Source of the DNA: Escherichia coli | Lineage (GTDB): Bacteria > Pseudomonadota > Gammaproteobacteria > Enterobacterales > Enterobacteriaceae | Assembly (NCBI RefSeq): GCF_041248615.1 | Contig: NZ_CP158425.1 | Length of the DNA stretch: 64,000 nt | Strand: one strand, 5' to 3' | Part shown: positions 1 through 64,000 of the stretch, piece by piece | How the letters are laid out: each line of letters begins with the position of its first letter | Numbering within the stretch: position 1 is the first letter of the stretch | Notes under the pieces: generated by a model | Databases searched by the model: none | Told to the model about the DNA's origin: nothing | What the model saw: the letters and a program-made list of their open reading frames with translations, nothing else | Translations under genes and position numbers: made by a program

Positions 1-551
1 CACACTCAGCCATTAACAACCCTATGATTAACCTTCTGGCGCAGGGTCGTGCAGCGAAAATTGCACTGTTTATTTGCACCCAAACCATCTCCGACTTTAT
101 TGCTGCGGCAAGTGTTGAAACTGCCAATCGAATTACGGGGCTCTGCAACAATTATATAAGCTTGCGAGTCAACGATACTCCTACTCAGACGCTTGTTGTA
201 GAGAACTTTGGTAAGAGTGCGATAAGCACAAATATGGTCACTTATACGACCGGTTCAGAAACATCTTTGCCGCATAATAACTTCTCAGGTTCAATCTCAG
301 AAAGAAAGCAGACAACTTTAGAAGAGAGTATTCCAAAGGATCTCTTGGGTCAGGTCCCTATGTTTCACATAGTTGCCAGGCTTCAAGATGGCAGGAAGGT
401 TGTAGGCCAAATCCCTATTGCTGTTGCTGAGAAACAAATGAAGCCAAACACAACTCTGTCGGAAATGCTTTTCAAGAAGGCCGGAAAAGTTACTTTGCGT
501 CAAAATCTCGATATCAAAAATCTTAATAAATTTCTAAGGAAGTTGCATTGA
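1..551 (+). CDS. C-terminal fragment of a P-loop ATPase (FtsK/HerA/VirD4-like); 5' end lies outside the window
   Basis: Frame of ORF 24..551 is open back to the window edge; GRAAKIALFICTQT resembles the GR-K-G...TQ box that follows Walker B in this ATPase superfamily. Confidence 0.35.
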   Translation, partial: HSAINNPMINLLAQGRAAKIALFICTQTISDFIAAASVETANRITGLCNNYISLRVNDTPTQTLVVENFGKSAISTNMVTYTTGSETSLPHNNFSGSISERKQTTLEESIPKDLLGQVPMFHIVARLQDGRKVVGQIPIAVAEKQMKPNTTLSEMLFKKAGKVTLRQNLDIKNLNKFLRKLH

Positions 552-1660
552 TGGATGAAAAAATTGTCCTGACGCGCCAGCAAATTTTAAGCTCTGCACT
601 AAAAGTCAGCAAATGTCGCTCGCTCGTAAAAAGGCGCTTTCAGTCTTTGGGTTTAAAGTACGCAGATTCTCAGGAAGTTCGAGATCGGCTAACTAAGATA
701 GAAAAAAACGCGTTTCATCATTTGGGAAAATTTTGTCAGAGCAACGATATCGATTCCCTATTCTCCATGGCAAATACCCTGTCTGAGCTTTTCCTTTTAA
801 AGGGAGAGTTGATCACGACTGATCCCTTTGGGGACCGTGAAACCAGCTACTGGTCGGTACCACAAGGTTCATGCCATGAATGGATTCAATCGCTGACCAC
901 CAGCGAAGGTCCTGAACGTAAATTCGTTAGTTTCCGTATTTCTTTCGATAACAATGACGAACGGTGTGATCTTGTAAAGAAGAATGCCCGTATGCTTGGT
1001 TGTTATCTTTTGCCTTATTTCGTCGATTTGACACGCACGGTGGGCGCATTCATTAATTTGCCAGGTAGTGTCTCTTTTAAACAAGTACAGCGCATCAAAC
1101 CCCAGATTCATCCAGAAACAACACATAGTCATATAGTTACTATTGAGGACTCTCCCTTTCTTTCTCGGTTAAAATTTAAAATCATTACTGCCATAGATCG
1201 GCTTCCTGACCCTAATGGCCTTTATACAAACACCTTTAACAGCATTATTGACCGTGCACTGCTGACTCATCTCAAAACCGAACAGGAAAAAATAGATAGT
1301 CCAAGAGTCTGCAAAAATGTGATTTCGGCTTTTGCCGACTCAACTCTTTCTCTGCCGGTGTTTAACATCGGCCTAAACGAGCAGTACAGATACTGGACGC
1401 CGTGGGGCATCAACTTTATAGAATTTTCCCGCCAGGCCGCAAAAGCAAGGACCGCTGTATTTGTTCCTGATGTGGGACAGATCGAGTGGAAAAGCGCAGA
1501 GCATAAAGAACTGGCGGAGTTAAGCCTCATCGACCAAATCATACCTAAACAGTACCACTGGCTCCTGGGTATCCCGACGATGTGGCGTAACAACTATTGC
1601 AATCACGATCAGAGGCTAGCTCTTTTTCGTGAATGGAGGGAAAGCAATGGCTGCGGATAA
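548..1660 (+). CDS. hypothetical protein
   Basis: 370-aa ORF; start overlaps the upstream stop (ATGA), consistent with translational coupling. Confidence 0.5.
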   Translation: MMDEKIVLTRQQILSSALKVSKCRSLVKRRFQSLGLKYADSQEVRDRLTKIEKNAFHHLGKFCQSNDIDSLFSMANTLSELFLLKGELITTDPFGDRETSYWSVPQGSCHEWIQSLTTSEGPERKFVSFRISFDNNDERCDLVKKNARMLGCYLLPYFVDLTRTVGAFINLPGSVSFKQVQRIKPQIHPETTHSHIVTIEDSPFLSRLKFKIITAIDRLPDPNGLYTNTFNSIIDRALLTHLKTEQEKIDSPRVCKNVISAFADSTLSLPVFNIGLNEQYRYWTPWGINFIEFSRQAAKARTAVFVPDVGQIEWKSAEHKELAELSLIDQIIPKQYHWLLGIPTMWRNNYCNHDQRLALFREWRESNGCG

Positions 1661-2309
1661 TACAAGCAGAGCAGCAGTGCTCAGAACAATGCTTTTTTTT
1701 GGCATGGTCATTTATTTTGGTTACAGCCTGGCTTTCCAGAATACTGAGGAGCTCAAATATCAGATTACTCAGGAGGTTAATGCAAGCCGGTCCATCATAT
1801 CAAATGACCGTTGGAAGTCTGTTATTGCAAATAGTGAAGCGACTTTAAATTGGTTGGTACATGACTATAAGTTAATTGACTATCTGAATACTATTCTGAT
1901 CCCTGACACCAAAAAACCAGCCAGAGGTATTAACATTGTTGCTGAAAAATTTACCTCTATTAATTACACTATGGCCAAAAACATACCCCTCTTACTTTAT
2001 CAGTCCATTTTCCGGTGGAACTTAATCCTGGGGTGGCTAATCGTTTTTCTGCCCTATCTATTTGCCATGCTAGCAGATGGAATGTACCAGTGGAAATTGA
2101 AGAGGTACGTATTTGGTAAGGTTACAGTTCAGTTTTATCGTATTTGGTTTCGAGCATTTTGGGTGATCAGTGCTTTAACGATGGTCTACCTGGTCATGCC
2201 GAATATGTCACTATTTAACAATATCGCTCAACTTTTCCCACCAGTCGCTTTATTGATACTGGGAATTGCATTGAATCGCTTGTGGTCTAACTTTCAAAAA
2301 CTCATGTAA
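1629..2309 (+). CDS. integral membrane protein
   Basis: 226-aa ORF with several hydrophobic segments; overlaps the upstream gene. Confidence 0.45.
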   Translation: MNGGKAMAADNTSRAAVLRTMLFFGMVIYFGYSLAFQNTEELKYQITQEVNASRSIISNDRWKSVIANSEATLNWLVHDYKLIDYLNTILIPDTKKPARGINIVAEKFTSINYTMAKNIPLLLYQSIFRWNLILGWLIVFLPYLFAMLADGMYQWKLKRYVFGKVTVQFYRIWFRAFWVISALTMVYLVMPNMSLFNNIAQLFPPVALLILGIALNRLWSNFQKLM

Positions 2310-2319
2310 AGGTGGTCAG

Positions 2320-3501
2320 ATGTTAAGCAGTAAAAAAAGGAAGTCCCCTACAAATATCAAAGAATCGCTCAATGATAACGCTGACCGTTTTTATAAGATG
2401 TTTCGCATTCATACCACGGCAAAAGTTGCTATGTCGCTAATTGCCATGACCGCTGTAGGGTTTTCTTTCTACAATCTTTACGAACAATGGCAGGACGCTG
2501 AAGGGAAGAAAGACCATATAGCTGTAATACGGATTTCTGGCGAGATGGGTACCGGCTCGGAAACGGGCGATGGAACAGTGATCGCAACAGCTCTTGCCAA
2601 AGCTTACAATAATCCCCATGCCAAAGCAGTTATTATCGAGGCAGAGTCAGGTGGTGGTGGTCCCTCTGACGCCATCATTATTTACCGCCAGATAAACGCG
2701 CTTAAAAACCACCAGCCACAGATTGAACGCGTATCAGATGCCGGTTGCTCTCTTTCATCTGTAGCCGCTGACAAGAGTAACAAAACCGGGAGCACAGAAC
2801 GTGGCGATGAAGCACGGTCGAAGCAAAACTCCCTCGAAGTACTCTCCAGCGGTACCGGTCGTTTTTTCTCTGATATCGCAGACTCATATAAACCAATCAT
2901 CGTTAGTGTGAAAGGCATATGCGCATCCGCATGCTATTACGCGGTATCGCCCGCTGATGCAATTTATGCCGACAGTAATGCCCTGATCGGTTCTATCGGT
3001 GTGCGTATGGACCACTGGAATCTGTCAGAGATCATGAGCACAGTAGGCGTCAAGAATGAGCCCCTTACGGCCGGTGAGTTCAAAGATGCTCTTGACCCCT
3101 TCCACCCATTGTCCGATTCAACGAGGGAGTTCATGCAGAAGGAGATCCTGAACACGATGCATGAAAAATTTATAACTGATGTTGAACTTGGACGGGGTAA
3201 AAAGCTTCTCTCGCGTCATGATGCCGATGCTGTTTCTCTCTATTCAGGCCGTGTATGGCCAACACCTCAGGCAGTTAAGTACGGCCTGGTGGATGGAGAT
3301 CTTACGTCAGTAGAGATCCGTACACGTCTTTCAAAAATGTACTCCACTGACACGTTCAAAAACTACAATGAGCCTCATCGTAATCTCCGTTCTGCACTCG
3401 GCATGCTGATGAGCCTGTCTTCAAATATTGAGAGCCTTACCGGTACCACTACCCGCTTGGTAGAATCTGTTAATGCCACCAGCTACCCCTCTGTGAGGTA
3501 A
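2320..3501 (+). CDS. S49-family (SppA-like) serine peptidase, membrane anchored
   Basis: N-terminal TM segment; motifs GICASACYYA and LIGSIGV resemble the SppA active-site region. Confidence 0.55.
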   Translation: MLSSKKRKSPTNIKESLNDNADRFYKMFRIHTTAKVAMSLIAMTAVGFSFYNLYEQWQDAEGKKDHIAVIRISGEMGTGSETGDGTVIATALAKAYNNPHAKAVIIEAESGGGGPSDAIIIYRQINALKNHQPQIERVSDAGCSLSSVAADKSNKTGSTERGDEARSKQNSLEVLSSGTGRFFSDIADSYKPIIVSVKGICASACYYAVSPADAIYADSNALIGSIGVRMDHWNLSEIMSTVGVKNEPLTAGEFKDALDPFHPLSDSTREFMQKEILNTMHEKFITDVELGRGKKLLSRHDADAVSLYSGRVWPTPQAVKYGLVDGDLTSVEIRTRLSKMYSTDTFKNYNEPHRNLRSALGMLMSLSSNIESLTGTTTRLVESVNATSYPSVR

Positions 3502-3502
3502 C

Positions 3503-4234
3503 ATGGATGCTTTCAATCTGCTGTGGAGCATTACGGGGGTAGCTTTCATTATCCTTATTTTCGTCGTGTTGCTGTGTCTGTTGGGTTTTATGACCTCTGC
3601 CATAGCGGAACGGCGGACTGCAAAGGCAATTGAATCTGGGCTTCCTGAAGAAGCTCAGGGGCTACTTAGTGATCTCACCTTTCAGTTGTCGGCTCATAGC
3701 ACTACTCAGGTTGATCACATTCTCGTAGCCCCACATGGTATATACGTCATAGAGCAGAAAAACTACGTAGGCAAGCTCTACGGTACTCTGGAGGAAAGCC
3801 ACTGGCGGAAATGGACTCAGTCCCGAACCCTCAAGTTGCAGAACCCGTTTAAGCAAAACCAGGGGCACATCAGGGCTATTCAGTCTGCTCTTAAGGCTAG
3901 AGAACTGGAATGTATCAATGTCGTCATCATAAACGGACGTTGTAAGTTTGATGGCATCAAGCCGGAATGGTTATGTATGGGGATGGACGATTTTATCCAT
4001 AAAGTCAAACAACGACGAGGGCTACGGTTGTTCACACCGGAGTCTGTTCAGCACATCTGTTCGGTGTTGAAGTCAACAAGGAAGTCGCCAGGGCTCTATA
4101 CGGACCTTACTCATATTCACAACATAACGACAAAGTACAAAGCCCCGATGAAATTCGAGCAACGAGTAACATACATTCTGCTCAACTTTATCCATTATCT
4201 GTGGGCAAGTCTGTTCACTAAGCAGAAGCCTTAG
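3503..4234 (+). CDS. NERD-domain (nuclease-related) protein with N-terminal TM helix
   Basis: HILVAPHGIYVIEQKNYVGKLYG...W fits the NERD pattern; coupled to the upstream stop. Confidence 0.55.
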   Translation: MDAFNLLWSITGVAFIILIFVVLLCLLGFMTSAIAERRTAKAIESGLPEEAQGLLSDLTFQLSAHSTTQVDHILVAPHGIYVIEQKNYVGKLYGTLEESHWRKWTQSRTLKLQNPFKQNQGHIRAIQSALKARELECINVVIINGRCKFDGIKPEWLCMGMDDFIHKVKQRRGLRLFTPESVQHICSVLKSTRKSPGLYTDLTHIHNITTKYKAPMKFEQRVTYILLNFIHYLWASLFTKQKP

Positions 4235-4272
4235 CGCTCTATCATTGGTAAGGCTGTAAAATGTCTGCAAAA

Positions 4273-4306
4273 GGCCCCATCGGTAAATTGTTGGGGCTTT
4301 TTCTTT
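4273..4306 (+). terminator. rho-independent terminator
   Basis: GCCCCA/TGGGGC stem followed by TTTTTCTTT just after the 3503..4234 stop. Confidence 0.5.
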
Positions 4307-4520
4307 GCGTAGTTCTGATACGGTTTATCCTGTGGAGCATTATGGCCACCAGCCAGCTGGTGACTGGCCAACGCTTTGTATGACGTAGCCTACTCAGGGC
4401 AGGCTATTTTAGAGGGACCGATTTTTATCCGGGCTAATTTAGAAAGAGATAATTTGAACTTAGGCGGGCTGACCACCAGCAGAGAGGTAAATCACTAGCC
4501 GGTGATATTGACAGAAGTCG

Positions 4521-4883
4521 TCAGGGGTTTAACGCCGGAATATTTTGCCAGGCCTCCTGCAAGGTCTGCAAGACTTCTACAAGTGATAGTGACGGCCACA
4601 GGACTGTTTCCGTCATTATCACTCCAGGTGGCTCGCACTCTACTGGTACCAGAATTAAAACAACACGAGTTCCTTTTACCTGGTAGGCAAGGTTTACTGC
4701 CGGTTGGCGGTAGGAGGCCAGTACACCCTCACCATATTGAGCAGGGTTACTTGCCCAGTTCCGCACCATTGCATACACCTGAGGCATATACCGACTATCC
4801 AGATCCCCTTTGGGCCGTCTGAACGGCACGATTTCTTCTGAGCGGTAGGTGGTCGTTGTTGTATTGGTTGTCATCTTTGTCAC
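4521..4883 (-). CDS. hypothetical protein
   Basis: 120-aa ORF with GGGGAGGTGA RBS upstream. Confidence 0.45.
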   Translation of the reverse strand: MTKMTTNTTTTTYRSEEIVPFRRPKGDLDSRYMPQVYAMVRNWASNPAQYGEGVLASYRQPAVNLAYQVKGTRVVLILVPVECEPPGVIMTETVLWPSLSLVEVLQTLQEAWQNIPALNP

Positions 4884-4939
4884 CTCCCCTGTTCGTCCAT
4901 TTAGAGTTTTAAGCTGCTTTACACATCACACTCAACTGA

Positions 4940-5224
4940 TTATTTAAGCTGGTCATCGTCTCTGGCCAGCATAGCCCAACCATTCGACTGGTTTTCGCGG
5001 GAGTAAGGATTCATTTCAAAATAACTATCTACCGCGTCGCTGTCCGCAACAGAACTGTTGTTAGCTCTCTTTGAACCCTGAACCACTACAGCATCAACCT
5101 CTGCGGCTTTCCCGTTGCGCTGTACCAGGATTTTAACCGTCTTGGGCTTACGTCTTGCGAGCAGTTTGTTGGCGATAAAAAGCACAACAATCCAGGCCAA
5201 AAGCACGTATAAAAATTTATTCAT
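4940..5224 (-). CDS. small membrane protein
   Basis: 94-aa ORF, N-terminal TM helix, AGGAGG RBS. Confidence 0.5.
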   Translation of the reverse strand: MNKFLYVLLAWIVVLFIANKLLARRKPKTVKILVQRNGKAAEVDAVVVQGSKRANNSSVADSDAVDSYFEMNPYSRENQSNGWAMLARDDDQLK

Positions 5225-5580
5225 AATGCCCTCCTTTGTATGTGATTATTATACCTGCTTCCATTGCAGGCCAAACAGGTTCGGTGTATGAAAAATAGAC
5301 TTCTCTCCGGCGTATAGCAATCTACTTACTGATCTGTTTTCGTATCAAACTGTATGGCATAACCGAGGGGCGTACGTGGTGAGTCAGAAAGTTACTTTTC
5401 CGTAATAGTTAATTTCAGATCCTTCTTCCAGTTACGCTTCAGTATAAAACCGATACCCTCTAATTCAGCATCCTTCACGTTTAATACGCTTCACTTTAAG
5501 GCAGGGCTTTTCGGTTGATATGAATTCTTTTTCCGGTTGCTGGACATGGGTTTCATCCTGATAGTTAAAATTGCAGGCTA

Positions 5581-5883
5581 TCAGTCACCACCACCACCTC
5601 CTCCTCCTCCTCCTCCACCGCCACCATCACAACCACCAGCTATGCTATTTTCACCATTACAATCACCTCCGAGGGGGTTCAAATGGCTGCTCCCCTGTAG
5701 ATGGTGTCCTTGCCAGATCGAACCCGAACCAGCGCCTCCTGAGCGTCTTTGCTTGCCCTGAGGCAATTGTGCAGGCTCACCAGCACCGGCGGTCCCAAAA
5801 ATGTCCCGGGCAATTTTATAAAGAAGGTAAAAAGGTACGCCCAGCATCATAAAAAAGATTACTGAAAATATTACACGTTCCAT
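5581..5883 (-). CDS. small membrane protein with C-terminal poly-Gly tract
   Basis: 100-aa ORF, AGGAGA RBS, TM helix; Gly tract is encoded by a CCN/GGN triplet repeat. Confidence 0.45.
   Translation of the reverse strand: MERVIFSVIFFMMLGVPFYLLYKIARDIFGTAGAGEPAQLPQGKQRRSGGAGSGSIWQGHHLQGSSHLNPLGGDCNGENSIAGGCDGGGGGGGGGGGGGD
5583..5630. repeat. triplet microsatellite (CCA/CCT)n, about 14 units
   Basis: Uninterrupted CCN triplets visible in the sequence. Confidence 0.9.
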
Positions 5884-6315
5884 TGATGATCTCCTGTCTT
5901 GTGAGAGACCAGTTATATCAGGGTGATTCAGTATTTCCGTTTAGAAAAGAGTACTAATTTGGCCCTGTTCGATCTTAATTTGCCATCCGGGAAAAAGTCA
6001 TAGGGATAGGCCTGCCAGAGTCAATAACTTCCAGTGATCTGGAGGAGACCCCGGCTCTCTGAGCCCTCATGGATGGTACGGCTTTACCCCCTGTAAACAG
6101 ATTCACGTTCCGCAGGACAAACATCGACTACTGACGTCTCATATTTGCTGACGCTAATCCGACGTCTCATTGCCGTCTGCTTGTTTTCTTTAAAGGGTGT
6201 ATTAGACGAATATCAAATCGGAATGGTAGGGGATGTGTGGGCACCATGCCCGGCCCTCTTTGAGCATCTGAGAGATTGGAGACCTAGCCGGGTAAGATAG
6301 CTACTTTCTTACGGG

Positions 6316-6684
6316 TTACCCTTCAAATCCAAAGACGAAACGGACGCTGCCGTTCTCCACGTGGAGACGCTTTACTTCTTCGACAAATTCCTGGATCACC
6401 TCTCCGGCGTTATCGGGTGGTATGGCTGACAAAATTTCTTCCGAAGTCAGCCATGAGTATGAATGTTCACCGAATAAATCATCATCTTCGGACGGTATAT
6501 CATCAGGTAATCCGCGTAATGCGTGGATAAAAACTGCTGATGTGCTCGCCCTTTCACGATCTACATCAAATCCGAGCCAGGCAAAGTGGAGATATGATCG
6601 GTCCCCTTTATAATTGCTTGATAAATTAATCCATTTACCAGGCTTTTCTTCCCTTTGAAATCGCCAGCAGATATCAACGCCCAT
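6316..6684 (-). CDS. hypothetical protein
   Basis: 122-aa ORF in a minus-strand gene string. Confidence 0.4.
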   Translation of the reverse strand: MGVDICWRFQREEKPGKWINLSSNYKGDRSYLHFAWLGFDVDRERASTSAVFIHALRGLPDDIPSEDDDLFGEHSYSWLTSEEILSAIPPDNAGEVIQEFVEEVKRLHVENGSVRFVFGFEG

Positions 6685-6848
6685 TAAGAAACTCCATTAC
6701 TATCGTTCGTATGAGATAACTATCATTTCAGAATACTATGACTTCTTCCCGTATAGAACTAATCGCTCACGCCAACTGGGCGAAGCCAACCGGTTCCGCC
6801 ACTTCGCTCATTGGTTTTTAGGCGTAAGCACTGAAGCCAGTCTCCATG

Positions 6849-7391
6849 CTAACTGGCGAGCCTGCGAAAGTCAGACTCGTTGTTATAAAGCGGCATATCG
6901 TAAGCGGTGTCTGAAATGAACATGCGGATCTGCTCAAGCGTCATGCCACAATGAAAACGGTTTACGCTCACATTGGCCCGGGGGAAGTCAGCACAAAACG
7001 CATTCAAAACATTTTCATGGACAATGCCAATGTTGATCAACGCAGCTGGCCCGTTGTCACGGAAGGATACGACACGGAATCCCCCATACCAGCCTGAATG
7101 GGAGAAAAATGAAAATGCGCCGGATGCCAGACCATTAGACAGGTCATAGCGCAATTTCCCGCACAGAGACTGGCTGTCTTTGCTGTACACGCGATTAATG
7201 AAAATACCGGGACCAACTTCTACCGGCTGCTTGTTGCTTGCTAAACACGGAAAGCCCACCAGCGAAACCTCCCTTTCTCCTGACCAGTTTACCTGATACC
7301 CGGCAGTGAGAAAGTCCGTCAGTTCTACGCCAGAAAGAGCATTAATGGCCGCGATATCGGTAGTCAAAATATTTACGTTTTTCATATTCAT
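6849..7391 (-). CDS. hypothetical protein
   Basis: 180-aa ORF. Confidence 0.45.
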   Translation of the reverse strand: MNMKNVNILTTDIAAINALSGVELTDFLTAGYQVNWSGEREVSLVGFPCLASNKQPVEVGPGIFINRVYSKDSQSLCGKLRYDLSNGLASGAFSFFSHSGWYGGFRVVSFRDNGPAALINIGIVHENVLNAFCADFPRANVSVNRFHCGMTLEQIRMFISDTAYDMPLYNNESDFRRLAS

Positions 7392-7452
7392 CTCATCTTT
7401 ATTCTAAAGTGCGTTTTTTGTCTATCAGCCCGAGGATTGAAAATTTGAATAT

Positions 7453-7890
7453 TTAATGTGACAGATAAATACCTGTCACTTTTTCAAAAACAGCCTGTAA
7501 TTGAATATCGAGAGAGTTCATTTTAAAATCCACCAGCTCACCTTTATTATCGCAAACCAAATAAAAATAGGAGTCAAATGCGTCTGTATCTTCATCTTTA
7601 AAAATACGGAAGGAATTAATTTTATCATGCCCTTCAAATTCGGCATGAATACCATAGCGAACCGAGCCGTCATCGAACTGAACAACCCGTCGTACAGAAT
7701 TAATCCGGACGTACTGTTTTAAGGCCCTCGCGAAATCGGCATTTAACGCCAACGCTCGTAAGATTGAATCAGCGGTTTCATTCTGCTTTTTACGATCGTA
7801 TTCAAATATCCCACAGCCGGTGTTACGAAAGACCGGCTGAAGAGCATTAACCAGGTTGAAGGAATCCACGTTTCTGTCGTTTCTGTACAT
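7453..7890 (-). CDS. hypothetical protein
   Basis: 145-aa ORF. Confidence 0.45.
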   Translation of the reverse strand: MYRNDRNVDSFNLVNALQPVFRNTGCGIFEYDRKKQNETADSILRALALNADFARALKQYVRINSVRRVVQFDDGSVRYGIHAEFEGHDKINSFRIFKDEDTDAFDSYFYLVCDNKGELVDFKMNSLDIQLQAVFEKVTGIYLSH

Positions 7891-7934
7891 GAGATATCTC
7901 CTGCCCCTCCGCTATACGAAGGGGCTTGATAGGG

Positions 7935-8231
7935 TTACTGCCAGGCTGCGATCACTTCTTCGCACTGGAAATGAGATAAGCACTGCTGGAGTAGAAGAGC
8001 CAGCACCGCTGTGTTAGGGACGCGATTGTTACACCACGCGTTGAAAAGCAGCTGCCATGGACCGGCATAATACCCGGCCAGTTTCTTTTTTTGTTTAGCT
8101 GTACGGCAGCGGGAAATGGCCTGCTGATAAAGGCTTTCATTCTCATCACCAGCCCGTTTTTGCAGAGTGCGATAAATATACGAATAAAGACTGTCAGAAC
8201 AGTTTGAAGCGTACGCCAGTTGTTTTTTCAT
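7935..8231 (-). CDS. hypothetical protein
   Basis: 98-aa ORF with AGGAGG RBS, perfect TATAAT -10 and the GGTTATTAGC box upstream. Confidence 0.45.
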   Translation of the reverse strand: MKKQLAYASNCSDSLYSYIYRTLQKRAGDENESLYQQAISRCRTAKQKKKLAGYYAGPWQLLFNAWCNNRVPNTAVLALLLQQCLSHFQCEEVIAAWQ

Positions 8232-8284
8232 AATACCTCCTGTTTAGAAGTATTATATGTAAACAGCCTCAGCGGCTAATAACC
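8232..8284 (-). promoter_or_regulatory. promoter with conserved GGTTATTAGC box, 17-bp spacer and TATAAT
   Basis: Minus strand reads GGTTATTAGCC-17nt-TATAAT-RBS-ATG. Confidence 0.5.
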
Positions 8285-8351
8285 CGTAGCAATATAATTT
8301 GCATTTTTTCTATTTCTGAAGACGCTTTTTAAATTAATATTTACTGAGTTA

Positions 8352-8630
8352 TCACAACTTATTATTCTTCCCGTCTGCTGTTTTATTAATCCCCCAGTTA
8401 GTAATCACGCCAAGTCGGCGCAATTTTTCACGTTGTTCATAAATAAAAAAATCGCCAAGGCAGTCTTTTAAAACTTCACTATCCTGATATTTTATTTTTT
8501 GAAGCATCCTCGCAACTATGGCGCGTTTCAGGAATATGGCTGCATCAGACTCAAGCATTTGTGAGGACTGTCTGACGGTCTCCTGCATGTCGACGATACT
8601 GCTGAGCTTTCGTCTGACCACGCTTAGCAT
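8352..8630 (-). CDS. hypothetical protein
   Basis: 92-aa ORF. Confidence 0.35.
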   Translation of the reverse strand: MLSVVRRKLSSIVDMQETVRQSSQMLESDAAIFLKRAIVARMLQKIKYQDSEVLKDCLGDFFIYEQREKLRRLGVITNWGINKTADGKNNKL

Positions 8631-8814
8631 AGTGTCCGGGAACCGCTTAGCGGCTGAATGTAACCCGCAACAACGTTACGCATTGTTTTACTCACTGCAA
8701 TTTTCCATTTAAGTCTGTTTGTTCCACCAGCTGCTAACATCAGCGTTATTCATCCTGAGGTTTCGCCCGCGATTGACAGATCAGAGGCAGCATGGATGAA
8801 ATTGCCAGAGTAGA

Positions 8815-9096
8815 TCACTGCATACGCGAATAGTGGTTTGTATTCAGTTCTGCGTTTGCCTGCTTTTCCAGTGCTGTCATAACCCGGCGGAGCATCGCCA
8901 GAGCCTGAACAGGCGAGCTCCCAAACTGCACTTTCACTTCAGCCGTATCATGATCCTGAATCAGGTCGAGTATATTCACTTCGATCCCTGCCCCGTTTTC
9001 ATCTTTTGCCGTGCACTGAATACTTACCCGGGTCACCGAATCCGTCAGGACTGGCAGTGGGTTAGTTTTGTCTACGTTGATAACAGCCTTCTTCAT
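8815..9096 (-). CDS. hypothetical protein
   Basis: 93-aa ORF immediately downstream of the ParB-like gene. Confidence 0.4.
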   Translation of the reverse strand: MKKAVINVDKTNPLPVLTDSVTRVSIQCTAKDENGAGIEVNILDLIQDHDTAEVKVQFGSSPVQALAMLRRVMTALEKQANAELNTNHYSRMQ

Positions 9097-9161
9097 TGCC
9101 CTGTTTCCCCTTGTCCTGAAAAAGTTACCGACCCGTCCGGATGGAGGGGTCGGTCAGAAAA

Positions 9162-10346
9162 TCATGACTGTCCCTTGTTCATCTTATCAGCATGCTTACG
9201 CAGGTACTCTTTCAGGTCAGCATGAGCGTTGATGATATCGTTCATTTCATCATTGGTCAGAACAAGCGTGTAAGTATCAGTACTGACAGATTCACCTTCT
9301 TTAAGCTTGGCTTCTTCAGCAATACGTTCAAAAATCGGGATCGCGGTGTCTGCAATGACGGTCACAGTCTTTTTGTTCAGAACGCTGGACATGGAAGGTG
9401 CTTTACCTGCCGGGTTCTGTTTAGGAGCGCTGTCCTTTGGAGCTGGAGCCGGTTCCTGTACCGGTGGCGTATCCAGCGTCTCCGTATTGCTTTCATCGTT
9501 CAGTTGATCCGGTACCGGGGTGTTATCGGTAGTATCATCTGCCGGTTGCTCAGCACCGATGTTTTCCGGAGTCTGCGGATCTGCCATGCGCTCTTCTACC
9601 TTGGCAGCTTTGACGAATTTCAGCGTGTTTTTCGTCGCCTTGCCATAGATGGAGATCGCTTTGTTGATGTTATCTACCGCATCCTCACCGCTGTACATAT
9701 ACTCGTCCAGTGCAACGTACATGCTCACCTGATCGCTCACAAGCATGGTCTGTAGTTCAGAAGGCAGGTCCAGTACGCGAACCATCTGGCGAAGATGCTG
9801 CTCTGATTTACCACGTTTTTTTGCCAGTTCCGCAAAGGTCTTAGGCTCTTCTTTATCTTCAACCAGACGCTTAATTGAAAGCGCTTCAGCTACGACAGAC
9901 AGCGCCAGGTTGGAGTTGCCGGTCAGGGTGAAGAGTTCTGCTTTTGAAGCGCTACCGCGAAACTCTTCGCAGCGAATACGAGTAATGCGTTCACGCCCTT
10001 CTGCTTCCAGCTGGCGGTTTGCAATAGCGATGGAACGGATACGGCAAGCCCCCTGACGCAGTACAGGTACGCCATTAACCATCTGAACAACGATAGGCGT
10101 CACGCTGAACGGGTCTTCCATGTAGGCATCGGCCAGGCTGTTCAGGTGTTCCACAACGTGAGGCATTGAATAGTAGAGCTCGCCCATACCGGCCGTGCGG
10201 GTGTTAAAGCCTTCCTGCTCTACAACAACCGAAGGGTCAATGATAAGGCCGTTGCCTTTACGGGCACCGTTACCAGTGCGTTCCAGGTAACCACGAAGGC
10301 TGATTTCGTTGCTGTTGTTTTTTACTTCAGTTTCGATTGCGGACAT
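9162..10346 (-). CDS. ParB N-terminal domain protein (ParB/Srx-like), paralog 1
   Basis: GFNTR and VNGVPVLRQGACR motifs shared with ORFs 58095..59258 and 62469..63524; no ParA partner. Confidence 0.6.
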   Translation of the reverse strand: MSAIETEVKNNSNEISLRGYLERTGNGARKGNGLIIDPSVVVEQEGFNTRTAGMGELYYSMPHVVEHLNSLADAYMEDPFSVTPIVVQMVNGVPVLRQGACRIRSIAIANRQLEAEGRERITRIRCEEFRGSASKAELFTLTGNSNLALSVVAEALSIKRLVEDKEEPKTFAELAKKRGKSEQHLRQMVRVLDLPSELQTMLVSDQVSMYVALDEYMYSGEDAVDNINKAISIYGKATKNTLKFVKAAKVEERMADPQTPENIGAEQPADDTTDNTPVPDQLNDESNTETLDTPPVQEPAPAPKDSAPKQNPAGKAPSMSSVLNKKTVTVIADTAIPIFERIAEEAKLKEGESVSTDTYTLVLTNDEMNDIINAHADLKEYLRKHADKMNKGQS

Positions 10347-10560
10347 TTTTGTTCTCTTTTTTGGTTGGTTGTTTAACTGCGCTACAACACAACAATACCA
10401 GGTTCGACATTTTTCCTAATAGGTTGCGGAGAAGAAAAAGTAACTTTTTTTAAAAATTTTCCTGAGGCAATACTACTCGATCCGTCCGTTTTAAATCTTC
10501 ACAACAGTGGGCCGTTTTTACGTTTAAGCAAAATAACTGGTTCAGAAGGTGACTCAGAGA

Positions 10561-10575
10561 GAAAAGTTACTTTTC
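10561..10575. promoter_or_regulatory. palindromic motif GAAAAGTTACTTTTC (candidate operator)
   Basis: One of at least 14 copies of AAAAGT(A/T)ACTTTT in intergenic DNA; a second copy at 10435-10451. Confidence 0.5.
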
Positions 10576-11447
10576 CGGTTGTCTGGGCCAGTGATGGGAG
10601 AGTGGCAGGACAGGAATGGCTAAACCGGTGCGGGTCTCTTGTAAGTCGCAGGGGATTCAGGAGATATAGAGGTAAACTGGTACGTTCAGTTTTTGGATTG
10701 AGCCGGGCTTTTGGCCCGGGCTTAAGGAAGCAGAAATTTGAACGAACTGGCAGGTAATGCTTTATGCCGCCGACAGCTGGCCGTCAGTGCTTTGCTGTTC
10801 TGGTTTGACAGTTGGGGGATAACCGGCAGTTAGCCGCTGGCATTCCGCATCACAGAAAGCCCTGAGGTTGCTGAAGACGGACTCCATGAAATCAGCATGA
10901 GCATACGAGTCTACAGGACGTGTCTTGTTATCTTTCATCTTGTTCTCCTCAATCATTATTAAAACCAGCGGATTTAGTTTCTGGCGCTCCATCTGCTGAC
11001 CGGCTTTCCCAGAGAGCAGCGATGTGTCGGGTTCTTTTTCTCATTTTATCGTTTTCATCGGGCCCATCCGGGCGTATAAGAGACCGATTTGGCATGTTTA
11101 GGAAACGTACTGGCGTAATTAAAAGCTGAGGTTGGATTTGGAATAAAAGGATGCTTTTCCCGTTTGTCGGGTCTTTCGCCACCGCTGCACGATGATTCTG
11201 TCAGGCATTCTGCGCCCTCCCAGGCTGCACATCTGGAAACAAGCGTTGGGATGTTCCCTTCCCCTGCTCACCGTAGAAAGATCGGCAAGTCCCGACGGTC
11301 GTTCCGTACGAGCCGGGTCCAAATAATGAATAAATAAAACGCCGCTTCAATTGTATTGACAATAGAAGTCAGGAGGATCATAGTGTCATTCATGGTGCGG
11401 CTTTCGCACCACCGCCCCGGCGGTACCGGGCAGAACTGGAGTACCTC

Positions 11448-12392
11448 ATGAAACTTTCCCGTCAGACGACTTCTGATACTTCTGTTGATGGCCGTTCACG
11501 CGCATATGCCTGGGGCCGTGTCCATTATTTCATTATCGAACATGCACCAATGGCTGAGCTGGTCGCTATTGACGAGCTGCTGGAAAAAGCTGGCTGGAGC
11601 AATGACGGCTGTCCGAACTATGAGAAAGATGACGAGTTTGGTAATGCTGGTTACAGCTGTGGTTACTGGATCGATATTGACAGCGTGGGAAGCTTCAAGG
11701 CTGACTACAAACGTCTTAAGGGGGAGATTAGTGCGCATATCGCCTCAAAGGCGGCAGAGGTGGAGATCCGCGTACTGGACTCGATGTCCGACAAAGAATG
11801 TAAAGATGTTGCCTCGGTGGCATCTACTGTTCGCCGTGACTTACGTACGCAGTCCGAATCGCTTCATTCACTGCGTACAATCGTAACGGTTGATCATTAC
11901 AATCCCTATGTGACCACCAGCCGCCCGCTGAGCATTTCCGCCTGGACACTTATCCACGACTGTCTGAAAACAGGCACCATCAATGACGTCTGTTCACGGT
12001 TGAGTTCATTAATCCTGCACTCTGAAGCCGCGATTGCCCGTTGTAAGGGAAGCTCCGACTACTCTTCGGAACACGCTCAGCTATCGTTTTTTGCTGGTAA
12101 CGACTATGTCACCAGACGCACCCTTGTTGATGCAGCTCACGAAGAGGCTCTGCGAATGAACCGCCGCTTTGATGAACGCATTGCAATGAACGCGGATTCT
12201 GATGCCAGAAGGCTCCAGTGCGAATTCAACCTTAGCAACCATGTCGTACAGCGTAGGACCGTTGAATCTGCTCATATCCAGGCACTCAATGAAGACGTCA
12301 CCCGTTCACAGGCGGAACCACGCTGCCCTGGAAAGCTTCTTCTGAATATGACCAGTCATGAGGAAGTGCGGGACTCACTGAGCGCCTGTTAG
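11448..12392 (+). CDS. hypothetical protein
   Basis: 314-aa ORF heading a short plus-strand gene set. Confidence 0.45.
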   Translation: MKLSRQTTSDTSVDGRSRAYAWGRVHYFIIEHAPMAELVAIDELLEKAGWSNDGCPNYEKDDEFGNAGYSCGYWIDIDSVGSFKADYKRLKGEISAHIASKAAEVEIRVLDSMSDKECKDVASVASTVRRDLRTQSESLHSLRTIVTVDHYNPYVTTSRPLSISAWTLIHDCLKTGTINDVCSRLSSLILHSEAAIARCKGSSDYSSEHAQLSFFAGNDYVTRRTLVDAAHEEALRMNRRFDERIAMNADSDARRLQCEFNLSNHVVQRRTVESAHIQALNEDVTRSQAEPRCPGKLLLNMTSHEEVRDSLSAC

Positions 12393-12488
12393 TCCAGCGA
12401 CACCCCCTGCGGCTCTACTACCGGGCCGCAGTCTGCTCCTGCCCAGATGGTGCCAGTGGTGTAATGAATTTGTTTAATAAGGCTAAGT

Positions 12489-13091
12489 ATGATGAATAAA
12501 GAACAACTAATCGACAAACTGGAACGCGTGGTATGTGGTCAGTACTCCTACGAAATGCAGGAGCTTGCGTATTCGGCCCTCTGCTGCATTAAAGGCACCC
12601 CGGACGACTGCGCTAAGTTCCCTGTTACGCGTCCGCTGCCTGACACCTTAGTGGACGTATGGGACGAAATCGGGCAATACCTTGGCACAGGCAAAGCCAT
12701 TGAAACTCGCAGTTGCGGCGTTTCGCTTCTGCTTCATGGACACTGCTACGATTCAAATCATGTGCTTTACTGGCGCAATGCTGGCGCACTTCCAGCAGCT
12801 TGCGATACGCCACTGGCTGGTGGGTCTCGCAAACTGTTCACCTGCTCAGCCTGTGGAGTGGACGGTCTGGATGAACCACCTGAAACCAGTTGCCACTGCT
12901 GCACAGAGGGGGCCCACTGGGTTGAGAGCAGGCTCTTCACCTCCGGGCAGGCAGACCCTGAAGAATTTAGACCCGTGGCGGTCGTGAAAGAGTGTGCAGG
13001 CTCAACGCCGGATGATCGGCTCATCTGGAGTGTGATTGAACAGCTCAACGGCGAACTGGCGGAAGGCGATAAACTATTTAAGCGACGCTGA
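12489..13091 (+). CDS. cysteine-rich hypothetical protein
   Basis: 200-aa ORF with many Cys/His residues. Confidence 0.45.
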   Translation: MMNKEQLIDKLERVVCGQYSYEMQELAYSALCCIKGTPDDCAKFPVTRPLPDTLVDVWDEIGQYLGTGKAIETRSCGVSLLLHGHCYDSNHVLYWRNAGALPAACDTPLAGGSRKLFTCSACGVDGLDEPPETSCHCCTEGAHWVESRLFTSGQADPEEFRPVAVVKECAGSTPDDRLIWSVIEQLNGELAEGDKLFKRR

Positions 13092-13144
13092 CAGATCACG
13101 GCAGCATTTATAACAGACGAACTCCAGAATAATTTAAAGCAACC

Positions 13145-13501
13145 ATGAACATGAAAAAGCCCAAAGCTGCATTACAGAATGCCATGAAAGAAGATGTGCC
13201 AGCTGTGACACAGATTCAGATGCGATCTACGGTTTCCAGAAAGGTTCGCTATGTAAAACAGGCAAATCGAGAGGGTCTGAAATTATCTGAGTGGATGTCG
13301 CGGCATCTCGACGCTGTCTGTGATACCGCAGATGAGATTCATAAAGGCAAACGCTCAACTCCGGTTGCGCCTGGGAAGATTCCCCCAGAGGTATACCAGG
13401 TGATATACGATCAGTGCGGCGGGTTCGTGGAGTGTGATGCTAATGCCCAGGTTATCTGGGAAGCCTGCCGTAATGCCATTCTTAACGGAGACAAAGGGTA
13501 A
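13145..13501 (+). CDS. putative ribbon-helix-helix DNA-binding protein
   Basis: QIQMRSTVSRKVRYVKQANREGLKLSEWM has a beta-strand then helix pattern; paralog of ORF 38999..39256. Confidence 0.4.
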   Translation: MNMKKPKAALQNAMKEDVPAVTQIQMRSTVSRKVRYVKQANREGLKLSEWMSRHLDAVCDTADEIHKGKRSTPVAPGKIPPEVYQVIYDQCGGFVECDANAQVIWEACRNAILNGDKG

Positions 13502-13531
13502 ACGGCAGGTATCGCCTGTCATTTTACCCTT

Positions 13532-13750
13532 GTGAGGACAATACTGATGAACCATGAGAGCCGAACTGTATACCTGAACACGGCCATTGAGGCCCTGCTG
13601 AAAGCTGAGGCGGCTCTGAACGATCTGGCATTAGCCTATGAGCTTAAACCTGATGAAAAGGCAAGCGCATGCCATCCCAGAACCGGCACACTTTCCACTG
13701 CGTCCCAGGTAAAAAAACTCCGCCGTGTCCTTGAGAAGCAGAAGGTATGA
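13532..13750 (+). CDS. hypothetical small protein
   Basis: 72-aa ORF. Confidence 0.3.
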   Translation: MRTILMNHESRTVYLNTAIEALLKAEAALNDLALAYELKPDEKASACHPRTGTLSTASQVKKLRRVLEKQKV

Positions 13751-14063
13751 AGGGCTGCATCAGCCAGGCCCGGATATAAATACATGCTCTGCCAGGTGAG
13801 TACCACTGCCCGGTAGCCGAATGATAAGTTTTGATTTCACGGTTGCAATTTCTCCCTCTGGCATCACTGCTCCACGATGCACCCCGATCAGCTTAGCGTC
13901 TGAAAATGAAGATGCACCGGACCTGCATGAAGCGGAACGGTGCCCAGCTGAGTGTTTGTGGGCACAATGAACCGCAATTTCATGATGGGAATGAAAGATG
14001 GCTGGTGGCCCGCTGATATGAACGCTTACCCTGCATAACGTTACTAACCACAATCTTTTCACT

Positions 14064-14099
14064 AAAAGAAAAAAGGGTTCCTCCGCTTTAGAGGAACCC
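14064..14099 (-). terminator. rho-independent terminator
   Basis: GGGTTCCTC/GAGGAACCC stem with T-run on the minus strand; a second GC-rich hairpin at 14141-14161. Confidence 0.5.
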
Positions 14100-14168
14100 T
14101 TTCAAAAGGTGCCGATGGCATACTAATCCACACCCTGAAAAGAGGGGGGTTGCCCCCCTCTTTGTCAG

Positions 14169-14327
14169 CTACTTACCGGATTCGTAGGCCAGGATAGCAA
14201 ATACCTCCCTTGTTCCGTCTTTCATCCGCAACTCGCAAAGCGAGTTTCGTGTGAGCCAGGTGAATATCAACAGCGTTAAACAAACTATTAATATGCACAA
14301 AACAATGGGTTGGTTCGGCATTTTCAT
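14169..14327 (-). CDS. small membrane protein
   Basis: Hydrophobic 52-aa core of ORF 14169..14468; start uncertain. Confidence 0.3.
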
Positions 14328-14681
14328 GGCCTTCTTCTCCTTGCATTTAAGCAGGCAAGAGGCTACGCTGTGTGTGACTAGCATACAGGGGCCTCGGGTT
14401 AATTGAAAAATTACTCGGGGCTTTCTGCTTTTACCACAGTCAAACAGTGTTACCGCTGGCTGGGGCAAAAGCCTCCAGCACCAGCGTCATTATATCACTC
14501 TGCCCTGATCAGCCAAACACCCTGCCTGCATAAATCATTGATTTATAATTTATTTGACATGAGTCACTTCCGGTTGTCGGAGACAGTCTTTTTACACTAA
14601 AGAAAAGGGTAACGGGCAGCTGCTTGGTCGGAACATACAGTGCAGTTCCTGCCCGTTTAATTTCCGGATGCAATGGTAGGA

Positions 14682-15287
14682 TCAGGAGGCACTGGTTCCG
14701 TTGATTAGGGAAAGCTTATGTGCCTGAATACGGCTGTATTCGAGATGGGATGGAATATTACAGATGCGCTCCAGTCGATCATGCAGCCTCGTGTAGGTCA
14801 GTCGATGAATACCGGACATTTCATCAAGTAGCCAGCGCTTGATGTAAGGGTTACAGGAAAGCCGGGCAAGATCGTCGTCATCCACTTCGTCAAAGAACCA
14901 GTACTGCTCCATCGGGACTACCTGAAATATCCACGGCCGGGGATAGTCCCCTGTGACAACCAAAAACCATGCGAGAAAGCATAGACACAGCTCAACGATC
15001 ATCAGCATCGAAAATTGCGAATAACTTAGACCAGGCACATAGGGTGAACTATCCGCAACATACCCCCTGAACAATTCCGCCACAAGGTAGCCCAATAGCG
15101 ACAAGGCCAGCATCAGGGTCAGGATTAATCCCCCATTAAACGCTACCGAAGCCTTTTGAACCCGATCAGGTGCTGTCCGGCTGCGATAGTTGGTCACTAC
15201 TCTTTCTACAAGTGCCCTTATGGCAGCCTGTTCTTTACTGACATCAGCTCCGGAAAAACCGGACGGGCTTTTATTTAATTCAGTCAT
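14682..15287 (-). CDS. membrane protein
   Basis: 201-aa ORF with three hydrophobic segments. Confidence 0.5.
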   Translation of the reverse strand: MTELNKSPSGFSGADVSKEQAAIRALVERVVTNYRSRTAPDRVQKASVAFNGGLILTLMLALSLLGYLVAELFRGYVADSSPYVPGLSYSQFSMLMIVELCLCFLAWFLVVTGDYPRPWIFQVVPMEQYWFFDEVDDDDLARLSCNPYIKRWLLDEMSGIHRLTYTRLHDRLERICNIPSHLEYSRIQAHKLSLINGTSAS

Positions 15288-15502
15288 ACCCCACTCCTGT
15301 TATGTGCTCTACTGAACAAACACGTAGATCATACAGAGCTCACGGACGCACTCCTGCCAGATAAAGGAGGGAATTTGGCTGTAAGACGGTTAGCCAACAG
15401 TTCAGGTTATGCGTGGGATCCGGCCAGTCAGAAAGGATTCCGTTATTAACAGGCAAGGTTAAAGGCAGATGGACGTTGAAATTGTGGATGCTAAAAGGGG
15501 TA

Positions 15503-15784
15503 TTACTCTTTTTCCTGCATAGCGGCTTTTTCAGCCCGGGTGGCCAGGCGAGCATTTCCGAAAGGTTCACGGACAAGCAGGGGCTTCTCCTTCTTCCAGC
15601 CCCTGATAGCCGTTTCTCCAAAACGACGTGGTGCATTGCCGTTCCAGCGAGCAATCACATGATTATCATGAATTTCTATAATGACAACGGGGTGGACAAT
15701 GACCGTTGTAATGGTGGTATTTCCCATTTTGGTACGGGTTACAGACCAAACCTGCATCCCGGATTCCAGCTGGCTGATTTTCAT
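15503..15784 (-). CDS. hypothetical protein
   Basis: 93-aa ORF with AAGGA RBS; overlapping alternative frames judged less likely. Confidence 0.4.
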   Translation of the reverse strand: MKISQLESGMQVWSVTRTKMGNTTITTVIVHPVVIIEIHDNHVIARWNGNAPRRFGETAIRGWKKEKPLLVREPFGNARLATRAEKAAMQEKE

Positions 15785-16158
15785 ATTATATCCTTAAGCC
15801 AACACGAACTGCGCCACAAAAATTAATGTGGCGCAATTTACCATAAACAATAAACATCAGATACCCGTGAAGAGATTTCCCTTTATTTTAAAATTCTTCT
15901 GGAGAAAAAATGATATTTCCAGAAGAAGTCAGCGAAATTCAGAAACGGCCATCACAATGGTGCTGCGCTGACGCTGGCGTTCTGCCTTGCGCTGCCTGCG
16001 GCGATAGATCTATTTTGCGCTGACGTAAGGGCAGTCCTCACGGGTATACCAGCAGCAGCCGCAAGGTTCGGGCCGGGGTTTTCCGGCAAGTCCAAATGGT
16101 TTCATCAAGTCACCTTTTTAATATTTTTAATGGCAAGATACTTCCCTAACACATTGTT

Positions 16159-16470
16159 TTATCGCATATAACGCTGTTGCATAAACAGATACAGATAACC
16201 CTCAGGAGAAAACATGCAAAGGTTATCAGTGATAACCGCATCCAGATACCGAGTGTCAGTCTGTAAACGTTTTATCACCAGAAAATGTGCTGCCGCAGCC
16301 TTAATGCCAGAACTACCGTTTACAACATTATGTATACCCGCTTCGAATAACGAACGAGCATGAATTACCTTTTCCCGGGCCGCTTCGATCTCCGCATTAA
16401 TAACGCATTGCCGCGCCTGGATGACTGCCTCTCCGGTTAAATCGCGGAAATTCATTAGAGATGTGATCAT
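16159..16470 (-). CDS. hypothetical protein
   Basis: 103-aa ORF preceded by the GGTTATT box and TTATAAT. Confidence 0.45.
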   Translation of the reverse strand: MITSLMNFRDLTGEAVIQARQCVINAEIEAAREKVIHARSLFEAGIHNVVNGSSGIKAAAAHFLVIKRLQTDTRYLDAVITDNLCMFSPEGYLYLFMQQRYMR

Positions 16471-16692
16471 GATTAACTCTCCAGATTATGTGGAATCATT
16501 ATAACAACTGGCATCCCGCCACAAATAACCTGAGAAAAATTCTTTGAAATATTCCTATATATAAGGAATTACAGTCGGAAAAGAAACGATGAAATAGCGC
16601 CGACCGCTTAAAATCGATAAATTAAAATGGACGGCACTGGAATGAAAAACTGAAAGTAGTAAGACCGTAATTATCCTTCACGGATGTAAGCT

Positions 16693-16893
16693 TTATAAGA
16701 GGAGTACTGGCAAAGCTTTGCCAAGTACTTCGGCGGTTGTGTCTACGATTTTACGGATGTCATCGATCTGCGAAGGCTTATTCAACACCACCGTAAAAAG
16801 CTCTCCTTCGTTATCAGCCTGCTCGCAGTTTCCGTATCGGCTCCCGTCGTACAGCTGCACAATACGTGACATAGAAGACTTTGTTTGTTTCAT
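16693..16893 (-). CDS. hypothetical small protein
   Basis: 66-aa ORF. Confidence 0.35.
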   Translation of the reverse strand: MKQTKSSMSRIVQLYDGSRYGNCEQADNEGELFTVVLNKPSQIDDIRKIVDTTAEVLGKALPVLLL

Positions 16894-16932
16894 GGCTTTG
16901 CACCTGCTTTTAGGCAGTTTGGTTACTGGTTA

Positions 16933-17157
16933 TCAGAAGCTGGTTTCATGCGCTTCCGGCTGGGACACGAACTGGTATTTGACGCCGCCAGGCACACCTA
17001 CTGCTTCGGCAATAGAGTCGCAAAGCCGCGATAAATCATTTAGTGTCATCGGATATTCAATATCTACAGAATATAAAGCACCTGCATTTTCAGCATCTTC
17101 GATGTTTTTATACTGGGCACTAAATATAGCAATGGTCTGAATTTCGTGGTTATGCAT
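16933..17157 (-). CDS. hypothetical protein, paralog of 23435..23674
   Basis: Shares EYPMTLNDLSRLCDSIAEAVGVPGG with IEHPMTLNDLSLLCESVADAVGAPGG. Confidence 0.45.
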   Translation of the reverse strand: MHNHEIQTIAIFSAQYKNIEDAENAGALYSVDIEYPMTLNDLSRLCDSIAEAVGVPGGVKYQFVSQPEAHETSF

Positions 17158-17211
17158 GAACCGGTCCTTATTAAATTATAAAAGCCACCCGAGAGTGGCC
17201 TGAGTTGAAAC

Positions 17212-17415
17212 TTAAATCTGTGAAGTATTTTTGAGAGATTTTTTGCGATCCAGATGCCGGGCAACAATGGTTCCGATAACAAGTAGCATGATGACCGCAC
17301 TGAAGAAGGTGCTGTCAGGGACGCCCTGGAAAAAATCACTGAAACTGTAAACAATAAAAATCAATGCGCAAAAATAGAAAACGATACGAACATAAGGGGT
17401 AAAAAACATTTTCAT
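17212..17415 (-). CDS. small membrane protein
   Basis: 67-aa hydrophobic ORF. Confidence 0.4.
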   Translation of the reverse strand: MKMFFTPYVRIVFYFCALIFIVYSFSDFFQGVPDSTFFSAVIMLLVIGTIVARHLDRKKSLKNTSQI

Positions 17416-17594
17416 CGGTTGCCTTCCATTCAGGGAGAATTCTCAGTAATTACATCACACCTGAAGAGAAACTATTTTCGTATAAATGAGCATTTTCGAC
17501 ATATCAGAGGGGGGGTTTACTCATAAATGAGGTAGTAAGGGTCACACTTGAGGTGAAAGTTACTTTCCTGGCTGCGAACGAACTATCTCAAATG

Positions 17595-17888
17595 TTAGAG
17601 GTGTGCGTTCGCCTTGAGAGCCTCATGCCCTGAGGAGCTCAACTTGAGCCGATAGTATAAACCTGGCTCCAGATGGCTTGCTGGCTGGCATAACTCCACG
17701 AGGCCGAGCCGGAACAGGACCGGAGAGCTCCTGCACGTCACATCATCAGGATTCCCCATAAACGTACGCCGTTCTCTGGCCCGTCTGAAATTGCCAGAGA
17801 TATCATAGACCGTGCCGGATGCCATCCGTCGTAACACGTAAATCTGTGCCATTGTAAGCTTCTGGGCGGAACTGCTTAAACCTGACAT
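17595..17888 (-). CDS. hypothetical protein
   Basis: 97-aa ORF. Confidence 0.4.
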   Translation of the reverse strand: MSGLSSSAQKLTMAQIYVLRRMASGTVYDISGNFRRARERRTFMGNPDDVTCRSSPVLFRLGLVELCQPASHLEPGLYYRLKLSSSGHEALKANAHL

Positions 17889-18178
17889 ACCTTCCCCTCC
17901 TTATATAAAACAATCCGCCAGCAGCTCGACTGGCGGACAATGTTTGACTGGCAACAGCAAGGACATACTATTTAGTGACAAGTTTGATCTTGGTTTCACT
18001 CATTCGAAGTCGAAACTCCTGAAAACCCTGCTCTACCGCTAACTCCAGCCACTCAACGGGAATGGTATAGCTACAATCAGACCCACCCAAAGCGGCATCA
18101 CAAGCGTAATCCCAGTCCTCATCCTGAACCGCCCCGGGAATCCTGGAGACTAAACTTCCTGAGAAAGAGGTAAACAGG

Positions 18179-18505
18179 ATGACTAAAAATACTCGTTTTT
18201 CCCCCGAAGTCCGTCAACGGGCAGTCCGTATGGTTCTGGAAAGTCAGAGCGAATATGACTCACAATGGGCGACAATTTGTTCCATTGCTCCAAAGATTGG
18301 CTGTACGCCGGAGACTCTGCGTGTCTGGGTTCGCCAGCATGAGCGGGATACCGGGGGCGGTGATGGAGGGCTCACCACCGCTGAACGTCAGCGTCTGAAA
18401 GAGCTGGAACGTGAAAATCGTGAACTGCGCCGCAGTAACGATATCCTTCGCCAGGCTTCCGCTTATTTTGCGAAGGCGGAGTTCGACCGCCTCTGGAAAA
18501 AATGA
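18179..18505 (+). CDS. IS3-family transposase OrfA
   Basis: 108-aa product recognised from memory as IS629/IS1203 OrfA. Confidence 0.9.
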
Positions 18506-19392
18506 TGCCACTGCTGGATAAGCTGCGTGAGCAGTACGGGGTCGGACCGCTATGCAGCGAACTGCATATTGCCCCGTCAACGTATTACCACTGTCAGCAA
18601 CAGCGACATCATCCGGATAAACGCAGTGCCCGTGCGCAGCGCGATGACTGGCTGAAGAAAGAGATACAGCGCGTATACGATGAAAATCACAAGGTATACG
18701 GTGTGCGTAAAGTCTGGCGTCAGTTGTTACGGGAAGGTATCAGAGTGGCCAGATGCACTGTGGCACGTCTCATGGCGGTTATGGGACTTGCCGGTGTTCT
18801 CCGGGGTAAAAAGGTCCGTACGACCATCAGCCGGAAAGCCGTTGCCGCAGGCGACCGCGTAAACCGTCAGTTCGTGGCAGAACGACCTGACCAGCTGTGG
18901 GTGGCTGATTTTACTTACGTCAGCACATGGCGGGGCTTCGTCTATGTGGCGTTCATCATTGATGTGTTTGCCGGATACATCGTGGGGTGGCGGGTCTCAT
19001 CGTCCATGGAAACGACATTCGTGCTGGATGCACTGGAGCAGGCGTTATGGGCCCGTCGACCGTCCGGCACGGTCCATCACAGTGATAAAGGTTCTCAGTA
19101 TGTATCGCTGGCCTACACACAGCGGCTTAAGGAAGCCGGATTACTGGCATCAACAGGAAGTACAGGCGACTCGTATGACAACGCGATGGCGGAGAGCATC
19201 AATGGTCTTTACAAAGCGGAGGTAATACACCGTAAGAGCTGGAAAAACCGTGCAGAAGTGGAACTGGCCACACTCACGTGGGTGGACTGGTATAACAATC
19301 GACGATTGCTGGAAAGGCTGGGCCATACTCCTCCGGCAGAAGCAGAAAAAGCTTATTATGCTTCCATCGGAAACGATGATCTGGCAGCCTGA
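18502..19392 (+). CDS. IS3-family transposase OrfB (integrase core)
   Basis: 296-aa product; -1 frame relative to orfA with a poly-A stretch at the junction. Confidence 0.9.
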
Positions 19393-19434
19393 GTTCACAG
19401 ATAAAACACTCTCCAGGAAACCCGGGGCGGTTCA

Positions 19435-19772
19435 TCCAGTTTTGGATTCATCCCCTGGGCGTAAGCCACAGTATCGCGGGATGCGGGAGAGCCCTCAAGC
19501 TCAGCATTAGTGATCAGGTATACACCATGACTGTGCGCGAGAAGCACTTTTGGCACCAGATGTGTGCTGGCAATTTTTGAGGATGAGGGAAAGAAAACCC
19601 TACCAGCTTTACGCGCCTCTTCTTCAGTCTGTCCCTCAGCGTTAAGGAGGGCTCCCCCCGGATAGCATGCCGGGTCATAGATCTGATCTGCGGTGACCGA
19701 AAACGTTTTTGCGGTGCGAATTTCTTCGATCAGTTTATTAATATCCGCCATTTCAAATACGAGAGTGGTCAC
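19435..19772 (-). pseudogene. N-terminal part of a gene interrupted by IS629 copy 1 (remainder at 17968-18121)
   Basis: ORF 19395..19772 takes its last 13 codons and stop from the IS; removing the IS and one TCC restores an open frame to a stop at 17968. Confidence 0.4.
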
Positions 19773-19776
19773 AGGC

Positions 19777-20124
19777 TTACTCTCCCTCTTCAGTGGACAA
19801 CATCAGATACTTTGTTGCCAGCAGAAGCTCTCCCACATCCTTGAGGGACAATTCAGCTTTGCCTTCTACGGCAAGCTGCAAGCGCTGTCGAATTGCATGA
19901 ACAGAATCTGAAGATAAAGATGCCATTTTGCGCAAAACGGCATTAGCCTTTTCTACAGCAGGATACAGAATTTCTGAGTTGGTATTATCTTCGTCATTAT
20001 CAAAGATAATTTCAGAATCCATATTGATGTTATCTTCAAGCCAGCTTGAAAGCACTTCAAGTAATGACATCACCTTTTCAATTTGCATATCGCCTCCTCT
20101 GTTAATGTGAAACAAATATAACAA
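19777..20124 (-). CDS. hypothetical protein
   Basis: 115-aa acidic ORF with GAGGAGG RBS. Confidence 0.45.
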   Translation of the reverse strand: MLYLFHINRGGDMQIEKVMSLLEVLSSWLEDNINMDSEIIFDNDEDNTNSEILYPAVEKANAVLRKMASLSSDSVHAIRQRLQLAVEGKAELSLKDVGELLLATKYLMLSTEEGE

Positions 20125-20142
20125 AGTGGCTTACCCGGCTAA

Positions 20143-20198
20143 TAACCTGAGCAGAAAGTTTTCGCACTTTGTTTGAAAACAACTTTTCTGCTCAGGTT
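20143..20198. promoter_or_regulatory. inverted repeat (about 17-bp arms) overlapping the GGTTATTAGC promoter box
   Basis: AACCTGAGCAGAAAGTT ... AACTTTTCTGCTCAGGTT immediately upstream of the 19777..20124 promoter. Confidence 0.45.
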
Positions 20199-20603
20199 AA
20201 TGTTAAAGTCGCTGTGTAAAAGATAAAGGGCACTAAAGATGATTTAAGCATCAAACAGACTAAATCGGATTCCGTCTTTTATATCGCTTTTAAAATAGAA
20301 TGAATGAAATATAAATTTAGCGTTTATGATTGAACGCTGTAGAGGTTGATTTATCCAGTGATATTCAGTTTGGGGCCTTAAAAAGGTTTTATTTTGGATT
20401 CGAATTACAAAGGGAGCACCGACATTTTTCTGGGGGCTCCCGCAGAGAAAAAGCGGTGAGGCTATGAAGACGAAGAGGAGGTATTCGACGAAATACTGTA
20501 TGGCCACAGGAGAGCTTCAGCACCCATATCCTGCCGTCTCGCTCGCCTGTAATGATTTCAACATGTACAACGTCATACCACGTAGTTGTATTTCTCACTT
20601 TGT

Positions 20604-20924
20604 TTATGCTTCCTGACACCGTGTGAACGCAATCTTCGTCTGGATGCGTTCATAGATGGAAAACTGCCTTTCAATGGAACCGGCATTAGACAGTAATTCA
20701 TGAAGCTCAGCAGAGTCTGTATCGGGAACGATAGCTACAGAAACTCCATATCTCCGTCCAATTTTGATTAGGTGCGCAAGCTGTTCTTTTTCGGATTCTG
20801 TGAGCATTGCCAGATCTCTTCCGGACACCTGCTCTATAAACGAACCAAGGTTTTTGGGAAAAAAGGGTTCGGCATCAGAGTTATGTGCTGGGCGCGTCTG
20901 CGGCTTATCGAAGCTATTGGGCAT
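20604..20924 (-). CDS. hypothetical protein
   Basis: 106-aa ORF. Confidence 0.4.
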   Translation of the reverse strand: MPNSFDKPQTRPAHNSDAEPFFPKNLGSFIEQVSGRDLAMLTESEKEQLAHLIKIGRRYGVSVAIVPDTDSAELHELLSNAGSIERQFSIYERIQTKIAFTRCQEA

Positions 20925-21103
20925 GAATAGAACCTATACAGTTAGAGAACTGGAGAATGGATAAAGACTCTATGAAAATCAGTTGTGCTACACTCGAATG
21001 CTAATCAAGCTTTATGATGGCTTTAGTAGGGATGGCCGTCAACTTAAACCGATAAGAAGGGAGCCATTTATCGTTAAAGTAACTTTCCCGGATGATGCTC
21101 TTT

Positions 21104-21331
21104 TTACGAAATAAGTTTCTCACACTCCTGTATAAGAGTCGCCCTGGAACGAGATCGACTGGCTTTGCTTAATGAAGAGCGTAGTTGATGTTCATCAACC
21201 CCATCAGCGATAAACTGACCGATTTTTGTTTCAAGCCGCTGCATTGCCTCGTAAAGCTTGGCATCCGCATTATTTTTAAGAAACCTCAGTATATAATCAG
21301 CAATAATTTGGACGGGAGTGAACTTATACAT
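21104..21331 (-). CDS. hypothetical small protein
   Basis: 75-aa ORF. Confidence 0.3.
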   Translation of the reverse strand: MYKFTPVQIIADYILRFLKNNADAKLYEAMQRLETKIGQFIADGVDEHQLRSSLSKASRSRSRATLIQECEKLIS

Positions 21332-21558
21332 TATGTATCCTTAAGACGTTGTGTTAAATGATTCAAAAAAATTTATAACCAGACGTAAATTATTATACAT
21401 AAGTAAGCACTTTAGCTAACAAGCTGGAGGAGTGAATTTCGGTTAGCAACTATATTTTAGAAGCTGATTGCTGAATAGACAAAGCCCGGCTTACCGGGCA
21501 TTCATTTAATTAGATGCTAGAAATCTGACCCGTCGTCTGACTTTTATTCCAGGCAGAG

Positions 21559-31996: not shown

Positions 31997-32425
31997 TCAA
32001 CCCTTAATGAAATTGTGCCCCCAGGTGTTAGGCTTAAATGCCTGCTCTTTGATATATGTTTTCATTACCTTGCAGGTTTTTTTCAGGGCTTTGGTATTGG
32101 CATCGGTTACTGGGATAAAATGGCGAGAATGACGGTTTTCCCGGTACTGCTTATCAGCGTTTGGGTCAATTGCTTCGCTTTGCAGGAGCCCTTCGTGCCT
32201 GCCAATTACTATTACGTAGTTCATTTCACCTGAAACACGATCCGTGAGTAATTGAAGGGAAATATCAGCTGCTCGCGTGGCCTGGCTTGCAGATATTTTT
32301 GCATGCAAGAAAGCCCCCTTTCTGAATTTGGCCGGAGTTAGCCCTGTAATATCCTCAACACTAAAATTAAGTGAGGAAAGAATTGAAAATAAGTCGCAGC
32401 TAATGACTTCAGTATTATTAGGCAT
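31997..32425 (-). CDS. hypothetical protein
   Basis: 142-aa ORF. Confidence 0.4.
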   Translation of the reverse strand: MPNNTEVISCDLFSILSSLNFSVEDITGLTPAKFRKGAFLHAKISASQATRAADISLQLLTDRVSGEMNYVIVIGRHEGLLQSEAIDPNADKQYRENRHSRHFIPVTDANTKALKKTCKVMKTYIKEQAFKPNTWGHNFIKG

Positions 32426-32519
32426 TTTACCCGTCCCCGTCCATATTCATGATACGGTAATGATACCAGGTCGATATCATTACCTAATAACTTGGTGAAA
32501 GAAAATCTGTAATTTTTAG

Positions 32520-32897
32520 TTAACTAAAATTAATAGTCTCAATACTGCTCAAGAATTCTTTTTTTACGTCCGGTGTAAAAGGTATACGTTCAATGTATTT
32601 ATAAAGTGTCGCAAATGTTTTGGGTTCAATGTTTCGGGAGATAATGTCATCAATCGGATCTTCGAACATATTGATAAAGATATCGACATGCTGCTCTCCG
32701 CTTTCTGATGCCTTTGAAAGAAGACTGACCACTTCAATGTAGCGATTATCCTGCTCTGCAATGAACAACCAGTGCCCTTCGTTAAAGGCGGGTGCAGCGC
32801 TGTAGCGTTTAACAACAATTTCTGAAAGATTATATCCTGCCTGATTCAGCAGATTATTAAAGTTGAGTTGAGTTGAAATCACGTCTAACGTTTTCAT
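32520..32897 (-). CDS. hypothetical protein
   Basis: 125-aa ORF with AAGGAGG RBS, TATAAT and the GGTTATTAGC box upstream. Confidence 0.45.
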   Translation of the reverse strand: MKTLDVISTQLNFNNLLNQAGYNLSEIVVKRYSAAPAFNEGHWLFIAEQDNRYIEVVSLLSKASESGEQHVDIFINMFEDPIDDIISRNIEPKTFATLYKYIERIPFTPDVKKEFLSSIETINFS

Positions 32898-32961
32898 AAA
32901 ACCTCCTTTTCATCTGTACTTATTATACTGTTACCCAACCCCCAGCTAATAACCTCCCAGC
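32898..32961 (-). promoter_or_regulatory. promoter with GGTTATTAGC box and TATAAT
   Basis: Minus strand reads GGAGGTTATTAGCTGG-16nt-TATAAT-RBS-ATG. Confidence 0.5.
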
Positions 32962-33304
32962 AAATTTTCAGAAAAAAAACACCGCCTTTTATTTAAGATT
33001 GAACACATCCTTTTTAAATACCAACAATGATTATGAAACCACAATGTAAGTGAAGCGCCATTATGGAAAAGTAACTTTTGTGCAGCTCATAAATTTTATT
33101 TATTAGTTACGTTCCTTTGTCTTGTGGTCGAAGTTCATCAGGCGAGGCCTAAGAAGAATATGTGTGGTTTCAGCCAATGCGGTGATCGGGCATTATAATT
33201 TGGTCGGGCTATTATACGTGGGTAAAGGTAGTGGTAGGGAGAGGATCAGGTTAAATTGCATTTTCCCGGTTGCCTTCCCTGGCCTACCGGTTTCAGGTCA
33301 GACG

Positions 33305-34486
33305 CTAAGACCAGCGGTAATACTTAAAGTAGTCCTCATTTACAGCCAAAAACTCCCTTAAACCGTTCATTAATCCCTTTTCAAACGCTGTAACGATAAA
33401 CCGGTATCCGTCCAGTGTTTCAATGTAGTAGATCCCGCCCGGTGTTATTCCAACATGCAACACCTCGGCTGTCATCATAAACTGGCCTTCCGGAAAATCA
33501 TGCGACAGGTATATAAAACCCGTCGTGGCCGGTGCGGGTGTGGCATTCACTAAGACACCGTTAAACTGCTGCCCGTGCCTCGCCGGTACAAGCTCACTTC
33601 CCCTGGTTGACTTATCGAGCAGCCCCTTAACATCTTTTTGCTCTTTAGATGAGGTATAGCCCCGCACATCACTCCCATCACCTGGGCGAGAGCCGGTGCC
33701 GACATGTGCAAGACGACGGTAAGCGCTGCGCATATTGATGTGGCAGGATGCCCCGGCTCTACCCTGAAGCCTTACGCCAAAATCTTCGCAAAGTAATAAA
33801 ATCTGACGTAGCTGGTGTTCATACACGGACGCAGAAAGTGAAAGGTTGAAACTGGAAAAGGTCAGTTCTAAAACCTTTTCCCGTTTGTCATTGAAATGTG
33901 CTTCCAGCCTGATGATTGGCTTTTCCGACATTGCAAAAGCTTTGTCCGTTGCTCTGTACCGGCATTCATCTCCGAAACATTCTTCAACAACGCTGGCTAT
34001 AACCGTGTCGTGATCGCCATCTTCCGGAGCTGGCACAAAGATTTCAAATTGTGCCGGTGTCTCCGGCTCCAGCAGAACGGGATATAAACGCGGAGAATTA
34101 AGCAATGCGCATTCAGAATTAATGAGCTTAACCCAGGCGCTTTTGTCGTCCGGATCCTTAAGCTGCTGTCCAAGGTTATCGCAAAAGTCTACTATCTGAC
34201 GGGTATGCTCATCCGTGACTGCACAGATCAGGTTAAGACCATGCGTGGCCATACTCAATTCCCGGGTTCGGGACTGGGAATTGATCGACCAGGGGTTAAG
34301 TGAAAGCGAAATAGGGCTTATGGAAGGGACGACCGTCTCATTCTGCAAATCTGTAAGCTGGCAGTTCGCAGTAGGCTTCGGGGAAAGGGTACTAAATATG
34401 TAACTTGCCTGTTGTTTAGTACTGGCCTGGATATAAAACATCGCGTCCATGCTTGTATCCCGGGATGAAATTGAAAATAGCTTCAT
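33305..34486 (-). CDS. hypothetical protein immediately downstream of the HigB-like gene
   Basis: 393-aa ORF starting 9 nt after the toxin stop; no helix-turn-helix recognisable. Confidence 0.5.
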   Translation of the reverse strand: MKLFSISSRDTSMDAMFYIQASTKQQASYIFSTLSPKPTANCQLTDLQNETVVPSISPISLSLNPWSINSQSRTRELSMATHGLNLICAVTDEHTRQIVDFCDNLGQQLKDPDDKSAWVKLINSECALLNSPRLYPVLLEPETPAQFEIFVPAPEDGDHDTVIASVVEECFGDECRYRATDKAFAMSEKPIIRLEAHFNDKREKVLELTFSSFNLSLSASVYEHQLRQILLLCEDFGVRLQGRAGASCHINMRSAYRRLAHVGTGSRPGDGSDVRGYTSSKEQKDVKGLLDKSTRGSELVPARHGQQFNGVLVNATPAPATTGFIYLSHDFPEGQFMMTAEVLHVGITPGGIYYIETLDGYRFIVTAFEKGLMNGLREFLAVNEDYFKYYRWS

Positions 34487-34494
34487 TTTTAACC

Positions 34495-34791
34495 TTAATG
34501 GATGAGCGATTTATAGTCATGTGCTGACAAATGGACATTATGTGCGCCATCATTCCATTCAAAGAATAATCGATACTTAGAGTTTACTCGAATGGAGGAA
34601 TAACGGTTTGACGTCATTCTTAAGCGTTCATAACGCAAGCTGTTGGATAATAACTCCCGCTCACTCTGGACATTATCCAGCGTTTCGAGTCGACACAGAA
34701 TCGCGTTAATAATTTCAGAAGGAATACCTGCCGTTGTTTTTCCATTACGGAAGAACTTTTCAAGCCGTCTGTCTTTAAATGAATGGATCAT
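34495..34791 (-). CDS. higB: HigB-like (RelE-fold) toxin
   Basis: MIHSFKDRRLEKFF ... SSIRVNSKYRLFFEWNDGAHNVHLSAHDY matches the HigB killer-protein pattern. Confidence 0.65.
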   Translation of the reverse strand: MIHSFKDRRLEKFFRNGKTTAGIPSEIINAILCRLETLDNVQSERELLSNSLRYERLRMTSNRYSSIRVNSKYRLFFEWNDGAHNVHLSAHDYKSLIH

Positions 34792-34840
34792 AGTTCCTCC
34801 GTAATAATTGACCTTAAAATTAAATTAAAAGGGCTTTGAA

Positions 34841-35311
34841 TTAATGAATCCCTAAAATGCGGGCGGCGACTGCCAGCTGCTTATCACTTAACTGACGCTG
34901 GTGGGTTAAAGAAGACTTAAGGCTTTCCAGAAAATTATTACTGCTGGATTGCTGGGTGATTGCATCAACCATTTTTTGATGAGATCTGCACCATGCATTG
35001 AACGCAGAGTTGTGGGCGTTTTCAGTCCTCAAACGCTCGTTTTGCAAGGATGCTGACACTTTGCGGGCAGCTTGAGCATTAATGCGGTACAGCGCATTCA
35101 GCGTGTAAGAAGTGCGGGTCGTTTCGAGGCTGTAACCCGTGGCTTTACAAGCCATACAGCGACTTCTATAAAAATGCTTACGCTCTCCCCGACCATTGCA
35201 TTTATCGCAAAGAATACGAAAAGTATATTCCGCAGTACCTTTTACAGAATCAACACAGCGGATTTTTGCGCTGGAGATTTCAATTCCACTGCGATCATAA
35301 TATTTGGTCAT
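34841..35311 (-). CDS. zinc-ribbon protein with two CxxCxGxG motifs
   Basis: CDKCNGRG and CMACKATG; GGTTATTAGC promoter box upstream. Confidence 0.5.
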   Translation of the reverse strand: MTKYYDRSGIEISSAKIRCVDSVKGTAEYTFRILCDKCNGRGERKHFYRSRCMACKATGYSLETTRTSYTLNALYRINAQAARKVSASLQNERLRTENAHNSAFNAWCRSHQKMVDAITQQSSSNNFLESLKSSLTHQRQLSDKQLAVAARILGIH

Positions 35312-35745
35312 AATGTGATTCCTCCGGTTAGTTCTGGAGTAATCATGACAGAATGAATCTACTGGCTAATAACCTGAGAGTAAATATTTTAAAAAAACAT
35401 TGAGAGAGGGTCTGCAAATTTATACACGAAGGATTCAAATATAATTTTGTTTAAAAAATTAAGAGCATTCTGAAGTAAAAGTGCATCAAAAAGCATTCAT
35501 GGATAAATCATGTACTGGTGCCAGCCATTTAAACGCGGGCATTGTTCCGGAGTGATTAAACGGTTTAGCATCATAGATTAAAACCAAAAGGAAGGCGTCC
35601 TTCCCGTCTCGGGAATATTACTTTCCCGTTTGCAATTTAAGAGCCACTTAATGAGAAAGTAATAATTAAGTCATGCTCAACTCTACATATTACATTGAGG
35701 ATGGCGTAACAGGGTACGGCATACTACCGCACCCTTCTGAAGAGC

Positions 35746-38163
35746 TTATGTTTGAGGGAATTCTATAGCAAATGTGGCCGTGCCAGATTGACCACTTACA
35801 GCGGGAGTAACGGGATACGTGCGCTCTTCACCATTACCAAGATCCAGTGACAGCGATTTAGTTTCACCAGGCTGGACCGTAACTCCGGCAACCGTAACGC
35901 CGAACTGGGCATTTTTCTGAACAGTCAGGGTTCCGTTTAACTGTCCGGTAATGATAGAACCGTCCTGACGCCGCAACACACTGGTTCGGATGATGGCCAG
36001 CGGCGTGTTGTCCGTTGCTTTCAGTGCTACGGCTGTGGCCAGCGTCTTGAGATTATCCAGCATAATCAGATTCGCAGGCTGGTAGGTAAAATTAAGCGTT
36101 TTAGTGGTCCGGTTACCTGATTCGTCAATAGCCAGTGCCTCCAGATGATACATCTGTCCCGATTCGTCAGTGTTGGGGAAGATTCTGGGGTATTCCGGAA
36201 TAAAGACATCCTTGGATAACGGCGTGAATGCCAGGGTGACCTTTTCAGAGTTAGGTCCACCAGCGAGCTGAAGCGATGTCAGGGAAGCATCCCCAGAGGC
36301 ATCAGTAACGCTTATGCGAAGGTTCTCAAGCCCTTTAACCAGTTTTCCTTCTGCGTCTGCGCCATTAAAACTGAACGCGATAACCGGAAGCGTTGAGTCA
36401 ATTTTCAGCGGTGCATTAAGCGTTTTGGTTCCGGTGTTTCCAACAAGATCCGTGGCAGAGACGCTAACCACCGTATAATCCCCGTCCGGTAGACCAGCGT
36501 ATGAGAAGGTGGCGTTTTTGGTTTTATAATCGCTTTCACTGACGGTCACAGGCTTCAGCGTGAAAGGTTCCCCCCGGGCATTTTTAAGGGTGGCTTCGAA
36601 AACTTTGGTATCCCAGTAGCTGATGTTCCAGGCGTTGACGCGATCATTATCGGTGGCCGTCATAGTGATTGTCTTGGAGGCCTTGTTTACCTGAGCGACA
36701 TTAACCACCGGTGGGTTGTTATCCCAGATAACCGTAAAATTACCAGCAAGCGCATCGAATATGCTGTCACCATCTTTTCCCGAGTAAAGGTGCAGATACT
36801 CAAATCCTTTGTCACTGGTGTAGTTGAAGTTAACCGTCATCTCGCATGAACTTTGTCCGATAGGTATAGTGCAGAACCAGGCTGCATTTTTTACCGTTCT
36901 GAACTTTTGCACGTATGGTCGGGGTTCAGCGGTTACCTTTATGCGGCTAATGGTGGCGGTTTTAACGCTGATTGAGGCCTGAGTTAACCACTCACTGGTA
37001 TCACTCCGGTACATCTCTTTAGCCACTATCTTCGGGGCTATTTCCATCGCCGGGGCTGGAGTGAAGTTGAGGGAGTTATGATGAATTCGTCTTACTCCTC
37101 CTGCCAGAGTCTGGAATTCATGATAAGTATCCCCCACATTGGGATATATGTATTTGAAAGTATAAATATTATAAGTGCTATCGGACGTCTGGAAATTCGA
37201 GTCCGCCCAGCCATATTTGGAACCGTTAACAGCAGTAAAGTCACTTTTTTTCCTTAATACCCGTACGGAAATAGGGTTCTGGAAGACGGTCATGCCAGAC
37301 TGATAAGTGACCCATGATCCGGTAGTGGCGTCCTGCACCTGGATGATATCGTCAGGCTTAACCCGATCAATTACGCTTCGGCGGCTTAGTTCGATCCTGT
37401 TTCCCGCTTTGTCATAAAGGTAGATCCCCACTTTATATTCAGAGCGGTTTTCCGGTGCCAGGGCATTGCTGCTTGCGTCGGCGACTTGAACGGTTACGCT
37501 ACCTTCCACTGTATTAATTTCCGCTGGCTTTTTACGCTCCACTCCAGCGGCATCGGTTATGAAATATTCAGCATTAGCAAGCCCGGAACCTTTATCACTC
37601 AGTCCATTAAAGACCAGTGCCTGGACGCTGGCGTACTGCATACCGGCTGGTACTGAAGTGAAGATCGCTTCGCTGCCAAAGTTCCACCCGTTTCTCGTAT
37701 AACTTATGGTACCCGTTGCCGGAGGCGTTCGGTCAATTGCAAGCGGGTAATCCTGCCGGGAGACCTCCTTCCCTTGCAAGTCGGTAATCACCTCTCTGAG
37801 GGTGAAGCTATCTTCTCCCATCGCTGGTACGGTCAGAGTCTTGCCGTAATAATCAAAGCCTGTCGAAGATGTGGTACGGTCATCTACGGTAACCAGGCTG
37901 CTTTTCGTGCTCCAGATGAGGCTCCCGTCACTTTTCAGCAGACTGAGCGTAATATAACGGTCCAGACCGGAAATAACGGCAACGTCAAAGCTCGTTACCG
38001 GATTAATCCATACGGATGCAGGCGATACGGTCTTTTTAACGTTCAGGGTATCTTTAAAGCTGAATTCTGCGATTTCAGCGGAAGCTCCTGCGCTGAAACC
38101 TGCAAATGCAATAAGCAGGGCTAGTTTGATTTTCATGGGTTGTCTCCTGATCAGGTTCCCCAT
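35746..38163 (-). CDS. large secreted protein, paralog A of an about 800-aa family
   Basis: Sec signal peptide ending ASA; conserved LISGLDRY and C-terminal LTVQKNAQFG blocks shared with two other ORFs. Confidence 0.6.
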   Translation of the reverse strand: MGNLIRRQPMKIKLALLIAFAGFSAGASAEIAEFSFKDTLNVKKTVSPASVWINPVTSFDVAVISGLDRYITLSLLKSDGSLIWSTKSSLVTVDDRTTSSTGFDYYGKTLTVPAMGEDSFTLREVITDLQGKEVSRQDYPLAIDRTPPATGTISYTRNGWNFGSEAIFTSVPAGMQYASVQALVFNGLSDKGSGLANAEYFITDAAGVERKKPAEINTVEGSVTVQVADASSNALAPENRSEYKVGIYLYDKAGNRIELSRRSVIDRVKPDDIIQVQDATTGSWVTYQSGMTVFQNPISVRVLRKKSDFTAVNGSKYGWADSNFQTSDSTYNIYTFKYIYPNVGDTYHEFQTLAGGVRRIHHNSLNFTPAPAMEIAPKIVAKEMYRSDTSEWLTQASISVKTATISRIKVTAEPRPYVQKFRTVKNAAWFCTIPIGQSSCEMTVNFNYTSDKGFEYLHLYSGKDGDSIFDALAGNFTVIWDNNPPVVNVAQVNKASKTITMTATDNDRVNAWNISYWDTKVFEATLKNARGEPFTLKPVTVSESDYKTKNATFSYAGLPDGDYTVVSVSATDLVGNTGTKTLNAPLKIDSTLPVIAFSFNGADAEGKLVKGLENLRISVTDASGDASLTSLQLAGGPNSEKVTLAFTPLSKDVFIPEYPRIFPNTDESGQMYHLEALAIDESGNRTTKTLNFTYQPANLIMLDNLKTLATAVALKATDNTPLAIIRTSVLRRQDGSIITGQLNGTLTVQKNAQFGVTVAGVTVQPGETKSLSLDLGNGEERTYPVTPAVSGQSGTATFAIEFPQT

Positions 38164-38270
38164 GATACTTTTTCAGTGTTCGAGATCTTTTCGGGAAAAT
38201 AGCTAATTTTAATGTTTTTCTTTTCTGCCCGGCGGGACTTGTTTTGTTTACGTAAATGCAAAAATACAAG

Positions 38271-38285
38271 AAAAGTTACTTTTTG
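38271..38285. promoter_or_regulatory. palindromic motif AAAAGTTACTTTTTG (candidate operator)
   Basis: About 110 bp upstream of the secreted-protein gene start; followed by GATAGG as in the copy at 53061. Confidence 0.5.
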
Positions 38286-38539
38286 ATAGGGTTAAAATTA
38301 GGTTTTCCCAATTTCCAGAAGCAAGCGAAAGCAGAACTAGCTTAATAGCCATTAAAAACGCCATGCCTATTGATAAATAAAGCTCATTACATTTAATGAT
38401 TAGAGCATTTAAAACTGAATTAGCGAAAGAATTTCGGTTAGCTTTTTATTGCATGAGTGAAACAGTATTAATAATCCGGAGCCATCAGAACGTACTCTAA
38501 AGACTCCGGTATACAGATATCTTGCCAGTAAAAATGGCC

Positions 38540-38791
38540 TTACTCCTCATCATCCCCCAGCGCTTTTTTGATGGCGCGGCGGCGGGCTGCATCACCTACA
38601 CGATATCCGACTGAATATACGTCATTCAACCGGCGCAGAATAAGATTTATTTCCTCATCCTGAATGTAGGCAGGTAAACACAGAACTACGTCGCCATCTT
38701 CATCATAGACTCGAACAACTTCCTTCTGCCCATCTCGCTCGCGAATAATCTGGACATGCTGAACCCTGGTGTAATCTGGGATTACGCTCAT
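38540..38791 (-). CDS. hypothetical protein
   Basis: 83-aa ORF. Confidence 0.4.
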   Translation of the reverse strand: MSVIPDYTRVQHVQIIRERDGQKEVVRVYDEDGDVVLCLPAYIQDEEINLILRRLNDVYSVGYRVGDAARRRAIKKALGDDEE

Positions 38792-38998
38792 TTTAAATAT
38801 CTCTCTTTAATTGTTGTTACCAGTTAGCTATAAGCCGGTTTATTCAGGTACTCAGTGTTCTGCACAGCAATCGCCTGTTCGTGGATCATTAACACTGCTG
38901 GGCGGGCTTTAAGGCGCTTGCTGGTGAGAAAACGCTTCACTTCTTTAAGTTCGCTGCCAGCCGACAGCATATTGAAGACATGCTGTTTGAGACTGTTG

Positions 38999-39256
38999 TT
39001 ATTTTTGGCCACTTGTTTCTCCATCATCTTTGTACATGGTTGTGTCGGGCTGGCCTGCCAGATCACACACGTTATCCATATGCTTTTGGACCCAGTCTGT
39101 TAGACCCAGGCCTTCGGCCTTTGCCTGATTGACGTAACGCAGTTTCCGATCAGGGGTAACCCGCATCTGTAGTTGTGCCGTCGCTGGAACCGCCTCTTTC
39201 AGGGCGTTAAGGCCCCTCTGATCACGGGCCTGATTTGATGGTTTACCGTTTGGCAT
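38999..39256 (-). CDS. putative ribbon-helix-helix DNA-binding protein
   Basis: LQMRVTPDRKLRYVNQAKAEGLGLTDWV; paralog of 13145..13501. Confidence 0.4.
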   Translation of the reverse strand: MPNGKPSNQARDQRGLNALKEAVPATAQLQMRVTPDRKLRYVNQAKAEGLGLTDWVQKHMDNVCDLAGQPDTTMYKDDGETSGQK

Positions 39257-39680
39257 CTGAGGTATCGCTCTCCCGGCGAGCGGTGGACGACTCTAATTCT
39301 TTTGCGATTGCTTTATCTACGGCATCCAGCTGCATAGCAAACTTGATTTCAAGCGAACAGCGTAATGCCTTCAGGGCGCGTTCTTTGGTGCTGTATTGTG
39401 GTATGCCGTTCTGGCTACCATTCATGCCTCGCATGCGGCGGGAGGTTGCATCGACAACCTCTCCCTCTTCCCGTGTGCCGTGAACCGTAGTTCCGCTCCA
39501 TGTCGGATAAACAGTGCCAGTGGCGGTGTTGAAGCTCCAGCCGTTTTGGTATTCCCCCGAGACCTCTGGTACGGGCATATCGCGTTCAACGCTATAGTCA
39601 GACCAGCGTAAAGCGCGGTTTATTCTGGCCTGTGCCACCAGCTCATCATAGGCGGCTTGTTCTTTTTTATTCATCGCCAT
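39243..39680 (-). CDS. hypothetical protein
   Basis: 145-aa ORF. Confidence 0.4.
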   Translation of the reverse strand: MAMNKKEQAAYDELVAQARINRALRWSDYSVERDMPVPEVSGEYQNGWSFNTATGTVYPTWSGTTVHGTREEGEVVDATSRRMRGMNGSQNGIPQYSTKERALKALRCSLEIKFAMQLDAVDKAIAKELESSTARRESDTSDAKR

Positions 39681-39783
39681 TTAGGGCAATCTCCTTAAAG
39701 GGGAATTAGGTGTTATATCGGTACGTAAGTGCTTTTCAGGCCTAATCTCTGACAAGGCCTGATGTGCCAGACTGCCGTTGCAT

Positions 39784-40308
39784 TCACCGTTTTATGGCGG
39801 TTGACTGAGCCTCATTAAGAGCCGCAATTAGTTCAGGCGAAGTCGGCTCCAGATTTTTGGAAGCGTTCAGCAGCTCCTTAAGTGAAGAGATTTCCTTTGG
39901 CTCTACCTGGTTTGCTTCAGGAGCCGTTTTTTGAACTTCATCCAGAGTACGCTGTGCACCGTTATCCAGCACCAGCACACCCCCAGCACGAATTTCTGAA
40001 ATGGTGCGCACCGTATACATCATTTTATCCCAGACACGGCTACCAACCTCGATCCCGGAATCAGCTACTTTTTTTTCATTATGCTTTTGAAAAATTTCTT
40101 CTAACCATGTGGTGAAGCGCTTTCCAAAAGTATTGGCGGCTAAAGAAGTGCAGGAATAAACCTGTTCGACCTGTTTTGTTCCATTTTTATCAGTGAATGT
40201 AATGAGACCGATTCGTCCACTGTTAACAGTGTAAAAGCGAGGTTGAAAGCCAGCTTTGAGAAGGTTTTCAATAGCTGAAAAAAAATCTTTTTTGAGCATC
40301 GGTTTCAA
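39784..40308 (-). CDS. hypothetical protein
   Basis: 174-aa ORF. Confidence 0.45.
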   Translation of the reverse strand: MKPMLKKDFFSAIENLLKAGFQPRFYTVNSGRIGLITFTDKNGTKQVEQVYSCTSLAANTFGKRFTTWLEEIFQKHNEKKVADSGIEVGSRVWDKMMYTVRTISEIRAGGVLVLDNGAQRTLDEVQKTAPEANQVEPKEISSLKELLNASKNLEPTSPELIAALNEAQSTAIKR

Positions 40309-40628
40309 GATGGTTTTCCTTTTATGCCCGGTGCCGCCGGGACGGTGGCATTAAATATACGCCATGTAAGTAAATTAATTTTTACCCATTTGATTGTCAA
40401 TACAAACAAAAAATAAACCATGTTTATTATTTTACCAGCGATGCTATTTTAAAGTCCGTCTAAAATAAAAAACCAAAAAGTTAAATTTGAAGCCATCCTT
40501 CCTAAATTCATTTCTTGCGCATATTAGCCCCTGCTTTAAGTATATAATTTTTGAAAAAGTTGTCTGGAGGTTATTAGCTCGTGCATCTGGATTGTTAATA
40601 TAAAGCCAACACAGAAAAGGAAAACAAA

Positions 40629-41393
40629 ATGTATAAATTAGTATCTCCTCGTGAACTGACTGAGATTATTACCGGTTTACTGCTTAAACCTGAACTCCTT
40701 GGTGAGCTGGACTCACCAGAAAAGCATCGGATGTTTATGGCAGATTTAGGCCGGGTGGTGGCAGAACATTGTGGAGGTCTGGTAAACAGCGTCGTCTTGC
40801 CAGGAGCTGAAGTTACAGTGCCGGATGGGTTACCGCTTAACGGCCAGCCAGTACGTTATCTCGGAATCAAAGAGAGCATCCCTCACCTCCTTGTAGAGCC
40901 TGATGCTTCCTTACCTTCGCTCGCTAAAAACGTCTGGATGTATGCAGATCCTGAAGGCTGGAAAGAACATTTTGGAGCTGAGGAAGACTGCCTTACTCAT
41001 GAAATGATGCAGCTGTTCCGTAAAGGTATCCAGGCTCTTCAGAAGGAGCATGATACCCCTGAAATTAGCCTCACACTTCAGGACTGGCGCCTGGAGGAGG
41101 AAACACTGAGAGAAGAGGACAGTCAGGCCTATCAGGTCAGCGTTACCGGCCAACATAACATCCACTGTGAAGTTGTTAACAAGGAAGGTAACCCCTGTTT
41201 TGGTGTCATGTTCGAAATCGATCAGGGTGTGCCTGCCTTACACATCAACACCGGCGGGGATATGTTGCTCCACATTCATTGCGCCCATAACGGACTCGTT
41301 CTGACCCCTGATGCAAGCGGTCAGCGATTTGAGAAGGCTCCCGTTGACCGCTTCGCTTATAACAGCCCATCCCTGCTGTTGTCTGCCGACTAA
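40629..41393 (+). CDS. hypothetical protein
   Basis: 254-aa ORF, first gene of a plus-strand operon. Confidence 0.45.
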   Translation: MYKLVSPRELTEIITGLLLKPELLGELDSPEKHRMFMADLGRVVAEHCGGLVNSVVLPGAEVTVPDGLPLNGQPVRYLGIKESIPHLLVEPDASLPSLAKNVWMYADPEGWKEHFGAEEDCLTHEMMQLFRKGIQALQKEHDTPEISLTLQDWRLEEETLREEDSQAYQVSVTGQHNIHCEVVNKEGNPCFGVMFEIDQGVPALHINTGGDMLLHIHCAHNGLVLTPDASGQRFEKAPVDRFAYNSPSLLLSAD

Positions 41394-41410
41394 CCAAGGC
41401 CAAATCTGAA

Positions 41411-42235
41411 TTGTCCTGTTTAAGTAACCAACCCGCTGCCGCCAGGCGGGTAAATCCTCTTAATGGAGTTTTAATGCAAATCTCAACTGAAGTTCTGAAC
41501 GTCTTATCTCGCTGCCGTGCTGAAGGGAACTTTCTTTTCCTGGCCGACCAGCTCGACCGCAGCATTTATGTTAAGACAAACAAAGTGCTGGAAGCTGCCG
41601 GTGGCAAATGGAACCGAAAAGAGCAGGCACATATTTTTACGGCGGATGCAGCTGAGCGTATCGAGCAAATCATTCTGACAGGTTCGGTCGACATCCCACG
41701 TGATTTGTTCAATTTCTTCCCTACCCCTGAGAATTTAGTCACAGATATGGTTCTACGCGCTGAACCAGCTGCCGGGGAACGTGTTCTGGAGCCTGAGTTT
41801 GGTGATGGCCGCATTCTGAAAGCCTTAAAACTGGCGGCTCCGGATGCATTGATTACCGGGATCGAATTGAACGATGAGCGATTCCTTGCAGTGAAGAACG
41901 ATAGTGTCCTTAGCACAGGGGCCGAGCTGGTGCATACCGACTTTCTTGGGTACCAGCCCGATGAAACTTTTGATGTTATCGTTATGAATCCACCATTCCT
42001 TAAACGCTCTGACGTTAAACATGTCATGCATGCCATCGCAATGCTCGCTAAGCGAGGTCGCTTACAGGCCATTCTGTCAGCTGGGGTATTGTTCCGGGAA
42101 GACACACTGACAAAAGCGCTCAGGGAGCGAGTCAAACAACTTGGCGGACAAATTTCGCCTCTTCCGGATGATACATTTAGGGAGTCCGGAACAAAGGTCA
42201 AAACAGCCCGCCTTGAAATTGATCTTCGCCGCTAA
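41411..42235 (+). CDS. N6-adenine-type DNA methyltransferase (NPPF motif)
   Basis: LEPEFGDGRIL (motif I), ITGIEL, VIVMNPPF (motif IV); paralogous to the domain in 54842..55840. Confidence 0.55.
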   Translation: MSCLSNQPAAARRVNPLNGVLMQISTEVLNVLSRCRAEGNFLFLADQLDRSIYVKTNKVLEAAGGKWNRKEQAHIFTADAAERIEQIILTGSVDIPRDLFNFFPTPENLVTDMVLRAEPAAGERVLEPEFGDGRILKALKLAAPDALITGIELNDERFLAVKNDSVLSTGAELVHTDFLGYQPDETFDVIVMNPPFLKRSDVKHVMHAIAMLAKRGRLQAILSAGVLFREDTLTKALRERVKQLGGQISPLPDDTFRESGTKVKTARLEIDLRR

Positions 42236-42328
42236 CTGACAAGCAACCGGAAAGAAATCTTAATACGAGTAGCCGGTTAAAGTTACCTGACCGGCTTAAC
42301 TGACTAAATCAATAAAGAGTGAACAGAA

Positions 42329-42592
42329 ATGACGCATACTGCCGTTTCTCAGGCTAATAGTGCTTTGCAGCTACCCACGCTGGAGCATGTCTACGCACTT
42401 CTGAAAGCAAATTGTAAACCTGACCGCTTTGACGGGCGTGACGGACCCGTGTGGGGCCAGGAATACTCGTGGAATCTGGCAAAAGATCGCTTACAGGATC
42501 TGGAGAAATACGGTAAGGCATATGTCTCCCGTCATGAAGACCGTATGGGGGAAGGATTTAGTTTTGGTCCTGACCTGTTAATTATTCGCTAA
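42329..42592 (+). CDS. hypothetical protein
   Basis: 87-aa ORF. Confidence 0.4.
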   Translation: MTHTAVSQANSALQLPTLEHVYALLKANCKPDRFDGRDGPVWGQEYSWNLAKDRLQDLEKYGKAYVSRHEDRMGEGFSFGPDLLIIR

Positions 42593-42612
42593 CGCTCTTA
42601 AGGCCTGATGAT

Positions 42613-43224
42613 ATGGTAAGCACAACTGGAAAAAATATGTTTTCAAAGCCTATGACCACTTTCACACCAGAACGTATTGAACAAATTTTGGAATTTTCCG
42701 AGGGTAGTAACCCAAGCGAAGCAATGAGTCTTAGAGCTGACGAAGTTGCTGTACTGGCACGTATTGGAAAGGCAGTTATGTCGATTGCGCCTGTTTATCA
42801 GTGCGAGTTTTGCCACCATGACGCAACCGGGCAACTTCAGTGGCACTGGGAAGATGTGAACAAAGCTTTTTATGATAAATACGATCCAGACAGACGCGGA
42901 AGACGTCGAATCCTCTATACCGCCCCGCCGATGCCTTTAGTTTCGGCTGACCTGCTTAACATGGCTTCATCTGCTATTGAAGACTTGCTCACTAACAAAG
43001 ACAGAAGTGGTGCGGGAATGTGGAATGACATTCCAGAACAGCTACGACGCGCAGCAGAACTGGTAATGGATAATAGCCGGGCCGCTGAAATAGAAGCGAT
43101 GCTGATGCGTCTTTATGTAGAATGTGACACCGGTGAGCGCAGAGGCAACGGCAGTCAATCTGGCGTAGCAATGCCTTCGTGGCAAACCGTTGAAGAGGCA
43201 CGTGTGTTGCTGGGGGTGAAATGA
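42613..43224 (+). CDS. hypothetical protein
   Basis: 203-aa ORF. Confidence 0.4.
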   Translation: MVSTTGKNMFSKPMTTFTPERIEQILEFSEGSNPSEAMSLRADEVAVLARIGKAVMSIAPVYQCEFCHHDATGQLQWHWEDVNKAFYDKYDPDRRGRRRILYTAPPMPLVSADLLNMASSAIEDLLTNKDRSGAGMWNDIPEQLRRAAELVMDNSRAAEIEAMLMRLYVECDTGERRGNGSQSGVAMPSWQTVEEARVLLGVK

Positions 43225-43688
43225 TGCAGTTCTCGCCAGGGCAGTTTGTAATTCACAACAAGAAGCGCCTTGCGGAACGAAGGTAGACGTACTGACTGAG
43301 GTTCACTCCCCTCTCGACTGGTGGCGTAATACCGCCAGGTTTTGATTCATATATGCCGTCCGTTAACGCATTTATATCTGTCATACCTAATTTATCCTGA
43401 TTCTTTTTTACACAAAGTAAAAGCATCACTTAATGCGATATGTGGATGCCGATAGTTTCAGGCTAATGTTATAAGTTTTGCAATCGTTGCCAGTTTGGAT
43501 ACCACAGCAATGTCAGATGTAATTCCAAAAAGAAAGATTTACGTCCTGAACGCACAATAAGGTTTGTCGAAAGGCAAATTATAGATTTGTAATTTCGAGC
43601 ACCATATGGAGAAGTTTTTTATACTTTTACGAACATAGTGACCTTTAGGAAAAGCTTAAAATAACACCAAACCTAAAGGGGAATAAGA

Positions 43689-46109
43689 ATGAAACATCTC
43701 GCTTTTATTACTGCTGTAGCCGGACTCGGTATGTCTGTTCAGGCCCCAGCTCAGATATATGAATCGGCCTTTAAGGACACGAACGGTATTGAGATCCACG
43801 CCCCGTCTTCTCGTCTTATGCTTAATCCGGCATCACCGGTAACTTTGACACTTATTTCAGGTCTTGATCGTTTCGTTAATGTCAAAGTCACGAAAGACAC
43901 TGGAACTGTCATTCTTAATACTACGACTACACGGACGGGTGTATCAGACCGACTAACAGCTGCTGACGGTAGTGAGTTCTACGGCAAAAAAGTAACTTTG
44001 CCTGCTTTGGGTGAAGGCAAATTTGTCGTTCAGATAAACGTGTTAGATCTCAATCAGAAGCCTGTAGCGACCTATAACTATAACTGGCTAATTGATGTCA
44101 CCCCTCCAGCGGCAAATGCTCTTACCGCTAATACTGGTTCTGGCTCTACCGCTGGTGACGTGTGGAAGCTTGGATTAGAGGCAACGGGGCAGTATGACTT
44201 CACCTCTTCGGGCGTAAGTGATGCAAATGGTATTGATAAGGGCCTAATATATATTTACAGGCAGGACGGTAGCCTCTACAGCACTACACAGATGCAGTAT
44301 GACGTATCCGGCCAAAAGATGTACCACACTTACTCTAAGAATTCAGTTAAGGGAACCGGAATACCAGACAGCAACCTGGATGAAGACTTTACTGCAAAAG
44401 TTGTTATCTTCGATAACGCAGGTAATAGCCGAACGCTGCCAACTCAAAAATTTCGCTACGACAACACGCTGGGTGAGATGACACTGTGGGCCGTTCATGA
44501 TCCAAATACGTCTTCCAGCGTCGTACCCGGGGTTTCTAATTATCCGGCTTACAAAGCCGGTATGGTCGTTAACGAAAACCCTATTCGATTAGTCTACCGG
44601 ATCCCAAAATCTAACTACCGTGCTTATTCAGAAGGTGGGCTTCAGTTCATCAATCAATATTCCGCCCCCAAAGAGATAGCTGTAGACAGCACTTATGCTT
44701 ATGTTGAAATGACTCTTCCCTATGGCTCAATTAATGGGGATATGGCTCGTATGGCGAACTTTGGCCAGTGGGGAGGGTATTATCCGTCATACAGCCTCGT
44801 TCTAAACCCATCTGCAAACCAAACGCCTGCATTTGCGGGTACCTGGGTAGATTTCCTCGATGATAAGGGGAACTGGGTTAAGTGGAAGGATTTTGAGAGT
44901 GTGGCTTCATCACGACTGCCAATTAAAATTTCCCGACTTCGTTTTAACGTTGAAGCCCGGCCCTTTGCACAGGAGATCGGCGGTAAGGCGACCTGCACCA
45001 TTCCGGCAGGAAAAACCTCGTGTGAAGCGCCTGAGACGTTTGATATGGCCTTGGGTACCCAGGGCTACAATAGAATCCTTTACTTCGTTCGCAGCATCAG
45101 CAATCCCATTTTGCGGTCTGAGCAATGGATTATGACACGCTGGAACAATAAACAACTGCCGGTAATAAACTCGATATCATATGACGAGACTAACAAGCAG
45201 CTGGATGTACTGGCGTCACTTGAAGGCGATGGTAACTGGTTCGACTCGGTCTCATTGAGGGAATTTTATCTTTCCGATAAGAACACCGGTACCCGGATGT
45301 CACCAACAGGCGTAATCAAATCTCGTATCTCAGGTAACTACACGATTGCTTATGATTTATCCCGTCAGTCTGAAGGAAAATACAACGTTGAGGTCAACAT
45401 CAGGGACTTCTTCCAGAACCAGACCAATAAAACTTTCGGAGAAATTGCTCTGGATAACACTCCTCCGACAGTGGCCATAACATTCGACGGAAAGCCGGTA
45501 AAAGACGATACGGTAGTGTACGGCCTGGAGAACCTCAGGATCGCTCTGGCAGATAATCTGACAACCCCGAGGATAACCCGTCTTCAGCTCGTAGGTGGCC
45601 CCACAGCTGATAACGTTGAGCTTACGTGGTCACCGGCAGGCAAAGATACATACATGCCTGAGTATCCGAGGCTGTTCCCAAATTTCGAACCATCTGAAAA
45701 TTATTCAATTAGCGTAACAGTTGCCGATAGTCAGTCGAATACCAAAACCTATACTCAGAAGTTCAGTTATCTACCGAATAACCTTGTGCAGTTACATAAT
45801 CTACGCACATTGTCGGTCAGTTCACCTCTCAAAACGACAGATGGCGTACCACTTGCGTACCTGTCCACTAACGTTCTGCGTAAGACAAATGGAGAAATTG
45901 CTAAAGGGGTCCAGAACGCAACGCTGACTGTGCGGAAGGATGCAGCCTTCGGTATTAAATTTAATGGGGCACAGGCGGCTCCAGGCGAGTCAGTTGAGGT
46001 GCAAATAGATATGGGCCAGGGGGATAATCTTCTGTTACCCGTTTATCCTTCCGAAAATGGGAAAGTTGGCACCTCAGAATTCATGATTCAGATCGACGAG
46101 TTGAAGTAA
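43689..46109 (+). CDS. large secreted protein, paralog B of the about 800-aa family
   Basis: Signal peptide ending AQA; same conserved blocks as paralogs A and C. Confidence 0.6.
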   Translation: MKHLAFITAVAGLGMSVQAPAQIYESAFKDTNGIEIHAPSSRLMLNPASPVTLTLISGLDRFVNVKVTKDTGTVILNTTTTRTGVSDRLTAADGSEFYGKKVTLPALGEGKFVVQINVLDLNQKPVATYNYNWLIDVTPPAANALTANTGSGSTAGDVWKLGLEATGQYDFTSSGVSDANGIDKGLIYIYRQDGSLYSTTQMQYDVSGQKMYHTYSKNSVKGTGIPDSNLDEDFTAKVVIFDNAGNSRTLPTQKFRYDNTLGEMTLWAVHDPNTSSSVVPGVSNYPAYKAGMVVNENPIRLVYRIPKSNYRAYSEGGLQFINQYSAPKEIAVDSTYAYVEMTLPYGSINGDMARMANFGQWGGYYPSYSLVLNPSANQTPAFAGTWVDFLDDKGNWVKWKDFESVASSRLPIKISRLRFNVEARPFAQEIGGKATCTIPAGKTSCEAPETFDMALGTQGYNRILYFVRSISNPILRSEQWIMTRWNNKQLPVINSISYDETNKQLDVLASLEGDGNWFDSVSLREFYLSDKNTGTRMSPTGVIKSRISGNYTIAYDLSRQSEGKYNVEVNIRDFFQNQTNKTFGEIALDNTPPTVAITFDGKPVKDDTVVYGLENLRIALADNLTTPRITRLQLVGGPTADNVELTWSPAGKDTYMPEYPRLFPNFEPSENYSISVTVADSQSNTKTYTQKFSYLPNNLVQLHNLRTLSVSSPLKTTDGVPLAYLSTNVLRKTNGEIAKGVQNATLTVRKDAAFGIKFNGAQAAPGESVEVQIDMGQGDNLLLPVYPSENGKVGTSEFMIQIDELK

Positions 46110-46269
46110 CTACCCGGAGCCGACAGTAAAACTGACGGCTTCAATTTTACTGCCCTCCTCGACTCCGATCAGCCAGTACGTCTTCAGAGATTCGCAAGGA
46201 AGAACCGAAAGAAAAGTTACTTTAATCGTACGTTTCCAGCGATGCTTTCAAAAGACAATGCATACTCGT

Positions 46270-48115
46270 TGATTACGACAATGGGAGTGAGTGTCGAACC
46301 CCTTGAGTAAGGATACTTGGTAAATATACAGCCCCGGGGATTCTCTTCCTTCAACCGGGGATGACAACGGGAGTGAGTCCGGCAACTCACACCTGTTGTC
46401 ACTTCTCTGACATATCGTCATACGAGCTTACTCAAGCGCATCCACAAAGATGGGATCGTTTTGAATCTAAACTGGTACTGGTTAGCCAGTCACTTGCATC
46501 TACTCCCCCGTCGATATTTAAGTGACAATTGTAGTGATCTGCAATACTGGTGTCTCAGAAACACTGACGACGGTAGAGACTCAATACCCTAACCCCTGAC
46601 AACAGAAGTGAGCTTAGAGGTGTTACGCTGCTGTCACCTAATGCTTGGGAATTGCCTGACTCACAACCATTGTCATCCGGAGCTACTGATTAACGTTGAA
46701 CCGCTGGACTTTAATGACAGTGGTAGTGATGGATAGGCTCATTTCCATTGTCGTCATTTTATCGGACAAGCCTCTTCGTCCTACAGGTTTAAGCTGACAA
46801 TGGTAGTGATTGGATGATCTCACTACTGTTGTCACTCAGTTCTTTGAGCGGACCCTTCCCTCGGTTGGTCGGCATTAACAACGGTAGTGACTCGATTGGC
46901 TCACTGCCATTGTCATCGTGTAAATGACGTACCTTATCAGCTCAGCTGAAAGCAATGACAACGGTAGTGACTCTAATTGCTCACTGCCATTGTCGTCGTG
47001 TCTATTGAGAGCCTTATCAGTGCACCTGAAAAGCAATGACAACGGTAGTGATTCTAATGGCTCACTACCGTTGTCACCGTGTGTATTGAGAGGATGGTCC
47101 ACCTAACTGGACGTATATGACAATGGTAGTGACTTTAATAGCTCACTACCATTGTCGGTGTGTGAATTGAGAGGATGAGCAGCTCAGCTGTACGTCCATG
47201 ACAATGGTAATGACTTAATGAGCTCACTACCGTTGTCACCCTGTTAATTAAGAGGCTCATCTGCTCTTCTGGAAGGCTATGACAACGGAAGTGACTTGCT
47301 GGGCTCACTGCCATTGTCGCCGTATGAATTGAGAGGATCATCCGCTCTTCTGGATGGCAATGACAACGGTAATGACTTAATAGGCTCACTACCATTGTCA
47401 CCCTGTGAATTGAGAGGATGATCTGCTTAACCAGACGGCCATGACAACGGTAGTGACTTTCTGGGCTCAATACCGTTGTCACCCTGTGAGTTAAGAGGTT
47501 GACCCGCTCTACTGGACGGCCATGACAACGGTAGTCACTTTCTGGGCTCACTACCGTTGTCACCCTGTGAGTTAAGAGGTTGACCCGCTCTACTGGACGG
47601 CCATGACAACGGTAGTCACTTTCTGGGCTCACTACCGTTGTCGCCATATAGAATGAGAGGAGCATCAGCTCAACTGAACGGCAATGACTACAGTAATGAG
47701 CTGGATGAAGCATAACCATTGACATCTGGCCCAACCGGAAGCCGTATTCGCCAATCCAATCGAGATTCACAATGGCCGTGACTCGCCGCATTAAGTTCCG
47801 GTGTCCTCCCAAAGCTGAACGCACACTCGGAGGACAATGACAATGCCAGTAAGGTACACATCATTACCATTGTCACTATAGCTACCAGAGAAGCCGGGAT
47901 TTGAATGTCGATGGTAGTGAGTGGGTCAACTCACTGCCATTGTCACCCCGTTACGATATTTTCCGTTGGATGTACTGGCCAATGAAGTAAAGCGTAGAAA
48001 CCGGGTGTTAACAGGTGACTCAGGAGAAAGCGTTGAATTTCGCAATCTCGATCTACATAGGGTGGTAGAGAACAATGACAACGGTAATGACTTTTGACTC
48101 ATTACCGTTGACGTG
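46270..48115. repeat. array of about 20 palindromic iteron pairs with about 81-bp periodicity (incA-like copy-control region)
   Basis: Units ATGACAACGGTAGTGAC-8nt-CTCACTACCGTTGTCAC recur every 80-81 bp (47118, 47198, 47279, 47360, 47441, 47522, 47603 and others). Confidence 0.7.
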
Positions 48116-48187
48116 AAAGAGCGGGCTGGGACTAACGAAAATCGAAGAAGTAATTTAGCACCCGGAGCCTAAACCGCCGGGTTAACT

Positions 48188-49276
48188 TTAGCTGGCGTTG
48201 CTGTTCTTTTTCTGGCTTCGAAGACTACGAATATAGCGCAGTTCTTCAGCGGTTAAATCATGGACGGTAAGAACATCATCGCCGTCAATCGGGTCAGCTG
48301 GTGGGCATAACTCACCTTCTAAAACAGAAGACCCTGAGTTCTCTTCTTCATCTTCAACCACTTCTAAAGGAGGCTGAGTATTGTTCAAATTCAGATCGGG
48401 ATCCCGCTTATGAATCTGGAAGTATACTTTTCCGTCTTTCTTAATTTCGGTGTACTTGAGGTATCCTATCGATGCCAACTCTTCAAGAGCCTTTCTCACG
48501 GTAGCATTCTGACTATTTGCTCGTGTTTTGAGGTTCAGACGATTTTTCAGCCGAGTAAGGGATATCGGTATAGGATTTGGCGGTAATGACTCTATGAACG
48601 TATAGAGAGCCTGGGCGCTTTCCTTCTTGGCCAACTCCTTAATTGCCTTCAGCTGCATCAAAACCTTATGATCGTATTGATAGAGCTCGAAAATCTTAGG
48701 ATCAACCTGAAGGACAACCTGATCTGATTCCGGGTCTAACAGGGCAGACTGTACCAGATGCGTTGTATAGACTTTGGACGAGTTATTACTGGTGAACGAC
48801 AAGGTAACGGATGCTAACCTGCGTAAGGAGGCGTCTATACGTTTTCTGGACGCTGTAGATGAGCGATAATTTTCAGGCGTACATAGCTTGAGGAATTCAG
48901 TGAATTTTAAGCTTATCGTGTCATTGTTAATCGGATGATTGGCATAGGTTCGAATGATGCCCATCCACGTCTTAAAATCTACTGACATATTAAGACGCTC
49001 ACCGACAATTGAAATATTGGTGAACCCCTCGCTCTCCATTAAAGAGAGCGTCTGTAACTCTTTCGTTGCGTCAAAGCCAACCGTTTTATATTCCCGATTT
49101 TGACGCCCCACACTCTTTGGTGATGGGACGAACAGCCCGAGCCGCATCAAAGCAATAGACTGCACCGTACGGTTGCTGTTAGGACGCAAAATGATGTCTT
49201 TACCTGATTCTTTCTCTCTAACAGAGAAAGCCCTGGTGACCAGGTCCTGCTGCTCAGTATCTTTCTCTTTAGTCAT
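48188..49276 (-). CDS. repA: replication initiator RepA, P1/RepFIB family
   Basis: TVQSIALMRLGLFVP, DFKTWMGII, LYQYDHKVL, ALYTFIESLP and IGYLKY match P1 RepA blocks recalled from memory; iterons on both sides. Confidence 0.85.
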   Translation of the reverse strand: MTKEKDTEQQDLVTRAFSVREKESGKDIILRPNSNRTVQSIALMRLGLFVPSPKSVGRQNREYKTVGFDATKELQTLSLMESEGFTNISIVGERLNMSVDFKTWMGIIRTYANHPINNDTISLKFTEFLKLCTPENYRSSTASRKRIDASLRRLASVTLSFTSNNSSKVYTTHLVQSALLDPESDQVVLQVDPKIFELYQYDHKVLMQLKAIKELAKKESAQALYTFIESLPPNPIPISLTRLKNRLNLKTRANSQNATVRKALEELASIGYLKYTEIKKDGKVYFQIHKRDPDLNLNNTQPPLEVVEDEEENSGSSVLEGELCPPADPIDGDDVLTVHDLTAEELRYIRSLRSQKKNSNAS

Positions 49277-49495
49277 AATTAGTTATCACTGAATGTGTAA
49301 ACAGATTGGTGAATAGTAAGCCCCAGCGAACTCTATGTCACTGGATGGATCATTGTGATGATCCATATCTGTGCATAAGTTCTACCTAAAAAAACGACTC
49401 CACTCATTAAAACTTGGCAAAAACTCTTTGCATACAATGACCTGCAACTCTTATCAACAACGGATCAGATCAAGTTAAAAAGATCTAATGAAAAG

Positions 49496-50020
49496 TCACT
49501 ACTATTGTCGCTCTGATCACTACTGATGTCAAAAAACTCATTACCAACGTTATAATAATCACTACTAATGTCAAAATAATCACTACTGTTGTCACTGATC
49601 ACGTCTCAGGCCTTGTGCCGTCTGGCCTGGAGGCAGCGGGGATCTCTTTTGATCTATCAGGAACACTAAGGTACTAATTATTGGAACTACCTTGTGGAAA
49701 ATGGGGATAAATAAATGCTTAGTTCTTATACAGGTCTCAACTTGCCTCCCTGATAAAAACTGTCGTCAAAGCTAAATCACAGCCACAGGCATTTTCGGTG
49801 GATAAATTTTTGAGAAATAGAAGCATACATGCAGACTCGTGTCGCAAGTAATTGAAAGTAATGATTTATTTAAATAATGCGAGTCACCTTACCTCACAGT
49901 GGAAGTTTAAGTCTAACCTCACTACCATTGTCACTTAAAATCATTACCAACGTCGAAATAGTCTCTACCATTGTCTTTTAAGTCACTCCCGTTGTCACTT
50001 ATGTCGCTACTGTTGTCAGT
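49496..50020. repeat. origin iterons: two sets of five direct repeats (TCACTACNNTTGTC) at 21-22-bp spacing
   Basis: Set 1 starts at 49496, 49517, 49538, 49559, 49580; set 2 at about 49918 to 50004. Confidence 0.7.
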
Positions 50021-50245
50021 GACAATGCTCCAGCCCAGTAACCATGCGGCCTACAGCGTACCGGGATCTTCTTTGTACTCTCTGGCACCTTTGGGATCAT
50101 TTATTGGATCTACATGAGGGATAAAATCTTTTGACGATTTCGTAGTGCAGTTATACCAGCGACTTAGCAAGACAAAAGCTGCAATTTAGTGACGAGTTAC
50201 TAGTCTGCCCAACAAGAGCAATGCAGAGAAGATATGTGGTGAAAT

Positions 50246-50279
50246 GACCATGGTAGTGAGTCTAATCACTACCATGGTC
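50246..50279. repeat. perfect palindrome built from two iteron half-sites
   Basis: GACCATGGTAGTGA-GTCTAA-TCACTACCATGGTC. Confidence 0.6.
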
Positions 50280-50383
50280 CGCAGTAAGCGTTACTTACGC
50301 AATGAACGTCGGACTGATTTGCAACAACATGGGCTACGGCGCATCAGAAGGCGGCCGTTGTGCTTCAGCAAAACAGCCCTGCT

Positions 50384-52840
50384 TTATTTTAATTCTTCAA
50401 TGTTAATCATGAACTCAGATCTGCCAGTAAGGCCGGATACAGCAGGGAAAATAGGAAAGCTACGGCTGTCCCCGAGCCCCAAATCCAGTTGAAGCTCTTT
50501 GCTTTCACCTGGCATCGCAGAAACGCCATTTACAGTCACGCCGAATGCAGCGTCCTTACGGACAGTAAGCACTGCGTCCTGAAGCCCTGTAGCGATTGAA
50601 CCATCCTTTTTACGCAGCTGGCTGGCATACAGAACAGCCAGAGCAGTATTGTCAGATGTTTTGAGAGAAGCATTGACAGCTAAGGTTTTCAGATTCTCTA
50701 GCCTGACGAGATTGTTTGGAAGGTAGTTAAATTCGACTGAGCTTTCTTTAACGTTGTTCATCTCATCTTTGGCCTGAACTGTGAGAGTGTATGTTTCGCC
50801 TTCATTAAGAGACGGAAAGATCTTGGGATAATTAGGTGCATACAGGTTGTTTCCCAGATTCACCCAAGACAATTCCACCGCATCAGAAACAGGGCCACCG
50901 CGAAGAGTCATACGGCTTAAGGATGGTTTAGTTAGAGCATCGGTGAGCTGTATACGGACGTTCTCCAGCCCATATACTGTTACGTTTTTGCTGATCGGTT
51001 TTCCTTCGTAGCTAATACTTACAGATGGTGCTGTATTATCAACGACAACTGTTTGATAAGGGAGGTTACCGGTATTGTTGAATGTATCTTGGGCATTAAT
51101 CACCACGTTATAACTGCCTTCTGGTACCTCTTTCATGTTGAACTCATACGTGTAGTTCCCAGACGCCATATTTCTACCTGTTTGTTTGCCGGTTACGCTT
51201 ATTTCTGCGTTGTTACGGTTTTTATCTGACAACCAAACTCGATTTACATAAACATGGTCGAAATATGAACCATCTCCAGGTTGATTCACGTAAACCTGGA
51301 GAATGTTGGTGGTTTCATTGTAATCAAATCCAGTGACGGAGGGACCCAGTGTATGCCAGGCTATATTCTCCCATATAGGGGCAAAGAAGGTTGCTTCGGT
51401 GGTTGACCTTACTTCATAGCCACTATGAAGATAACCGGTAGTGCCATTTATAATATCCTGGGGCAAAGAGACGGTACAGGTTGTTGAGCCAGCTGGAATA
51501 CTGCATGTTGCTCCGCCAGTGATTTTTTGATCATATGGCCTGGCCTGTACATTGAATCGGATATTAGTAAGTTTTATAGGCATATCAGATGCCTTGAACA
51601 GGTTCCAGTTTACGCTGTTGAACCATGTTCCATCAGCCTTTTGTCGTTCTATGGGTGAACTTCCCCAAGCCGGACTCTTTACAGAGGCAGGATCCCAGTT
51701 GAGCCAGCTGGCATACTGACCAAGATCTCCTCCAGACCATTGATATGTATTCACAGGTCTATAGTAGTTTCCATCTAAGGCACCCTGTGGCAGCTTAACT
51801 TCCACGTAGACATAGGTGGCATCTTCGGAAAGGACCTGTACTCCGCCATAGTTATTGGTAATGCTCATGCCACCATTTCGATATGGCTTCCAGTTAGTTC
51901 TTGGGATACGTATAACCAACTTGTAGGGGTTTTCCAGCACTGTAAGGCCTCGTTTAAACGGGACGTATCCCGAAGAAATGCCGGGTACAACACTGGTGCT
52001 TACACGTGAGTCATGAACTGCAAATGGCGTAAATTCTCCCATTTGATCGTCATATAAAAACCGCTGGGGAGGAATGTTAAGCGTATTTCCTGCCAGGTCC
52101 GTAACGATGAAATTGAAGGTGAATTCTTCATCAAGATCACTTGAGGGCATGCCAGCCTGGGTGTTCATATCTTTAATCCACGGATAGAACGCACGTTTAT
52201 TGGCTGTGTCATAACTCAGGTTATTGTCGGAGACCACAGAACCATTACTTCGTTTAATGACAAGACGGATCTTGTCAATTCCACTAGCATCCTCAATACC
52301 GTCTGCAAATATAGAAAACTGGCCACTACCGCCTCGGCCCAACTCCCAAAGTGGCCCAGAAAGTACCATGTCGTAACCTGCGTTTTGACTCGGATAAATA
52401 CTCTTATAGCGTGGAGGAGTTGTATCAACGATGAAATGATAAGTAGATGTGCTCACTACAGTCTGGCGAATATCCAGAGTTTCATTGACTACAGTAAAGG
52501 TCCCTTCTCCGAGCGCCGGTAGAACCATATCCTTTCCATAGTATTCTGTTCCATCGGCAGCAACGATACGATCTGCAACGCTCGTTTTGGTCGAGACGGA
52601 GGAATACATAACCTTTTTATCGCTGTCTCGTGTGACCGTCACTCGCTCGTACCGATCAAGACCCGATATCAAGTTCAGAGTCAAAACACCAGCGGGATTA
52701 AGATATGTTTGTGTTGCAGGTTTGATATTCCGAACAGCCTTATTGGTATCTGTAAATGAGTAGCTAAATACCTGAGCATGTGCCGAAGATACAGTAGCAA
52801 GGGCAGTTGCAACCATGCAGCCAATTAGAGTTTTACGCAT
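50384..52840 (-). CDS. large secreted protein, paralog C of the about 800-aa family
   Basis: Signal peptide ending AHA; C-terminal LTVRKDAAFG block. Confidence 0.6.
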   Translation of the reverse strand: MRKTLIGCMVATALATVSSAHAQVFSYSFTDTNKAVRNIKPATQTYLNPAGVLTLNLISGLDRYERVTVTRDSDKKVMYSSVSTKTSVADRIVAADGTEYYGKDMVLPALGEGTFTVVNETLDIRQTVVSTSTYHFIVDTTPPRYKSIYPSQNAGYDMVLSGPLWELGRGGSGQFSIFADGIEDASGIDKIRLVIKRSNGSVVSDNNLSYDTANKRAFYPWIKDMNTQAGMPSSDLDEEFTFNFIVTDLAGNTLNIPPQRFLYDDQMGEFTPFAVHDSRVSTSVVPGISSGYVPFKRGLTVLENPYKLVIRIPRTNWKPYRNGGMSITNNYGGVQVLSEDATYVYVEVKLPQGALDGNYYRPVNTYQWSGGDLGQYASWLNWDPASVKSPAWGSSPIERQKADGTWFNSVNWNLFKASDMPIKLTNIRFNVQARPYDQKITGGATCSIPAGSTTCTVSLPQDIINGTTGYLHSGYEVRSTTEATFFAPIWENIAWHTLGPSVTGFDYNETTNILQVYVNQPGDGSYFDHVYVNRVWLSDKNRNNAEISVTGKQTGRNMASGNYTYEFNMKEVPEGSYNVVINAQDTFNNTGNLPYQTVVVDNTAPSVSISYEGKPISKNVTVYGLENVRIQLTDALTKPSLSRMTLRGGPVSDAVELSWVNLGNNLYAPNYPKIFPSLNEGETYTLTVQAKDEMNNVKESSVEFNYLPNNLVRLENLKTLAVNASLKTSDNTALAVLYASQLRKKDGSIATGLQDAVLTVRKDAAFGVTVNGVSAMPGESKELQLDLGLGDSRSFPIFPAVSGLTGRSEFMINIEELK

Positions 52841-53060
52841 ATGATGCTCCGGGAATAGGTTATAGCCTTATTCTACGGATTCAGCCTACAAGGTCCGGTC
52901 GGATAAAGTGATAATTTGCCTGTTAAAAGAGACATCAAGTGAGAAAGCAACCAACGTACAGAATGCAAAATGGCGGCAGTGCATCTGGATGACGCAAAAG
53001 TAACTTTTTGTATCCACTTTTTTGGATTTTAGCCTTCAAAATGAGTATTCAACCAATCAT

Positions 53061-53074
53061 AAAAGTAACTTTTG
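53061..53074. promoter_or_regulatory. palindromic motif AAAAGTAACTTTTG (candidate operator), second copy at 52996-53009
   Basis: Two copies 150-230 bp upstream of the secreted-protein gene start. Confidence 0.5.
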
Positions 53075-53212
53075 ATAGACGCTGCTCCTTTATGTTTGCC
53101 AATTGTGCTGATATGTTTGTAAATTCAAGGAAGCGAGATTTTAAAAGCATCTGTTGAGTCAAATTTATGTAAAATAACAGGGAAACCATCACTTCTAGGT
53201 TGAGGAAACCCA

Positions 53213-53839
53213 ATGTTATACATGCTCTTATGCTGTTTTCTGATGCTCAACAGTACATTCGTTATGTTCAGAGCAATGTCTGCAATAAGTAAAGGATCCG
53301 CTAAAGAAAACCGGTCTGAAATATCGCTGATAGTCCTAGCAACACTTGGAATCGCATCACCATTCATTGTCGCAATGATTACTATTAATGAAAGTATGAC
53401 ATCTAAAACAGTAACAGATTTTTCTTTGGGTGCTCAGTGGTACGGAATGGTTTCAGCGGTAGCGCTAATGGGGTTATATGCTCGACGCGTTTGGAAAGAG
53501 AAGAAGTCCTTATTTACTGGCGCTTTCCTGGCCTCTTCCTTAATGGCCTTTATTTTTACTGACAGCCTTGTTTTCGTATCCCAGAAGGACACCGGCGTTC
53601 TGGCTACTTTCGTACTCGATAAAAACGCTGGAGATATTGATTGTAGTCGCCCGGCTATGATTGTCCATTACAGTAAAGGTGTTCCAACGGACTGGCGTTG
53701 CCCAACCAGTATCATGTTGATGGCGTATTCTTCATATCCTTTTTTACCCTGGCCTGAGTATAGCCATGGTACCAGCCAGTCTCTTACGGTTGTTATTGAT
53801 ACATTTATGGAAAACGCTGTTAATCTCAGCCAAAAATAA
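53213..53839 (+). CDS. integral membrane protein
   Basis: 208-aa ORF with several TM segments. Confidence 0.5.
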   Translation: MLYMLLCCFLMLNSTFVMFRAMSAISKGSAKENRSEISLIVLATLGIASPFIVAMITINESMTSKTVTDFSLGAQWYGMVSAVALMGLYARRVWKEKKSLFTGAFLASSLMAFIFTDSLVFVSQKDTGVLATFVLDKNAGDIDCSRPAMIVHYSKGVPTDWRCPTSIMLMAYSSYPFLPWPEYSHGTSQSLTVVIDTFMENAVNLSQK

Positions 53840-53846
53840 AAAATAA

Positions 53847-53868
53847 ACCTCTCTAGTGAGAGGTTTTA
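53847..53868 (+). terminator. rho-independent terminator between convergent genes
   Basis: ACCTCTC-TAGT-GAGAGGT stem followed by TTTTAT. Confidence 0.55.
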
Positions 53869-53896
53869 TAAACCTGAGCCACCAATCTAATTAACT

Positions 53897-54178
53897 CTAT
53901 ATTTTTGTTTTAGCTTTTTTAAAGATAGACTTACCGAATAAAACAGCAATTATAGAGCAAAGGCCTGGCGTTAGGACAAAAGCTAATAATGCACTGCCAA
54001 AACTTGTCATTTCAGGCACCAGGAACCAGCTGATAGGCCACGTCAGGGCTGGTAAATTTAGCGGATCATAAAGCGCATGTAGAGCGCTTAACACACAGTA
54101 AAGTGCTAAAAAGCAAACTAGATAAACAACGATCCACATTTTAATTTGCTCAGCAATTTCAAATTTTGGACTGCCCAT
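53897..54178 (-). CDS. small membrane protein
   Basis: 93-aa hydrophobic ORF. Confidence 0.4.
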   Translation of the reverse strand: MGSPKFEIAEQIKMWIVVYLVCFLALYCVLSALHALYDPLNLPALTWPISWFLVPEMTSFGSALLAFVLTPGLCSIIAVLFGKSIFKKAKTKI

Positions 54179-54620
54179 GCTTTACCTCAGTGGCTGAATA
54201 TTGATGGTTAATATCTTTAATCACCCGTAAGCACTTAGTGCATACCTTAGTTCGATTTGTCTGCTTGTCCAGAGTGTATTTAACTTCAAGTTGACCTCCA
54301 GCATTAAGCAAAGTGAGCATCTCATCTTCTAACACGCTTCGGTAAATGGTCTTGGCCGAGAGTGTGCCCGGTAAAGAGTACTCAACATAATTGTTTGAAA
54401 CTCTTACCGATTTAGGGATTTTACCACTGAGCTGGGTTTCATTCGTTGAAGGCATTACAGTTACTTTAATCACAGTTGCCGGTGACCAGAAATCCTGATA
54501 ACGCACTTTATGAATTTTATCAGCTCTAAGGCCTAACCACACATTTCCGGCGATAAGAACAATAAGCAATCCATAAACTGATCGTCGAATGTTACGCCTT
54601 TTAATCACAATGTCCCCCAT
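54159..54620 (-). CDS. membrane-anchored hypothetical protein
   Basis: 153-aa ORF with N-terminal TM helix. Confidence 0.45.
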   Translation of the reverse strand: MGDIVIKRRNIRRSVYGLLIVLIAGNVWLGLRADKIHKVRYQDFWSPATVIKVTVMPSTNETQLSGKIPKSVRVSNNYVEYSLPGTLSAKTIYRSVLEDEMLTLLNAGGQLEVKYTLDKQTNRTKVCTKCLRVIKDINHQYSATEVKHGQSKI

Positions 54621-54841
54621 CCCTCAAATATCATTCTAAATAACTGCACCAGGATATCATGAGCGTAATTAATAGAATTCTTCATAACCGGGGTTTTCAG
54701 TTGAGTTTGCGGACTCTTTACTTTGCGGTTTCTCACCCTCTAGTTGAGTATCCCTGACAGGCTTGGATTTACCCATGCTCCTCTGAAAGGTATCCATAAC
54801 AAACTCAATATCTTCTTCTGGCAGGCTGGTGGGTTGGTTGC

Positions 54842-55909
54842 TCATAGGACTTCCTCTTGTTGAATACGTTCGGCGTACAGGATGCGAACCGAAACGGTCG
54901 TGTTTTCAAACTCGTTCTCAAAAACGTCCATCCATTCCGTCCGGAATTCTTCCCCCAAAAGGTTATCGAGCCCCTGAAGAGATAATGGAAGAACGGCTGC
55001 TAGAGATCCCCCGGCTGCGAGATGAGATGCAGCTGCCTGGAGATGCCGCCTGGCCCGGTTATCGGCAAAAGGTGGGTTCATCACGACATAATCAAACTTC
55101 TTCTGTTGATTAGACTTAGACCATGTGAGGAAGTCAGCTTCTGTCGTATCGTATCCCTTAGCCCGGGAGATAAGGCAATTCAAAGTATCAAGCTCGATGC
55201 CAGTAACGATCACACCGGCAGGGAATGATTTAAGCAAATCCGCATGGCCAATATTAGGCTCCAGGAGGGTATCCCCTTCCCCTGCACCAAGCAGGGAAGA
55301 TACATATTCGCTGATTCGGCAAGATGAAGGGTAAAACTGATGCGATACAATATCAGGCATCTCCCCTATCTGGCCGATGTAACGAATAACCTCACACGGA
55401 TCATAGGAAAATGTCACATCGTATTTTGTTACTGTTGCCCCTAAGAACCGAAGGGTGTCAGCGGCAACACTCGAAGATTTGCGTTCGGCGAGAGACCCTA
55501 AAGATGTCCAGCAACTCCATTTATTGTCCCCGTCATTTTTAAACATCAGTTCAGAAAGCTGCATCCGGGTATCAAAGTCGATGCACTGCTTAAGTACAGG
55601 GAATGCCTCCAAAGATTTCTTGCTATGAGCCATACGGTCGGCAGGTAATGCCAGCGGTACGATAGCTGATAAAATATTGTTAAGCCGCTCGGCGATATCA
55701 GGGTGGACGTCAATATGCATTGATCCATTTTTGTAAACCCTGAAACGAATACTGTTGCCATCGATGCAGATCCATTTTCTGAACCCCTCATGTTCGACCA
55801 ACGCCTCAACCAATGATTTGGTGTTATGGATCGCCTTCACCTGTTCGCCACGGAAGAATGCGCATATAACGCGGAGCTCGCTCAGCGGTGAAATGCCAGA
55901 CTCTTTAAA
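54842..55909 (-). pseudogene. C-terminal methyltransferase domain of a gene split by IS629 copy 2
   Basis: EPNIGHADLL, TGIELD and VVMNPPF motifs; no ATG start (track start is GTG); frame open upstream to the IS boundary. Confidence 0.55.
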
Positions 55910-55967
55910 ATCCTGAACCGCCCCGGGAATCCTGGAGACTAAACTTCCTGAGAAAGAGGTAAACAGG

Positions 55968-56294
55968 ATGACTAAAAATACTCGTTTTTCCCCCGAAGTC
56001 CGTCAACGGGCAGTCCGTATGGTTCTGGAAAGTCAGGATGAATATGACTCACAGTGGGCGGCAATTTGTTCCATTGCCCCAAAGATTGGCTGTACGCCGG
56101 AGACTCTGCGTGTCTGGGTTCGCCAGCATGAGCGGGATACCGGGGGCGGTGATGGTGGGCTCACCAGCGCTGAACGTCAGCGTCTGAAAGAGCTGGAACG
56201 TGAAAATCGTGAACTGCGCCGCAGTAACGATATCCTTCGCCAGGCTTCCGCTTATTTTGCGAAGGCGGAGTTCGACCGCCTCTGGAAAAAATGA
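55968..56294 (+). CDS. IS3-family transposase OrfA
   Basis: 108 aa, nearly identical to 18179..18505. Confidence 0.9.
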
Positions 56295-57181
56295 TGCCAC
56301 TGCTGGATAAGCTGCGTGAGCAGTACGGGGTCGGACCGGTATGCAGCGAACTGCATATTGCCCCGTCAACGTATTACCATTGTCAGCAACAGCGACATCA
56401 TCCGGATAAACGCAGTGCCCGTGCGCAGCACGATGACTGGCTGAAGAGAGAGATACAGCGCGTATACGATGAAAATCATCAGGTGTACGGTGTGCGTAAA
56501 GTCTGGCGTCAGTTGTTACGGGAAGGAATCAGGGTGGCCAGATGTACAGTGGCGCGCCTCATGGCGGTTATGGGACTTGCCGGTGTTCTCCGGGGTAAAA
56601 AGGTCCGTACGACCATCAGCCGGAAAGCCGTTGCCGCAGGCGACCGCGTAAACCGTCAGTTCGTGGCAGAACGACCTGACCAGCTGTGGGTGGCTGATTT
56701 TACTTACGTCAGCACATGGCGGGGCTTCGTCTATGTGGCGTTCATCATTGATGTGTTTGCCGGATACATCGTGGGGTGGCGGGTCTCATCGTCCATGGAA
56801 ACGACATTCGTGCTGGATGCACTGGAGCAGGCGTTATGGGCCCGTCGACCGTCCGGCACGGTCCATCACAGTGATAAAGGTTCTCAGTATGTATCGCTGG
56901 CCTACACACAGCGGCTTAAGGAAGCCGGATTACTGGCATCAACAGGAAGTACAGGCGACTCGTATGACAACGCGATGGCGGAGAGCATCAATGGTCTTTA
57001 CAAAGCGGAGGTAATACACCGTAAGAGCTGGAAAAACCGTGCAGAAGTGGAACTGGCCACACTCACGTGGGTGGACTGGTATAACAATCGACGATTGCTG
57101 GAAAGGCTGGGCCATACTCCTCCGGCAGAAGCAGAAAAAGCTTATTATGCTTCCATCGGAAACGATGATCTGGCAGCCTGA
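56291..57181 (+). CDS. IS3-family transposase OrfB
   Basis: 296 aa, nearly identical to 18502..19392. Confidence 0.9.
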
Positions 57182-57223
57182 GTTCACAGATAAAACACTC
57201 TCCAGGAAACCCGGGGCGGTTCA

Positions 57224-57847
57224 ATCCACCCTTAATTTCTGCCAGGGGTATTTAGACGGCTCGCAAACTCCGGTAGTGATCATGCGGGTGGAGAACCCAA
57301 AAGCTTTGTTTGTCTTGTGACTGCGGCTCAGAGACTGGAAGACGTCGTAAACCCTTTCTTTAATAAATTGATTGCGGTCATTAAGCAAAGCAACGACTGT
57401 GCCCACTACAGCGTCAGCTGTGAAATCAGGGATCACCTGAGGCGGCATAATATAACGGTCGGCCGTAAACTGCTTATCCCATTCGTTACGTTTGGCATCC
57501 GACATGATAGGCAAAACATCAGTGAGTGCCATAACGCGTTTCCAGTATTCTGATCTCAGAGCGTTTTCTGCGAACAAGGCATCCGCTTCTGAGATGCTGT
57601 GGTTGTAGCCTGAGAGATAAGAATAAAGTTTCTGGTGATTGTGGGTTTTGAACTGGACAGCCATGAGTTTCAACAAGCAGAGTTCATCATTATAGGACTC
57701 AACAAGATCCGCGATAATGCCGAGCTCTTTGCGCATATCTGGAAGAAATGTTTCAGGAGAGCTAACCACCAGGCTATGAGAGGTTGTTAAAGCCAGTACG
57801 CTGTGACCTGCATTATCGGGTTTAGCTTCAGAATCAAGAGATGACAT
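57224..57847 (-). pseudogene. N-terminal part of the gene split by IS629 copy 2
   Basis: ORF 57221..57847 takes its stop codon from the IS terminus. Confidence 0.5.
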
Positions 57848-57978
57848 TTTACCGGTCCTTTAGAAAAAACTTTTACCAGGATAGCAACGTCGCTCAGTAA
57901 CCTAATAGGTTCAGTGACACGAAAAAGTTTTTTATGTCTCTGAATAAAACTTAAAGATGTCAACTCATAGAAAGAAGC

Positions 57979-58005
57979 AAAAAAAAAGCCCCGCATAAAC
58001 GGGGC
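57979..58005 (-). terminator. rho-independent terminator
   Basis: GCCCCG-CATAAA-CGGGGC stem with a 9-nt T-run on the minus strand, downstream of the ParB-like gene. Confidence 0.6.
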
Positions 58006-58094
58006 AAGAACGATACATGGAGGTTTAAAAAAGGCGGGCAAAAAGCCTGAATCCTTAATGACTCTGACAAAACCAGCACTTTGCCAAAAGTAAA

Positions 58095-59258
58095 TTATTC
58101 TGCGTCCGGCTGTGGGTCAGTATCCTGATCGGTCTCTTCCCCTGCCTTCTTAGCATTTTTTTTACGTGGGTATTTTGGCTTCTCACCATTAAGTTTTGCC
58201 TGACGATTCTCCGCACGGCGAAGCTGCTTGTTCTCTGATTCTGTGATCTCTTTTGAAAGATTTCTCAACATCTCCAGAGTACTGCGGTTCAACGTAATGT
58301 TGATTTCTTCGTCAGCACTTGAATCTGTCAGCTCCGGCAATTCAATATCCCCCAGTTTCTGTAATAAGCTGGTGGTGATGAGTTTGACGCCTTCTACGGC
58401 TTTTGTGGCAATAACCGGCGGAATCCGTGCTGGCTTGAAGTCTGAAGGTCTGACTCGTACCTGACCATGTTGGGTTTTTTTCACCGTGATGCCATTCGCA
58501 TCGGCCTGCTCAAGTTCTGCGATCATCTTCTTGATACGTGAAATTGCTTCTGTTTCGCCGAGCTCATCGATCAGTGAAAGCACGTTAACATACGAAATAG
58601 CGTCAGCATGAATCCATTTCTTGATAACAACAGAACAGGTTGTCAGGCGGATAAGAGAACTGATGGTCGTCGGGCTTTTATTTTCACGTTGAGCAATTCG
58701 TTCGAGTGACCAGCCAGCAAGAGAATGTAGGCGACGATAGGACTCGCCAAGCGCAACAGGAGAAAGCGCAAGACCACGGTTACCATCAATGGTCGCGAGC
58801 TCACAGCCAATTTCATCTTCTTTAATCTCAACGCAAAGGATTGTGATGTCATGATCTTCATCACATGCCATCATTGCGGCTTTTAAACGGCAGTGCCCCT
58901 GGCGAACAAAAGGTACCCCATCAATGACACGTACTCGGATAGGGTCTACATAGTCACCTCGAATGTAGGCATTCTTGATGTTGTAGATGTGTTCTTCAAC
59001 CTCAGGGAGCTTATAGTAATCGTCACCCATTCCCATTTCGCGGGAGTTGAAGCCTGGCGTGACCTGAATTACTGAAGGGTGGATAGCCCATGCTTTCTGG
59101 TCACTTACTTCAGTACAAAGTTCAGGGTTTGCATCACGGAACTGTTTAAGCCCAGTGACGTAACGGCCTGTGCCAGTAACTACTGAAAAGGCAACATGGG
59201 CCGTTTTAAAGACCTTGTCATTAGCTTGCTGTGTAGGTTCTGTCAGTAAAACACTCAT
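58095..59258 (-). CDS. ParB N-terminal domain protein, paralog 2
   Basis: GFNSR and IDGVPFVRQGHCR motifs; upstream of the IS-split methyltransferase gene. Confidence 0.6.
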   Translation of the reverse strand: MSVLLTEPTQQANDKVFKTAHVAFSVVTGTGRYVTGLKQFRDANPELCTEVSDQKAWAIHPSVIQVTPGFNSREMGMGDDYYKLPEVEEHIYNIKNAYIRGDYVDPIRVRVIDGVPFVRQGHCRLKAAMMACDEDHDITILCVEIKEDEIGCELATIDGNRGLALSPVALGESYRRLHSLAGWSLERIAQRENKSPTTISSLIRLTTCSVVIKKWIHADAISYVNVLSLIDELGETEAISRIKKMIAELEQADANGITVKKTQHGQVRVRPSDFKPARIPPVIATKAVEGVKLITTSLLQKLGDIELPELTDSSADEEINITLNRSTLEMLRNLSKEITESENKQLRRAENRQAKLNGEKPKYPRKKNAKKAGEETDQDTDPQPDAE

Positions 59259-59606
59259 AGGGGCTCCGTTACATTTTTCTGCTTACTTTCTGCGTAGCGG
59301 GGATACTACCGAAAAAAAAATTCATAATTTTTCGCAAAAAAGGTACTTTTTGAGCCTATTCTGATTTTTTACAAAAAAAGGTGGCTCCCCATTACTTGTG
59401 ATGGCATAAAAATCGCTTCATAAACAAATACATAAATCCAAAACATAAAGTTCAGGTATAAGTGAGGAAAAATCTTATAAATCCGAAATGCTGAAAGTCA
59501 AAACTGTGCGTCTTAAACAACTTTTTTTTGCTCCCTAAGTTATTAGTTAAAGCCCGTGGTTAGGTACGATACCAGCACCTAAATTTCTCTCTCAGGTATA
59601 GACACT

Positions 59607-60440
59607 TTGACTCGACATCTCAGACACATGCCGATAATCAAATGGGCTGGTGGAAAAACGAAACTGATGCCTTTCATCAGCCATCACTACCCACACGATC
59701 ATAGTTGCCGGTGGGTAGAACCCTTTATAGGCGGTGGTGCCGTTTTTCTGAACATGTTTGCACAAAATGCATTGCTTGCAGATAGCAATCCAGACTTGAT
59801 CAACCTATACAGGACTATTCAAAGACAGAAAACTAACTTTATAAATCAGGTCCAAAACTTGGCGGATAAAACCTTTGTCGAAAAGGACTACTATGAGATG
59901 AGGGACCGTTTCAACAAAACCTGTATTTCTGGTCAATCGCTTCAAAGAGCGGCTTTGTTTTACTCCCTGAATCGCCTGGGCTATAACGGTATGTGCCGCT
60001 ATAACTCAGAAAGAATCTATTCAGTGCCGTGGGGGAAACATACAGAACTGAAGCTTGACCTCAATAAAATAGACTACCTTTCATTTCGTCTTTCAGGTAT
60101 TGAACTGATCACCGCTGGTTTTGAGGAGACTCTGGCCGCAACCGGTGAAGGAGATCAGATTTACTGTGATCCGCCATATGACAAAACAAGCAAAACTAGT
60201 TTTGTCAGTTACGATGGTAAACCGTTCAGCCAAAGCGACCACGTGCTGTTAGCAAATATGCTCGTTGACGCTCACAGAAAAGGCGCTGCTGTTGCGATAT
60301 CAAATAGCCTGACATCATTCACTTTGGGCCTCTATGAAGAGCGTGGATTCGTCATACACAGACTCAGCGCTTACCGATCCGTAGGAAGTAAGCCGAATAC
60401 ACGGAAAACGGAAACAGAAATACTGGCCGTGCTGAAATAG
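59607..60440 (+). CDS. Dam-like (D12 class) N6-adenine DNA methyltransferase
   Basis: IKWAGGK and DPPY motifs. Confidence 0.8.
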   Translation: MTRHLRHMPIIKWAGGKTKLMPFISHHYPHDHSCRWVEPFIGGGAVFLNMFAQNALLADSNPDLINLYRTIQRQKTNFINQVQNLADKTFVEKDYYEMRDRFNKTCISGQSLQRAALFYSLNRLGYNGMCRYNSERIYSVPWGKHTELKLDLNKIDYLSFRLSGIELITAGFEETLAATGEGDQIYCDPPYDKTSKTSFVSYDGKPFSQSDHVLLANMLVDAHRKGAAVAISNSLTSFTLGLYEERGFVIHRLSAYRSVGSKPNTRKTETEILAVLK

Positions 60441-60448
60441 AGTAAATT

Positions 60449-61116
60449 CTAATCAACTAGGCTAATCCATTCCTCAAAAGTTAATACCTCAGGGTAAGTT
60501 CGTTGAACATAAGGTATAAACTGAAGCTCTTCTATTCTCCGGTCGCCCCTCTTTCCTTCGCAAATAAATGAAATGAGTCCTTGCTGAGAAAGGCCAGTAA
60601 GGACGCTCATAAGTCTTATATTTAGACTTTTAAGCTGTAAGTCGTTATTAATGTCCTCCACTTTATGAGAGCTCTGGCCTGAACGTTTAAGATACTCGTA
60701 AACCATGAAATTCGAATTTCGTCGTTTTAACAATTTTTCGGTTATGCATTCCTGAATGAAGTCGCCAAGAGCATCTAAAAGCGGACTGAGAACTACCGGG
60801 AAAGTTAATGTGTAACTTTGAGAAGTTTTAGACAAAGTGAATGAGTTTAGAAAGCTAAAGTTTAGTCTCTTTTTTGAATATGGAACATAAGCGACAAGAG
60901 TAGTCGACATAACAGTAAGTAAAGCTTCAAGATGGTTCACTGTTATTAAAGTGGTTTTATCTGTATTTCTAAGATTATGGAAATCAATAAACGCTACTCT
61001 TGAACGGCTAAGCCAATCTTGTACTTTAATGTCGATAGAAAATTGCGAGATATGATTTGAACATTCATTTTGGGTGATAGGGCATGCAGACGAAAGATGG
61101 TTATGGATTATCATGC
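60449..61116 (-). CDS. hypothetical protein convergent with the Dam-like gene
   Basis: AT-rich ORF; start set at the internal Met because the longer track ORF runs through the upstream palindromic motif at 61201. Confidence 0.35.
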
Positions 61117-61537
61117 ATAGCACAAAAAAAGGAAAACGGCAGGCTGTGGGGCATTGAAAACCGGTTAAAGAAAGCTTAGACGTTTCATATGCGCTTACCG
61201 GAAAAGTAACTTTTCTTAACGTTGGCTTTGACGATGTTCTTGCATTTTTACAAATGAAACCGAGACCCAGATCATTGTGCATTTTAAAGTCCATCTCCAT
61301 CATCACCTTTTAGCCTTAACTGTATGGTATTGGTATACAAAAAATTAAAATTATAATTAATAAGATTATCATTTTTTTACAATAGAAAAGGTTCTGATAG
61401 AGGGGAATTTAAATGTAAAAGATTTATACTCGCAGATCTTTATGAGGGATAAAACCCATTGCGTAAGCAACAATATTACGTGAGTGAGTCCTAACGACAG
61501 TTAAAGTCTTGGCTCTATATTTAAGCAGCAAAAACAT

Positions 61538-62254
61538 TTAACTGTCTTGGAGTTTATTTAACTTAAAAACTGTTATTGCAGCATAATTTTTCGAATCAAA
61601 TTCATAGAATTTTCTGACTTTTCCAGTCAAATGATAACGTTCACCCAATAAAATGTGATCCTGTTTATCGGCCGTTAAAGCGATCCCGTCATTTCTAACT
61701 TTACCAGTAAATGTAAAAAAATAACTCCCTTTACTTTTTGCGTACGCGGCCCTGACTTCAGTAAATGTTAGTTCAATGCTTATGACCTGGCCGATATTGT
61801 AGCTATGTTTTAAAATTTCTTGTTCATTTTCCGGAGTTTCAGACAACATCACATCAAAAGTTGTAAAGAAACAATCCAGCTGGCGTTCTGTCAAGAAACG
61901 GTTATTGTCTAATTGCGCCAATATACTATTAGAAAACTTAGTGTTAGCCTTTTTTGCTTTCTCAATAAGGACGTGGTTTCTGGATTTCCATGCTTCGAGT
62001 GTTGGGTTAACACGCAGTTCCGGAATGTTATCGAGAAAGGTAATTGGCTCTAGTGCCACTAATTTTTCAATAATGGGTCCAACTGTTTGTACCCCATGAC
62101 ACTTTTCACATAAATCAGCCCCTTTGTGGCCTGTGCCCGCACATTCGTTACATTCTCTTTCGATAGGTGCATAATAATTTCCATCTCCGTTAAGTGATAC
62201 ATTCACTGAGGCTGGTACCATATGACCATCAAGAGTAAAGAAAAGAGATTTCAT
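61538..62254 (-). CDS. zinc-finger protein with two CxxCxGxG motifs
   Basis: CNECAGTG and CEKCHGVQ in a 238-aa AT-rich ORF. Confidence 0.45.
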   Translation of the reverse strand: MKSLFFTLDGHMVPASVNVSLNGDGNYYAPIERECNECAGTGHKGADLCEKCHGVQTVGPIIEKLVALEPITFLDNIPELRVNPTLEAWKSRNHVLIEKAKKANTKFSNSILAQLDNNRFLTERQLDCFFTTFDVMLSETPENEQEILKHSYNIGQVISIELTFTEVRAAYAKSKGSYFFTFTGKVRNDGIALTADKQDHILLGERYHLTGKVRKFYEFDSKNYAAITVFKLNKLQDS

Positions 62255-62451
62255 TTTCGAAACACCTCCAAACGTGCCTCTACGATTGCTACAGCTTCTT
62301 TCACAGTTTTTTCATAGTGGTCATGCCCTTCAGGAAATTGATCAAAACGTTTACCGTGTTCTAACTCTTCCATGTTGCGTTTAAGGACTTCATGAGTTAG
62401 AAGCAAATCACTATAATTATCGATAAGAGTCAGCTTTATAGGTTTAATCAC
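62251..62451 (-). CDS. hypothetical small protein
   Basis: 66-aa ORF overlapping the next start (ATGA). Confidence 0.35.
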   Translation of the reverse strand: MIKPIKLTLIDNYSDLLLTHEVLKRNMEELEHGKRFDQFPEGHDHYEKTVKEAVAIVEARLEVFRK

Positions 62452-62468
62452 TCAACTAATCCTCGTTT

Positions 62469-63524
62469 TTAATATTCCTTAAGGAGATCTCGAATTTCCA
62501 GAAGCTCTTCTAATTTTGGTTTAGAAACAATGATTGCTGTATTTTCGTCGTTAAGTAAAGACAATAAAATATTTAGCTTTTCATCATTCAAGATTATTTG
62601 AACACCATCATTGGAAAATATTACATTATTACTATTAACATTTTTGAACAAGTGTGCACTATCTCTACCAAATTTTAGTTCTGTTTGAGTATTCGTTATA
62701 GATTCCGTATGTGTACTTTCCACAAGCTCAAGAAATTCAGATTTTAGCCGTTCTGTTTTCTTATGCGAGAGGCGCTTAATACCCAAAGTCTTACGAGTGA
62801 CTGCCGAATTTTTCTTTTCTGGTCCGCCTTTATTTAAGGTGTCTGGTCCTGCTCCAGCTGCATTGTGTTCAGGTATGCCTACAATTTTGCTCGTTGTAGT
62901 CTCAATATTCTTAACGCCAGGTAAGAAACCTTCTATATGTTTTAAAACCATTTTGTGATCGTTGGAATATTTTAACATTATTTCAATGGCGAGCGTTTTT
63001 TTGATTAGATTTAGGCTAATCAAACGTTGAAGCTCTAATGGCATATCAAGGATTTTTAGCATATTACGAATTGCGGTAGTTGATCGTTGATATCGCATTG
63101 CTAGTTCTTCAACCGAATACCCGAGACTAACAGCATGAGCTAATGCATGAGCTTGCCCAACCGGATTTAGCCCATTGCTTCTGTTACCATCGAGGTTCTC
63201 AAGGTATTCTTCAATTTCGTTTTTATAATCGATTAGGATAACAGATAATTTTGGAATATTAGCACCTTCAGAAATTGCTAATTTTAAGCCATGAAAACGA
63301 GTATGACCTTGACGAACTAAATATTTACCTTTTCTTTTTACGACCTTGATCATATCAACCTGCCTTCCTTCCTTAAAGGCTTGTTTGATTGACACAATCA
63401 TCGACTTGACAGGTTCTTGTTCGTAACACAAATCTCCGATTACCGCCTCTCGGGGATTAAATCCCTTTTCAATTTCAACTAGATTAGTATCCACTTCAAT
63501 GACTGTATGTTTGCTGTTGTTCAT
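62469..63524 (-). CDS. ParB N-terminal domain protein, paralog 3
   Basis: GFNPR and YLVRQGHTR motifs; AT-rich. Confidence 0.55.
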   Translation of the reverse strand: MNNSKHTVIEVDTNLVEIEKGFNPREAVIGDLCYEQEPVKSMIVSIKQAFKEGRQVDMIKVVKRKGKYLVRQGHTRFHGLKLAISEGANIPKLSVILIDYKNEIEEYLENLDGNRSNGLNPVGQAHALAHAVSLGYSVEELAMRYQRSTTAIRNMLKILDMPLELQRLISLNLIKKTLAIEIMLKYSNDHKMVLKHIEGFLPGVKNIETTTSKIVGIPEHNAAGAGPDTLNKGGPEKKNSAVTRKTLGIKRLSHKKTERLKSEFLELVESTHTESITNTQTELKFGRDSAHLFKNVNSNNVIFSNDGVQIILNDEKLNILLSLLNDENTAIIVSKPKLEELLEIRDLLKEY

Positions 63525-64000
63525 ATCTTCCTCCTGTTTACTACATGATACATGAACCTCAAATTTGCCAAATAGGGCTGATACATCTAAAAGGTAAACT
63601 CAAAAAATTTGCTTAATAAAATTAAAATAAAAACTGTCTTGAATAAAACAATGATAGTAGACCCTCGTTCATTTCCGTTTGCGATCTGTAGATATTGTTA
63701 AAGGAGCGCTATTCCTTGTTTTATATGGACTTATCATTGTTTTCAACAGGATAGATCAATTCTTTAGATCACTAAAGATCAATAGAGTTCAAGTAAAGAT
63801 CACGGCATCTTTAACTCATTGATTATAGTGACTTTATGAAAGGATCCGGCATTCGGATGCATGCGAAAAGCATTTGAATGAATAAGGAAGGCATTTACTG
63901 GAATGCTTATGGCATTTAGGTTAATGCGTAAAAAGCATTTGCAAGAATATGTTATAAACAGTTTGCCAAATGAAAATCTTATCACCGACGAGTTAAGTTA

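Follow-up and report, generated by a model that had tools for sequence, protein, structure and literature searches.

Anti-CRISPR-associated (Aca) regulators are small dimeric DNA-binding proteins encoded within anti-defence operons, which carry conserved inverted repeats in or beside the promoter that may recur at neighbouring operons (bioRxiv 10.64898/2026.07.27.740549). Control of the Aca2 type involves binding to DNA as well as RNA, including hairpins in the 5'UTR, and the motif of the ribbon-helix-helix (RHH) type regulator Aca14 is an AT-rich inverted repeat over the -10 element, with no conserved RNA motif (bioRxiv 10.64898/2026.07.27.740549). The anti-CRISPR protein AcrIF25, for which structures are available (PDB 8JDH/8JDI; Trost et al., 2024, Nature 632:375, cited in PMC13131331), has an N-terminal RHH region that is dispensable for anti-CRISPR activity and has been speculated to be a built-in regulator (bioRxiv 10.64898/2026.07.27.740549). 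The name AcrIF25 was also used in a 2024 bioRxiv preprint for an unrelated Acinetobacter HTH protein; this name collision was left out of the evidence.

The DNA analysed here (the window, 64,000 nt) is part of an IncHI2 resistance plasmid that hosts two small genes, ORF A and ORF B. Plasmids of the IncHI2 group are major carriers of mcr-1 and of multidrug resistance, and most genes in this part of the backbone are annotated as hypothetical. ORF A (13145..13501, + strand) encodes 118 aa, at the position given in the initial annotation; PGAP places its start at 13151 (WP_000743060.1). Its RHH domain (residues ~18-60; profile match to the family, E=2.8e-27) is followed by a C-terminal extension of ~50 aa (residues ~70-118) that is found as a stand-alone ORF elsewhere: a separate 93-aa ORF in locus L011 shows 66% identity to the C-terminal part of ORF A, and phrog_5117 matches residues 72-117. 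ORF B (38999..39256, - strand, 85 aa), likewise located where the initial annotation put it, is a minimal RHH protein (family profile, E=1.1e-28). On either side the gene overlaps its neighbour, start on stop with the gene before it and stop on start with the gene after it. At least two RefSeq records lack an annotation of ORF B; at this location PGAP either lengthens the overlapping downstream ORF to 38824..39066 (- strand) or leaves a gap. The ORF B reading frame is nevertheless supported by the conservation of homologs, found elsewhere at 70-87% identity, and by a pN/pS of ~0.36 in this frame against a 94% variant, a value based on just 9 substitutions.

A and B are paralogs, as the initial annotation had proposed: they share 30/51 identities in BLASTP (59%, E=1e-21), far above chance. 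The core common to both, xQ(I/L)QMR(V/S)T..RK.RYV.QA..EGL.L(S/T)(E/D)W...H(L/M)D.VCD, reads as strand, helix, G-x-S/T turn and helix, as in RHH proteins, and bears out the strand-then-helix character noticed initially. An AF2 monomer model of ORF B reached a mean pLDDT of 63, with the strand not modelled and the two helices alone confident, and a fused-dimer model was used in its place. This single-chain dimer, a structure prediction that the initial annotation had suggested as a check, contains the strand-helix-helix unit twice (E14-20, H22-34, H39-55, then E86-92, H94-106, H111-126; pLDDT 83-89 within the domains), forming an intertwined dimer with a two-stranded antiparallel ribbon that superposes on solved RHH dimers. 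Sequence profiles and predicted structure together assign both proteins to the RHH fold. Of the earlier regulator claim, the fold (CopG/Arc/NikA-type) and a probable regulatory role in DNA binding are upheld; the palindrome and oriT roles attached to it are not, as discussed below.

A profile search for the family yielded 217 cluster representatives (E<=1e-3), most of which measure 55-90 aa; a tblastn search of ORF B against a phage collection gave no match. Among 107 family members, Pfam matches comprised NikA-like PF21983 (48), TacA1 (TacA1/DUF1778; 11), HicB (9) and RHH_10 (6), as well as MobC_2, RelB and RHH_1 (one member, E~0.01). Members carry an N-terminal GNxNAxKG arm motif; some have diverse C-terminal domains, and minimal members of 55-70 aa have no effector domain at all. 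The most conserved positions are the strand residues predicted to face the DNA and the S/T motif at the N-terminus of helix 2. In both A and B the outward-facing strand residues are Q-x-Q-x-R, which matches the strand pattern of Arc, Q9-N11-R13. A and B may bind DNA sequence-specifically via the ribbon, to which these strand residues, along with the association with a conserved inverted repeat described below, are indirect pointers. The family is unnamed and carried by mobile elements, and the one relative studied so far is AcrIF25, whose residues 4-46, in the N-terminal RHH domain, match the family profile (E=1.7e-10 with 107 sequences, E=1.3e-4 with eight; A alone, E=0.09). Alignments of A or B to AcrIF25 never extend past approximately residue 50 and do not reach its Cas7f-mimicking C-terminal domain; anti-CRISPR activity for A or B is not implied.

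ORF A is the third of four genes in an operon on the + strand (11448..13750), preceded by genes for a DUF5417 protein (11448..12392) and a 200-aa Cys-rich protein (12489..13091) and followed by one for a 67-72-aa protein (13532/13547..13750). The same gene set adjoins a ParB-HTH gene in an IncHI1B plasmid (L013). ORF B is the third of five genes in an operon on the - strand (38540..40308), which starts with a gene for a 174-aa protein of an orphan family (39784..40308) and further encodes a 145-aa protein (39243..39680; phrog_28248), a 61-80-aa protein after ORF B (38824..~39013/39066) and an 83-aa protein (38540..38791). The segment 38249..40167 is deleted in ~470 of ~1,070 IncHI2 plasmids (~44%), removing the B operon, and the loss is clean in many of them. 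For the 174-aa family we found no name, no Pfam match and no PDB relative; its sole PDB match, a designed repeat protein, was rejected as spurious. Pfam, PHROGs, NCBIfam and PADLOC assigned the operon neighbours of A and B to no family of toxins or defence proteins, and the PADLOC/NCBIfam scan returned a sub-threshold match to the LmbU C-terminus and nothing else useful. No known anti-defence gene, and no known acr gene, was recognised in either operon by these scans.

Both operons begin with a shared promoter-leader cassette, a new result that was obtained by side-by-side comparison of upstream regions from several loci; a generic repeat search of the two operon upstream regions gave nothing obvious, and an Rfam scan of both leaders returned no family. 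The cassette, of ~100 bp, comprises a sigma-70 promoter with its -35 element within an inverted repeat, a 5' hairpin, a GC-rich repeat and a ribosome-binding site. At the A operon (11345..11447, + strand, followed by the ATG at 11448), the inverted repeat CTTCAATTGT-ATTG-ACAATAGAAG (11345-11368) flanks the -35 element TTGACA (11356-11361). Downstream lie the -10 element CATAGT (11379-11384), hairpin 1 with stem GGTGCG/CGCACC (11394-11410, z=-4.2) and the invariant CCCGGCGGTACCGGGC (11416-11431), with a Shine-Dalgarno site 3' of the repeat. At the B operon (40309..40410, - strand), the imperfect inverted repeat TTTGTTTGTATTGACAATCAAA (40410-40389) flanks the -35 element, hairpin 1 has the stem TGGCGT/ATGCCA (z=-3.2), and the invariant CCCGGCGGCACCGGGC (40341-40326) is followed by the Shine-Dalgarno site and a start codon that is either TTG at 40308 or ATG at 40299. 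Both CCCGGCGNNNCCGGGC and TTGTATTGACAAT are present in exactly two copies in the 64 kb, at the A and B operon heads, with 0.02 and 0.07 copies expected, respectively.

Comparison of cassettes defines the invariant repeat as CCCGGCG-NNN-CCGGGC (CCCGG-CGNNN-CCGGG), with a spacer that is conserved asymmetrically as CG[G/T]NN. In hairpin 1 the structure is kept and the sequence varies: when folded per sequence and scored against shuffles, it was more stable than the shuffles in 20/24 instances (mean z=-3.1). RNAalifold on a MAFFT alignment recovered the invariant hairpin only, with the variable hairpin out of register.

The cassette also heads RHH-containing operons in loci L006, L009, L010, L011 and L013. 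A scan of viral contigs identified 19 true cassettes, 18 of which are followed on the same strand, after 85-1467 nt, by an ORF of the RHH family; the contig with the remaining one ends 350 nt past the motif, and thus all evaluable cassettes (18/18) are linked. None of ~100 chance motif matches in viral contigs is accompanied by a family RHH gene. Cassette and RHH gene co-occur across IncHI plasmids, P1-like phage-plasmids and high-GC phages, which establishes their linkage. In L028, L046 and L060 the cassette is followed by a gene for a 148-aa protein that is homologous to AcrIF25 over its full length (E=1.5e-41), with an alignment over residues 3-147 in the case of L028. The lineage of L003-L005 lacks the invariant repeat, and its RHH gene is the first behind an inverted-repeat promoter; one orphan cassette was found in an IncHI1A plasmid without a member of the RHH family.

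As the cassette and the family RHH gene travel together, we infer that the RHH protein is a trans-acting autoregulator, and since this cassette stands before both of their operons, A and B would most likely regulate their own clusters. With moderate confidence, we read A and B as Aca-like autoregulators of the cassette-headed operons, on which an RHH dimer or tetramer would act in trans like an Aca repressor. The likeliest target would be the invariant repeat, at approximately +25 to +45 in the leader, as its CCGG subsites, a pair spaced by roughly one turn of the helix, would suit two RHH dimers. Alternatively, the protein could bind the promoter inverted repeat as DNA, or the invariant sequence as an RNA hairpin in the fashion of Aca2. 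The promoter inverted repeat is highly variable among high-GC phages and the RHH strand residues are constant, so that the RHH protein is unlikely to read this repeat in these phages. Binding to DNA or RNA, repression and the identity of the operator among the cassette elements are what we infer from sequence. The internal positions of A and B (third of four and third of five genes) are unusual for autoregulators; these positions, the missing invariant repeat in L003-L005 and the persistence of the IncHI1A cassette without an RHH gene run counter to autoregulation. So do the covarying hairpin 1 and the asymmetric spacer of the invariant repeat, which point to an element acting at the RNA level, and the chance that the RHH domain of AcrIF25 serves dimerisation alone.

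Other roles for A and B can be weighed against this reading. The initial annotation considered them the best candidates in the window for binding a recurring palindrome, AAAAGTWACTTTT. This element is real and strongly over-represented, with 14 sites at <=1 mismatch in the window against 0.2 expected; the sites are mostly intergenic and upstream of minus-strand gene blocks, and two of them fall within the divergent region of 1.1 kb ahead of the A operon. RHH tetramers such as CopG can bind 13-bp pseudo-palindromes. Yet it is very improbable that A and/or B act through these sites as global plasmid regulators, as the palindromes occur without them: the IncHI1A plasmid pS159-CMY-227k has 40 copies (<=1 mismatch) and no member of the A/B family (six frames, E<=10), a Klebsiella MOBH plasmid (L022) has 17 in 40 kb and no member, and the ~470 IncHI2 plasmids without B retain theirs. 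Conversely, nine P1-like phage-plasmid loci with 70-80% identical B homologs contain no palindromes. Within the window, the nearest palindrome is more than ~880 bp from the start of the A operon, and the region upstream of the B operon has just one half-site with 2 mismatches. AAAAGTWACTTTT is an element of the IncHI backbone as a whole, for which the conserved ParB-HTH gene at 9162..10346 (- strand) is a better candidate in the window than A or B. Palindromes cluster just upstream of this gene in all four plasmid lineages examined, suggesting that the ParB-HTH protein and the palindromes form a KorB-like global regulon in IncHI plasmids; a literature search found nothing relevant on the palindrome sequence, on IncHI with ribbon-helix-helix, or on IncHI with KorB/ParB-like proteins. 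Still less probable is the second role raised at the outset, that of NikA-, TraY- or MobC-type relaxosome accessory proteins marking a nearby oriT. NikA-like is the best Pfam family for the relatives (48/107 members) and B itself matches it weakly (E=0.019), but the PF21983 score of B is 15.5 bits against a cutoff of 27, and A has no match. In related MOBH elements oriT adjoins mobI; here, the MOBH module mobI, mobH, traD precedes the start of the window, which places A ~19 kb and B ~45 kb from the expected oriT. Moreover, most of the IncHI2 plasmids that lost B are still typed as conjugative, as is one IncHI1A plasmid from which the whole A/B family is absent. Close homologs are present in P1-like phage-plasmids typed as non-mobilizable and in phages beside terminase genes, with no relaxase nearby.

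Quite improbable as well is a type II toxin-antitoxin role, in which A and B would be the RHH antitoxins and a small neighbouring gene would encode the toxin. The TacA1/DUF1778, HicB and RelB profiles match some family members, neighbouring genes overlap translationally, hok and relE/parE are also present in the region, and in several loci the 174-aa orphan family lies directly upstream of the RHH gene, as in toxin-first modules. In the window, however, another gene stands between the 174-aa gene and B, the gene downstream varies between loci, the neighbours lack toxin or defence matches in the four resources searched, and the B operon can be lost entirely and cleanly from many plasmids; the constant partner of the RHH family is a cis element and not a protein. 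A further explanation, which we regard as unlikely, holds that the RHH domain chiefly serves dimerisation or acts as an adaptor for variable effector domains or partner proteins, and that the cassette is an RNA element under other control, by a host factor or put/nut-like antitermination, with the linkage reflecting shared cargo instead of regulation by the RHH protein. The RHH of AcrIF25, which might serve dimerisation alone, is not only dispensable for anti-CRISPR activity but replaceable by an HTH domain (bioRxiv 10.64898/2026.07.27.740549); as HTH is another DNA-binding fold, the replacement argues for DNA binding. The C-terminal domains in the family are diverse, and that of ORF A also occurs on its own; against this stand the members of 55-70 aa without an effector domain. 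The covarying hairpin 1 and the asymmetric spacer of hairpin 2 suggest a function at the RNA level, and hence an element open to recognition by a host factor or a different protein, and the orphan cassette lacks any RHH gene. The family's most conserved positions, on the other hand, are the DNA-facing strand residues and the S/T motif of helix 2.

On the Aca-like reading, the accessory operons that A and B would regulate may carry anti-defence genes. Known co-encoding with anti-defence functions in the family consists of members fused to or homologous with AcrIF25. It is possible, though doubtful, that the RHH gene and the two-hairpin cassette represent an undescribed, Aca-like system of control that is widespread and marks anti-defence islands. 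Were this the case, the two operons would encode new counter-defence proteins, including the DUF5417, 200-aa Cys-rich, 174-aa orphan and phrog_28248 proteins, ORF A would unite effector and regulator in one chain on the plan of AcrIF25, and CCCGG-CGNNN-CCGGG would be read by an RHH protein, possibly as an RNA hairpin, which is unusual for the fold. The cassette together with the RHH gene can serve as a guilt-by-association handle by which to look for anti-defence cargo in phages, plasmids and phage-plasmids. For A and B, the cassettes provide two operator candidates, short and defined, at the DNA or RNA level, and the palindrome question is redirected toward the ParB-HTH protein.

Compared with the known systems, A and B differ from NikA (R64), TraY (F) and MobC in being sub-threshold in Pfam and located away from relaxase and oriT; their conservation does not track that of the transfer system, and non-mobilizable phage-plasmids and phages have them too. 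With Arc, Mnt and CopG they share a similar size and a polar-hydrophobic alternation in the strand that ends in Arg (Q-x-N-x-R in Arc), and a geometry of a tetramer on two subsites is plausible for CCGG-N5-CCGG. Unlike in Arc, Mnt and CopG, to which A and B show no significant sequence similarity, family members carry the N-terminal GNxNAxKG arm, and the candidate operator lies in the leader instead of spanning the -35 and -10 elements. As for Aca regulators, conserved inverted repeats are found in the promoter and leader of the operons that contain A and B; compared by description, they differ from Aca14 in having a GC-rich invariant element in the transcribed leader, accompanied by a covarying hairpin. 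AcrIF25 has a Cas7f-binding C-terminal domain, whereas B is a bare RHH protein and the C-terminal domain of A is unrelated. Nevertheless, AcrIF25 belongs to the same sequence family, resembles ORF A in placing its RHH domain ahead of a C-terminal one, and has full-length orthologs encoded behind the same cassette. The sharing of the cassette with true AcrIF25 operons supports the notion, so far a proposal, that the RHH domain of AcrIF25 is a built-in regulator.

The window is IncHI2 plasmid backbone, and test stretches of it are 100% identical to pSTM6-275, pEGY1-MCR-1 and hundreds more IncHI2A, MOBH, MPF_F plasmids. Its first 551 nt are the tail of traD, which encodes the coupling protein and closes Tra1; approximately 36 kb of small hypothetical genes follow, mostly on the minus strand, and repHI2 is found at ~48–49 kb. 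Compared to pEGY1-MCR-1, the window lacks one copy of IS421 (present there at window position ~14157) and carries an IS3-family element (18125..19431; transposase ORFs of 108 and 296 aa) that interrupts a DUF3085 gene.

Both ORFs proposed in the initial annotation to encode paralogous ribbon-helix-helix (RHH) proteins were confirmed, ORF A at 13145..13501 (plus strand, 118 aa) and ORF B at 38999..39256 (minus strand, 85 aa), and their paralogy is clear (30 of 51 residues identical, 59%; E = 1e-21). PGAP starts A at 13151 and labels it a hypothetical protein, and B is not annotated in at least two RefSeq records. One of these RefSeq/PGAP records has, in place of B, an 80-aa ORF (38824..39066, minus strand) that intrudes 68 nt into it; otherwise a gap of exactly the size of B is left. 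The downstream gene is given in another record as a 62-aa version starting near the stop of B, which fits a GGAG-N6-GTG start. As this start overlaps the stop of B, and the ATG of B overlaps the stop codon of the 145-aa gene upstream, a single translationally coupled operon can hold all three genes. Homologs of B are found elsewhere at 70–87% identity, and in a comparison with the 94% variant pN/pS is lower in the B frame than in the other two (just 9 substitutions). In the database protein P0003 (114 aa, short Logan contig) B and the downstream ORF form one continuous frame, as though the A-run in the final part of ORF B (39001..39012, CAAAAATAA) were one nucleotide short; slippage, a genuine variant or an error in sequencing could account for this.

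With A and B as queries, Pfam returned no significant match (best for B: NikA-like, E = 0.019). A profile built from 8 sequences, used in a full HMMER scan (cut-off E ≤ 1e-3), yielded a family of 217 cluster representatives, mostly of 55–90 aa, with the consensus GNxNAxKG..PA..(I/L)(Q/H)(M/L)RVTP..K.RYV.QA..EG(L/M)KLSEWI..HLD. Among 107 members scanned against Pfam, 48 matched NikA-like (best 5.9e-8), and the other matches (TacA1, HicB, RHH_10, MobC_2, RelB, and RHH_1) are all RHH families. The sole match of the family profile among solved structures is AcrIF25 (8JDH/8JDI; residues 4–46, E = 1.7e-10). A monomer AF2 model contained two confident helices and no strand, as expected of an obligate dimer, and two domain copies were therefore joined by a Gly-Ser linker. 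Modeled from such pairs of 54 family members, the fused dimer is predicted to form strand-helix-helix twice (domain pLDDT 83–89, pTM 0.66), so that structure prediction upholds the RHH fold. The outward-facing strand residues of both A and B are Q-x-Q-x-R, the same pattern as Q9-N11-R13 of Arc, and conservation across the family is highest at the strand positions that face the DNA and at the N-terminal end of helix 2. A and B add two new members to an uncharacterised branch of this known fold. Some family members (P0022, 228 aa; P0041, 259 aa) contain four or three tandem RHH domains in a single chain, which would make them dimers or tetramers with covalent links, as with TraY or AvtR.

The recurring palindrome AAAAGTWACTTTT, for which A and B had been considered the best candidate binders, occurs in the window in 8 exact copies, and in 14 copies at ≤1 mismatch (0.2 expected; positions 485, 5387, 10436, 10562, 23806, 28855, 33067, 38271, 43988, 46212, 52996, 53061, 59338, and 61202). 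It is independent of A and B. In the complete sequence of the IncHI1A plasmid pS159-CMY-227k there are 40 copies, 24 of them exact, and no family member in six frames at E ≤ 10, in a search that recovers exactly A and B in the window. Likewise, a distant MOBH plasmid from Klebsiella contains 17 copies and no family members in its first 40 kb, and nine phage-plasmid loci with 40–80% identical homologs contain no copy of the palindrome. Moreover, B is missing from ~470 of ~1,070 IncHI2 plasmids, as a result of a 1.9-kb deletion (38249..40167; ~44% of the IncHI2 plasmids in PLSDB, for example pHS13-1-IncHI2) that is bounded by CTTGTTTTGTT and CCTGTTTTGTT microhomologies (short repeats) and takes out the B operon and the palindrome at 38271. 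A better candidate binder is the 394-aa product of the gene at 9162..10346 (minus strand), which contains a ParB-type HTH (PF17762, E = 7e-6; TIGR00180, 5e-7; ParB structures, E = 1.6e-4). In all four lineages checked, palindromes cluster immediately upstream of this gene (or of its homolog): IncHI2 has two exact copies, at distances of 90 and 216 bp, IncHI1A has two copies, IncHI1B three and the Klebsiella plasmid, where the protein is just 35% identical, six. AAAAGTWACTTTT is a backbone-wide IncHI/MOBH element, and its arrangement with the ParB-HTH gene resembles a global regulon of the KorB/OB type or a parS-like system or array; we found no paper on AAAAGTWACTTTT or on a KorB- or ParB-like system of IncHI plasmids.

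The other role suggested initially, that of relaxosome proteins marking a nearby oriT, is not supported by the location of the two genes. In SXT and IncA/C, oriT adjoins mobI. IncHI1A and IncHI1B plasmids have the gene order mobI, an ORF, mobH, traD, which by analogy puts the MOBH oriT region ~6 kb ahead of the window, ~19 kb from A and ~45 kb from B. In addition, B is dispensable, the family is wholly absent from a plasmid typed as conjugative (IncHI1A), and close homologs are found in ~90-kb P1/P7-like phage-plasmids beside DUF968, lpa, pacA, pacB, and c1, one of these phage-plasmids being typed non-mobilizable. The resemblance to NikA and TraY reflects a common fold, not family membership.

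Comparing upstream regions side by side revealed a ~100-bp promoter-leader cassette common to the RHH-containing operons. Ahead of the A operon (11448..13750, plus strand) it comprises an inverted repeat, CTTCAATTGT-ATTG-ACAATAGAAG, around the -35 TTGACA (11356–11361), a -10 CATAGT (11379–11384), a 5′ hairpin (GGTGCG/CGCACC), the invariant CCCGGCGGTACCGGGC (11416–11431) and a Shine-Dalgarno site, followed by the ATG at 11448. The minus-strand cassette of the B operon (38540..40308) has the same layout, with TTGTATTGACAAT at 40405–40393 and CCCGGCGGCACCGGGC at 40341–40326; after the 38249..40167 deletion its promoter aims at an Ig-like gene (35746..38163). Both motifs occur exactly twice in 64 kb, at the heads of these operons (expected 0.02 and 0.07). 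The cassette also heads RHH-containing clusters in the comparison loci L006, L009, L010, L011, and L013, the last (an IncHI1B plasmid) with three copies, and with A-like and B-like genes in one cluster adjoining the ParB-HTH gene. Scanning viral contigs with CGCCCCGGCGNNNCCGGGC returned 120 loci, the majority chance matches in GC-rich DNA; 19 contain the full cassette. A family RHH ORF lies 85–1467 nt downstream on the same strand in 18 of the 19, and the remaining contig is cut 350 nt past the motif, while the ~100 chance matches all lack RHH genes altogether. The first hairpin varies in sequence between instances and is stabler than shuffles in 20 of 24 (mean z = -3.1); the second is sequence-invariant and therefore cannot yield covariation evidence. 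No Rfam family matches the leader. The cassette is a previously undescribed, widely conserved cis element that ties the RHH branch to AcrIF25 operons. A two-hairpin leader also precedes a DUF5417-type gene in L013 (1955–2085, minus strand) and in the IncHI1A locus L018 (15991–16121, plus strand), where a AAAAGTTACTTT palindrome upstream replaces the inverted-repeat promoter, indicating that the two control elements can be combined.

The RHH protein is the only protein that constantly accompanies the cassette. This linkage, the conserved DNA-facing residues and the two CCGG subsites of the invariant element, about one helical turn apart, lead us to propose that A and B are autoregulators of the cassette-headed operons, resembling anti-CRISPR-associated (Aca) regulators. 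The subsite spacing would suit two RHH dimers, and the proteins would bind either the leader's invariant repeat or the promoter's inverted repeat. Alternatively, they might recognise the invariant sequence in the transcript, folded into a hairpin, the mode reported for Aca2 (bioRxiv 10.64898/2026.07.27.740549). Several observations argue against Aca-like autoregulation: A and B are internal in their operons, the L003–L005 lineage has the inverted-repeat promoter without the invariant repeat, and IncHI1A retains one orphan leader without any RHH gene. The asymmetric conservation of the spacer, like the covariation of the hairpin, is also in keeping with an RNA element, the reader of which might be another factor. 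A and B are likely to be regulators, as initially proposed, but their sites of action would be their own cassettes, neither the palindromes nor oriT.

High-GC phages have a single small variable gene behind the cassette and, after it, a ~145-aa protein with an RHH N-terminus matching the family. This protein is a full-length AcrIF25 homolog in L028, L046, and L060 (E = 1.5e-41, residues 3–147) and in others shares the N-terminal domain alone. According to a 2026 preprint (bioRxiv 10.64898/2026.07.27.740549), the matching region of AcrIF25 is an RHH domain, is dispensable for anti-CRISPR activity and has an HTH in its place in one homolog; the preprint speculates that it is a built-in regulator. 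Citations of AcrIF25 call for care, as the name is shared by the RHH-containing Cas7f-stripping protein (8JDH/8JDI) and an unrelated HTH-plus-beta-barrel protein of Acinetobacter (PDB 8X24; bioRxiv 10.1101/2024.01.05.574328). The inverted repeat between the -35 (CTTGC[GA]) and -10 (TATAAT) differs in each high-GC phage, and L088 has a tandem pair of cassettes. In nine loci (L025, L028, L031, L046, L058, L059, L088, L128, and L142) the RHH protein is followed by a ~70-aa Cro-like HTH protein and the small and large terminase.

No operon neighbour of A or B matched toxin, defence or known anti-defence families in Pfam, PHROGs, NCBIfam or PADLOC. The first gene of the B operon (39784..40308, minus strand) encodes a 174-aa protein of an orphan family, with the conserved N-terminus MKPMLK..FF....LL..GF.P.FYTV..G.IG...FTDKNG.KQVEQVYSC, for which we detected no match in Pfam or PDB, no named relatives and none with a known function. 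Members lie immediately upstream of an RHH gene in five other loci, and first after the cassette in several plasmids and phage-plasmids (L006, L009, L010, L011, L013). The C-terminal ~45 residues of A (IPPEVYQVIYDQCGGFVECDANAQVIWEACRNAIL, 13352..13498) match phrog_5117 and share 66% identity with a portion of an independent 93-aa ORF at the phage-plasmid locus L011 (9759–10040); they are a mobile domain joined to an RHH. This stand-alone counterpart is consistent with a modular RHH-plus-effector design of A, as in AcrIF25.

Follow-up and report, generated by a model that had tools for sequence, protein, structure and literature searches.

The IncHI2A plasmid p14408_M1 of Escherichia coli carries two copies of an insertion sequence (IS), one on each side of its replication initiator gene, and the locus thus raises the question of whether the two copies were inserted independently or form the ends of a single large mobile unit. 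The window analysed here, a 64-kb stretch of DNA, is the final 64 kb of NZ_LT599829.1 (p14408_M1, E. coli NRZ14408), with which it is identical in sequence; a position in that record minus 174,073 gives the window position used throughout this text. p14408_M1 is a 238-kb conjugative plasmid, and its record is flagged as linear and not circularised. The 31-nt end motif of the IS occurs exactly twice in the window, at 18125 and 55914, both times on the plus strand, and the segment enclosed by the two copies contains the replicon, as the first-pass annotation had pointed out: the repHI2 replication initiator gene is located at 48188–49276 on the minus strand in the RefSeq annotation of the source record. 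The same annotation had favoured independent insertions while keeping a composite element as a formal alternative. As described below, p14408_M1 has almost certainly received two separate simple transpositions of IS629, by two different alleles, into an IncHI2 plasmid backbone.

Copy 1 (18125–19434, plus strand) is a complete 1310-bp IS629 of the IS3 family, and copy 2 (55914–57223, plus strand) is a different allele of the same length; both were delimited by the end motif search and by alignment of the two copies with each other. From a comparison of both ends, the terminal inverted repeats of copy 1 were placed at 18125–18149 (left; TGAACCGCCCCGGGAATCCTGGAGA...) and 19410–19434 (right), both listed on the plus strand. 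The element begins with TGAACCGCCCCGGG... and finishes with ...CCCGGGGCGGTTCA, the repeats being imperfect (23 of the 25 outermost bases match) and the termini being TG...CA. The ORF list contains two genes on the plus strand, namely orfA (18179–18505; 108 aa), which encodes an HTH_Tnp_1 DNA-binding domain (Pfam PF01527, 49 bits), and orfB (18502–19392; 296 aa), which lies in the −1 frame relative to orfA and encodes a DDE integrase core (Pfam rve, 97 bits) that scores 314.6 bits against the NCBIfam model for IS3 family transposases (cutoff, 160). The two genes overlap, and RefSeq gives 18179–19392 as one frameshifted IS3 family transposase. A programmed −1 frameshift signal at 18460–18576 (plus strand; Rfam RF01497) is made up of an A6 slippery run (18497–18502) and an ALIL pseudoknot, the latter being matched over its full length with 120.2 bits (gathering score, 50). 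With an inverted repeat at either end, both genes, the A6 run and the ALIL pseudoknot all present, the IS629 found here is intact. Members of the IS3 family produce an OrfAB transposase by −1 frameshifting, transpose by copying themselves out as a circle that is then pasted in, and duplicate 3–4 bp of the target. By analogy with these family members, the element would have been moved by a fused OrfAB transposase, the product of a −1 frameshift, in a copy-out/paste-in manner through a circular intermediate.

The name IS629, already used in the first pass, was tested by proxy, with depositor-annotated elements standing in for the ISfinder reference sequence. Copy 1 shares 99.5% identity over the full 1310 bp with features annotated as 'IS3 family IS629' in two Stx-phage records (LC567824.1 and LC567828.1), and this near-identity justifies the label. 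Agreement with IS629 and the IS3 family was found in every property compared, i.e. length, inverted repeats, orfA/orfB with the frameshift signal, size of the target-site duplication and near-identity to named copies. Structurally, nothing distinguishes the element from the IS629 of E. coli O157:H7, Shigella and Stx phages, which has the same length of 1310 bp, inverted repeats, orfA/orfB genes, frameshift site and ALIL pseudoknot and the same duplications of 3–4 bp. IS1203 and IS3411 have been described as isoforms of IS629 (PMC3271280), and the two alleles on p14408_M1, which differ at 21 nucleotides, fit the IS629/IS1203 sub-types and isoforms described in that study.

The gene interrupted by copy 1 encodes a protein with a DUF3085 domain. 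When the IS and one TCC were deleted in silico, the truncated ORF was joined in frame to a TAG stop at 17968–17970, and the resulting 163-aa protein has exactly the sequence of WP_001424592.1, which is annotated in IS-free plasmids as 'DUF3085 domain-containing protein'. The 5′ part of the gene (19438–19772, minus strand), which comprises a GTG start and codons 1–112, encodes the first 112 residues of WP_001424592.1 without any change, and the 3′ part in the rebuilt frame (17968–18124, minus strand) comprises 51 codons and the TAG stop, one TCC copy included. The 3-bp duplication is located at 18122–18124 on the left and at 19435–19437 on the right of the element, and the empty site of the relatives contains a single TCC. 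Because excision restores the DUF3085 gene of IS-free plasmids, the earlier proposal that copy 1 interrupts a gene and is flanked by a 3-bp TCC repeat is upheld; the proposed in-frame join to the stretch ending at 17968–17970 was likewise correct, but this stretch consists of 51 rather than 52 codons and the protein of 163 rather than roughly 165 amino acids. The last three bases of the IS (TCA) are the same as the three target bases preceding TCC (CCTCATCC; 18119–18124 and 19432–19437), so that the empty-site alignments overlap by 6 bp and the exact boundary between the IS and the duplication is slightly ambiguous.

On these data, copy 1 inserted between plasmid codons 112 and 113 of the DUF3085 gene, its orientation being opposite to that of the gene, with duplication of TCC. 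The split gene now stops after 12 IS-encoded codons, its 51 C-terminal residues being gone. What is present in the sequence is a chimeric truncated ORF of 125 aa (19395–19772, minus strand), which appears in the ORF list and in RefSeq as the hypothetical protein WP_251002579.1: codons 1–112 are derived from the plasmid, codon 113 consists of two nucleotides of TCC and one of the IS, and codons 114–125 and the stop are provided by the right end of the IS. The first pass had assigned the last 13 codons and the stop to the IS and was therefore accurate to within one split codon, with 12 full IS codons and codon 113 divided between the two sources. Because the TCA at the IS end equals the target bases before TCC, the chimera retains the native Asp113-Glu114 by chance. 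The rebuilt protein matches Pfam DUF3085 (PF11284) with 39.4 bits (cutoff, 25) over residues 74–160, corresponding to positions 1–87 of the 88 positions of the profile. As the domain spans these residues, IS629 copy 1 cuts it near its middle, and the residues lost amount to more than half of the only recognisable domain of the protein. Judging from this truncation, the product is most likely inactive, although the 125-aa chimera could still be partly active. Polar effects of the insertion on whatever lies downstream are probable as well.

The upstream neighbour of the DUF3085 gene (19777–20088, minus strand) is annotated as DUF957, and the pair is intact in the IS-free plasmid pEGY1-MCR-1. The DUF957 stop is located 4 nt ahead of the DUF3085 start, and because of this short gap the two genes probably form one operon. 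The DUF957-annotated product had no Pfam match at E ≤ 0.01. Directly downstream of the DUF3085 gene lies an ATG-initiated ORF of 97 aa (17595–17888, minus strand), which is unannotated in both the source record and pEGY1-MCR-1 and also had no Pfam match at E ≤ 0.01; provided that this ORF is a true gene, the IS would exert polarity on it. As for the DUF3085 protein itself, no relative was found in the PDB (best match, E = 0.74), no NCBIfam family matched and the literature contains no published function. A 2026 survey of Pfam families, in which DUF3085 is listed as of unknown function, ranks it first for enrichment in conjugative plasmids of broad host range (PMC12826799).

Copy 2 is located in a gene for a DUF4942/N6-methyltransferase and is bounded by a 4-bp duplication, ATCC, at 55910–55913 (left) and 57224–57227 (right), which is represented by a single ATCC in the empty site. 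The rebuilt frame joins a 5′ part (57228–57847, minus strand) to a 3′ part (54842–55913, minus strand) and encodes a 563-aa protein that contains the Pfam DUF4942 and methyltransferase domains and is identical to WP_032084800.1 of pEGY1-MCR-1. Database comparison of the reconstructed junction proteins thus gave an identical known protein for both the 19772-to-17968 join, for which such a check had been suggested in the first pass, and the rebuilt copy 2 gene. Like copy 1 in its own target, copy 2 split the DUF4942/methyltransferase gene with duplication of ATCC; we infer that the methyltransferase has been inactivated by this insertion and that downstream ORFs are likely hit by polarity.

Empty counterparts of both sites are found in about a thousand plasmids each. 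A 622-bp query for site 1, lacking the IS and containing one TCC, matched 1005 plasmid records, 998 of them at a query coverage of at least 80% and 580 at an identity of at least 99%. Among the matches listed, identity is 100%, all plasmids are of the IncHI2 type and come from Escherichia, Salmonella, Enterobacter and others, and the gene is annotated as DUF3085. The empty site 2 was found in 1107 plasmid records, with matches at 100% identity and with the gene annotated as DUF4942. In these relatives, the two empty sites have the same order, orientation and spacing as in the window. The plasmid pEGY1-MCR-1 (NZ_CP023143.1), an IncHI2 plasmid with no IS629 copy and with a single TCC and a single ATCC at the respective sites, is collinear with the window over 15358–18124, 19432–55913 and 57223–59985; over the 36,482 bp that separate the IS sites it shows one mismatch, and outside them it is 100% identical. 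It thus has the same backbone (15358–59985) and gene order as p14408_M1, but its DUF3085 and DUF4942 genes are intact. Because of this collinearity, the 36.5-kb interior including repHI2 must be native backbone rather than a passenger. No other plasmid in the collection has an IS at either exact site, which indicates that both insertions are private to p14408_M1 and probably recent. Two apparent full-coverage matches for the copy 2 site turned out to contain IS1203 at other positions and are not shared insertions.

A tandem array with a period of 81 bp (46871–47699; about 10.3 copies, 78% matches) was found in an unannotated gap that is bordered by a gene for a protein with Ig-like domains on one side and by repHI2 on the other. 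The array is also present in pEGY1-MCR-1, and it may function in the RepHI2 replicon as iterons or as a control region.

These comparisons also bear on the alternative in which a 39-kb composite transposon, consisting of two IS629 copies and the 36.5 kb between them including repHI2, was inserted once into ATCC and split a single gene extending from 57847 to 17968. ATCC does stand both to the left of copy 1 and to the right of copy 2, as noted in the first pass, and joining these outer flanks yields an open frame of 262 codons. However, all four flank joins (left and right flanks of copy 1, left and right flanks of copy 2, left of copy 1 with right of copy 2, and left of copy 2 with right of copy 1) are open in frame, and for this reason an open frame across a junction is no evidence either way. 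The same applies to the open frames of the two reconstructed genes, cited earlier in favour of independent insertions: they are real but do not discriminate between the readings. A search of 72,556 plasmids found the two outer-flank halves together in 1127 records, and in none of them (0/1127) are the halves contiguous; they map to two separate places in all 1127. The other observations point in the same direction: each copy has its own direct repeat (TCC for copy 1 and ATCC for copy 2), as the first pass had recognised, and the interior, far from being foreign to the replicon, is the IncHI2 backbone itself. With the outer flanks joined in none of these records and the interior native, the composite element is refuted, and its probability is negligible.

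Misassembly is another explanation that has to be considered, since assemblies are notoriously prone to mis-joins at IS copies and the record is flagged as linear, and a repeat-mediated mis-join could have placed one or both copies. Such a mis-join would not create target duplications, whereas the direct repeats around each copy match perfectly and have the size that IS629 is expected to produce, and excision restores the reference gene exactly at each site. The two copies are, moreover, distinct alleles. An assembly artefact is therefore very improbable. A reading in which IS629 was acquired once and then transposed within the plasmid, the 21 differences between the copies arising afterwards, would account for the fact that the copies share a molecule and an orientation and that both targets contain TCC. 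It is no more credible than an artefact, because 21 substitutions in 1310 bp, compared with one mismatch in 36.5 kb of backbone, would imply an implausible rate of change in place. The distribution of the differences also speaks against it: all 21 lie within IS positions 124–644, i.e. in a 521-bp stretch (18248–18768 in copy 1 and 56037–56557 in copy 2), and the 3′ 666 bp are identical, a pattern that is mosaic and not clock-like. At the protein level, three amino acids are changed in OrfA and four in OrfB.

Furthermore, the copy 1 allele occurs with 100% identity in many unrelated E. coli genomes, as does the copy 2 allele, in chromosomes as well as plasmids. Because each allele circulates unchanged in unrelated E. 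coli, the 21 differences must predate both insertions, and their clustered, mosaic arrangement suggests that IS629/IS1203 sub-types recombined in the past, and not that the copies diverged on the plasmid. The earlier remark that the copies have diverged by several amino acids was thus right in that seven residues differ, but the two are separate circulating alleles and not products of divergence after insertion, which supports independent acquisition even more strongly. Two independent simple insertions remain the reading favoured by the empty sites, by the collinearity of pEGY1-MCR-1 and by the separation of the outer-flank halves in every record.

All four flanks of the two copies read (A)TCC; a priori, 3-mers without any relation to each other would agree in about one of 64 cases. 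The duplications of IS629 have a published length of 3–4 bp, and the element is considered to have no defined target sequence (PMC3271280). We surveyed 63 distinct full-length IS629 sites, obtained from a scan of viral contigs and from two plasmid loci. Matching flanks were found at 36 of them (34 duplications of 3 bp and two of 4 bp) and at none of the remaining 27, a share similar to the 21 of 47 sites with duplications in O157 genomes (PMC3271280). The duplicated triplets are diverse. A left flank ending in TCC was found at four of the 63 sites against about one expected (binomial P of about 0.017, calculated post hoc). A target specificity for TCC was considered and found unconvincing: TCC is the duplication in only 2 of the 36 duplicated sites, and for this reason the shared TCC is not taken as a sign of specificity. 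The shared (A)TCC is best treated as a coincidence, at most helped by a weak preference.

A weak palindromic bias was observed at the 3-bp sites of the survey, position −2 being occupied by C in 19 of 34 sites and position +2 by G in the same number (a small sample, examined post hoc). Site 1 (C-A-TCC-A-G; 18120–18124 and 19435–19439) fits this C/G bias, and site 2 does not.

Insertions of other elements, or at other positions, were found in the same backbone genes of related plasmids. In the IncHI2 plasmid NZ_CP101211.1, an IS1 is inserted in the DUF957 gene beside the DUF3085 gene (1360–2453 of the extracted locus L127), and in the IncHI2 plasmid NZ_CP149172.1 the same gene contains an IS5 (1365–2634 of L128); both differ from the present case in IS family and in site. 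NZ_CP122916.1 carries an IS1203 elsewhere in the DUF4942 gene (1834–3106 of L005), about 200 bp from the copy 2 site and with an ATA duplication, and in NZ_CP085189.1 an IS1203 with an AAG duplication is located in a nearby intergenic region, at a site that differs from both of those described here. The recurrence of IS insertions in the same probable operon, i.e. of IS1 and IS5 in the DUF957 gene, supports dispensability, and the DUF957 and DUF4942 backbone genes are evidently dispensable and repeatedly targeted by IS elements.

Several other genes in the 64-kb window were recorded. Four of them encode DNA methyltransferases (29492–30742, 41474–42235, 54842–57847 and 59628–60440), the set comprising a site-specific methyltransferase, a 'methyltransferase', the IS-split DUF4942 methyltransferase and a Dam family methyltransferase; others encode an HNH endonuclease, a large protein of the PAPS-reductase family, a Hok toxin and a RelE/ParE toxin. 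This set of genes seems to be connected with anti-restriction or with the establishment of the plasmid. A hypothetical protein of 93 aa encoded at 15503–15784 carries the PLSDB resistance prediction 'Brucella suis mprF, 100% identity'; this label looks like a spurious database annotation, with no real mprF gene behind it.

The finding has practical consequences for the reading of this record and of similar loci. WP_251002579.1 and the fragments annotated as 'methyltransferase' and 'DUF4942' are parts of IS-split pseudogenes and not new genes. The locus also illustrates that a comparison of empty sites together with collinearity can settle the choice between independent insertions and a composite transposon, and that an open frame over a rebuilt junction can be uninformative. 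Broader interpretations can be imagined. The direct pair of IS629 copies, although acquired separately, could henceforth mobilise the enclosed 36.5 kb, repHI2 included, like a newly formed composite transposon, and a circle carrying repHI2 could be released or deleted by homologous recombination between the copies. Separately, the DUF3085 gene might have been lost under selection and not neutrally, an idea tied to the enrichment of this family in broad-host-range plasmids (PMC12826799). Taken jointly, these are improbable. The locus is a case in which a commonplace insertion has inactivated an accessory gene that the plasmid can do without, a routine event involving an annotated IS in a public plasmid. 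As the two insertions show, the DUF3085 protein and the DUF4942 methyltransferase are dispensable for the upkeep of p14408_M1 in its host.

Follow-up and report, generated by a model that had tools for sequence, protein, structure and literature searches.

An IncHI2 plasmid carries on its minus strand three co-directional genes, encoding in order a zinc-ribbon protein (ZnR), a HigB-like protein and a 393-aa protein here called Big. No other single reading of this locus does better than a toxin–antitoxin (TA) module whose antitoxin is large and novel. We favor a TA-like reading because Big occupies exactly the slot that HigA holds in relatives, 8–11 nt downstream of the toxin gene, and because the toxin-like gene evolves about four times more slowly than its neighbors. 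In the form that we consider most probable, at roughly 40%, the locus is a HigB-type pair that has exchanged HigA for a non-DNA-binding partner, Big, and is expressed from a shared plasmid promoter. A novel large antitoxin had been suggested in a sequence-only reading of the window (the whole 64,000-nt stretch of contig NZ_CP158425.1 that was analyzed). The position of Big and the slow toxin-like gene speak for this suggestion, whereas natural disruptions of Big and a promoter box found in at least six operons count against it.

All three ORFs proposed in that reading were recovered, on the minus strand: ZnR (156 aa) at 34841..35311, the HigB-like RelE-superfamily protein (98 aa) at 34495..34791 and the whole Big ORF (393 aa) at 33305..34486. 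A GGAGG Shine–Dalgarno sequence precedes the ZnR start, and 49 nt separate ZnR from HigB-like. The close coupling claimed for HigB-like and Big was confirmed, with a gap of 8 nt from stop codon to ATG (ggttaaaa) in place of the 9 nt given earlier; a Shine–Dalgarno-like AAGG lies inside this gap. The start codon of Big is backed by an invariant M1 and K2 and by a conserved ‘MKLFGIS’ in homologues down to 30% identity. PGAP uses the same 393-aa start in IncHI1, and in IncHI2 records its product is shorter, at 381 aa. On an identical plasmid, PGAP annotated no HigA or XRE antitoxin within the corresponding ~65 kb. A search of positions 32500–36000 gave no Rfam match at E ≤ 1, and an RNA antitoxin or known sRNA as the partner was dropped on that account. 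Upstream of the trio, a terminator-like hairpin (35589..35605, minus strand; a seven-pair stem followed by TTTGGTTTTA, a consensus match only) follows an Ig-like gene and parts that gene from the trio's promoter. The neighborhood is rich in orphan methyltransferases and also holds a PAPS-reductase-family gene and hok.

By profile and sequence matches, the 98-aa protein belongs firmly to the HigB family, in agreement with the earlier assignment. Residues 4–88 matched Pfam HigB-like_toxin (PF05015; i-E 6.2e-18, model positions 2–88 of 91), the protein matched phrog_3066, ‘toxin of TA system’ (E 9e-18), and a phmmer search against the PDB aligned residues 1–84 with the solved Proteus vulgaris HigB (4mct_B, E 7.5e-6). 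In P. vulgaris HigB, the catalytic residues are His54, Arg73, Asp90, Tyr91 and His92, and loss of His92 abolishes toxicity (PMC5027501). R74 of HigB-like, equivalent to Arg73, does not vary among the eleven sequences of the wider alignment. All six members of the IncHI clade have D92 and Y93, as do both solved toxins. The His54 position is taken by E55, with Glu also in GraT, and the His92 position by K94, which is Lys in 6/6 clade members. His91 is also present in HigA-partnered relatives, and these relatives themselves vary at the catalytic positions. A degenerate active site, with His54→Glu and His92→Lys as inactivating changes, was considered and withdrawn because the toxin GraT has Glu and because C-termini vary among HigA-partnered relatives. 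As aligned, the residues at the P. vulgaris catalytic positions appear compatible with activity.

Big is not the small HTH antitoxin (XRE/HigA family) of HigBA modules. A canonical HigA-like HTH domain in this protein had been named beforehand as grounds for rejecting the TA interpretation; it was searched for and not found, so the interpretation is not refuted on this point. Neither an HTH nor any other Pfam or NCBIfam domain was found in Big or in any of 15 aligned homologues, as the sequence-only reading had held for the HTH, and searches returned no similarity to any known antitoxin, no detectable DNA-binding domain, no PADLOC relative and no solved-structure relative. The product name ‘flavin reductase’, which Big carries in RefSeq and UniProt, was rejected, since there is no Pfam or NCBIfam match for it and structure searches gave no such fold. 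The proposed profile and structure check of Big yielded no family relative, and revealed a duplicated ~110-aa unit, a linker and a C-terminal barrel-plus-helix domain. By hhalign, residues 17–109 align with residues 149–240 (probability 95.9%, E 5.8e-9). Repeat 1 (residues 1–112; 34151..34486, minus strand) is built of strand-strand-helix modules in the AF2 model, and repeat 2, the second copy of the duplication (residues 125–240; 33767..34114, minus strand), has a pLDDT of 75–91 over most of its length. These are followed by a low-confidence linker (residues 241–295; 33602..33766, minus strand; pLDDT 35–55 over 244–274) and by the predicted C-terminal domain (residues 296–393 plus the stop codon; 33305..33601, minus strand). 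Mobile elements also encode the C-terminal domain on its own, in small proteins; its family matches PHROGs of unknown function and sits in runs of small same-strand genes.

The upstream protein proved to be a zinc-ribbon protein, as claimed. ZnR carries the paired CxxCxGxG-type motifs of a DnaJ-type zinc finger (CDKCNGRG and CMACKATG), forming one zinc centre, and a helical C-terminal half. It gave a weak match to Pfam DnaJ_CXXCXGXG (PF00684, i-E 1.1e-3) and further matches to the zinc-finger domain of the solved DnaJ homologue 2ctt (E 0.006), to TIGR02349 (E 5.5e-4) and to phrog_4046 (E 1e-12). In contrast to DnaJ, it has only one of the two zinc centres and lacks the J domain, and a profile search detected no DNA-binding domain. 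Phages of Pseudomonas, Erythrobacter and Burkholderia encode full-length ZnR homologues, as do Klebsiella plasmids, beside Ig-like genes, in each case without a nearby HigB.

The box GGTTATTAGC (35365..35374, minus strand) precedes the first ATG, that of ZnR, by 53 nt and would occupy the −35 region of the trio's promoter. A candidate −10 hexamer, CATGAT (35342..35347, minus strand), follows 17 nt after the box and is aligned with the −10 of other box promoters; we infer that it is the −10 of the trio promoter. The window contains five exact copies of the box against 0.09 expected, a count reached in 0/100 shuffles, and all six box sites in the window show an A/T-rich upstream tract, a 17–18 nt spacer and a TAt.aT −10. 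The distance from box to ATG is constant, at 52–53 nt, in IncHI1, in IncHI1B and in L003, where the box reads AGTTATTAGC. The claim that the trio shares one promoter with this box held as regards the box; a single shared promoter is probable because the gaps are only 49 and 8 nt and because no sigma-70-like site was found on the minus strand between 32800 and 35800, in a scan that also left the box promoter itself undetected. Three weak terminator-like hairpins lie on the minus strand within the Big and ZnR coding sequences, their total being within the shuffle range. As the same conserved promoter element is common to at least six operons, including those of an orphan DNA methyltransferase and a PAPS-reductase-family protein, the trio does not look autoregulated; the absence of a detectable DNA-binding domain from Big bears on the same question. 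A literature search found the box sequence in no relevant paper. In an R27 microarray, ORFs near the trio position were at or below the authors' expression threshold, with the ORF mapping uncertain by one or two (PMC7366339). With respect to control of the box by TrhR/TrhY-HtdA, the R27 microarray pattern is inconsistent within presumed operons, again with uncertain gene mapping (PMC7366339).

About 1,300 sequenced IncHI resistance plasmids carry the trio, which belongs to the backbone of IncHI1, of IncHI2 and of more distant relatives and is conserved down to 31% identity of Big. This answers the call to examine conservation of the neighborhood in part only: the trio is conserved, but the whole surrounding neighborhood is syntenic in the same elements, so its conservation is not specific evidence of coupling. 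The HigB-like-to-Big gap is 8–15 nt in five lineages, with Shine–Dalgarno-like sequences within it, and the ZnR-to-HigB-like gap is looser (36–63 nt). All three genes are under purifying selection (dN/dS 0.04–0.12 for HigB-like and 0.08–0.10 for ZnR). Identities across lineages are 90/83/62% for HigB-like, 63/47/31% for Big and 65/56/35% for ZnR, and dN is 0.06 for HigB-like compared with 0.28 for Big.

Natural disruptions fall mostly in Big. Partial copies of Big were counted in 44 of 1,304 plasmids, against at most two for ZnR (of 1,744) and at most three for HigB-like, where Big's per-residue rate would predict 17.5 and 11, respectively; as the plasmids are clonally related, these events are not independent. 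Four elements carry a Big gene broken at about codons 30, 207, 253 and 354. HigB-like is intact in 4/4, ZnR is intact in every Big-disrupted element, and in each of the four verified disruptions one complete repeat unit remains at the DNA level. The C-terminal domain is missing in three natural variants. In pYLMB165, ISVsa5, flanked by a 9-bp target duplication, is inserted at about codon 30 of Big, leaving HigB-like, ZnR and the promoter untouched. A ZnR frameshift after about residue 98, with HigB-like intact, was seen in one assembly, whose short-read contigs make a sequencing error possible.

Compared with HigB-HigA of the P. vulgaris plasmid Rts1 (4mct), HigB-like belongs to the same toxin family (32% identity over the full length) and keeps Arg73, Asp90 and Tyr91; both systems are plasmid-borne, with the toxin gene first and the partner a few nt downstream. 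They differ in that HigB-like has Glu for His54, Lys for His92 and an additional four-residue C-terminal tail, and in that the Rts1 antitoxin is of the HTH-XRE type whereas the trio lacks HigA and has a 393-aa partner without an HTH. The trio also has an extra upstream zinc-ribbon gene and a promoter box common to other operons. The closest HigA-partnered relatives found were HigBA of the IncP-type plasmid pHNFP671 and of Yersinia ruckeri pYR10. Their toxins are 37–38% identical to HigB-like, share with it the motifs ‘N-Y-[EK]-R-L’, ‘SS[IM]RV’ and ‘WRL.F.W.DG’, and likewise have a His two residues ahead of the C-terminal Tyr/Asp position. Their toxin–partner gap of 8–11 nt compares with 8 nt between HigB-like and Big, and their partner, annotated as a ‘HigA family addiction module antitoxin’, is a 102–109 aa protein with evident HTH sequence, where the trio has Big instead. 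GraT of Pseudomonas putida (6f8s) also belongs to PF05015 and, like HigB-like, has Glu at the His54 position; unlike HigB-like it ends in ‘DYH’, and its partner is the HTH antitoxin GraA (PMC6393540).

HigB-like proteins of Klebsiella IncHI1B/FIB plasmids (pNDM-MAR-type) fall into the same sub-clade, with 42–44% identity by tblastn. As with the trio, they are encoded on MOBH/MPF_F plasmids with a DNA methyltransferase a few genes downstream, and their 105–107-aa partner, 6–11 nt downstream, resembles Big in having no Pfam or NCBIfam match. In contrast, hhalign shows no relation between the 105-aa partner and Big (probability 0.3%), no ZnR lies upstream, and the Klebsiella protein ends in ‘TAHAHA’, without Asp-Tyr, while being under strong purifying selection (dN/dS 0.05). 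Loss of the Tyr does not prove inactivity, because the HigA-partnered relative L023 also lacks it. For a zinc-ribbon partner of the ZnR kind there is a precedent in MqsR-MqsA, whose antitoxin contacts a RelE-fold toxin via a zinc-binding domain; MqsA additionally carries an HTH domain and is encoded downstream of the toxin. The searches run detected no similarity between ZnR and MqsA. In PADLOC-DB 2.0, no family matched ZnR, HigB-like or Big at E ≤ 0.1, and a known defence system was dropped as an identity for the locus.

Under the favored explanation, in which Big has replaced HigA, the trio would be co-transcribed from a promoter with the GGTTATTAGC box as its −35 region, which would place expression under a plasmid-level factor instead of antitoxin autoregulation; a putative factor acting at the box promoter would bind AGGTTATTAGC. 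HigB-like would be a RelE-fold, ribosome-dependent mRNA endonuclease with a predicted active site of Glu55, Arg74 and His91-Asp92-Tyr93-Lys94. Big, translated 8 nt downstream, would bind and neutralize it via the duplicated N-terminal units, its conserved C-terminal domain would have a separate role, and ZnR would be a co-transcribed accessory protein. We count in favor of this explanation the family match, the residues at catalytic positions, the filling of the HigA slot by Big, and the combination of a slow toxin-like gene with a fast partner that is usual for TA pairs. We also count the Klebsiella IncHI1B/FIB pairing of a HigB-like protein with an unrelated partner, which repeats the pattern, the one repeat left in each of the four verified disruptions of Big, and the absence of a PGAP-annotated HigA or XRE gene nearby. 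Several observations argue against it: Big has no detectable DNA-binding domain and no similarity to known antitoxins, the box is common to at least six operons, HigB-like is intact beside four disrupted Big genes, and the Klebsiella relative without Asp-Tyr is nevertheless under selection. The replacement of P. vulgaris His92 by Lys and the low R27 microarray values also weigh against it. If Big were an essential antidote, its gene should be the best protected of the three, and it is instead the one most often partial. The pYLMB165 insertion fits only if the downstream Big fragment is expressed or the operon is normally silent.

The same disruptions bear on a second explanation, which we regard as rather unlikely, that HigB-like keeps the HigB/RelE fold but is non-toxic or weakly active and has another role for the plasmid, such as ribosome or RNA binding during transfer or establishment, with ZnR and Big being separate accessory proteins that share the operon. 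Big can be broken at four points without loss of HigB-like, and among about 1,300 plasmids the HigB-like gene is hardly ever found disrupted, which is unusual for a toxin gene because its loss costs the host nothing. The strongly selected Klebsiella relative without Asp-Tyr, the extension of the promoter regulon to orphan methyltransferase and PAPS-reductase-family operons, and homologues of ZnR and of the Big C-terminal domain elsewhere without an adjacent HigB all fit a non-toxic protein. However, the catalytic positions hold residue types known from active or HigA-partnered HigBs, the HigA-partnered L023 lacks the Tyr too, and the asymmetry between fast partner and slow toxin is a TA signature. 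Moreover, every lineage keeps a gene coupled 6–15 nt downstream, even when the identity of that gene differs.

If there is an antidote, it might instead be the upstream gene product, ZnR, with its zinc-binding domain contacting the toxin as in MqsA and with Big as accessory or cargo. An antidote gene upstream of the toxin is the order in most RelE-superfamily modules. The scarcity of partial ZnR copies (at most two, with 17.5 expected at Big's rate), its retention intact in all Big-disrupted elements and its antitoxin-like evolution, as fast as that of Big, are consistent with this role, as is the Klebsiella lineage without Asp-Tyr, in which the ZnR homologue no longer adjoins the HigB-like relative. 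We nevertheless consider the idea improbable, given the full-length homologues in phages and Klebsiella plasmids without HigB nearby, the looser gap of 36–63 nt, the lack of a detected DNA-binding domain and the assembly in which ZnR is frameshifted and HigB-like intact, if the latter is not an error of its short-read contigs. Equally improbable in our estimate is a tripartite defence or anti-defence system, with the HigB-like RNase as effector and Big as sensor or decoy via its C-terminal domain. Conservation of the trio to 31% Big identity, the methyltransferases, PAPS-reductase-family gene and hok nearby, and the PHROG-matching, small-gene context of the C-terminal domain family are in keeping with such a system, whereas no PADLOC model fits any trio protein, the synteny is neighborhood-wide and thus unspecific, and three natural variants have lost the Big C-terminal domain. 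The sequence-only reading had offered a larger defence or anti-defence system as its alternative; this found no direct support, as PADLOC searches were empty and conservation of the trio is inseparable from that of the IncHI backbone. A leading-region anti-defence island was also considered from the suggestive gene content and is not claimed; in R27 the trio is surrounded by non-tra genes, at 65 kb.

IncHI1 and IncHI2 plasmids are vehicles of multidrug resistance in typhoid Salmonella and of mcr-1 in E. coli and Salmonella, and the function of the trio could bear on the stability or establishment of these plasmids. In current annotation, the trio appears as an orphan toxin amid hypothetical proteins or, wrongly, beside a ‘flavin reductase’. 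Should Big prove to be the antidote, it would represent a protein antitoxin without a detectable DNA-binding domain and with a fold unlike known antitoxins, and the locus would exemplify a TA-like pair under a plasmid-wide promoter in place of autoregulation. More speculatively, and with little confidence, we suggest that Big may represent a new antitoxin class that lacks a DNA-binding domain, neutralizes a HigB-type RNase by means of tandem duplicated binding units and has a C-terminal sensor domain in common with small proteins of phages and plasmids. On that view the module would be a triggerable effector and no plain post-segregational killer; a plasmid-wide regulator acting at the GGTTATTAGC box would switch it on, for instance in the course of transfer or when another mobile element attacks. 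If HigB-like is not toxic, the locus would instead offer a clear example of strong selection keeping a RelE-fold protein for another role.

The three open reading frames of the trio lie where the sequence-only reading had placed them, all on the minus strand: ZnR (156 aa, 34841-35311), the HigB-like gene (98 aa, 34495-34791) and Big (393 aa, 33305-34486). Assignment of the 98-aa protein to the HigB family was confirmed by matches to Pfam PF05015 (i-E 6.2e-18) and phrog_3066 ('toxin of TA system') and by alignment with the solved HigB of P. vulgaris. In the latter, the critical residues are His54, Asp90, Tyr91 and His92, with a contribution from Arg73 (PMC5027501). Arg74 of the HigB-like protein does not vary in the wider alignment, nor do Asp92 and Tyr93 inside the IncHI clade. 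The His54 position is occupied by Glu, as in GraT (PDB 6f8s), or by Lys in one lineage, while all six IncHI clade members carry Lys at the His92 position, followed by a tail of four residues. HigA-partnered relatives share with the HigB-like protein a His at the position of its His91. The closest of these that were found (37-38% identity) end in 'PHKYR' and 'PHQDT', and therefore the C-terminal motif varies even among bona fide pairs. The sequence is thus compatible with an active toxin, without proving activity.

The trio is found in unchanged order in IncHI1 (pHCM1, R27), in IncHI1B and in two remoter contigs (Big 47% and 31% identical). Since the flanking genes are syntenic there as well, conservation of the trio alone is no proof of functional coupling. 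In HigA-partnered relatives HigA lies 8–11 nt downstream of HigB, the slot that Big holds in the IncHI trio. The junction is as short and tight as first described, although the 9 nt given for it are in fact 8; these 8 nt, with AAGG, separate the HigB-like stop codon from the Big ATG. In all five lineages the junction measures 8–15 nt and has a Shine-Dalgarno-like sequence, and such a predicted coupled junction is more specific evidence than synteny of the trio. PGAP places the start of Big so as to give 393 aa in IncHI1 and a 381-aa product in IncHI2; conservation favours the former, M1 and K2 being invariant in homologues down to 30% identity.

That Big has no recognisable HTH also held: it had no match in Pfam, NCBIfam, PHROGs or PADLOC, and 15 aligned homologues scanned likewise still gave no domain match. 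A small family, it comprises 20 clusters in a set of 5.8 billion proteins, every one from enterobacterial plasmid-type contigs. An hhalign comparison of the N-terminal region, one half against the other, aligned residues 17–109 with residues 149–240 (probability 95.9%, E 5.8e-9), from which we infer that residues 1–240 are a tandem duplication. Within Big, conservation peaks in the C-terminal domain (55–70% identity versus 19–65% in the repeats). These ~100 aa (33305-33601, minus) belong to a family of stand-alone 110–145-aa proteins (homologues P0031-P0056; comparison loci L008 and L009), which typically end in ...N..YF....WS, occur where small genes follow one another on the same strand, and match phrog_11960, phrog_2063 and phrog_8840, PHROGs without assigned function. 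A model of the domain predicts a confident barrel plus helix, and no close solved relative was found. The label 'flavin reductase (family protein)', attached to Big and its fragments in RefSeq and UniProt, was rejected, as no profile or fold search backs the name.

The promoter box reported earlier, GGTTATTAGC, is present 53 nt 5' of the first ATG (35365-35374, minus); that one promoter serves the whole trio is what we infer. Five exact copies occur in the window against 0.09 expected and, with one single-mismatch copy, make six sites: 8275-8284, 20138-20147, 27840-27849, 32945-32954 and 35365-35374 on the minus strand and 40569-40578 on the plus strand. All six have in common an A/T-rich tract 5', cAGGTTATTAGC in the -35 region, a 17–18 nt spacer and a TAt.aT -10, with a strong Shine-Dalgarno 43–66 nt 3'. 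The box keeps a constant distance from the trio in four of the five lineages, and IncHI1 R27 retains it at 64748 (plus), 63075 (minus) and 68127 (plus, one mismatch). Judging by coordinate mapping onto an annotated reference plasmid, orphan DNA methyltransferases, a PAPS-reductase-family gene and DUF957/DUF3085 genes apparently belong to operons under box promoters. As the box is common to at least six promoters, the trio would be one member of a plasmid regulon, unlike classical type II modules, which have a private autoregulated operator. The motif is absent from the relevant literature found by search. Microarray signals of the R27 ORFs at about the trio position (R0064-R0067; NC_002305.1 64810-66827) do not exceed the authors' expression threshold at either 25 or 37 °C (PMC7366339, supplementary tables), which suggests very low steady-state expression, the ORF-number mapping being uncertain by one or two. 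With the same uncertainty, genes just 3' of this position are 6–15-fold derepressed in an htdA mutant (PMC7366339).

The window extends from traD, at the end of Tra1, to RepHI2, and its segment 33000-35800 recurs at 100% identity in many IncHI2A plasmids from E. coli, Salmonella and Klebsiella (1,107 matching PLSDB records). In pSE08-00436-1 the trio is labelled 'hypothetical protein', 'type II toxin-antitoxin system RelE/ParE family toxin' and 'flavin reductase family protein', and is flanked by an Ig-like-domain gene (in the window at 35746-38163, minus, directly 5' of ZnR) on one side and by small hypothetical genes up to a DNA methyltransferase on the other. According to PGAP annotation of this identical plasmid (loci L010 and L001), nearly all genes from Tra1 to the trio, roughly window 1-32000, are on the minus strand; besides many small hypothetical genes, they encode a Hok-family type I toxin, an HNH endonuclease, a 794-aa PAPS-reductase-family protein and two DNA methyltransferases. 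Around RepHI2 there are large Ig-like-domain genes, three in total, on its two flanks. In pSE08-00436-1 a copy of ISApl1, the IS linked to mcr-1, lies between Big and the next box promoter (L001 6987-7961), and a second lies in the same region (L010 18643-19617); no IS is present at window ~32955-33304.

Purifying selection acts on each gene of the trio, with dN/dS of 0.12 (HigB-like), 0.11 (ZnR) and 0.14 (Big) in the sole pair unsaturated at synonymous sites. Their rates differ: dN between IncHI2 and IncHI1 is 0.06, 0.25 and 0.28, and identities across lineages are 90/85/83/62%, 65/66/56/35% and 63/61/47/31%, respectively. Klebsiella IncHI1B/FIB plasmids (several hundred records) carry a 42–44% identical HigB-like relative, followed after 6–11 nt by a 105–107-aa protein that is unrelated to Big and has no Pfam or NCBIfam match (pair at L020 2501-3142 and L021 3001-3641). 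Here, too, the HigB-like member changes more slowly than its partner (dN 0.043 versus 0.233). The relative has 103 aa and an 8-residue basic insertion, and ends in 'TAHAHA' instead of 'AHDYK...', thus without Asp-Tyr; its dN/dS of 0.05 indicates a functional gene.

Natural disruptions bear on whether Big could be an antitoxin. In four elements Big is broken while the HigB-like gene and ZnR are both intact: pYLMB165 (IncHI1A; ISVsa5 at ~codon 30, 9-bp target duplication), a copy integrated in an E. hormaechei chromosome (cut off after ~residue 207), pS182-CTXM55-267k (IS21 at ~residue 253) and K. pneumoniae pIncHIA (IS1 at ~residue 354). The three annotated plasmid records among them have the same HigB-like accession as undisrupted plasmids. 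In pIncHIA another IS1 separates the -10 from the ZnR ribosome-binding site, shifting the box ~790 bp away (the two IS1 copies lie at L012 892-1589 and 3575-4272); the double insertion may reflect paired loss of expression and partner, or coincidence. Partial copies of Big occur in 44 of 1,304 PLSDB records, against at most two of ZnR and three of the HigB-like gene (the per-residue rate of Big would predict 17.5 and 11); by this coarse tblastn coverage measure, in which records are not independent events, Big thus ranks as the most dispensable gene of the trio. An alternative that we consider possible but doubtful is a RelE-fold protein that has been domesticated and is non-suicidal. Every verified disrupted allele retains one complete repeat unit in its DNA, and therefore repeat redundancy could rescue the antitoxin reading.

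ZnR is the zinc-ribbon protein described before, with CDKCNGRG and CMACKATG motifs and weak DnaJ zinc-finger matches. It has close homologues in IncHI-type elements only; full-length homologues of ~30% identity occur in Klebsiella plasmids and in phages. The former is the 'YuiA family protein' of IncHI1B/FIB plasmids (pKP3301, L019 3983-4441), which adjoins Ig-like genes and has no HigB adjacent; an Ig-like neighbour thus recurs there and in the window. The latter (matches H66-H72) are hypothetical proteins of Pseudomonas phages F8 and SPM-1, an Erythrobacter phage and BcepNazgul. That ZnR is the antidote seems to us improbable. Equally unlikely is a tripartite form of the defence or anti-defence system raised by the sequence-only reading: the three genes keep their order across lineages, but none of their products has a PADLOC match. 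Altogether, we tentatively favour, at a probability of about 0.4, a HigB-type toxin-antitoxin-like pair in which HigA would have been replaced by an internally duplicated, non-DNA-binding protein, and which would be under regulon control.

Follow-up and report, generated by a model that had tools for sequence, protein, structure and literature searches.

Two genes of an Escherichia coli plasmid, referred to here as ORF A and ORF B, encode proteins which profile comparison identifies as distant paralogues, members of a single family that is widespread among tailed phages and plasmids of the IncHI type; ORF B keeps a probable DNA-binding domain which ORF A has lost. Both genes are present on the minus strand of the window, the whole 64,000-nucleotide stretch analysed (contig NZ_CP158425.1), which is the backbone of an IncHI2 (R478-like) plasmid. 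ORF A (34841..35311) encodes a basic protein of 156 aa (pI 9.8; RefSeq WP_049589856, 'hypothetical protein'), and is a short family member without the OB domain, while ORF B (61538..62254) encodes a divergent full-length member of 238 aa (WP_000838218, 'zinc finger-like domain-containing protein'). Strong GGAGG ribosome-binding sites precede both.

Homology and domain architecture

An earlier sequence-only reading had described the two proteins as unrelated-looking, a view which profile comparison overturns. The two proteins share one matching region in phrog_4046; against the family, ORF A aligns over the predicted zinc hairpin and helical module with E values of 1e-12, 3.8e-32 and 5.8e-33, and ORF B with E values of 1e-3, 7.4e-16 (full length) and 4.2e-12. 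The alignment of ORF B runs to family column 258 of 278, including the OB domain (i-E 5.2e-8), whereas both the match and the reading frame of ORF A stop at column 166, leaving it without a C-terminal OB domain. The family comprises 79 representatives at 50% identity, its members being about 250–290 aa long and derived from phages and plasmids. Phage kin are found in PHROGs 4046, 30451, 4095, 27218, 2319, 3628 and 4265 (e.g. Burkholderia phage BcepSauron gp042), all of which are annotated as of unknown function. To these relatives ORF A is homologous across the hairpin and helical module, and ORF B over its whole length including the OB domain; they differ in that ORF A lacks the C-terminal domain and in that ORF A and ORF B reside on a conjugative plasmid, not in phage genomes. 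ORF B gave no tblastn match in phage genomes, owing to its strong divergence.

Curated resources add little to this picture. Neither protein belongs to a Pfam, NCBIfam or PADLOC family, and a PADLOC scan of both and their neighbours, with a library of defence rather than anti-defence models, returned nothing. A sequence search of the PDB gave only marginal matches to DnaJ zinc fingers, and a fold search of BFVD returned mostly uncharacterised proteins. We found no experimental study of any family member in the literature, and nothing on either WP accession. A role like that of Q antiterminators, raised by a match to phrog_127 (E 1.9e-3), was dropped because the match spans little beyond the zinc knuckle.

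In ORF A the predicted zinc hairpin occupies residues 35–59 (35135..35209, minus strand; CDKCNGRG...CMACKATG) and the helical module residues 100–154 (34850..35014, minus strand), with the signature W..(x)..FLxSLKxxLxxxxxLSDKQLAVA. The corresponding parts of ORF B are residues 35–56 (62087..62152, minus strand; CNECAGTG...CEKCHGVQ), predicted with pLDDT 94–97 (90–97 for the region), and residues 84–137 (61844..62005, minus strand; W89, F107..S110I..L115....L121T..Q125L). They are followed in ORF B by a predicted five-stranded OB fold at residues 150–236 (61547..61807, minus strand), of pI 9.4 and with 13 aromatic residues. This fold was found in the predicted structure, its best Foldseek match to the PDB being weak (E 2.8e-3), and is apparently shared with ssDNA-binding proteins of the SSB/RPA type. 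ORF B has no membership in a curated SSB, RPA or OB family of Pfam or NCBIfam, and tRNA_anti_2 is matched by one of 56 relatives (E 1e-3). T4 gp32 and RPA70 DBD-C are zinc-containing OB-fold ssDNA-binding proteins; unlike in these, the putative zinc site of ORF B lies in a separate N-terminal domain and not within the OB fold. ORF B also differs from SSB-type proteins in having no acidic C-terminal tail, and ORF A from RPA/SSB/PriB-type proteins in having no OB domain. OB folds may also bind proteins or sugars.

The C-terminal module varies within the family, being an OB domain, DUF6011 or absent. In some phages DUF6011 stands in place of the OB domain, and hence it may be the zinc and helical module that carries out the conserved core function. 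DUF6011 was the only domain to recur in a search of the family for informative fusions; among the rejected candidates, P0051 and P0098 were low-complexity false positives, and P0079, a TIR protein, has a genuine DnaJ-type finger.

Cysteine motifs and their likeness to DnaJ and anti-TRAP

The paired cysteine motifs that drew attention to the two proteins had been described as two CxxCxGxG motifs in each. A CxxC pair is indeed present in both, but only the first motif of each protein is strict: in ORF A, C35DKCNGRG is followed by C52MACKATG, a degenerate CxxCxxxG, and in ORF B, C35NECAGTG is followed by C49EKCHGVQ, which retains only CxxCxG. The two CxxC elements are 17 residues apart in ORF A (C35/C52) and 14 in ORF B (C35/C49). 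Since both motifs are full CxxCGGxG in the wider family, the second motifs of ORF A and ORF B are best regarded as degenerate derivatives. The four cysteines and the motif glycines are invariant or nearly so in both proteins' families and in a 50-sequence superfamily alignment. That the motifs arose by chance in unrelated or non-coding frames is effectively refuted: although two further strict motifs turn up in six-frame segments of the window that are probably non-coding, only a fraction of 5e-6 to 1e-5 of 200,000 composition-preserving shuffles per protein contained a strict motif together with a CxxC...CxxC pair. In addition, the motifs are kept in more than 79 family representatives, both genes have strong ribosome-binding sites, and homologues at 50–66% identity have intact reading frames.

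The designation 'DnaJ-type' holds at the level of the motif only. The family profile matches the zinc-finger domain of DnaJA3 (2ctt) with E 1.3e-3, and the proteins resemble the central cysteine-rich domain of DnaJ/Hsp40 (PF00684) in the CxxCxGxG knuckle type and in a knuckle pair predicted to form a beta-hairpin zinc site. However, the PF00684 scores of 20.6 and 20.1 bits stay below the gathering cut-off of 32.7 (the hairpin of ORF A, at E 5e-4, is likewise below cut-off), and TIGR02349 (DnaJ) scores 19.4 and 14.4 bits against a cut-off of 377. Type I DnaJ/Hsp40 proteins have four CxxCxGxG repeats and two zinc centres; ORF A and ORF B have two CxxC motifs, so that one zinc site is predicted rather than two. 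They also lack the J domain, G/F region and C-terminal domains of DnaJ, and Pfam and NCBIfam scans detected neither a J domain nor an HPD motif.

Another parallel may be anti-TRAP (RtpA) of Bacillus subtilis, in which a pair of knuckles spaced some 14 residues apart, one being degenerate, builds a single zinc site with a helix after it. The predicted single-zinc hairpin of ORF A and ORF B may resemble that of anti-TRAP, to whose models (RtpA, NF058604/PF15777) the two proteins give weak matches (17.3 and 19.8 bits against a 65-bit cut-off). Anti-TRAP provides a precedent for the knuckle as a scaffold of protein-protein interaction, but it is a single domain of 53 residues, whereas ORF A and ORF B (156 and 238 aa) carry further domains and have no trp-regulon context.

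These comparisons bear on the earlier suggestion that both proteins are small zinc-binding adaptors directed at chaperones or nucleic acids, of which the chaperone part finds no support. Mimicry of DnaJ-like co-chaperones, or adaptors engaging host DnaK/DnaJ, would fit the likeness to the central domain of DnaJ, which stays below threshold, and the ORF B operon stands next to a gene for a Rep_3 iteron-type initiator, a class that often needs DnaK/DnaJ. We nevertheless consider this very improbable, as a J domain and an HPD motif are both missing, two of the four motifs are present and hence one zinc site instead of two, every DnaJ model scores far under its cut-off, and the same knuckle occurs in non-chaperone proteins such as anti-TRAP and a TIR-domain protein. 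Nothing found ties ORF A or ORF B to DnaJ or DnaK chaperones.

Gene context in plasmids and phages

ORF B belongs to an operon with a ParB-like gene, as had been noted. A conserved array begins with the ParB-like gene (351 aa; 62469..63524, minus strand), which has no adjoining ParA gene, and continues with a 66-aa ORF (62251..62451, minus strand), kept upstream of ORF B homologues, whose stop overlaps the start of ORF B (ATGA). Downstream of ORF B lies a 285-aa ORF with no family match (60449..61306, minus strand), which is conserved at this place in IncHI1-like and Photorhabdus plasmids, and the operon adjoins the Rep_3 initiator gene. Several orphan methyltransferase, DUF4942 and ParB-like genes are situated around ORF A and ORF B in the window, and MobI/MobH genes about 6–11 kb ahead of it.

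ORF A does lie beside the HigB-like toxin gene (98 aa; 34495..34791, minus strand), 49 nt upstream of it, and so holds the usual antitoxin-first position; a conserved 393-aa ORF (33305..34486, minus strand; annotated in RefSeq as a shorter 'flavin reductase') starts 8 nt past the HigB-like stop. It could be imagined that ORF A serves the toxin as its antitoxin or as a third, regulatory component, all the more as no HTH-type HigA gene is present and the order ORF A, HigB-like gene, 393-aa ORF is kept in three further plasmid lineages, with the 393-aa ORF down to 29% identity. We regard this as improbable. Adjacency is broken in two lineages, two other genes lying between the ORF A homologue and the toxin gene in one and no HigB-like gene following the homologue in another. 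All of these elements have an IncHI-like backbone in common, so that shared ancestry and not function may explain the gene order. Moreover, the HigA position is taken by the 393-aa ORF, ORF A is devoid of antitoxin domains such as HTH or RHH, and its closest relatives are full-length phage proteins without a toxin context.

In phages, a related-loci search with a 17-sequence subset of the 50-sequence alignment yielded 33 non-redundant loci with 148 neighbouring genes. The neighbours are scattered DNA-metabolism genes, none recurring in more than four loci, and gene context is thus a weak guide to function.

Proposed function and implications

We think it fairly probable that the two proteins represent one phage and plasmid family in which ORF B is the full form that handles DNA and ORF A a short form without the OB domain. 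The ancestor would have consisted of three modules: an N-terminal beta-strand and zinc hairpin, with four cysteines from a pair of CxxC(x)G(x)G knuckles holding a single zinc, much as in anti-TRAP or in one half of the DnaJ central domain; a long charged helix and small helical bundle with the signature F..SL......L(S/T)xxQ; and a C-terminal OB fold of the RPA/SSB type. ORF B would retain all three, its basic OB domain most likely binding single-stranded nucleic acid and its zinc and helical module mediating either self-association or binding to another protein. It would act as an accessory nucleic-acid-binding protein, presumably co-transcribed with the ParB-like gene and co-translated with the 66-aa and ParB-like proteins; this co-translation, together with the adjoining replication-initiator gene, makes it likely that ORF B handles plasmid DNA in replication, establishment or maintenance. 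ORF A, a stably inherited form with the first two modules, would most likely make the same protein contacts as an adaptor, regulator or competitor. Of all this, the homology, the architecture, the predicted fold and the conserved gene order are results of the analysis; zinc binding, nucleic-acid binding and the pathway are inferred.

Alternatively, the family may counter host defence or take over the host, acting as a decoy or inhibitor which, for instance, sequesters ssDNA or blocks a host nuclease or immune sensor upon phage infection or plasmid entry. Phage homologues occur in small early gene arrays with methyltransferase, PAPS reductase, DUF3846, DUF3768 and DUF3560-methyltransferase genes, orphan methyltransferase, DUF4942 and ParB-like genes surround both ORFs in the window, and a variable C-terminal module is a pattern common in arms-race genes. 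We hold this to be possible but rather doubtful, given the lack of a PADLOC match (though from a library of defence models), and it overlaps with the DNA-handling role, since ssDNA binding could be the mechanism of both. Less likely still, the zinc-hairpin and helical module might be a portable docking device that couples varied C-terminal domains (OB or DUF6011, or no such domain) to one factor of the host or element as DNA enters the cell; in the IncHI2 case, ORF B and the ParB-like protein would tether ssDNA to that factor, while ORF A, without an OB domain, would titrate or regulate it, possibly linking it to the HigB-like/393-aa module. Should this hold, the proteins would represent a new class with a function in establishment or anti-defence.

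IncHI2 plasmids rank among the main carriers of mcr and ESBL genes, and much of their backbone is unannotated although this locus is seen in about 1,100 sequenced plasmids. The practical consequence of our analysis is modest for now. It corrects the impression that ORF A and ORF B are independent DnaJ-like inventions, and by placing two 'hypothetical' backbone genes in one zinc-hairpin/helical/OB family it suggests a testable role in DNA handling. With 79 representatives, several PHROGs and no Pfam entry, the family could reasonably be put forward for definition as a new domain family.

Kinship of the two ORFs and their cysteine motifs

ORF A (34841-35311, minus strand, 156 aa) and ORF B (61538-62254, minus strand, 238 aa) are annotated in RefSeq as a 'hypothetical protein' and a 'zinc finger-like domain-containing protein', respectively, and each is preceded by a GGAGG ribosome-binding site. 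About 1,100 plasmid records match the 1.4 kb around ORF A (34400-35800), a stretch shared at 100% identity with conjugative plasmids of type IncHI2/IncHI2A from Escherichia, Salmonella and Enterobacter, such as pM160133_p1 (NZ_CP022165), the annotation of which also includes ORF B and its neighbours. The position of ORF B predicted from the identical ORF A-region match to NZ_CP022165.1 is 22 nt off, which indicates a small indel between the window and that record, located between the two ORFs (34.4-61.5 kb).

Although the sequence-only reading had described the two proteins as unrelated-looking, they are homologous. Both match positions 45-163 of phrog_4046, a phage protein family without assigned function; pairwise BLAST aligns their zinc regions as well as a C-terminal L(S/T)xxQL motif, and the two family alignments match each other in hhalign at E 2.1e-5. 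Exhaustive searching with the ORF A family profile yielded 79 representatives, of which the closer ones resemble ORF A in length (150-170 aa), while the distant ones are mostly 250-290 aa long and match the whole of ORF A with their N-terminal 155 residues. Fifty of these distant proteins were aligned (alignment A4), leaving out the plasmid families of both ORFs. The ORF A family matches A4 over residues 1-154 (99.9% probability, E 3.8e-32), and the ORF B family matches it from end to end, C-terminal domain included (residues 4-229; 98.6% probability, E 7.4e-16); the way A4 was collected has no bearing on this second comparison. Among all 728 six-frame ORFs of the window, the A4 HMM found exactly ORF A and ORF B (next best E 0.46), and no further copy was detected by it across 1-162 kb of the plasmid. 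We are confident in regarding the two as paralogues within one family. A related metagenomic plasmid carries two tandem ORF A paralogues lacking the OB fold (4250-4756 and 5001-5480; E 1.5e-23 and 5e-27 with the family HMM), indicating that the short form has itself been duplicated.

The paired cysteine motifs are real and conserved, but were partly mis-described. Each protein contains two CxxC motifs, only the first of which is a strict CxxCxGxG: CDKCNGRG at residue 35 and CMACKATG at residue 52 in ORF A, and CNECAGTG at residue 35 and CEKCHGVQ at residue 49 in ORF B, so that the claim of two CxxCxGxG motifs in each was an overstatement. The pair is nevertheless non-random, since a strict motif plus a CxxC pair occurs by chance at about 1e-5 per protein in composition-preserving shuffles, and the motif cysteines and glycines are invariant or nearly so among homologues of either ORF, down to 50% identity. 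Family-wide, the invariant residues in A4 are C..C.G.G and C..C.G, a pattern of four cysteines that likely bind one zinc.

Modular architecture

We are confident that all three modules of the architecture, namely zinc hairpin, helical module and OB fold, are present in ORF B. In its AlphaFold2 model (56-sequence alignment, mean pLDDT 82.7), a three-stranded N-terminal zinc domain is predicted at residues 11-70 (pLDDT 90-97), followed by helices from 84 to 137 and a predicted five-stranded barrel from 157 to 234 (pLDDT about 80-93). ORF A is, with similar confidence, a conserved form of the family without the OB fold. ORF B combines an acidic N-terminus with a basic OB domain (pI 9.4); ORF A is basic along its whole length (pI 9.8). 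In relatives from a Pbunavirus (PB1-like) and an Erythrobacter phage (loci L021, 3857-4789, and L022, 3875-4822), the zinc hairpin and helical module are kept, while the place of the OB fold is taken by a segment with the DUF6011 motif CxxCGR..GIGPxC at its end. Thus, the zinc and helical part behaves as a portable unit that can be joined to different C-termini. At another locus, a standalone DUF6011 gene lies near a full-length family member.

Many phage proteins in BFVD share the ORF B layout, nearly all of them uncharacterised and one annotated as an ssDNA-binding protein. No family in Pfam, NCBIfam or PADLOC covers either protein, all matching PHROGs are of unknown function, and a literature search found no experimental work on any family member.

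Genomic neighbourhoods

ORF A does lie beside a HigB-like toxin gene (34495-34791, minus strand; Pfam E 5e-18), as originally noted, with a gap of 49 nt, and a 393-aa ORF (33305-34486, minus strand) starts 8 nt past the toxin stop. This adjacency makes it possible that ORF A is the HigB antitoxin, but we disfavour this explanation, because the HigA position is taken by the 393-aa ORF and because the adjacency is not universal. The order of the three genes is kept in three further plasmid lineages, whereas in two others ORF A and the HigB-like gene are separated by two genes or the latter is absent. As all these elements share an IncHI-type backbone rich in Ig-like proteins, inherited synteny accounts for the linkage equally well as function. 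No HTH-type HigA antitoxin gene flanks the HigB-like gene on either side, and the 393-aa ORF, given its position, may be an atypical large antitoxin. RefSeq has there only a 315-aa 'flavin reductase', a name that no Pfam family supports; homologues in other plasmids (59%, 48% and 29% identity) extend along the entire 393 aa, N-terminal 78 residues included, and the RefSeq start and name are probably wrong. The downstream partner of the HigB-like gene varies by plasmid lineage, being a 73-aa ORF in the metagenomic plasmid with the tandem copies.

The placement of ORF B in a ParB-like operon also holds: it is the third gene of a conserved array, after a ParB-like gene (62469-63524, minus strand, 351 aa) and a 66-aa ORF whose stop overlaps the ORF B start, and a conserved 285-aa ORF follows. 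IncHI1-like plasmids and one Photorhabdus plasmid retain the array (46-62% identity), and in both IncHI types it is divergent from a Rep_3 initiator gene and from the Tra2 genes. Two further paralogous ParB-like proteins are encoded in the window (about 58098-59282 and about 9165-10415, both minus strand; 25-30% mutual identity among the three). A ParA gene lies beside none of them, and the genuine ParA/ParB and ParM modules of the plasmid are located elsewhere.

Interspersed with the genes described above are those of several Ig-like paralogues, each about 800 aa long and of the DUF4165/Big_3 type, which are related to IncHI RSP-type conjugation proteins (35746-38163, minus; about 43677-46106, plus; about 50387-52867, minus; possibly 23927-26338, minus). 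Orphan DNA methyltransferase genes are clustered in the window as well (about 29.5-31 kb, 41-42 kb and 59607-60440, plus): one for a Dam-like D12 enzyme (Pfam E 1e-48) and two annotated as 'site-specific DNA-methyltransferase' and 'methyltransferase'. A DUF4942 gene (about 56.2-57.9 kb) with an IS3 element inside or beside it is also present; together, the methyltransferases and DUF4942 suggest an anti-restriction or establishment island.

Phage members of the family lie in early or DNA-metabolism regions without a fixed partner, no neighbour recurring in more than 4 of 33 non-redundant loci. Among the annotated genes nearby are those for UvsX/RecA-like recombinases, DNA methyltransferases, a DnaB-like helicase, a ParB-like protein, integrases and repressors.

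Possible functions

The proposal that both proteins are adaptors targeting host DnaK/DnaJ finds no support, as they lack a J domain, possess only half of the DnaJ zinc module and score far below every DnaJ cut-off (about 20 bits with the Pfam central-domain model, against a threshold of 32.7). The anti-TRAP model also matches the motif weakly; the proteins fall outside that family, but anti-TRAP, in which a single-zinc knuckle pair serves as a protein-interaction scaffold, may offer a closer mechanistic parallel to the zinc module than DnaJ does. ORF A and ORF B are homologous members of an uncharacterised phage and plasmid family and not independent DnaJ-like adaptors. Judging from the predicted fold, ORF B likely binds single-stranded nucleic acid via its OB domain. 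More tentatively, its ParB-like operon, the initiator gene next to it and the surroundings of the phage homologues point to plasmid replication, establishment or maintenance, or possibly anti-defence, as candidate pathways.

What the first reader, a model, noticed from the sequence alone, without database searches (positions are those of the whole stretch)
35746..52840. Three divergent paralogs of an about 800-aa secreted protein around the replicon
ORFs 35746..38163 (minus), 43689..46109 (plus) and 50384..52840 (minus) share a signal peptide, an N-terminal LISGLDR(Y/F) block, internal TPPA and DNAGN blocks and a C-terminal LTV(Q/R)K(N/D)A(Q/A)FG block, but are otherwise strongly diverged. Each is flanked by the palindromic motif, and two upstream copies share the extension TTTTGATAG. 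There is no autotransporter-type C-terminus. Three diversified copies of a large exported protein on one replicon suggest a surface or periplasmic function under diversifying selection, such as adhesion, exclusion or a receptor role.
Basis: partly seen in the sequence, partly recalled or inferred. Interest (0 to 1): 0.6.

Follow-up and report, generated by a model that had tools for sequence, protein, structure and literature searches.

The report
Three RSP2-family conjugation proteins, IncHI2 plasmid
The three large exported proteins around the replication origin of this IncHI2 resistance plasmid are old, well-conserved relatives of RSP2, a secreted immunoglobulin-like protein already shown in the sister plasmid R27 to bind the mating pilus and flagella and boost plasmid transfer, so they are new members of a known family, not a new system.

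Summary
The window is IncHI2 plasmid backbone, 100% identical to p14408_M1. It carries three intact paralogs: A at 35746..38136(-), B at 43689..46109(+) and C at 50384..52840(-). They flank repHI2 and its iterons.

All three have a Sec-type signal peptide followed by DUF4165, Big_3_2 and Big_3_3 domains. All three align end to end with R27 RSP2 (32-39% identity, E 1e-106 to 1e-175). RSP2 is a secreted protein that depends on the conjugative type IV secretion system, binds the pilus and flagella, and raises conjugation about 100-fold.

An AlphaFold model of C (pLDDT 91.6) is a string of Ig/FN3-like sandwiches with no barrel.

IncHI plasmids carry four paralog lineages: A, B, C and D (= RSP2). 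IncHI2 keeps A, B and C. R27 keeps only D intact, with B and C broken. p8025 has all four loci.

Diversifying selection is not supported. dN/dS between IncHI2 lineages is 0-0.10, and B and C are more conserved between IncHI1 and IncHI2 than their neighbours are.

The flanking-palindrome claim is only partly right. A and C have AAAAGTWACTTTT upstream; B does not.

The published statement that IncHI2 lacks rsp2 is true for orthology. It misses these three family members.

The parts
35746..38136 (-). Paralog A, 796 aa (WP_000694550). Signal peptide, then DUF4165, Big_3_2 and Big_3_3. It is the sister lineage of R27 RSP2. The longest ORF would start at 38163.
   Evidence: ORF and translation. RefSeq annotation. 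Pfam. 38.7% identity to RSP2 over the full length, E 1e-175. 61% identity to p8025 gene 1. A+RSP2 clade with 100% bootstrap. AGGAG ribosome-binding site before 38136.
43689..46109 (+). Paralog B, 806 aa (WP_000681217). Same architecture. It is the ortholog of the R27 pseudogene fragments at 55629-56478 and of the p8025 gene at 190229-192649.
   Evidence: 86% and 74% identity to the R27 fragments. 75% identity to p8025_3. Identical protein in the second IncHI2 lineage, with 9 synonymous and 0 non-synonymous changes.
50384..52840 (-). Paralog C, 818 aa (WP_001572417). Same architecture. It is the ortholog of the IS30-interrupted R27 gene WP_010892306.
   Evidence: 82% identity to the R27 gene over 705 aa and 84% over the piece beyond IS30. 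79% identity to p8025_2. AlphaFold model with pLDDT 91.6 and pTM 0.77.
38077..38136 (-). Predicted Sec signal peptide of A (MKIKLALLIAFAGFSAGASA|E).
   Evidence: Sequence. The cleavage-site Ala is conserved across the family. This is inferred, not run through a dedicated predictor.
43689..43751 (+). Predicted Sec signal peptide of B (MKHLAFITAVAGLGMSVQAPA|Q).
   Evidence: Sequence. Inferred.
52775..52840 (-). Predicted Sec signal peptide of C (MRKTLIGCMVATALATVSSAHA|Q).
   Evidence: Sequence. In the AlphaFold model, helix 2-14 is followed by low confidence at 15-22, and the first strand starts at residue 23.
38271..38283 (.). Exact copy of the 13-bp palindrome AAAAGTTACTTTT, 135 bp upstream of the start of A.
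52996..53008 (.). Exact palindrome AAAAGTAACTTTT, 156 bp upstream of the start of C, in the divergent intergenic region shared with gene 53213..53839.
   Evidence: A copy lies at the equivalent place upstream of the C orthologs in R27 and p8025.
53061..53073 (.). Second exact palindrome, 221 bp upstream of C.
46212..46224 (.). One-mismatch palindrome 103 bp downstream of the stop of B. It is not a promoter element for B.
   Evidence: A copy lies close downstream of the B orthologs' stop in p8025 (exact, L008 29212, about 100 bp) and in R27 (one mismatch, L002 5582, about 35 bp).
48188..49276 (-). repHI2 replication initiator. This is context: the replicon that B and C flank.
   Evidence: Annotation.
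46871..47699 (.). About 10 tandem copies of an 81-bp unit between B and repHI2, an iteron-like array. The mechanical ORF 47135..47824 lies inside it, and RefSeq does not annotate it as a gene.
   Evidence: No annotated gene there. No family hit.

Best explanation
A, B and C are three intact members of the plasmid-borne DUF4165/Big_3_2/Big_3_3 family. The characterised members of this family are RSP2 (R27 R0055) and the IncA/C protein ALG87338.1.

The most likely mechanism has four steps:
1. Each protein is made with a cleavable Sec signal peptide and enters the periplasm. This step is inferred from sequence; RSP2 was found in the periplasm.
2. Each folds there into an elongated chain of about 7-8 Ig/FN3-like beta-sandwiches, with one conserved Cys-x8-Cys pair. 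The fold is shown by modelling. A disulfide between the two cysteines, possibly made by the plasmid's HtdT/DsbC-type isomerase, is inferred.
3. Each reaches the cell exterior in a way that needs the plasmid's F-type (TrhC/TrhH/TrhA) conjugative type IV apparatus and, in part, the large partner protein RSP. RSP is encoded elsewhere on the same plasmid. This dependence was shown for RSP2 in R27 and is inferred here.
4. Outside the cell, each binds the H-pilus and flagella, lowering motility and stabilising donor-recipient contact. This raises transfer frequency, above all in liquid at 25-30 C. Again this was shown for RSP2 and is inferred here.

The three genes are not fast-evolving variants. 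They are ancient paralogs, each under purifying selection. IncHI plasmids hold four such lineages (A, B, C and D=RSP2), and different plasmid groups retain different subsets.

The conserved N-terminal domain and C-terminal third probably carry the shared interactions, with the apparatus, RSP or the pilus. The divergent middle (residues about 150-577) probably carries lineage-specific ones.
For: Identity of the replicon: 100% match to IncHI2 plasmids typed MOBH/MPF_F. The same plasmid carries rsp, the trh genes and htdT.

Family membership:
- Pfam finds DUF4165, Big_3_2 and Big_3_3 in all three proteins.
- All three align over their full length with RSP2: 38%, 32% and 35% identity, E 1e-175, 5e-107 and 2e-122.
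- hhalign matches the family profile to the first 800 aa of the IncC 1828-aa protein at E 4e-127.

Function of homologs (PMC8730810):
- RSP2 is found in the periplasm and the secretome.
- Its export needs TrhC, TrhH and TrhA, and partly RSP.
- Immunogold labelling places it on flagella and pili.
- Deleting rsp2 lowers conjugation about 2 logs in liquid at 25 C.
- The IncA/C homolog is needed for conjugation at 25 C.

Genomic linkage to the transfer apparatus:
- In IncC and pCAR1 the long form sits inside the tra operon: traV/traA - Big - dsbC - traC in IncC, and directly after traV in pCAR1.
- In an Aeromonas MOBH plasmid, four tandem family genes are followed directly by a full-length RSP homolog (E 3e-132).
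- Of 3058 plasmid records with a family member, 2741 are typed conjugative.

Selection and age:
- dN/dS is 0.05, 0 and 0.10 for A, B and C.
- Orthology: C to R27 82%, B to R27 fragments 74-86%, A to p8025 61%.
- Tree: A+RSP2 clade 100% bootstrap, B+C clade 97%.
- Conserved ends and variable middle; two conserved cysteines.
Against: No experiment exists for A, B or C themselves. Expression, export and pilus binding are all extrapolated from proteins that are only 32-39% identical.

None of the three is the true ortholog of rsp2. p8025 carries an A-like gene and a separate rsp2 remnant.

The consensus scan found no strong sigma-70 promoter upstream of any of the three.

The combination of a Sec signal peptide with export that depends on the conjugative type IV system is unusual, and the route across the outer membrane is unknown.

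The IncA/C homolog did not affect motility, so flagellar binding may not be general.

With three intact paralogs, single-gene phenotypes could be masked. The genes are also not in the tra operons of IncHI plasmids.
Confidence: 0.68

Rival explanations
1. The paralogs are alternative or complementary mating adhesins. They share ends that dock on the pilus or RSP, but their divergent central domains recognise different recipient-surface or environmental ligands. This would broaden the range of hosts or conditions in which the plasmid can form stable mating pairs.
For: The N-terminal domain (about 44% identity) and the C-terminal third (37-55%) are conserved, while the middle is strongly diverged (17-29%). 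Having 3-4 copies per plasmid recurs in IncHI2, p8025, Klebsiella and Aeromonas plasmids, with independent expansions. Each lineage is kept under purifying selection, which argues against simple redundancy.
Against: No ligand is known. R27 conjugates with only the D lineage intact. No lectin-like or other specialised binding domain was detected; every domain is a generic Ig/FN3 sandwich. IncHI plasmids already encode TrhN for mating-pair stabilisation.
Confidence: 0.15
2. They are adhesins or biofilm factors for host tissue or abiotic surfaces. On this view they benefit the carrying bacterium independently of conjugation, like SiiE-type BIg adhesins.
Against: They lack the hallmarks of SiiE/LapA-type adhesins: giant size, tens of repeats and a type I secretion signal. 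They have Sec signal peptides instead. They have no anchor domain. The family is tied to MOBH/F-type transfer genes, even sitting inside tra operons. Knock-outs of homologs give conjugation phenotypes.
Confidence: 0.08
3. They act in exclusion or protection, for example by masking the H-pilus against pilus-specific phages or by blocking redundant mating between plasmid-bearing cells.
For: RSP2 decorates the pilus. Nothing found here speaks specifically for it.
Against: Loss of rsp2, or of the IncA/C homolog, lowers donor transfer, which is not the phenotype of an exclusion factor. The proteins have no membrane anchor or lipoprotein signal. The LIGC in the signal peptide of C comes after only 7 residues and lies inside the hydrophobic core, so it is not a plausible lipobox.
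Confidence: 0.05
4. Two of the three are redundant duplicates on their way to decay, as in R27, and carry no function of their own.
For: In R27 the B and C orthologs are inactivated by deletion and by IS30. The p8025 rsp2 copy is a remnant.
Against: All three are intact in most of the 1257 IncHI2-type records matched. dN/dS is 0-0.10. B and C are better conserved between IncHI1 and IncHI2 than neighbouring genes. An intact allele of the R27 C ortholog, 99% identical, stands for a cluster of 459 sequences.
Confidence: 0.03

Closest known systems
RSP2 (R0055, WP_000666930) of IncHI1 plasmid R27 (Huttener et al. 2022, mSphere, PMC8730810)
   Same: Same length class (794 aa against 796-818 aa). 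Same signal peptide plus DUF4165, Big_3_2/Big_1 and Big_3_3 architecture. Alignable end to end. Encoded next to an IncHI replicon between the Tra1 and Tra2 regions. A and RSP2 form one clade with 100% bootstrap support.
   Different: Identity is only 32-39%. None of the three is its ortholog: p8025 carries an A-like gene and a separate rsp2 remnant. IncHI2 has three intact family members, whereas R27 has one intact and two broken. A, B and C have no experimental data.
IncA/C (IncC) Big protein ALG87338.1 of pKAZ3 / WP_000606835 (1828-1843 aa), and the pCAR1 DUF4165 protein (1982 aa)
   Same: Their first 800 residues match the whole A/B/C/RSP2 profile (hhalign E 4e-127). They are secreted and needed for conjugation at 25 C (PMC8730810). 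They are carried on MOBH/MPF_F plasmids.
   Different: They have an extra C-terminal extension of about 1000 aa. They are single-copy and sit inside the tra operon (traV/traA - Big - dsbC - traC in IncC; directly after traV in pCAR1). The IncA/C protein has no effect on motility.
RSP (R0009, 1432 aa) of IncHI plasmids (Huttener et al. 2019, PLoS Genet, PMC6764697)
   Same: A secreted Big protein that depends on the conjugative type IV system and is required for IncHI conjugation. It interacts with RSP2. It shares the central VEPR-x-Y-x-Q / Cys-x8-Cys module and the Big_3_3 region with the family (hhalign probability 94.7%, E 6e-8).
   Different: It has no DUF4165 or Big_3_2 N-terminus and a different, much longer C-terminal part. 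It is encoded in Tra2 and is a partner of the family, not a member of it.
SiiE-type giant BIg adhesins of Salmonella
   Different: SiiE is about 5500 aa with 53 repeats. It is secreted by a type I system with a C-terminal signal and binds host cells. The resemblance is fold-level only (15% identity).
Mating-pair stabilisation adhesins TraN (F-like plasmids) and PilV (IncI shufflon)
   Same: Functional analogy only: surface proteins that improve donor-recipient contact in liquid matings, with variants of different specificity.
   Different: They are unrelated in sequence and fold. TraN is an outer-membrane protein and PilV a minor pilin. IncHI plasmids have their own TrhN.

Membership tests
Plasmid DUF4165/Big family (RSP2-like secreted conjugation-accessory proteins) | Domain order DUF4165 - Big_3_2 - ... 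- Big_3_3 in a protein of about 800 aa, or in an N-terminal module of that size | tested here: met
   Pfam finds all three families in all three proteins, with best E-values of 5.7e-17, 1.9e-38 and 1.7e-65.
Plasmid DUF4165/Big family (RSP2-like secreted conjugation-accessory proteins) | Full-length sequence homology to RSP2 / ALG87338.1 | tested here: met
   BLASTP against RSP2 gives E 1e-175, 5e-107 and 2e-122 over about 800 residues. hhalign of the profile against the IncC protein gives E 4e-127.
Plasmid DUF4165/Big family (RSP2-like secreted conjugation-accessory proteins) | N-terminal export signal | tested here: met
   A basic N-region, a hydrophobic core and AxA before a conserved Gln or Glu. 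The site is conserved in the family. The model shows a detached N-terminal helix. No dedicated signal-peptide predictor was available.
Plasmid DUF4165/Big family (RSP2-like secreted conjugation-accessory proteins) | Encoded on a MOBH / F-type (MPF_F) conjugative element that also encodes RSP or tra genes | tested here: met
   Plasmid typing is MOBH, MPF_F. rsp, trhB/V/C/F/U/N and htdT are on the same plasmid.
Plasmid DUF4165/Big family (RSP2-like secreted conjugation-accessory proteins) | Type IV system-dependent release, binding to the conjugative pilus and flagella, and a positive effect on conjugation | not testable with these tools
   Known only for RSP2 and, in part, the IncA/C homolog (PMC8730810).
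rsp2 orthologs (lineage D) | Orthology to R27 R0055, i.e. high identity comparable to the other IncHI1/IncHI2 ortholog pairs | tested here: not met
   A-RSP2 identity is only 38.7%, against 82% and 74-86% for the C and B ortholog pairs. p8025 has an A-like gene (61% to A) and, at another locus, a remnant 92% identical to RSP2. This agrees with the published statement that IncHI2 lacks rsp2.
Autotransporter / inverse autotransporter adhesins (intimin, invasin) | Outer-membrane beta-barrel translocator domain | tested here: not met
   No barrel family in Pfam. The AlphaFold model consists only of beta-sandwich domains.
Type I-secreted giant BIg/RTX adhesins (SiiE, LapA) | No Sec signal peptide, a C-terminal type I secretion signal, and tens of tandem BIg repeats | tested here: not met
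   N-terminal signal peptides are present. The proteins are about 800 aa with 7-8 non-identical domains. The similarity to SiiE is at fold level only.

The most novel reading that the evidence does not exclude
The short DUF4165/Big proteins are subunits of a multi-protein, pilus-associated extracellular structure built together with RSP. The different paralog lineages (A/D-type and B/C-type) would occupy distinct positions or supply distinct recipient or surface specificities. Plasmids of the MOBH/F-type group would then carry a previously unrecognised modular 'mating adhesin kit', exported by an unusual Sec-plus-conjugative-type-IV two-step route. The set of paralogs a plasmid retains would shape its host range and its low-temperature transfer in liquid.
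Probability: 0.2. Interest if true: 0.65.

Novelty: new member of a known kind. Interest (0 to 1): 0.36.

Why it matters
IncHI2 plasmids are major carriers of mcr-1 and of multidrug resistance. RSP is already being explored as a vaccine and nanobody target against bacteria that carry IncHI plasmids (PMC11268884).

The literature states that IncHI2 plasmids lack rsp2. This analysis shows that they carry three intact, exported-looking members of the same family. A is at least 99% identical in 1028 plasmid records, and all three differ by at most five residues between the two IncHI2 lineages compared. That has three consequences:
- It makes them candidate extra surface antigens.
- It predicts redundancy that could mask single-gene knock-out phenotypes in IncHI2.
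- It explains why deleting rsp2 has a strong effect in R27, where the other two copies are broken.

The analysis also ties the family firmly to MOBH/F-type transfer systems across Enterobacterales, Aeromonas and Pseudomonas.

This is an incremental refinement of a known system, not a new mechanism.

Tried and rejected
- NCBIfam gave no meaningful family. The only hit was a sub-threshold PorU match of 18.9 bits against a cutoff of 420.
- A PDB sequence search gave only a weak SiiE hit, E 0.003.
- Whole-model Foldseek hits (alpha-2-macroglobulin, complement, S-layer proteins, mastigonemes) have TM-scores of 0.1-0.2. They reflect generic chains of Ig domains, not a specific relationship.
- The 794-aa ORF at 23924..26308 was checked as a possible fourth paralog and rejected. 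It is a PAPS-reductase-family protein.
- The extension TTTTGATAG was tested and is not significant.
- A search for the palindrome upstream of B with up to 3 mismatches found only one 3-mismatch site.
- A literature search for the palindrome found nothing relevant. Searches for DUF4165, and for IncHI2 with RSP2 or with 'Ig-like domain', turned up only the R27 group's papers and works that say nothing of A, B or C.
- The LIGC in the signal peptide of C was considered as a lipobox and rejected. The Cys is at position 8, inside the hydrophobic core.
- dN/dS between IncHI2 and IncHI1-type orthologs could not be used because synonymous sites are saturated, with pS 0.79-0.83.
- Context look-ups for distant representatives gave little. 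P0064 sits on a 9-kb contig next to a Tus-like gene, and P0102 is not on record.
- The consensus promoter scan found no convincing sigma-70 promoter for A, B or C.
Full report
**What the window is.** The 18.5-kb stretch around the finding is 100% identical to many IncHI2 plasmids (for example E. coli p14408_M1, NZ_LT599829), typed MOBH/MPF_F conjugative. In that record the three ORFs are annotated 'Ig-like domain-containing protein'. The gene between B and C is repHI2. The window runs from the end of traD (Tra1) to just before the second replicon and Tra2. An 81-bp tandem array of about 10 copies (46871-47699) and 21-bp repeats (49516-49594, 49960-50018) surround repHI2. 'Around the replicon' is therefore correct.

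**Check of the observation.** The ORFs are present as described. The paralogy is far beyond chance: B-C 41% identity, A-B and A-C 28-29% over about 800 residues, with E-values of 1e-82 or lower.

- Each protein begins with a basic N-region, a hydrophobic core and AxA before a conserved Gln or Glu.
- That Ala-Gln junction is nearly invariant in a 10-member family alignment.
- A's real start is probably 38136 (AGGAG 8 nt upstream; also the RefSeq start), not 38163.

**The palindrome claim.** AAAAGTWACTTTT is a real, highly over-represented element: 14 sites with at most 1 mismatch against 0.2 expected. It lies upstream of A (one site) and C (two sites). B has none upstream, only one-mismatch copies inside its coding sequence and 103 bp past its stop. 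The 'TTTTGATAG extension' is not significant.

**What the proteins are.** Pfam finds DUF4165 (about residues 27-145), Big_3_2 (about 147-266) and Big_3_3 (about 549-705) in all three. This is the architecture published for RSP2, the 794-aa product of R27 ORF R0055, and for the IncA/C protein ALG87338.1 (PMC8730810). I fetched R27 and compared directly. A, B and C align with RSP2 from signal peptide to C-terminus at 38%, 32% and 35% identity (E 1e-175, 5e-107, 2e-122).

- A profile of the family matches the first 800 residues of the 1828-aa IncC protein at E 4e-127.
- It matches RSP itself only over a central module (probability 94.7%, E 6e-8).
- An exhaustive profile search finds 310 cluster representatives at E of 1e-30 or lower, in two size classes: about 800 aa and about 1820-1870 aa.

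**Evolutionary structure.** R27 also has three such genes around RepHI1A. One is interrupted by IS30, one is reduced to fragments, and RSP2 is intact.

- BLASTP shows C is the ortholog of the IS30-cut gene (82%).
- B is the ortholog of the fragments (74-86%).
- A matches RSP2 at only 38.7%.

Plasmid p8025 (an IncHI1B-type plasmid) resolves this. It has four loci: an A-like gene (61% to A), a C-like gene (79%), a B-like gene (75%) and a deleted remnant 92% identical to RSP2. IncHI plasmids therefore hold four lineages. A neighbour-joining tree groups A with RSP2 (100% bootstrap) and B with C (97%). IncHI2 retains A, B and C. R27 retains only D (RSP2). An intact allele of R27's C ortholog, 99% identical and 818 aa, stands for a cluster of 459 sequences, so the IS30 disruption is peculiar to R27's lineage. 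The published statement that IncHI2 lacks rsp2 is therefore right for orthology. It overlooks three family members.

**Selection.** Between the two IncHI2 lineages (window against pFJMB80374_1), A has 31 synonymous and 5 non-synonymous differences (dN/dS 0.05). B has 9 and 0. C has 9 and 3 (dN/dS 0.10). Several neighbouring genes show dN/dS of 0.15-0.29 and lower protein identity. A is at least 99% identical in 1028 plasmid records. Between IncHI2 and IncHI1-type plasmids, B and C (75-86%) are better conserved than the flanking backbone genes (58-72%). This is purifying, not diversifying, selection. Among paralogs, the N-terminal domain and the C-terminal third are conserved (about 44% and 37-55%) and the middle is divergent (17-29%).

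**Link to the transfer apparatus.**

- In IncC the long-form gene lies in the tra operon between traV/traA and dsbC/traC. In pCAR1 (IncP-7) it follows traV directly, with IS elements downstream.
- In Aeromonas pSS332-218k, four tandem short-form genes downstream of traD-DUF4400 are followed immediately by a full-length RSP homolog (27% identity over 1400 residues, E 3e-132).
- Klebsiella pKp6001 has three tandem copies plus a fourth.
- All of these plasmids are MOBH. Of 3058 plasmid records with a family member, 2741 are typed conjugative, and the mean is about 2.5 loci per record.
- The IncHI2 plasmid itself encodes RSP, the Trh apparatus and the disulfide isomerase HtdT.

**Most likely mechanism.** By homology with RSP2, the steps are:

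1. Sec export to the periplasm (inferred from sequence).
2. Folding into an elongated Ig-like chain (modelled).
3. Release to the surface or medium that needs the conjugative type IV apparatus (TrhC, TrhH, TrhA) and partly RSP (shown for RSP2).
4. Binding to the H-pilus and flagella, reducing motility and stabilising mating contacts, with the largest effect in liquid at 25 C (shown for RSP2; the conjugation effect was also shown for the IncA/C homolog).

For A, B and C every functional step is inferred. Because three intact paralogs coexist in IncHI2, partial redundancy is expected. The strong delta-rsp2 phenotype in R27 fits the fact that R27's other two copies are broken.

**Rivals.**

- *Distinct ligand specificities for the paralogs.* This is compatible with the conserved-ends and variable-middle pattern and with retention of each lineage. 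It has no direct support.
- *Host or abiotic adhesion.* This rests only on fold similarity to SiiE.
- *Exclusion or phage masking.* This conflicts with the donor-side phenotypes of the homologs.
- *Decaying duplicates.* This is contradicted by the selection data.

**Verdict.** The finding is real. Its interpretation as a new diversifying surface-protein system is not supported. These are new, uncharacterised members of a known, recently described family of conjugation-accessory Big proteins. The useful additions are the four-lineage picture, the correction to 'IncHI2 lacks rsp2', the evidence of strong conservation, and the conserved linkage to RSP and tra genes.

Noticed in passing
window 485, 5387, 10436, 10562, 23806, 28855, 33067, 38271, 43988, 46212, 52996, 53061, 59338, 61202 (13-bp sites): The palindrome AAAAGTWACTTTT has 8 exact and 6 one-mismatch sites against 0.2 expected. 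Ten of the 14 lie 80-220 bp upstream of minus-strand gene starts. Copies sit at equivalent positions in R27 and p8025 and occur in Klebsiella pKp6001. It looks like the operator of an IncHI-wide regulon. No publication on it was found.
   Followed up: partly
window 58095..59258 (-): This 387-aa 'hypothetical/DNA-binding' protein has a ParB-type HTH (PF17762, E 1.7e-4) and a one-mismatch copy of the palindrome 80 bp upstream of its own start. It is a candidate KorB-like global regulator for the palindrome. Pure hypothesis.
   Followed up: partly
window 46871..47699; 49516..49594; 49960..50018: About 10 copies of an 81-bp tandem repeat lie between B and repHI2, and 21-bp repeats lie upstream of repHI2 (iteron-like). 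The mechanical ORF 47135..47824 (229 aa) lies inside the array, has no family hit and is not annotated in RefSeq, so it is probably not a gene.
   Followed up: partly
window 54842..57847: A DUF4942 gene is split by an IS3-family element (transposase 55968..57181). Both halves (54842..55840 and 57221..57847) match the single intact gene of R27, p8025 and the other IncHI2 lineage. A second IS3-family copy lies at 18179..19392.
   Followed up: partly
window 38136 vs 38163: The longest ORF of paralog A starts at 38163. The ATG at 38136 has a good Shine-Dalgarno sequence (AGGAG), matches the RefSeq call and matches the N-terminus of the p8025 ortholog.
   Followed up: yes
L003 (R27) 8926-12605 and 15630-16479; L008 (p8025) 31972-32837: Family members are inactivated in other plasmids. 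R27's C ortholog is cut by IS30, with its last 112 codons surviving beyond the IS. R27's B ortholog is reduced to two fragments. The rsp2 copy of p8025 carries an internal deletion.
   Followed up: yes
L013 (Aeromonas caviae pSS332-218k) 7110-20906: Four tandem short DUF4165/Big genes are followed directly by a 1399-aa full-length RSP homolog (E 3e-132), downstream of traD-DUF4400. This is the most compact arrangement of the RSP/RSP2-type gene set that I saw.
   Followed up: partly
window 23924..26308 (-): A 794-aa ORF of the same size class as the paralogs is unrelated. It is a phosphoadenosine-phosphosulfate-reductase-family protein conserved in R27 (80% identity over the part fetched).
   Followed up: yes
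window 34495..34791 (-): The RelE/ParE-family toxin gene next to A is far more conserved between IncHI2 and R27 (90% aa) than its neighbours (63-65%). No antitoxin is annotated in RefSeq. The adjacent 156-aa ORF 34841..35311 gave only a sub-threshold DnaJ zinc-finger-region hit.
   Followed up: no

What the first reader, a model, noticed from the sequence alone, without database searches (positions are those of the whole stretch)
46270..48115. About 1.8-kb array of roughly 20 palindromic iteron pairs at strict 81-bp periodicity downstream of repA
P1/RepFIB-type replicons carry 19-21-bp iterons on both sides of repA, and the upstream sets here look canonical. The downstream region is instead a tandem array in which each roughly 81-bp unit holds two iteron half-sites in inverted orientation with a semi-conserved linker. 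The copy number and the 81-bp phasing are unusual. The array may act as a copy-control (handcuffing) locus, a centromere-like site or an incompatibility determinant. ORF 47135..47824 is the array read as protein and is probably not a gene.
Basis: partly seen in the sequence, partly recalled or inferred. Interest (0 to 1): 0.7.

Follow-up and report, generated by a model that had tools for sequence, protein, structure and literature searches.

The report
Known IncHI2 plasmid initiator-site repeat array
The 1.8-kb repeat field next to the RepHI2 replication gene of this IncHI2 resistance plasmid is real and holds about 37 binding-site copies for the plasmid's own initiator, but it is the "80-81-bp iteron" array already described in plasmid R478, and most likely an oversized copy-number control region.

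Summary
The window is IncHI2 plasmid backbone, 100% identical to many E. coli and Salmonella plasmids. The array is 97.5% identical to the same locus in the reference plasmid R478.

A weight matrix built only from the ten 21-bp-phased iterons upstream of repHI2 finds 37 strong sites in 46270-48115. About 1.6 are expected in a shuffled 64-kb window. The sites form 17 head-to-head inverted pairs (arm offset 23-25 bp) plus 5 solitary sites.

Only 13 units (46714-47764) keep the strict 80/81-bp register. The flanks are irregular.

- **Constraint:** arms are 87% alike between units, spacer 56% and linker 63%. The two arms of a unit do not covary, so this is a protein-site array and not a hairpin.
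- **ORF 47135..47824:** it shows no coding signal.
- **Length variation:** natural plasmids differ by whole 81-bp units (+1, -1, -6).
- **Relatives:** a Citrobacter lineage (Rep 86% identical) keeps about 30 sites and the pair geometry but not the 81-bp tandem. The regularity therefore looks like a by-product of tandem duplication.

Best reading is an expanded P1 incA-type control and incompatibility locus bound by RepHI2. Function is inferred, not tested here. The literature already reports twelve 80-81-bp iterons in R478, so I rate this as already known and of low to moderate interest.

The parts
46275..48114 (.). Whole downstream field of RepHI2 iteron-like sites: 37 sites of at least 13 bits, as 17 inverted pairs plus 5 solitary sites
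   Evidence: Scan with a weight matrix built from origin iterons only. Shuffled 64-kb windows give a mean of 1.6 sites.
46714..47764 (.). Strictly phased core: 13 units of 80/81 bp. Each has a 17-nt left arm (reverse orientation), an 8-nt spacer, a 17-nt right arm and a 39-nt linker. The first and last units are degenerate.
   Evidence: Pairwise identity between units is 87% for arms, 56% for spacer and 63% for linker.
46275..46677 (.). Degenerate left flank: one good pair (46361-46402) and five solitary sites (46275, 46522, 46564, 46596, 46660) whose partner arms have decayed; spacing is irregular
   Evidence: An ISKpn18 insertion at about 46560-46566 is tolerated in natural plasmids.
47837..48114 (.). 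Right flank: three irregularly spaced inverted pairs (47837-47876, 47905-47946, 48075-48114). The last is 74 bp past the repHI2 stop codon and also matches a terminator-like pattern on the minus strand.
47135..47824 (-). 229-codon open frame that is the array read as protein; not a gene
   Evidence: No Pfam or NCBIfam match. Against the R478-type lineage (locus L007) its frame has 4 synonymous and 26 non-synonymous codon changes, the fewest synonymous of the six frames. There is no third-position excess among units. RefSeq records leave it unannotated.
48188..49276 (-). repHI2, an initiator of the P1 RepA / RepFIB family
   Evidence: Annotated as RepHI2 in RefSeq plasmids. It is 41% identical to P1 RepA and 50-56% to RepFIB, pMT1 and SSU5 RepA. 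It matches phrog_775 at E = 6e-110.
49495..49595 (+). Proximal origin-side set of five direct iterons at 21-bp spacing, preceded by a GATC cluster (49463, 49468, 49482, 49515) and a DnaA-box-like TTATCAACA at 49451. A promoter-like match pointing to repHI2 lies inside the set (49532 to 49504).
   Evidence: The layout is as in the annotated P1 oriR/incC.
49918..50019 (+). Distal set of five direct iterons at 21-22-bp spacing
49598..49917 (.). Segment between the two direct-iteron sets, with DnaA-box-like nonamers (49693, 49702, 49797; one mismatch each) and a 75% A+T stretch (49837-49876); candidate origin-opening region
   Evidence: These are consensus matches only.
50244..50281 (.). One more inverted iteron pair (21-bp offset) at the far end of the replicon

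Best explanation
The field is a very large set of binding sites for the plasmid's own initiator, RepHI2. It lies downstream of repHI2 in the position of incA in P1 and of the downstream repeats in RepFIB.

RepHI2 monomers would bind each 17-bp arm. The roughly 37 sites would then hold down initiation at the origin-side iterons, mainly by Rep-mediated pairing ('handcuffing') with those iterons in cis and in trans, and partly by soaking up initiator. This would keep the plasmid at its low copy number and make it incompatible with other RepHI2 plasmids.

The head-to-head pair (arms 25 bp apart) is the conserved building block. It probably lets two bound initiators contact each other.

The 81-bp regularity is a historical by-product. 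One pair-plus-linker unit was amplified by unequal recombination and is still gaining and losing whole units.

**Shown:** site identity, numbers, geometry, selective conservation of arms, unit-wise length variation, and family relationship.

**Inferred:** RepHI2 binding, negative control, handcuffing, and cooperativity within a pair.
For: - **Site identity.** A matrix trained only on the origin iterons recovers the array arms at 14-23 bits and almost nothing else in the 64 kb.
- **Family and layout.** RepHI2 belongs to the P1 RepA / RepFIB family. The order GATC cluster, five 21-bp iterons with a promoter-like site, rep gene, downstream iterons in mixed orientation parallels the annotated P1 replicon. 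There, incA (9 iterons in 285 bp) is labelled an incompatibility determinant.
- **Constraint on arms only.** Arms are far better conserved between units than spacer or linker (87% against 56% and 63%; information 1.7 against 1.1 bits per column).
- **No hairpin selection.** The two arms of a unit match each other no better than arms re-paired at random (195 against 193.2 +/- 2.6 of 255 positions).
- **Conserved in a relative.** A lineage with an 86%-identical Rep keeps about 30 sites in 1.45 kb downstream of rep, with pair offsets of 24-26 bp. It has no alignable linker sequence, no shared linker motif and no 81-bp tandem.
- **Unit-wise evolution.** Variants differ by exactly -1, +1 and -6 units, with in-register breakpoints inside arms.
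- **Separate specificity.** The second replicon (RepHIA) uses an unrelated iteron, so the array is specific to RepHI2.
- **Literature.** The array in R478 is called iterons, and cloning experiments are said to suggest functional activity (PMC8490738).
Against: - No binding, copy-number or incompatibility data could be obtained here. The two primary papers (Page 2001, Gilmour 2004) are not in the held library, so I do not know what they tested.
- The between-lineage substitution rate does not differ significantly between arms and non-arm sequence (1.15% against 1.48%, few events).
- Natural plasmids tolerate an IS insertion and the loss of six units, so full length is not essential. Those plasmids also carry the RepHIA replicon, so this says little either way.
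- P1 incA is not built from head-to-head pairs, so the mechanism may differ in detail.
- PMC8490738 treats the repeats as origin iterons, not as a control locus.
Confidence: 0.65

Rival explanations
1. The array is a positive or essential part of the origin: the 'long iterons' are where RepHI2 assembles to open or enhance the origin, not a brake.
For: PMC8490738 and PMC4980987 describe them simply as iterons of the R478 replicon and say cloning suggested functional activity. The arms are full-length iteron cores.
Against: - The classic origin features lie on the other side of repHI2: 21-bp phased direct iterons, a GATC cluster, DnaA-box-like sites and an A+T-rich stretch.
- The P1 homologue places oriR upstream and the dispensable incA downstream.
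- Natural plasmids have lost six units or carry an IS insertion in the field, although RepHIA could be covering for this.
Confidence: 0.1
2. The array is a centromere-like or maintenance site, analogous to F sopC (12 tandem 43-bp units each with a short inverted repeat). It would be bound by a partition protein, or by RepHI2 acting as a tether, and would pair or position plasmid copies.
For: The architecture is a tandem array of palindromes. Two orphan ParB-domain genes lie 10-14 kb away at 58095..59258 and 62469..63524, both matching below the family cut-off.
Against: - The arms equal the RepHI2 origin iterons.
- No ParA or ParB operon adjoins the array; the flanks are an Ig-like gene and repHI2.
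- The IncHI2 partition modules parAB and parMR are reported within the tra2 region (PMC5955447; PMC9448873).
- A six-unit deletion persists in nature.
Confidence: 0.07
3. The strict array is a largely neutral satellite: a run of iteron-containing units amplified by recombination slippage, with little effect on the plasmid beyond a few ancestral sites.
For: - Length varies by +1, -1 and -6 units, and two neighbouring units are nearly identical.
- The linker motif is absent from the related lineage.
- An IS insertion is tolerated.
- Substitution rates between lineages do not differ significantly between arms and non-arm sequence.
Against: - Within the array, arms are held at 87% identity while spacer and linker fell to 56-63%. 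This requires selection, or strongly biased conversion, on the arms.
- An equally large site field is kept in a lineage whose intervening sequence is unalignable.
Confidence: 0.12
4. The region encodes a repeat protein (ORF 47135..47824) or a structured RNA or single-strand hairpin array.
For: A 229-codon frame is open in this window and in the R478-type lineage (locus L007). The palindromes fold strongly as single strands (-16 kcal/mol, z = -8.6).
Against: - **Protein:** codon changes in the frame are 4 synonymous to 26 non-synonymous, with no third-position bias. There are no Pfam or NCBIfam hits and RefSeq does not annotate it. An 81-bp period is a multiple of 3, so an open frame comes for free.
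- **Hairpin:** there is no covariation between the arms of a unit.
- **RNA:** no Rfam match reaches significance.
Confidence: 0.02

Closest known systems
The RepHI2 (RepHI2A) replicon of IncHI2 plasmid R478 and its '80-81-bp iterons' (Page et al. 2001; Gilmour et al. 2004, as summarised in PMC8490738 and PMC4980987)
   Same: It is the same locus. R478 (NC_005211.1) aligns over all 2,091 bp at 97.5% identity, with the same flanking genes and an 81-bp period of 10.2 copies. The literature figure of twelve 80-81-bp repeats about 500 bp from repHI2 fits units 46714-47683 here, which end 505 bp from the stop codon.
   Different: - The window's lineage differs from R478 by a patch of unit shuffling or conversion in the middle of the array.
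- The accessible literature calls the whole 80-81-bp unit an iteron. This analysis resolves each unit into two inverted 17-bp copies of the origin iteron plus a drifting linker.
- It also adds about 9 further pairs or sites outside the strict array.
- I could not read the primary papers to see whether they say this too.
incA of the P1 plasmid prophage (nine 19-bp RepA iterons in 285 bp downstream of repA; a copy-control and incompatibility locus acting by origin pairing)
   Same: The initiator is homologous (41% identity). The position downstream of the rep gene is the same. The recognition sequence is the same as the origin iterons, in mixed orientation. The origin side has five iterons at 21-bp spacing next to GATC sites.
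   Different: - The IncHI2 field has about 37 sites in 1.85 kb, against 9 in 285 bp.
- P1 has blocks of 3 forward and 6 reverse sites with 30-41-bp spacing, not head-to-head pairs at a fixed 25-bp offset.
- P1 has no tandem higher-order unit.
- P1's par operon follows incA directly, whereas here an Ig-like gene does.
RepFIB replicon of IncF plasmids (repeats on both sides of repA)
   Same: RepFIB is the closest well-known Rep family (about 50-52% identity), and it has iterons downstream of rep.
   Different: In the example examined, only about 5-7 repeats lie in the 285 bp between rep and the next gene. There is no palindromic pairing and no tandem array.
F plasmid sopC centromere and the EBV oriP family of repeats (tandem arrays of palindromic protein sites; from general knowledge)
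   Same: Both are tandem arrays of roughly 12-20 units, each carrying a palindromic site. In EBV the binder is the replication initiator itself (EBNA1), as is likely here.
   Different: These are segregation or maintenance elements. Here there is no adjacent partition operon, and no evidence for tethering or partition. The resemblance is architectural only and was recalled, not tested.

Membership tests
P1 RepA / RepFIB-type iteron replicon | Initiator homologous to P1 RepA / RepFIB RepA | tested here: met
   tblastn gives 41.3% identity to P1 RepA (E = 4e-61) and 50-56% to RepFIB, pMT1 and SSU5 RepA. It matches phrog_775 at E = 6e-110. Pfam-A and NCBIfam give no hit.
P1 RepA / RepFIB-type iteron replicon | Direct iterons phased about two helical turns apart upstream of the rep gene, beside DnaA box(es) and Dam sites | tested here: met
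   There are two sets of five iterons at 21-bp spacing, a GATC cluster at 49463-49515, and DnaA-box-like nonamers with one mismatch each. Compare the annotated P1 oriR. The DnaA boxes are consensus matches only.
incA-type downstream control locus | Repeats of the same iteron sequence located downstream of the rep gene | tested here: met
   The origin-trained matrix finds 37 sites of at least 13 bits between 46275 and 48114.
incA-type downstream control locus | Dispensable for replication; deletion raises copy number; the cloned locus exerts incompatibility | not testable with these tools
   This needs mini-replicon and incompatibility experiments. Natural -6-unit and IS-interrupted variants exist, but those plasmids have a second replicon.
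R478 RepHI2 80-81-bp iteron array | Same locus and sequence as in R478 | tested here: met
   The window aligns with NC_005211.1 at 97.5% identity over 2,091 bp with the same neighbours. The description is in PMC8490738.
Plasmid centromere array (sopC / parC / parS type) | Lies next to, and is bound by the product of, a partition operon (ParA/ParB or ParM/ParR) | tested here: not met
   The flanking genes are an Ig-like protein gene and repHI2. The IncHI2 par modules are reported in the tra2 region. Binding itself is not testable here.
Repeat-protein gene | Purifying selection on the reading frame and homologues among proteins | tested here: not met
   The frame shows 4 synonymous to 26 non-synonymous changes and no codon-position bias. 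There are no family hits.
Structured RNA / single-strand hairpin element | Base pairing maintained by compensatory changes | tested here: not met
   Agreement between the arms of a unit is 195 of 255 positions, against 193.2 +/- 2.6 for randomly re-paired arms. No Rfam match reaches significance.

The most novel reading that the evidence does not exclude
The array may be more than a brake on initiation. Loaded with RepHI2, it could act as a maintenance platform in the manner of the EBV oriP family of repeats. It might pair or cluster sister plasmids, tether them, or block replication forks so that replication is unidirectional or ends there. The head-to-head pair at a fixed 25-bp offset would be a distinct high-affinity binding mode for the initiator. 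A weaker version is that unit number (4 to 11 Tandem Repeats Finder copies seen in nature) tunes copy number or incompatibility between IncHI2 lineages that carry mcr and ESBL genes.
Probability: 0.1. Interest if true: 0.6.

Novelty: already known. Interest (0 to 1): 0.25.

Why it matters
IncHI2 plasmids are major carriers of mcr-1, mcr-9, ESBL and metal-resistance genes. Their RepHI2 replicon carries what may be the largest set of initiator sites in any iteron plasmid, about 49 per copy, and it has had little mechanistic study.

If the array sets copy number or incompatibility, then its unit-wise length variation could influence plasmid dosage and which IncHI2 plasmids can coexist. In my sample of plasmid records, close to half differ by one unit. 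As a scan result, however, this is a rediscovery of a feature published in 2001-2004, not a new kind of element.

Tried and rejected
- **Coding hypothesis for ORF 47135..47824.** Rejected.
- **Hairpin or structured-RNA hypothesis.** The palindromes fold strongly but show no arm covariation, and no Rfam match reaches significance. Rejected.
- **A second protein site in the linker (TTGAGAGGAT and similar).** The motif recurs within the array. k-mers shared with the related lineage's non-arm sequence are within about 1.6 sd of shuffles. It is best explained by common descent of the units.
- **Arm versus linker substitution rates between IncHI2 lineages.** There were too few differences (6 of 520 against 15 of 1014), so this was inconclusive.
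- **Cross-talk with the second replicon.** The RepHIA iterons (AAAAGCATTTGAATGAATG) are unrelated. Rejected.
- **Pfam, NCBIfam and PDB sequence searches with RepHI2.** These gave nothing useful. Family placement rests on BLAST and PHROGs.
- **Primary papers.** Page 2001, Gilmour 2004 and the Konieczny 2014 review are not in the held library.
- **Other papers mentioning RepHI2.** They use it only as a typing marker.
- **Missing files.** Loci L003-L007 were not exported to the Python sandbox, so those loci were analysed with the built-in tools and through alignment A1.

Full report
**What the window is.** The 4.3 kb around the finding is 100% identical to dozens of IncHI2 plasmids of E. coli, Salmonella, Klebsiella and others. 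More than 1,000 records match at 95% or better. The gene at 48188..49276 (minus strand) is annotated in RefSeq as 'IncHI-type plasmid replication initiator protein RepHI2'. The reference IncHI2 plasmid R478 (NC_005211.1) has the same arrangement. An Ig-like gene, a 2,077-bp gap and repHI2 align with window 46100-48190 at 97.5% identity over 2,091 bp.

**Checking the observation.**
- Tandem Repeats Finder reports an 81-bp period with 10.3 copies at 78% matches over 46871-47699. It also reports two 21-bp arrays upstream of repHI2.
- The repeat finder shows 12 consecutive 80/81-bp spacings, with each unit containing a 40-42-bp palindrome.
- For an independent test I built a 17-nt weight matrix from the ten origin-side iterons only (49495-50003) and scanned the whole window.
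- Sites of at least 13 bits number 37 in 46270-48115, 12 in 49400-50300 and 1 elsewhere. One hundred shuffles of the window give a mean of 1.6 and a maximum of 5.
- The sites alternate between strands and pair up as 17 inverted pairs, heads inward, with an 8-nt spacer. The arm offset is 25 bp in 14 pairs, 24 bp in 1 and 23 bp in 2. Five more sites have decayed partners.
- Strict 80/81-bp spacing holds for 13 units (left arms 46714 to 47684). The left flank (46275-46677) and right flank (47837-48114) are irregular.

The array and its palindromic half-sites are therefore real and match the iterons. 'About 20 pairs at strict 81-bp periodicity' should read '13 phased units inside a field of 22 pairs or sites'.

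**What is under constraint.** I aligned the 11 best units.
- Arms are 87% identical pairwise (1.7 bits per column).
- The 8-nt spacer is 56% identical and the 39-nt linker 63% (about 1.1 bits per column).
- The two arms of one unit agree with each other no better than arms re-paired at random (195 against 193.2 +/- 2.6 of 255 positions).

The palindrome is therefore two independently maintained copies of a recognition sequence, not a selected hairpin, even though it would fold well as a single strand. No Rfam match reaches significance.

**The open frame.** ORF 47135..47824 (229 codons) has no Pfam or NCBIfam match. Between this window and the R478-type lineage (locus L007), its frame carries 4 synonymous and 26 non-synonymous codon changes. 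That is the fewest synonymous changes of the six frames. Variable columns among units show no third-position excess. RefSeq leaves the frame unannotated in every record inspected. Because 81 is a multiple of 3, an open frame across the array is expected for free. It is not a gene.

**How the array evolves.** Natural IncHI2 plasmids differ by whole units.
- Two records lack exactly one 81-bp unit, the near-duplicate at 47522.
- One record has one unit more, plus an ISKpn18 insertion at about 46560-46566.
- One record has lost six units, with an in-register breakpoint inside a right arm.
- One record has lost repHI2 to a mer transposon and keeps only the left part of the field.
- In an evenly spaced sample of 60 of the 1,127 matching records, about half have the window's length and roughly 40% are one unit shorter. 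This is a rough estimate from sampling.
- Differences from R478 cluster in a patch of the central units that looks like unit conversion.
- Substitution rates in arms and in non-arm sequence between lineages are too low to compare.

**Relatives.**
- RepHI2 is 50-56% identical to RepFIB, Yersinia pMT1-type and SSU5-type RepA proteins, and 41% identical to P1 RepA. It matches phrog_775 at E = 6e-110.
- A lineage of about 110 large MOBH plasmids, mostly from Citrobacter, has a Rep that is 86% identical. Downstream of that rep gene lie about 30 sites that score 14-23 bits with my matrix, spread over 1.45 kb. Many form inverted pairs at 24-26-bp offsets.
- That lineage has no 81-bp tandem, only a 145-bp duplication. 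Its intervening DNA is not alignable with the IncHI2 field (one search finds only IncHI2). It shares no linker motif above chance.
- The large site number and the pair geometry are thus conserved, while the 81-bp register and the linker are not.
- A RepFIB example has only about 5-7 repeats in 285 bp downstream of rep.
- P1 incA has 9 iterons in 285 bp, arranged as 3 forward then 6 reverse.
- The plasmid's second replicon, RepHIA, uses an unrelated iteron.

**Mechanism (inferred).** The layout on the other side of repHI2 mirrors the annotated P1 oriR/incC region.
- It has a GATC cluster and five 21-bp-phased iterons containing a promoter-like match that points at repHI2.
- About 320 bp follow with DnaA-box-like nonamers and an A+T-rich stretch.
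- Then come five more iterons.

By homology of protein and layout, the downstream field is the counterpart of incA. It would be a set of initiator sites that limits initiation by pairing with origin iterons and by binding initiator, and that specifies incompatibility. This role is established for P1 from general knowledge of that system. The P1 record itself labels incA an incompatibility determinant.

What is unusual here is the scale, about 37 sites against 9, and the head-to-head pair as the building block. The 81-bp register is best explained by amplification of one pair-plus-linker unit through unequal recombination. None of this was tested functionally.

**Rivals.**
- A positive origin role cannot be excluded without the primary papers.
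- A centromere role is unlikely. There is no adjacent par operon, the par modules are reported within tra2, and the arms equal the Rep iterons.
- A neutral-satellite view explains the length variation, but not the selective conservation of arms or the retention of a similar field in a diverged lineage.

[quoted passage not shown] PMC4980987 cites R478 for iterons of 'up to even 76-bp'. Units 46714-47683 here number twelve and end 505 bp from the repHI2 stop codon. The finding is therefore a rediscovery.

The decomposition of each unit into two inverted origin-type iterons, the extra flanking sites, the absence of covariation, the unit-wise polymorphism and the comparison with the Citrobacter lineage may add detail. 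I could not check the primary papers for these points.

**Verdict.** Its function is still only inferred. Interest is 0.25.

Noticed in passing
window 43689..46109 (+) and 50384..52840 (-): The RepHI2 replicon sits between two convergently oriented paralogous genes for about 810-aa Ig-like-domain proteins (41% identical over their full length). The same arrangement is present in R478. IncHI Ig-like proteins have been linked to conjugation (title of PMC6764697, not read).
   Followed up: partly
window 63866-63949 and locus L009 1000-1600: Iterons of the second replicon (RepHIA; consensus AAAAGCATTTGAATGAATG) occur at the very end of the window. About 11 copies in both orientations lie in the 1.15-kb gap downstream of repHIA in the matching record. 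They are unrelated to the RepHI2 iteron.
   Followed up: partly
window 59607..60440 (+): A plasmid-encoded Dam-family adenine methyltransferase (TIGR00571, 228 bits, above its cut-off) lies about 10 kb from an origin that carries a cluster of GATC sites. The cluster resembles the Dam-site cluster annotated in P1 oriR.
   Followed up: no
window 58095..59258 (-) and 62469..63524 (-): Two orphan genes show weak ParB/RepB/Spo0J-domain matches (32-34 bits, below the 58-bit cut-off). They lie between the two replicons with no ParA gene beside them. Their targets are unknown.
   Followed up: no
window 49346-49367: A perfect 9-bp inverted repeat, ATGGATCAT-TGTG-ATGATCCAT, contains two GATC sites and lies between the proximal iterons and the repHI2 start codon. 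It could be an operator or a methylation-sensitive site.
   Followed up: no
window 48075-48114: The iteron palindrome nearest to repHI2 (74 bp past the stop codon) also matches an intrinsic-terminator pattern on the minus strand (12-bp stem followed by TCATTGTTCT). It may double as the repHI2 terminator.
   Followed up: partly
window 47921..48097 (+): Some RefSeq records annotate a 58-aa hypothetical protein (WP_158666847.1) here. It overlaps two iteron palindromes and has no family match, so it is probably a spurious call.
   Followed up: partly
window 56291..57181 (+): An IS3-family transposase gene (NF033516, 314 bits) is present. Gene coordinates here are shifted by about 1.3 kb relative to R478, which suggests an IS insertion in this lineage.
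   Followed up: no
locus L006 (NC_021845.1, Salmonella Cubana plasmid): This IncHI2-type plasmid has lost repHI2 and the right half of the array to a mer transposon, yet persists, presumably on RepHIA alone. It shows that the RepHI2 replicon is dispensable in nature.
   Followed up: partly
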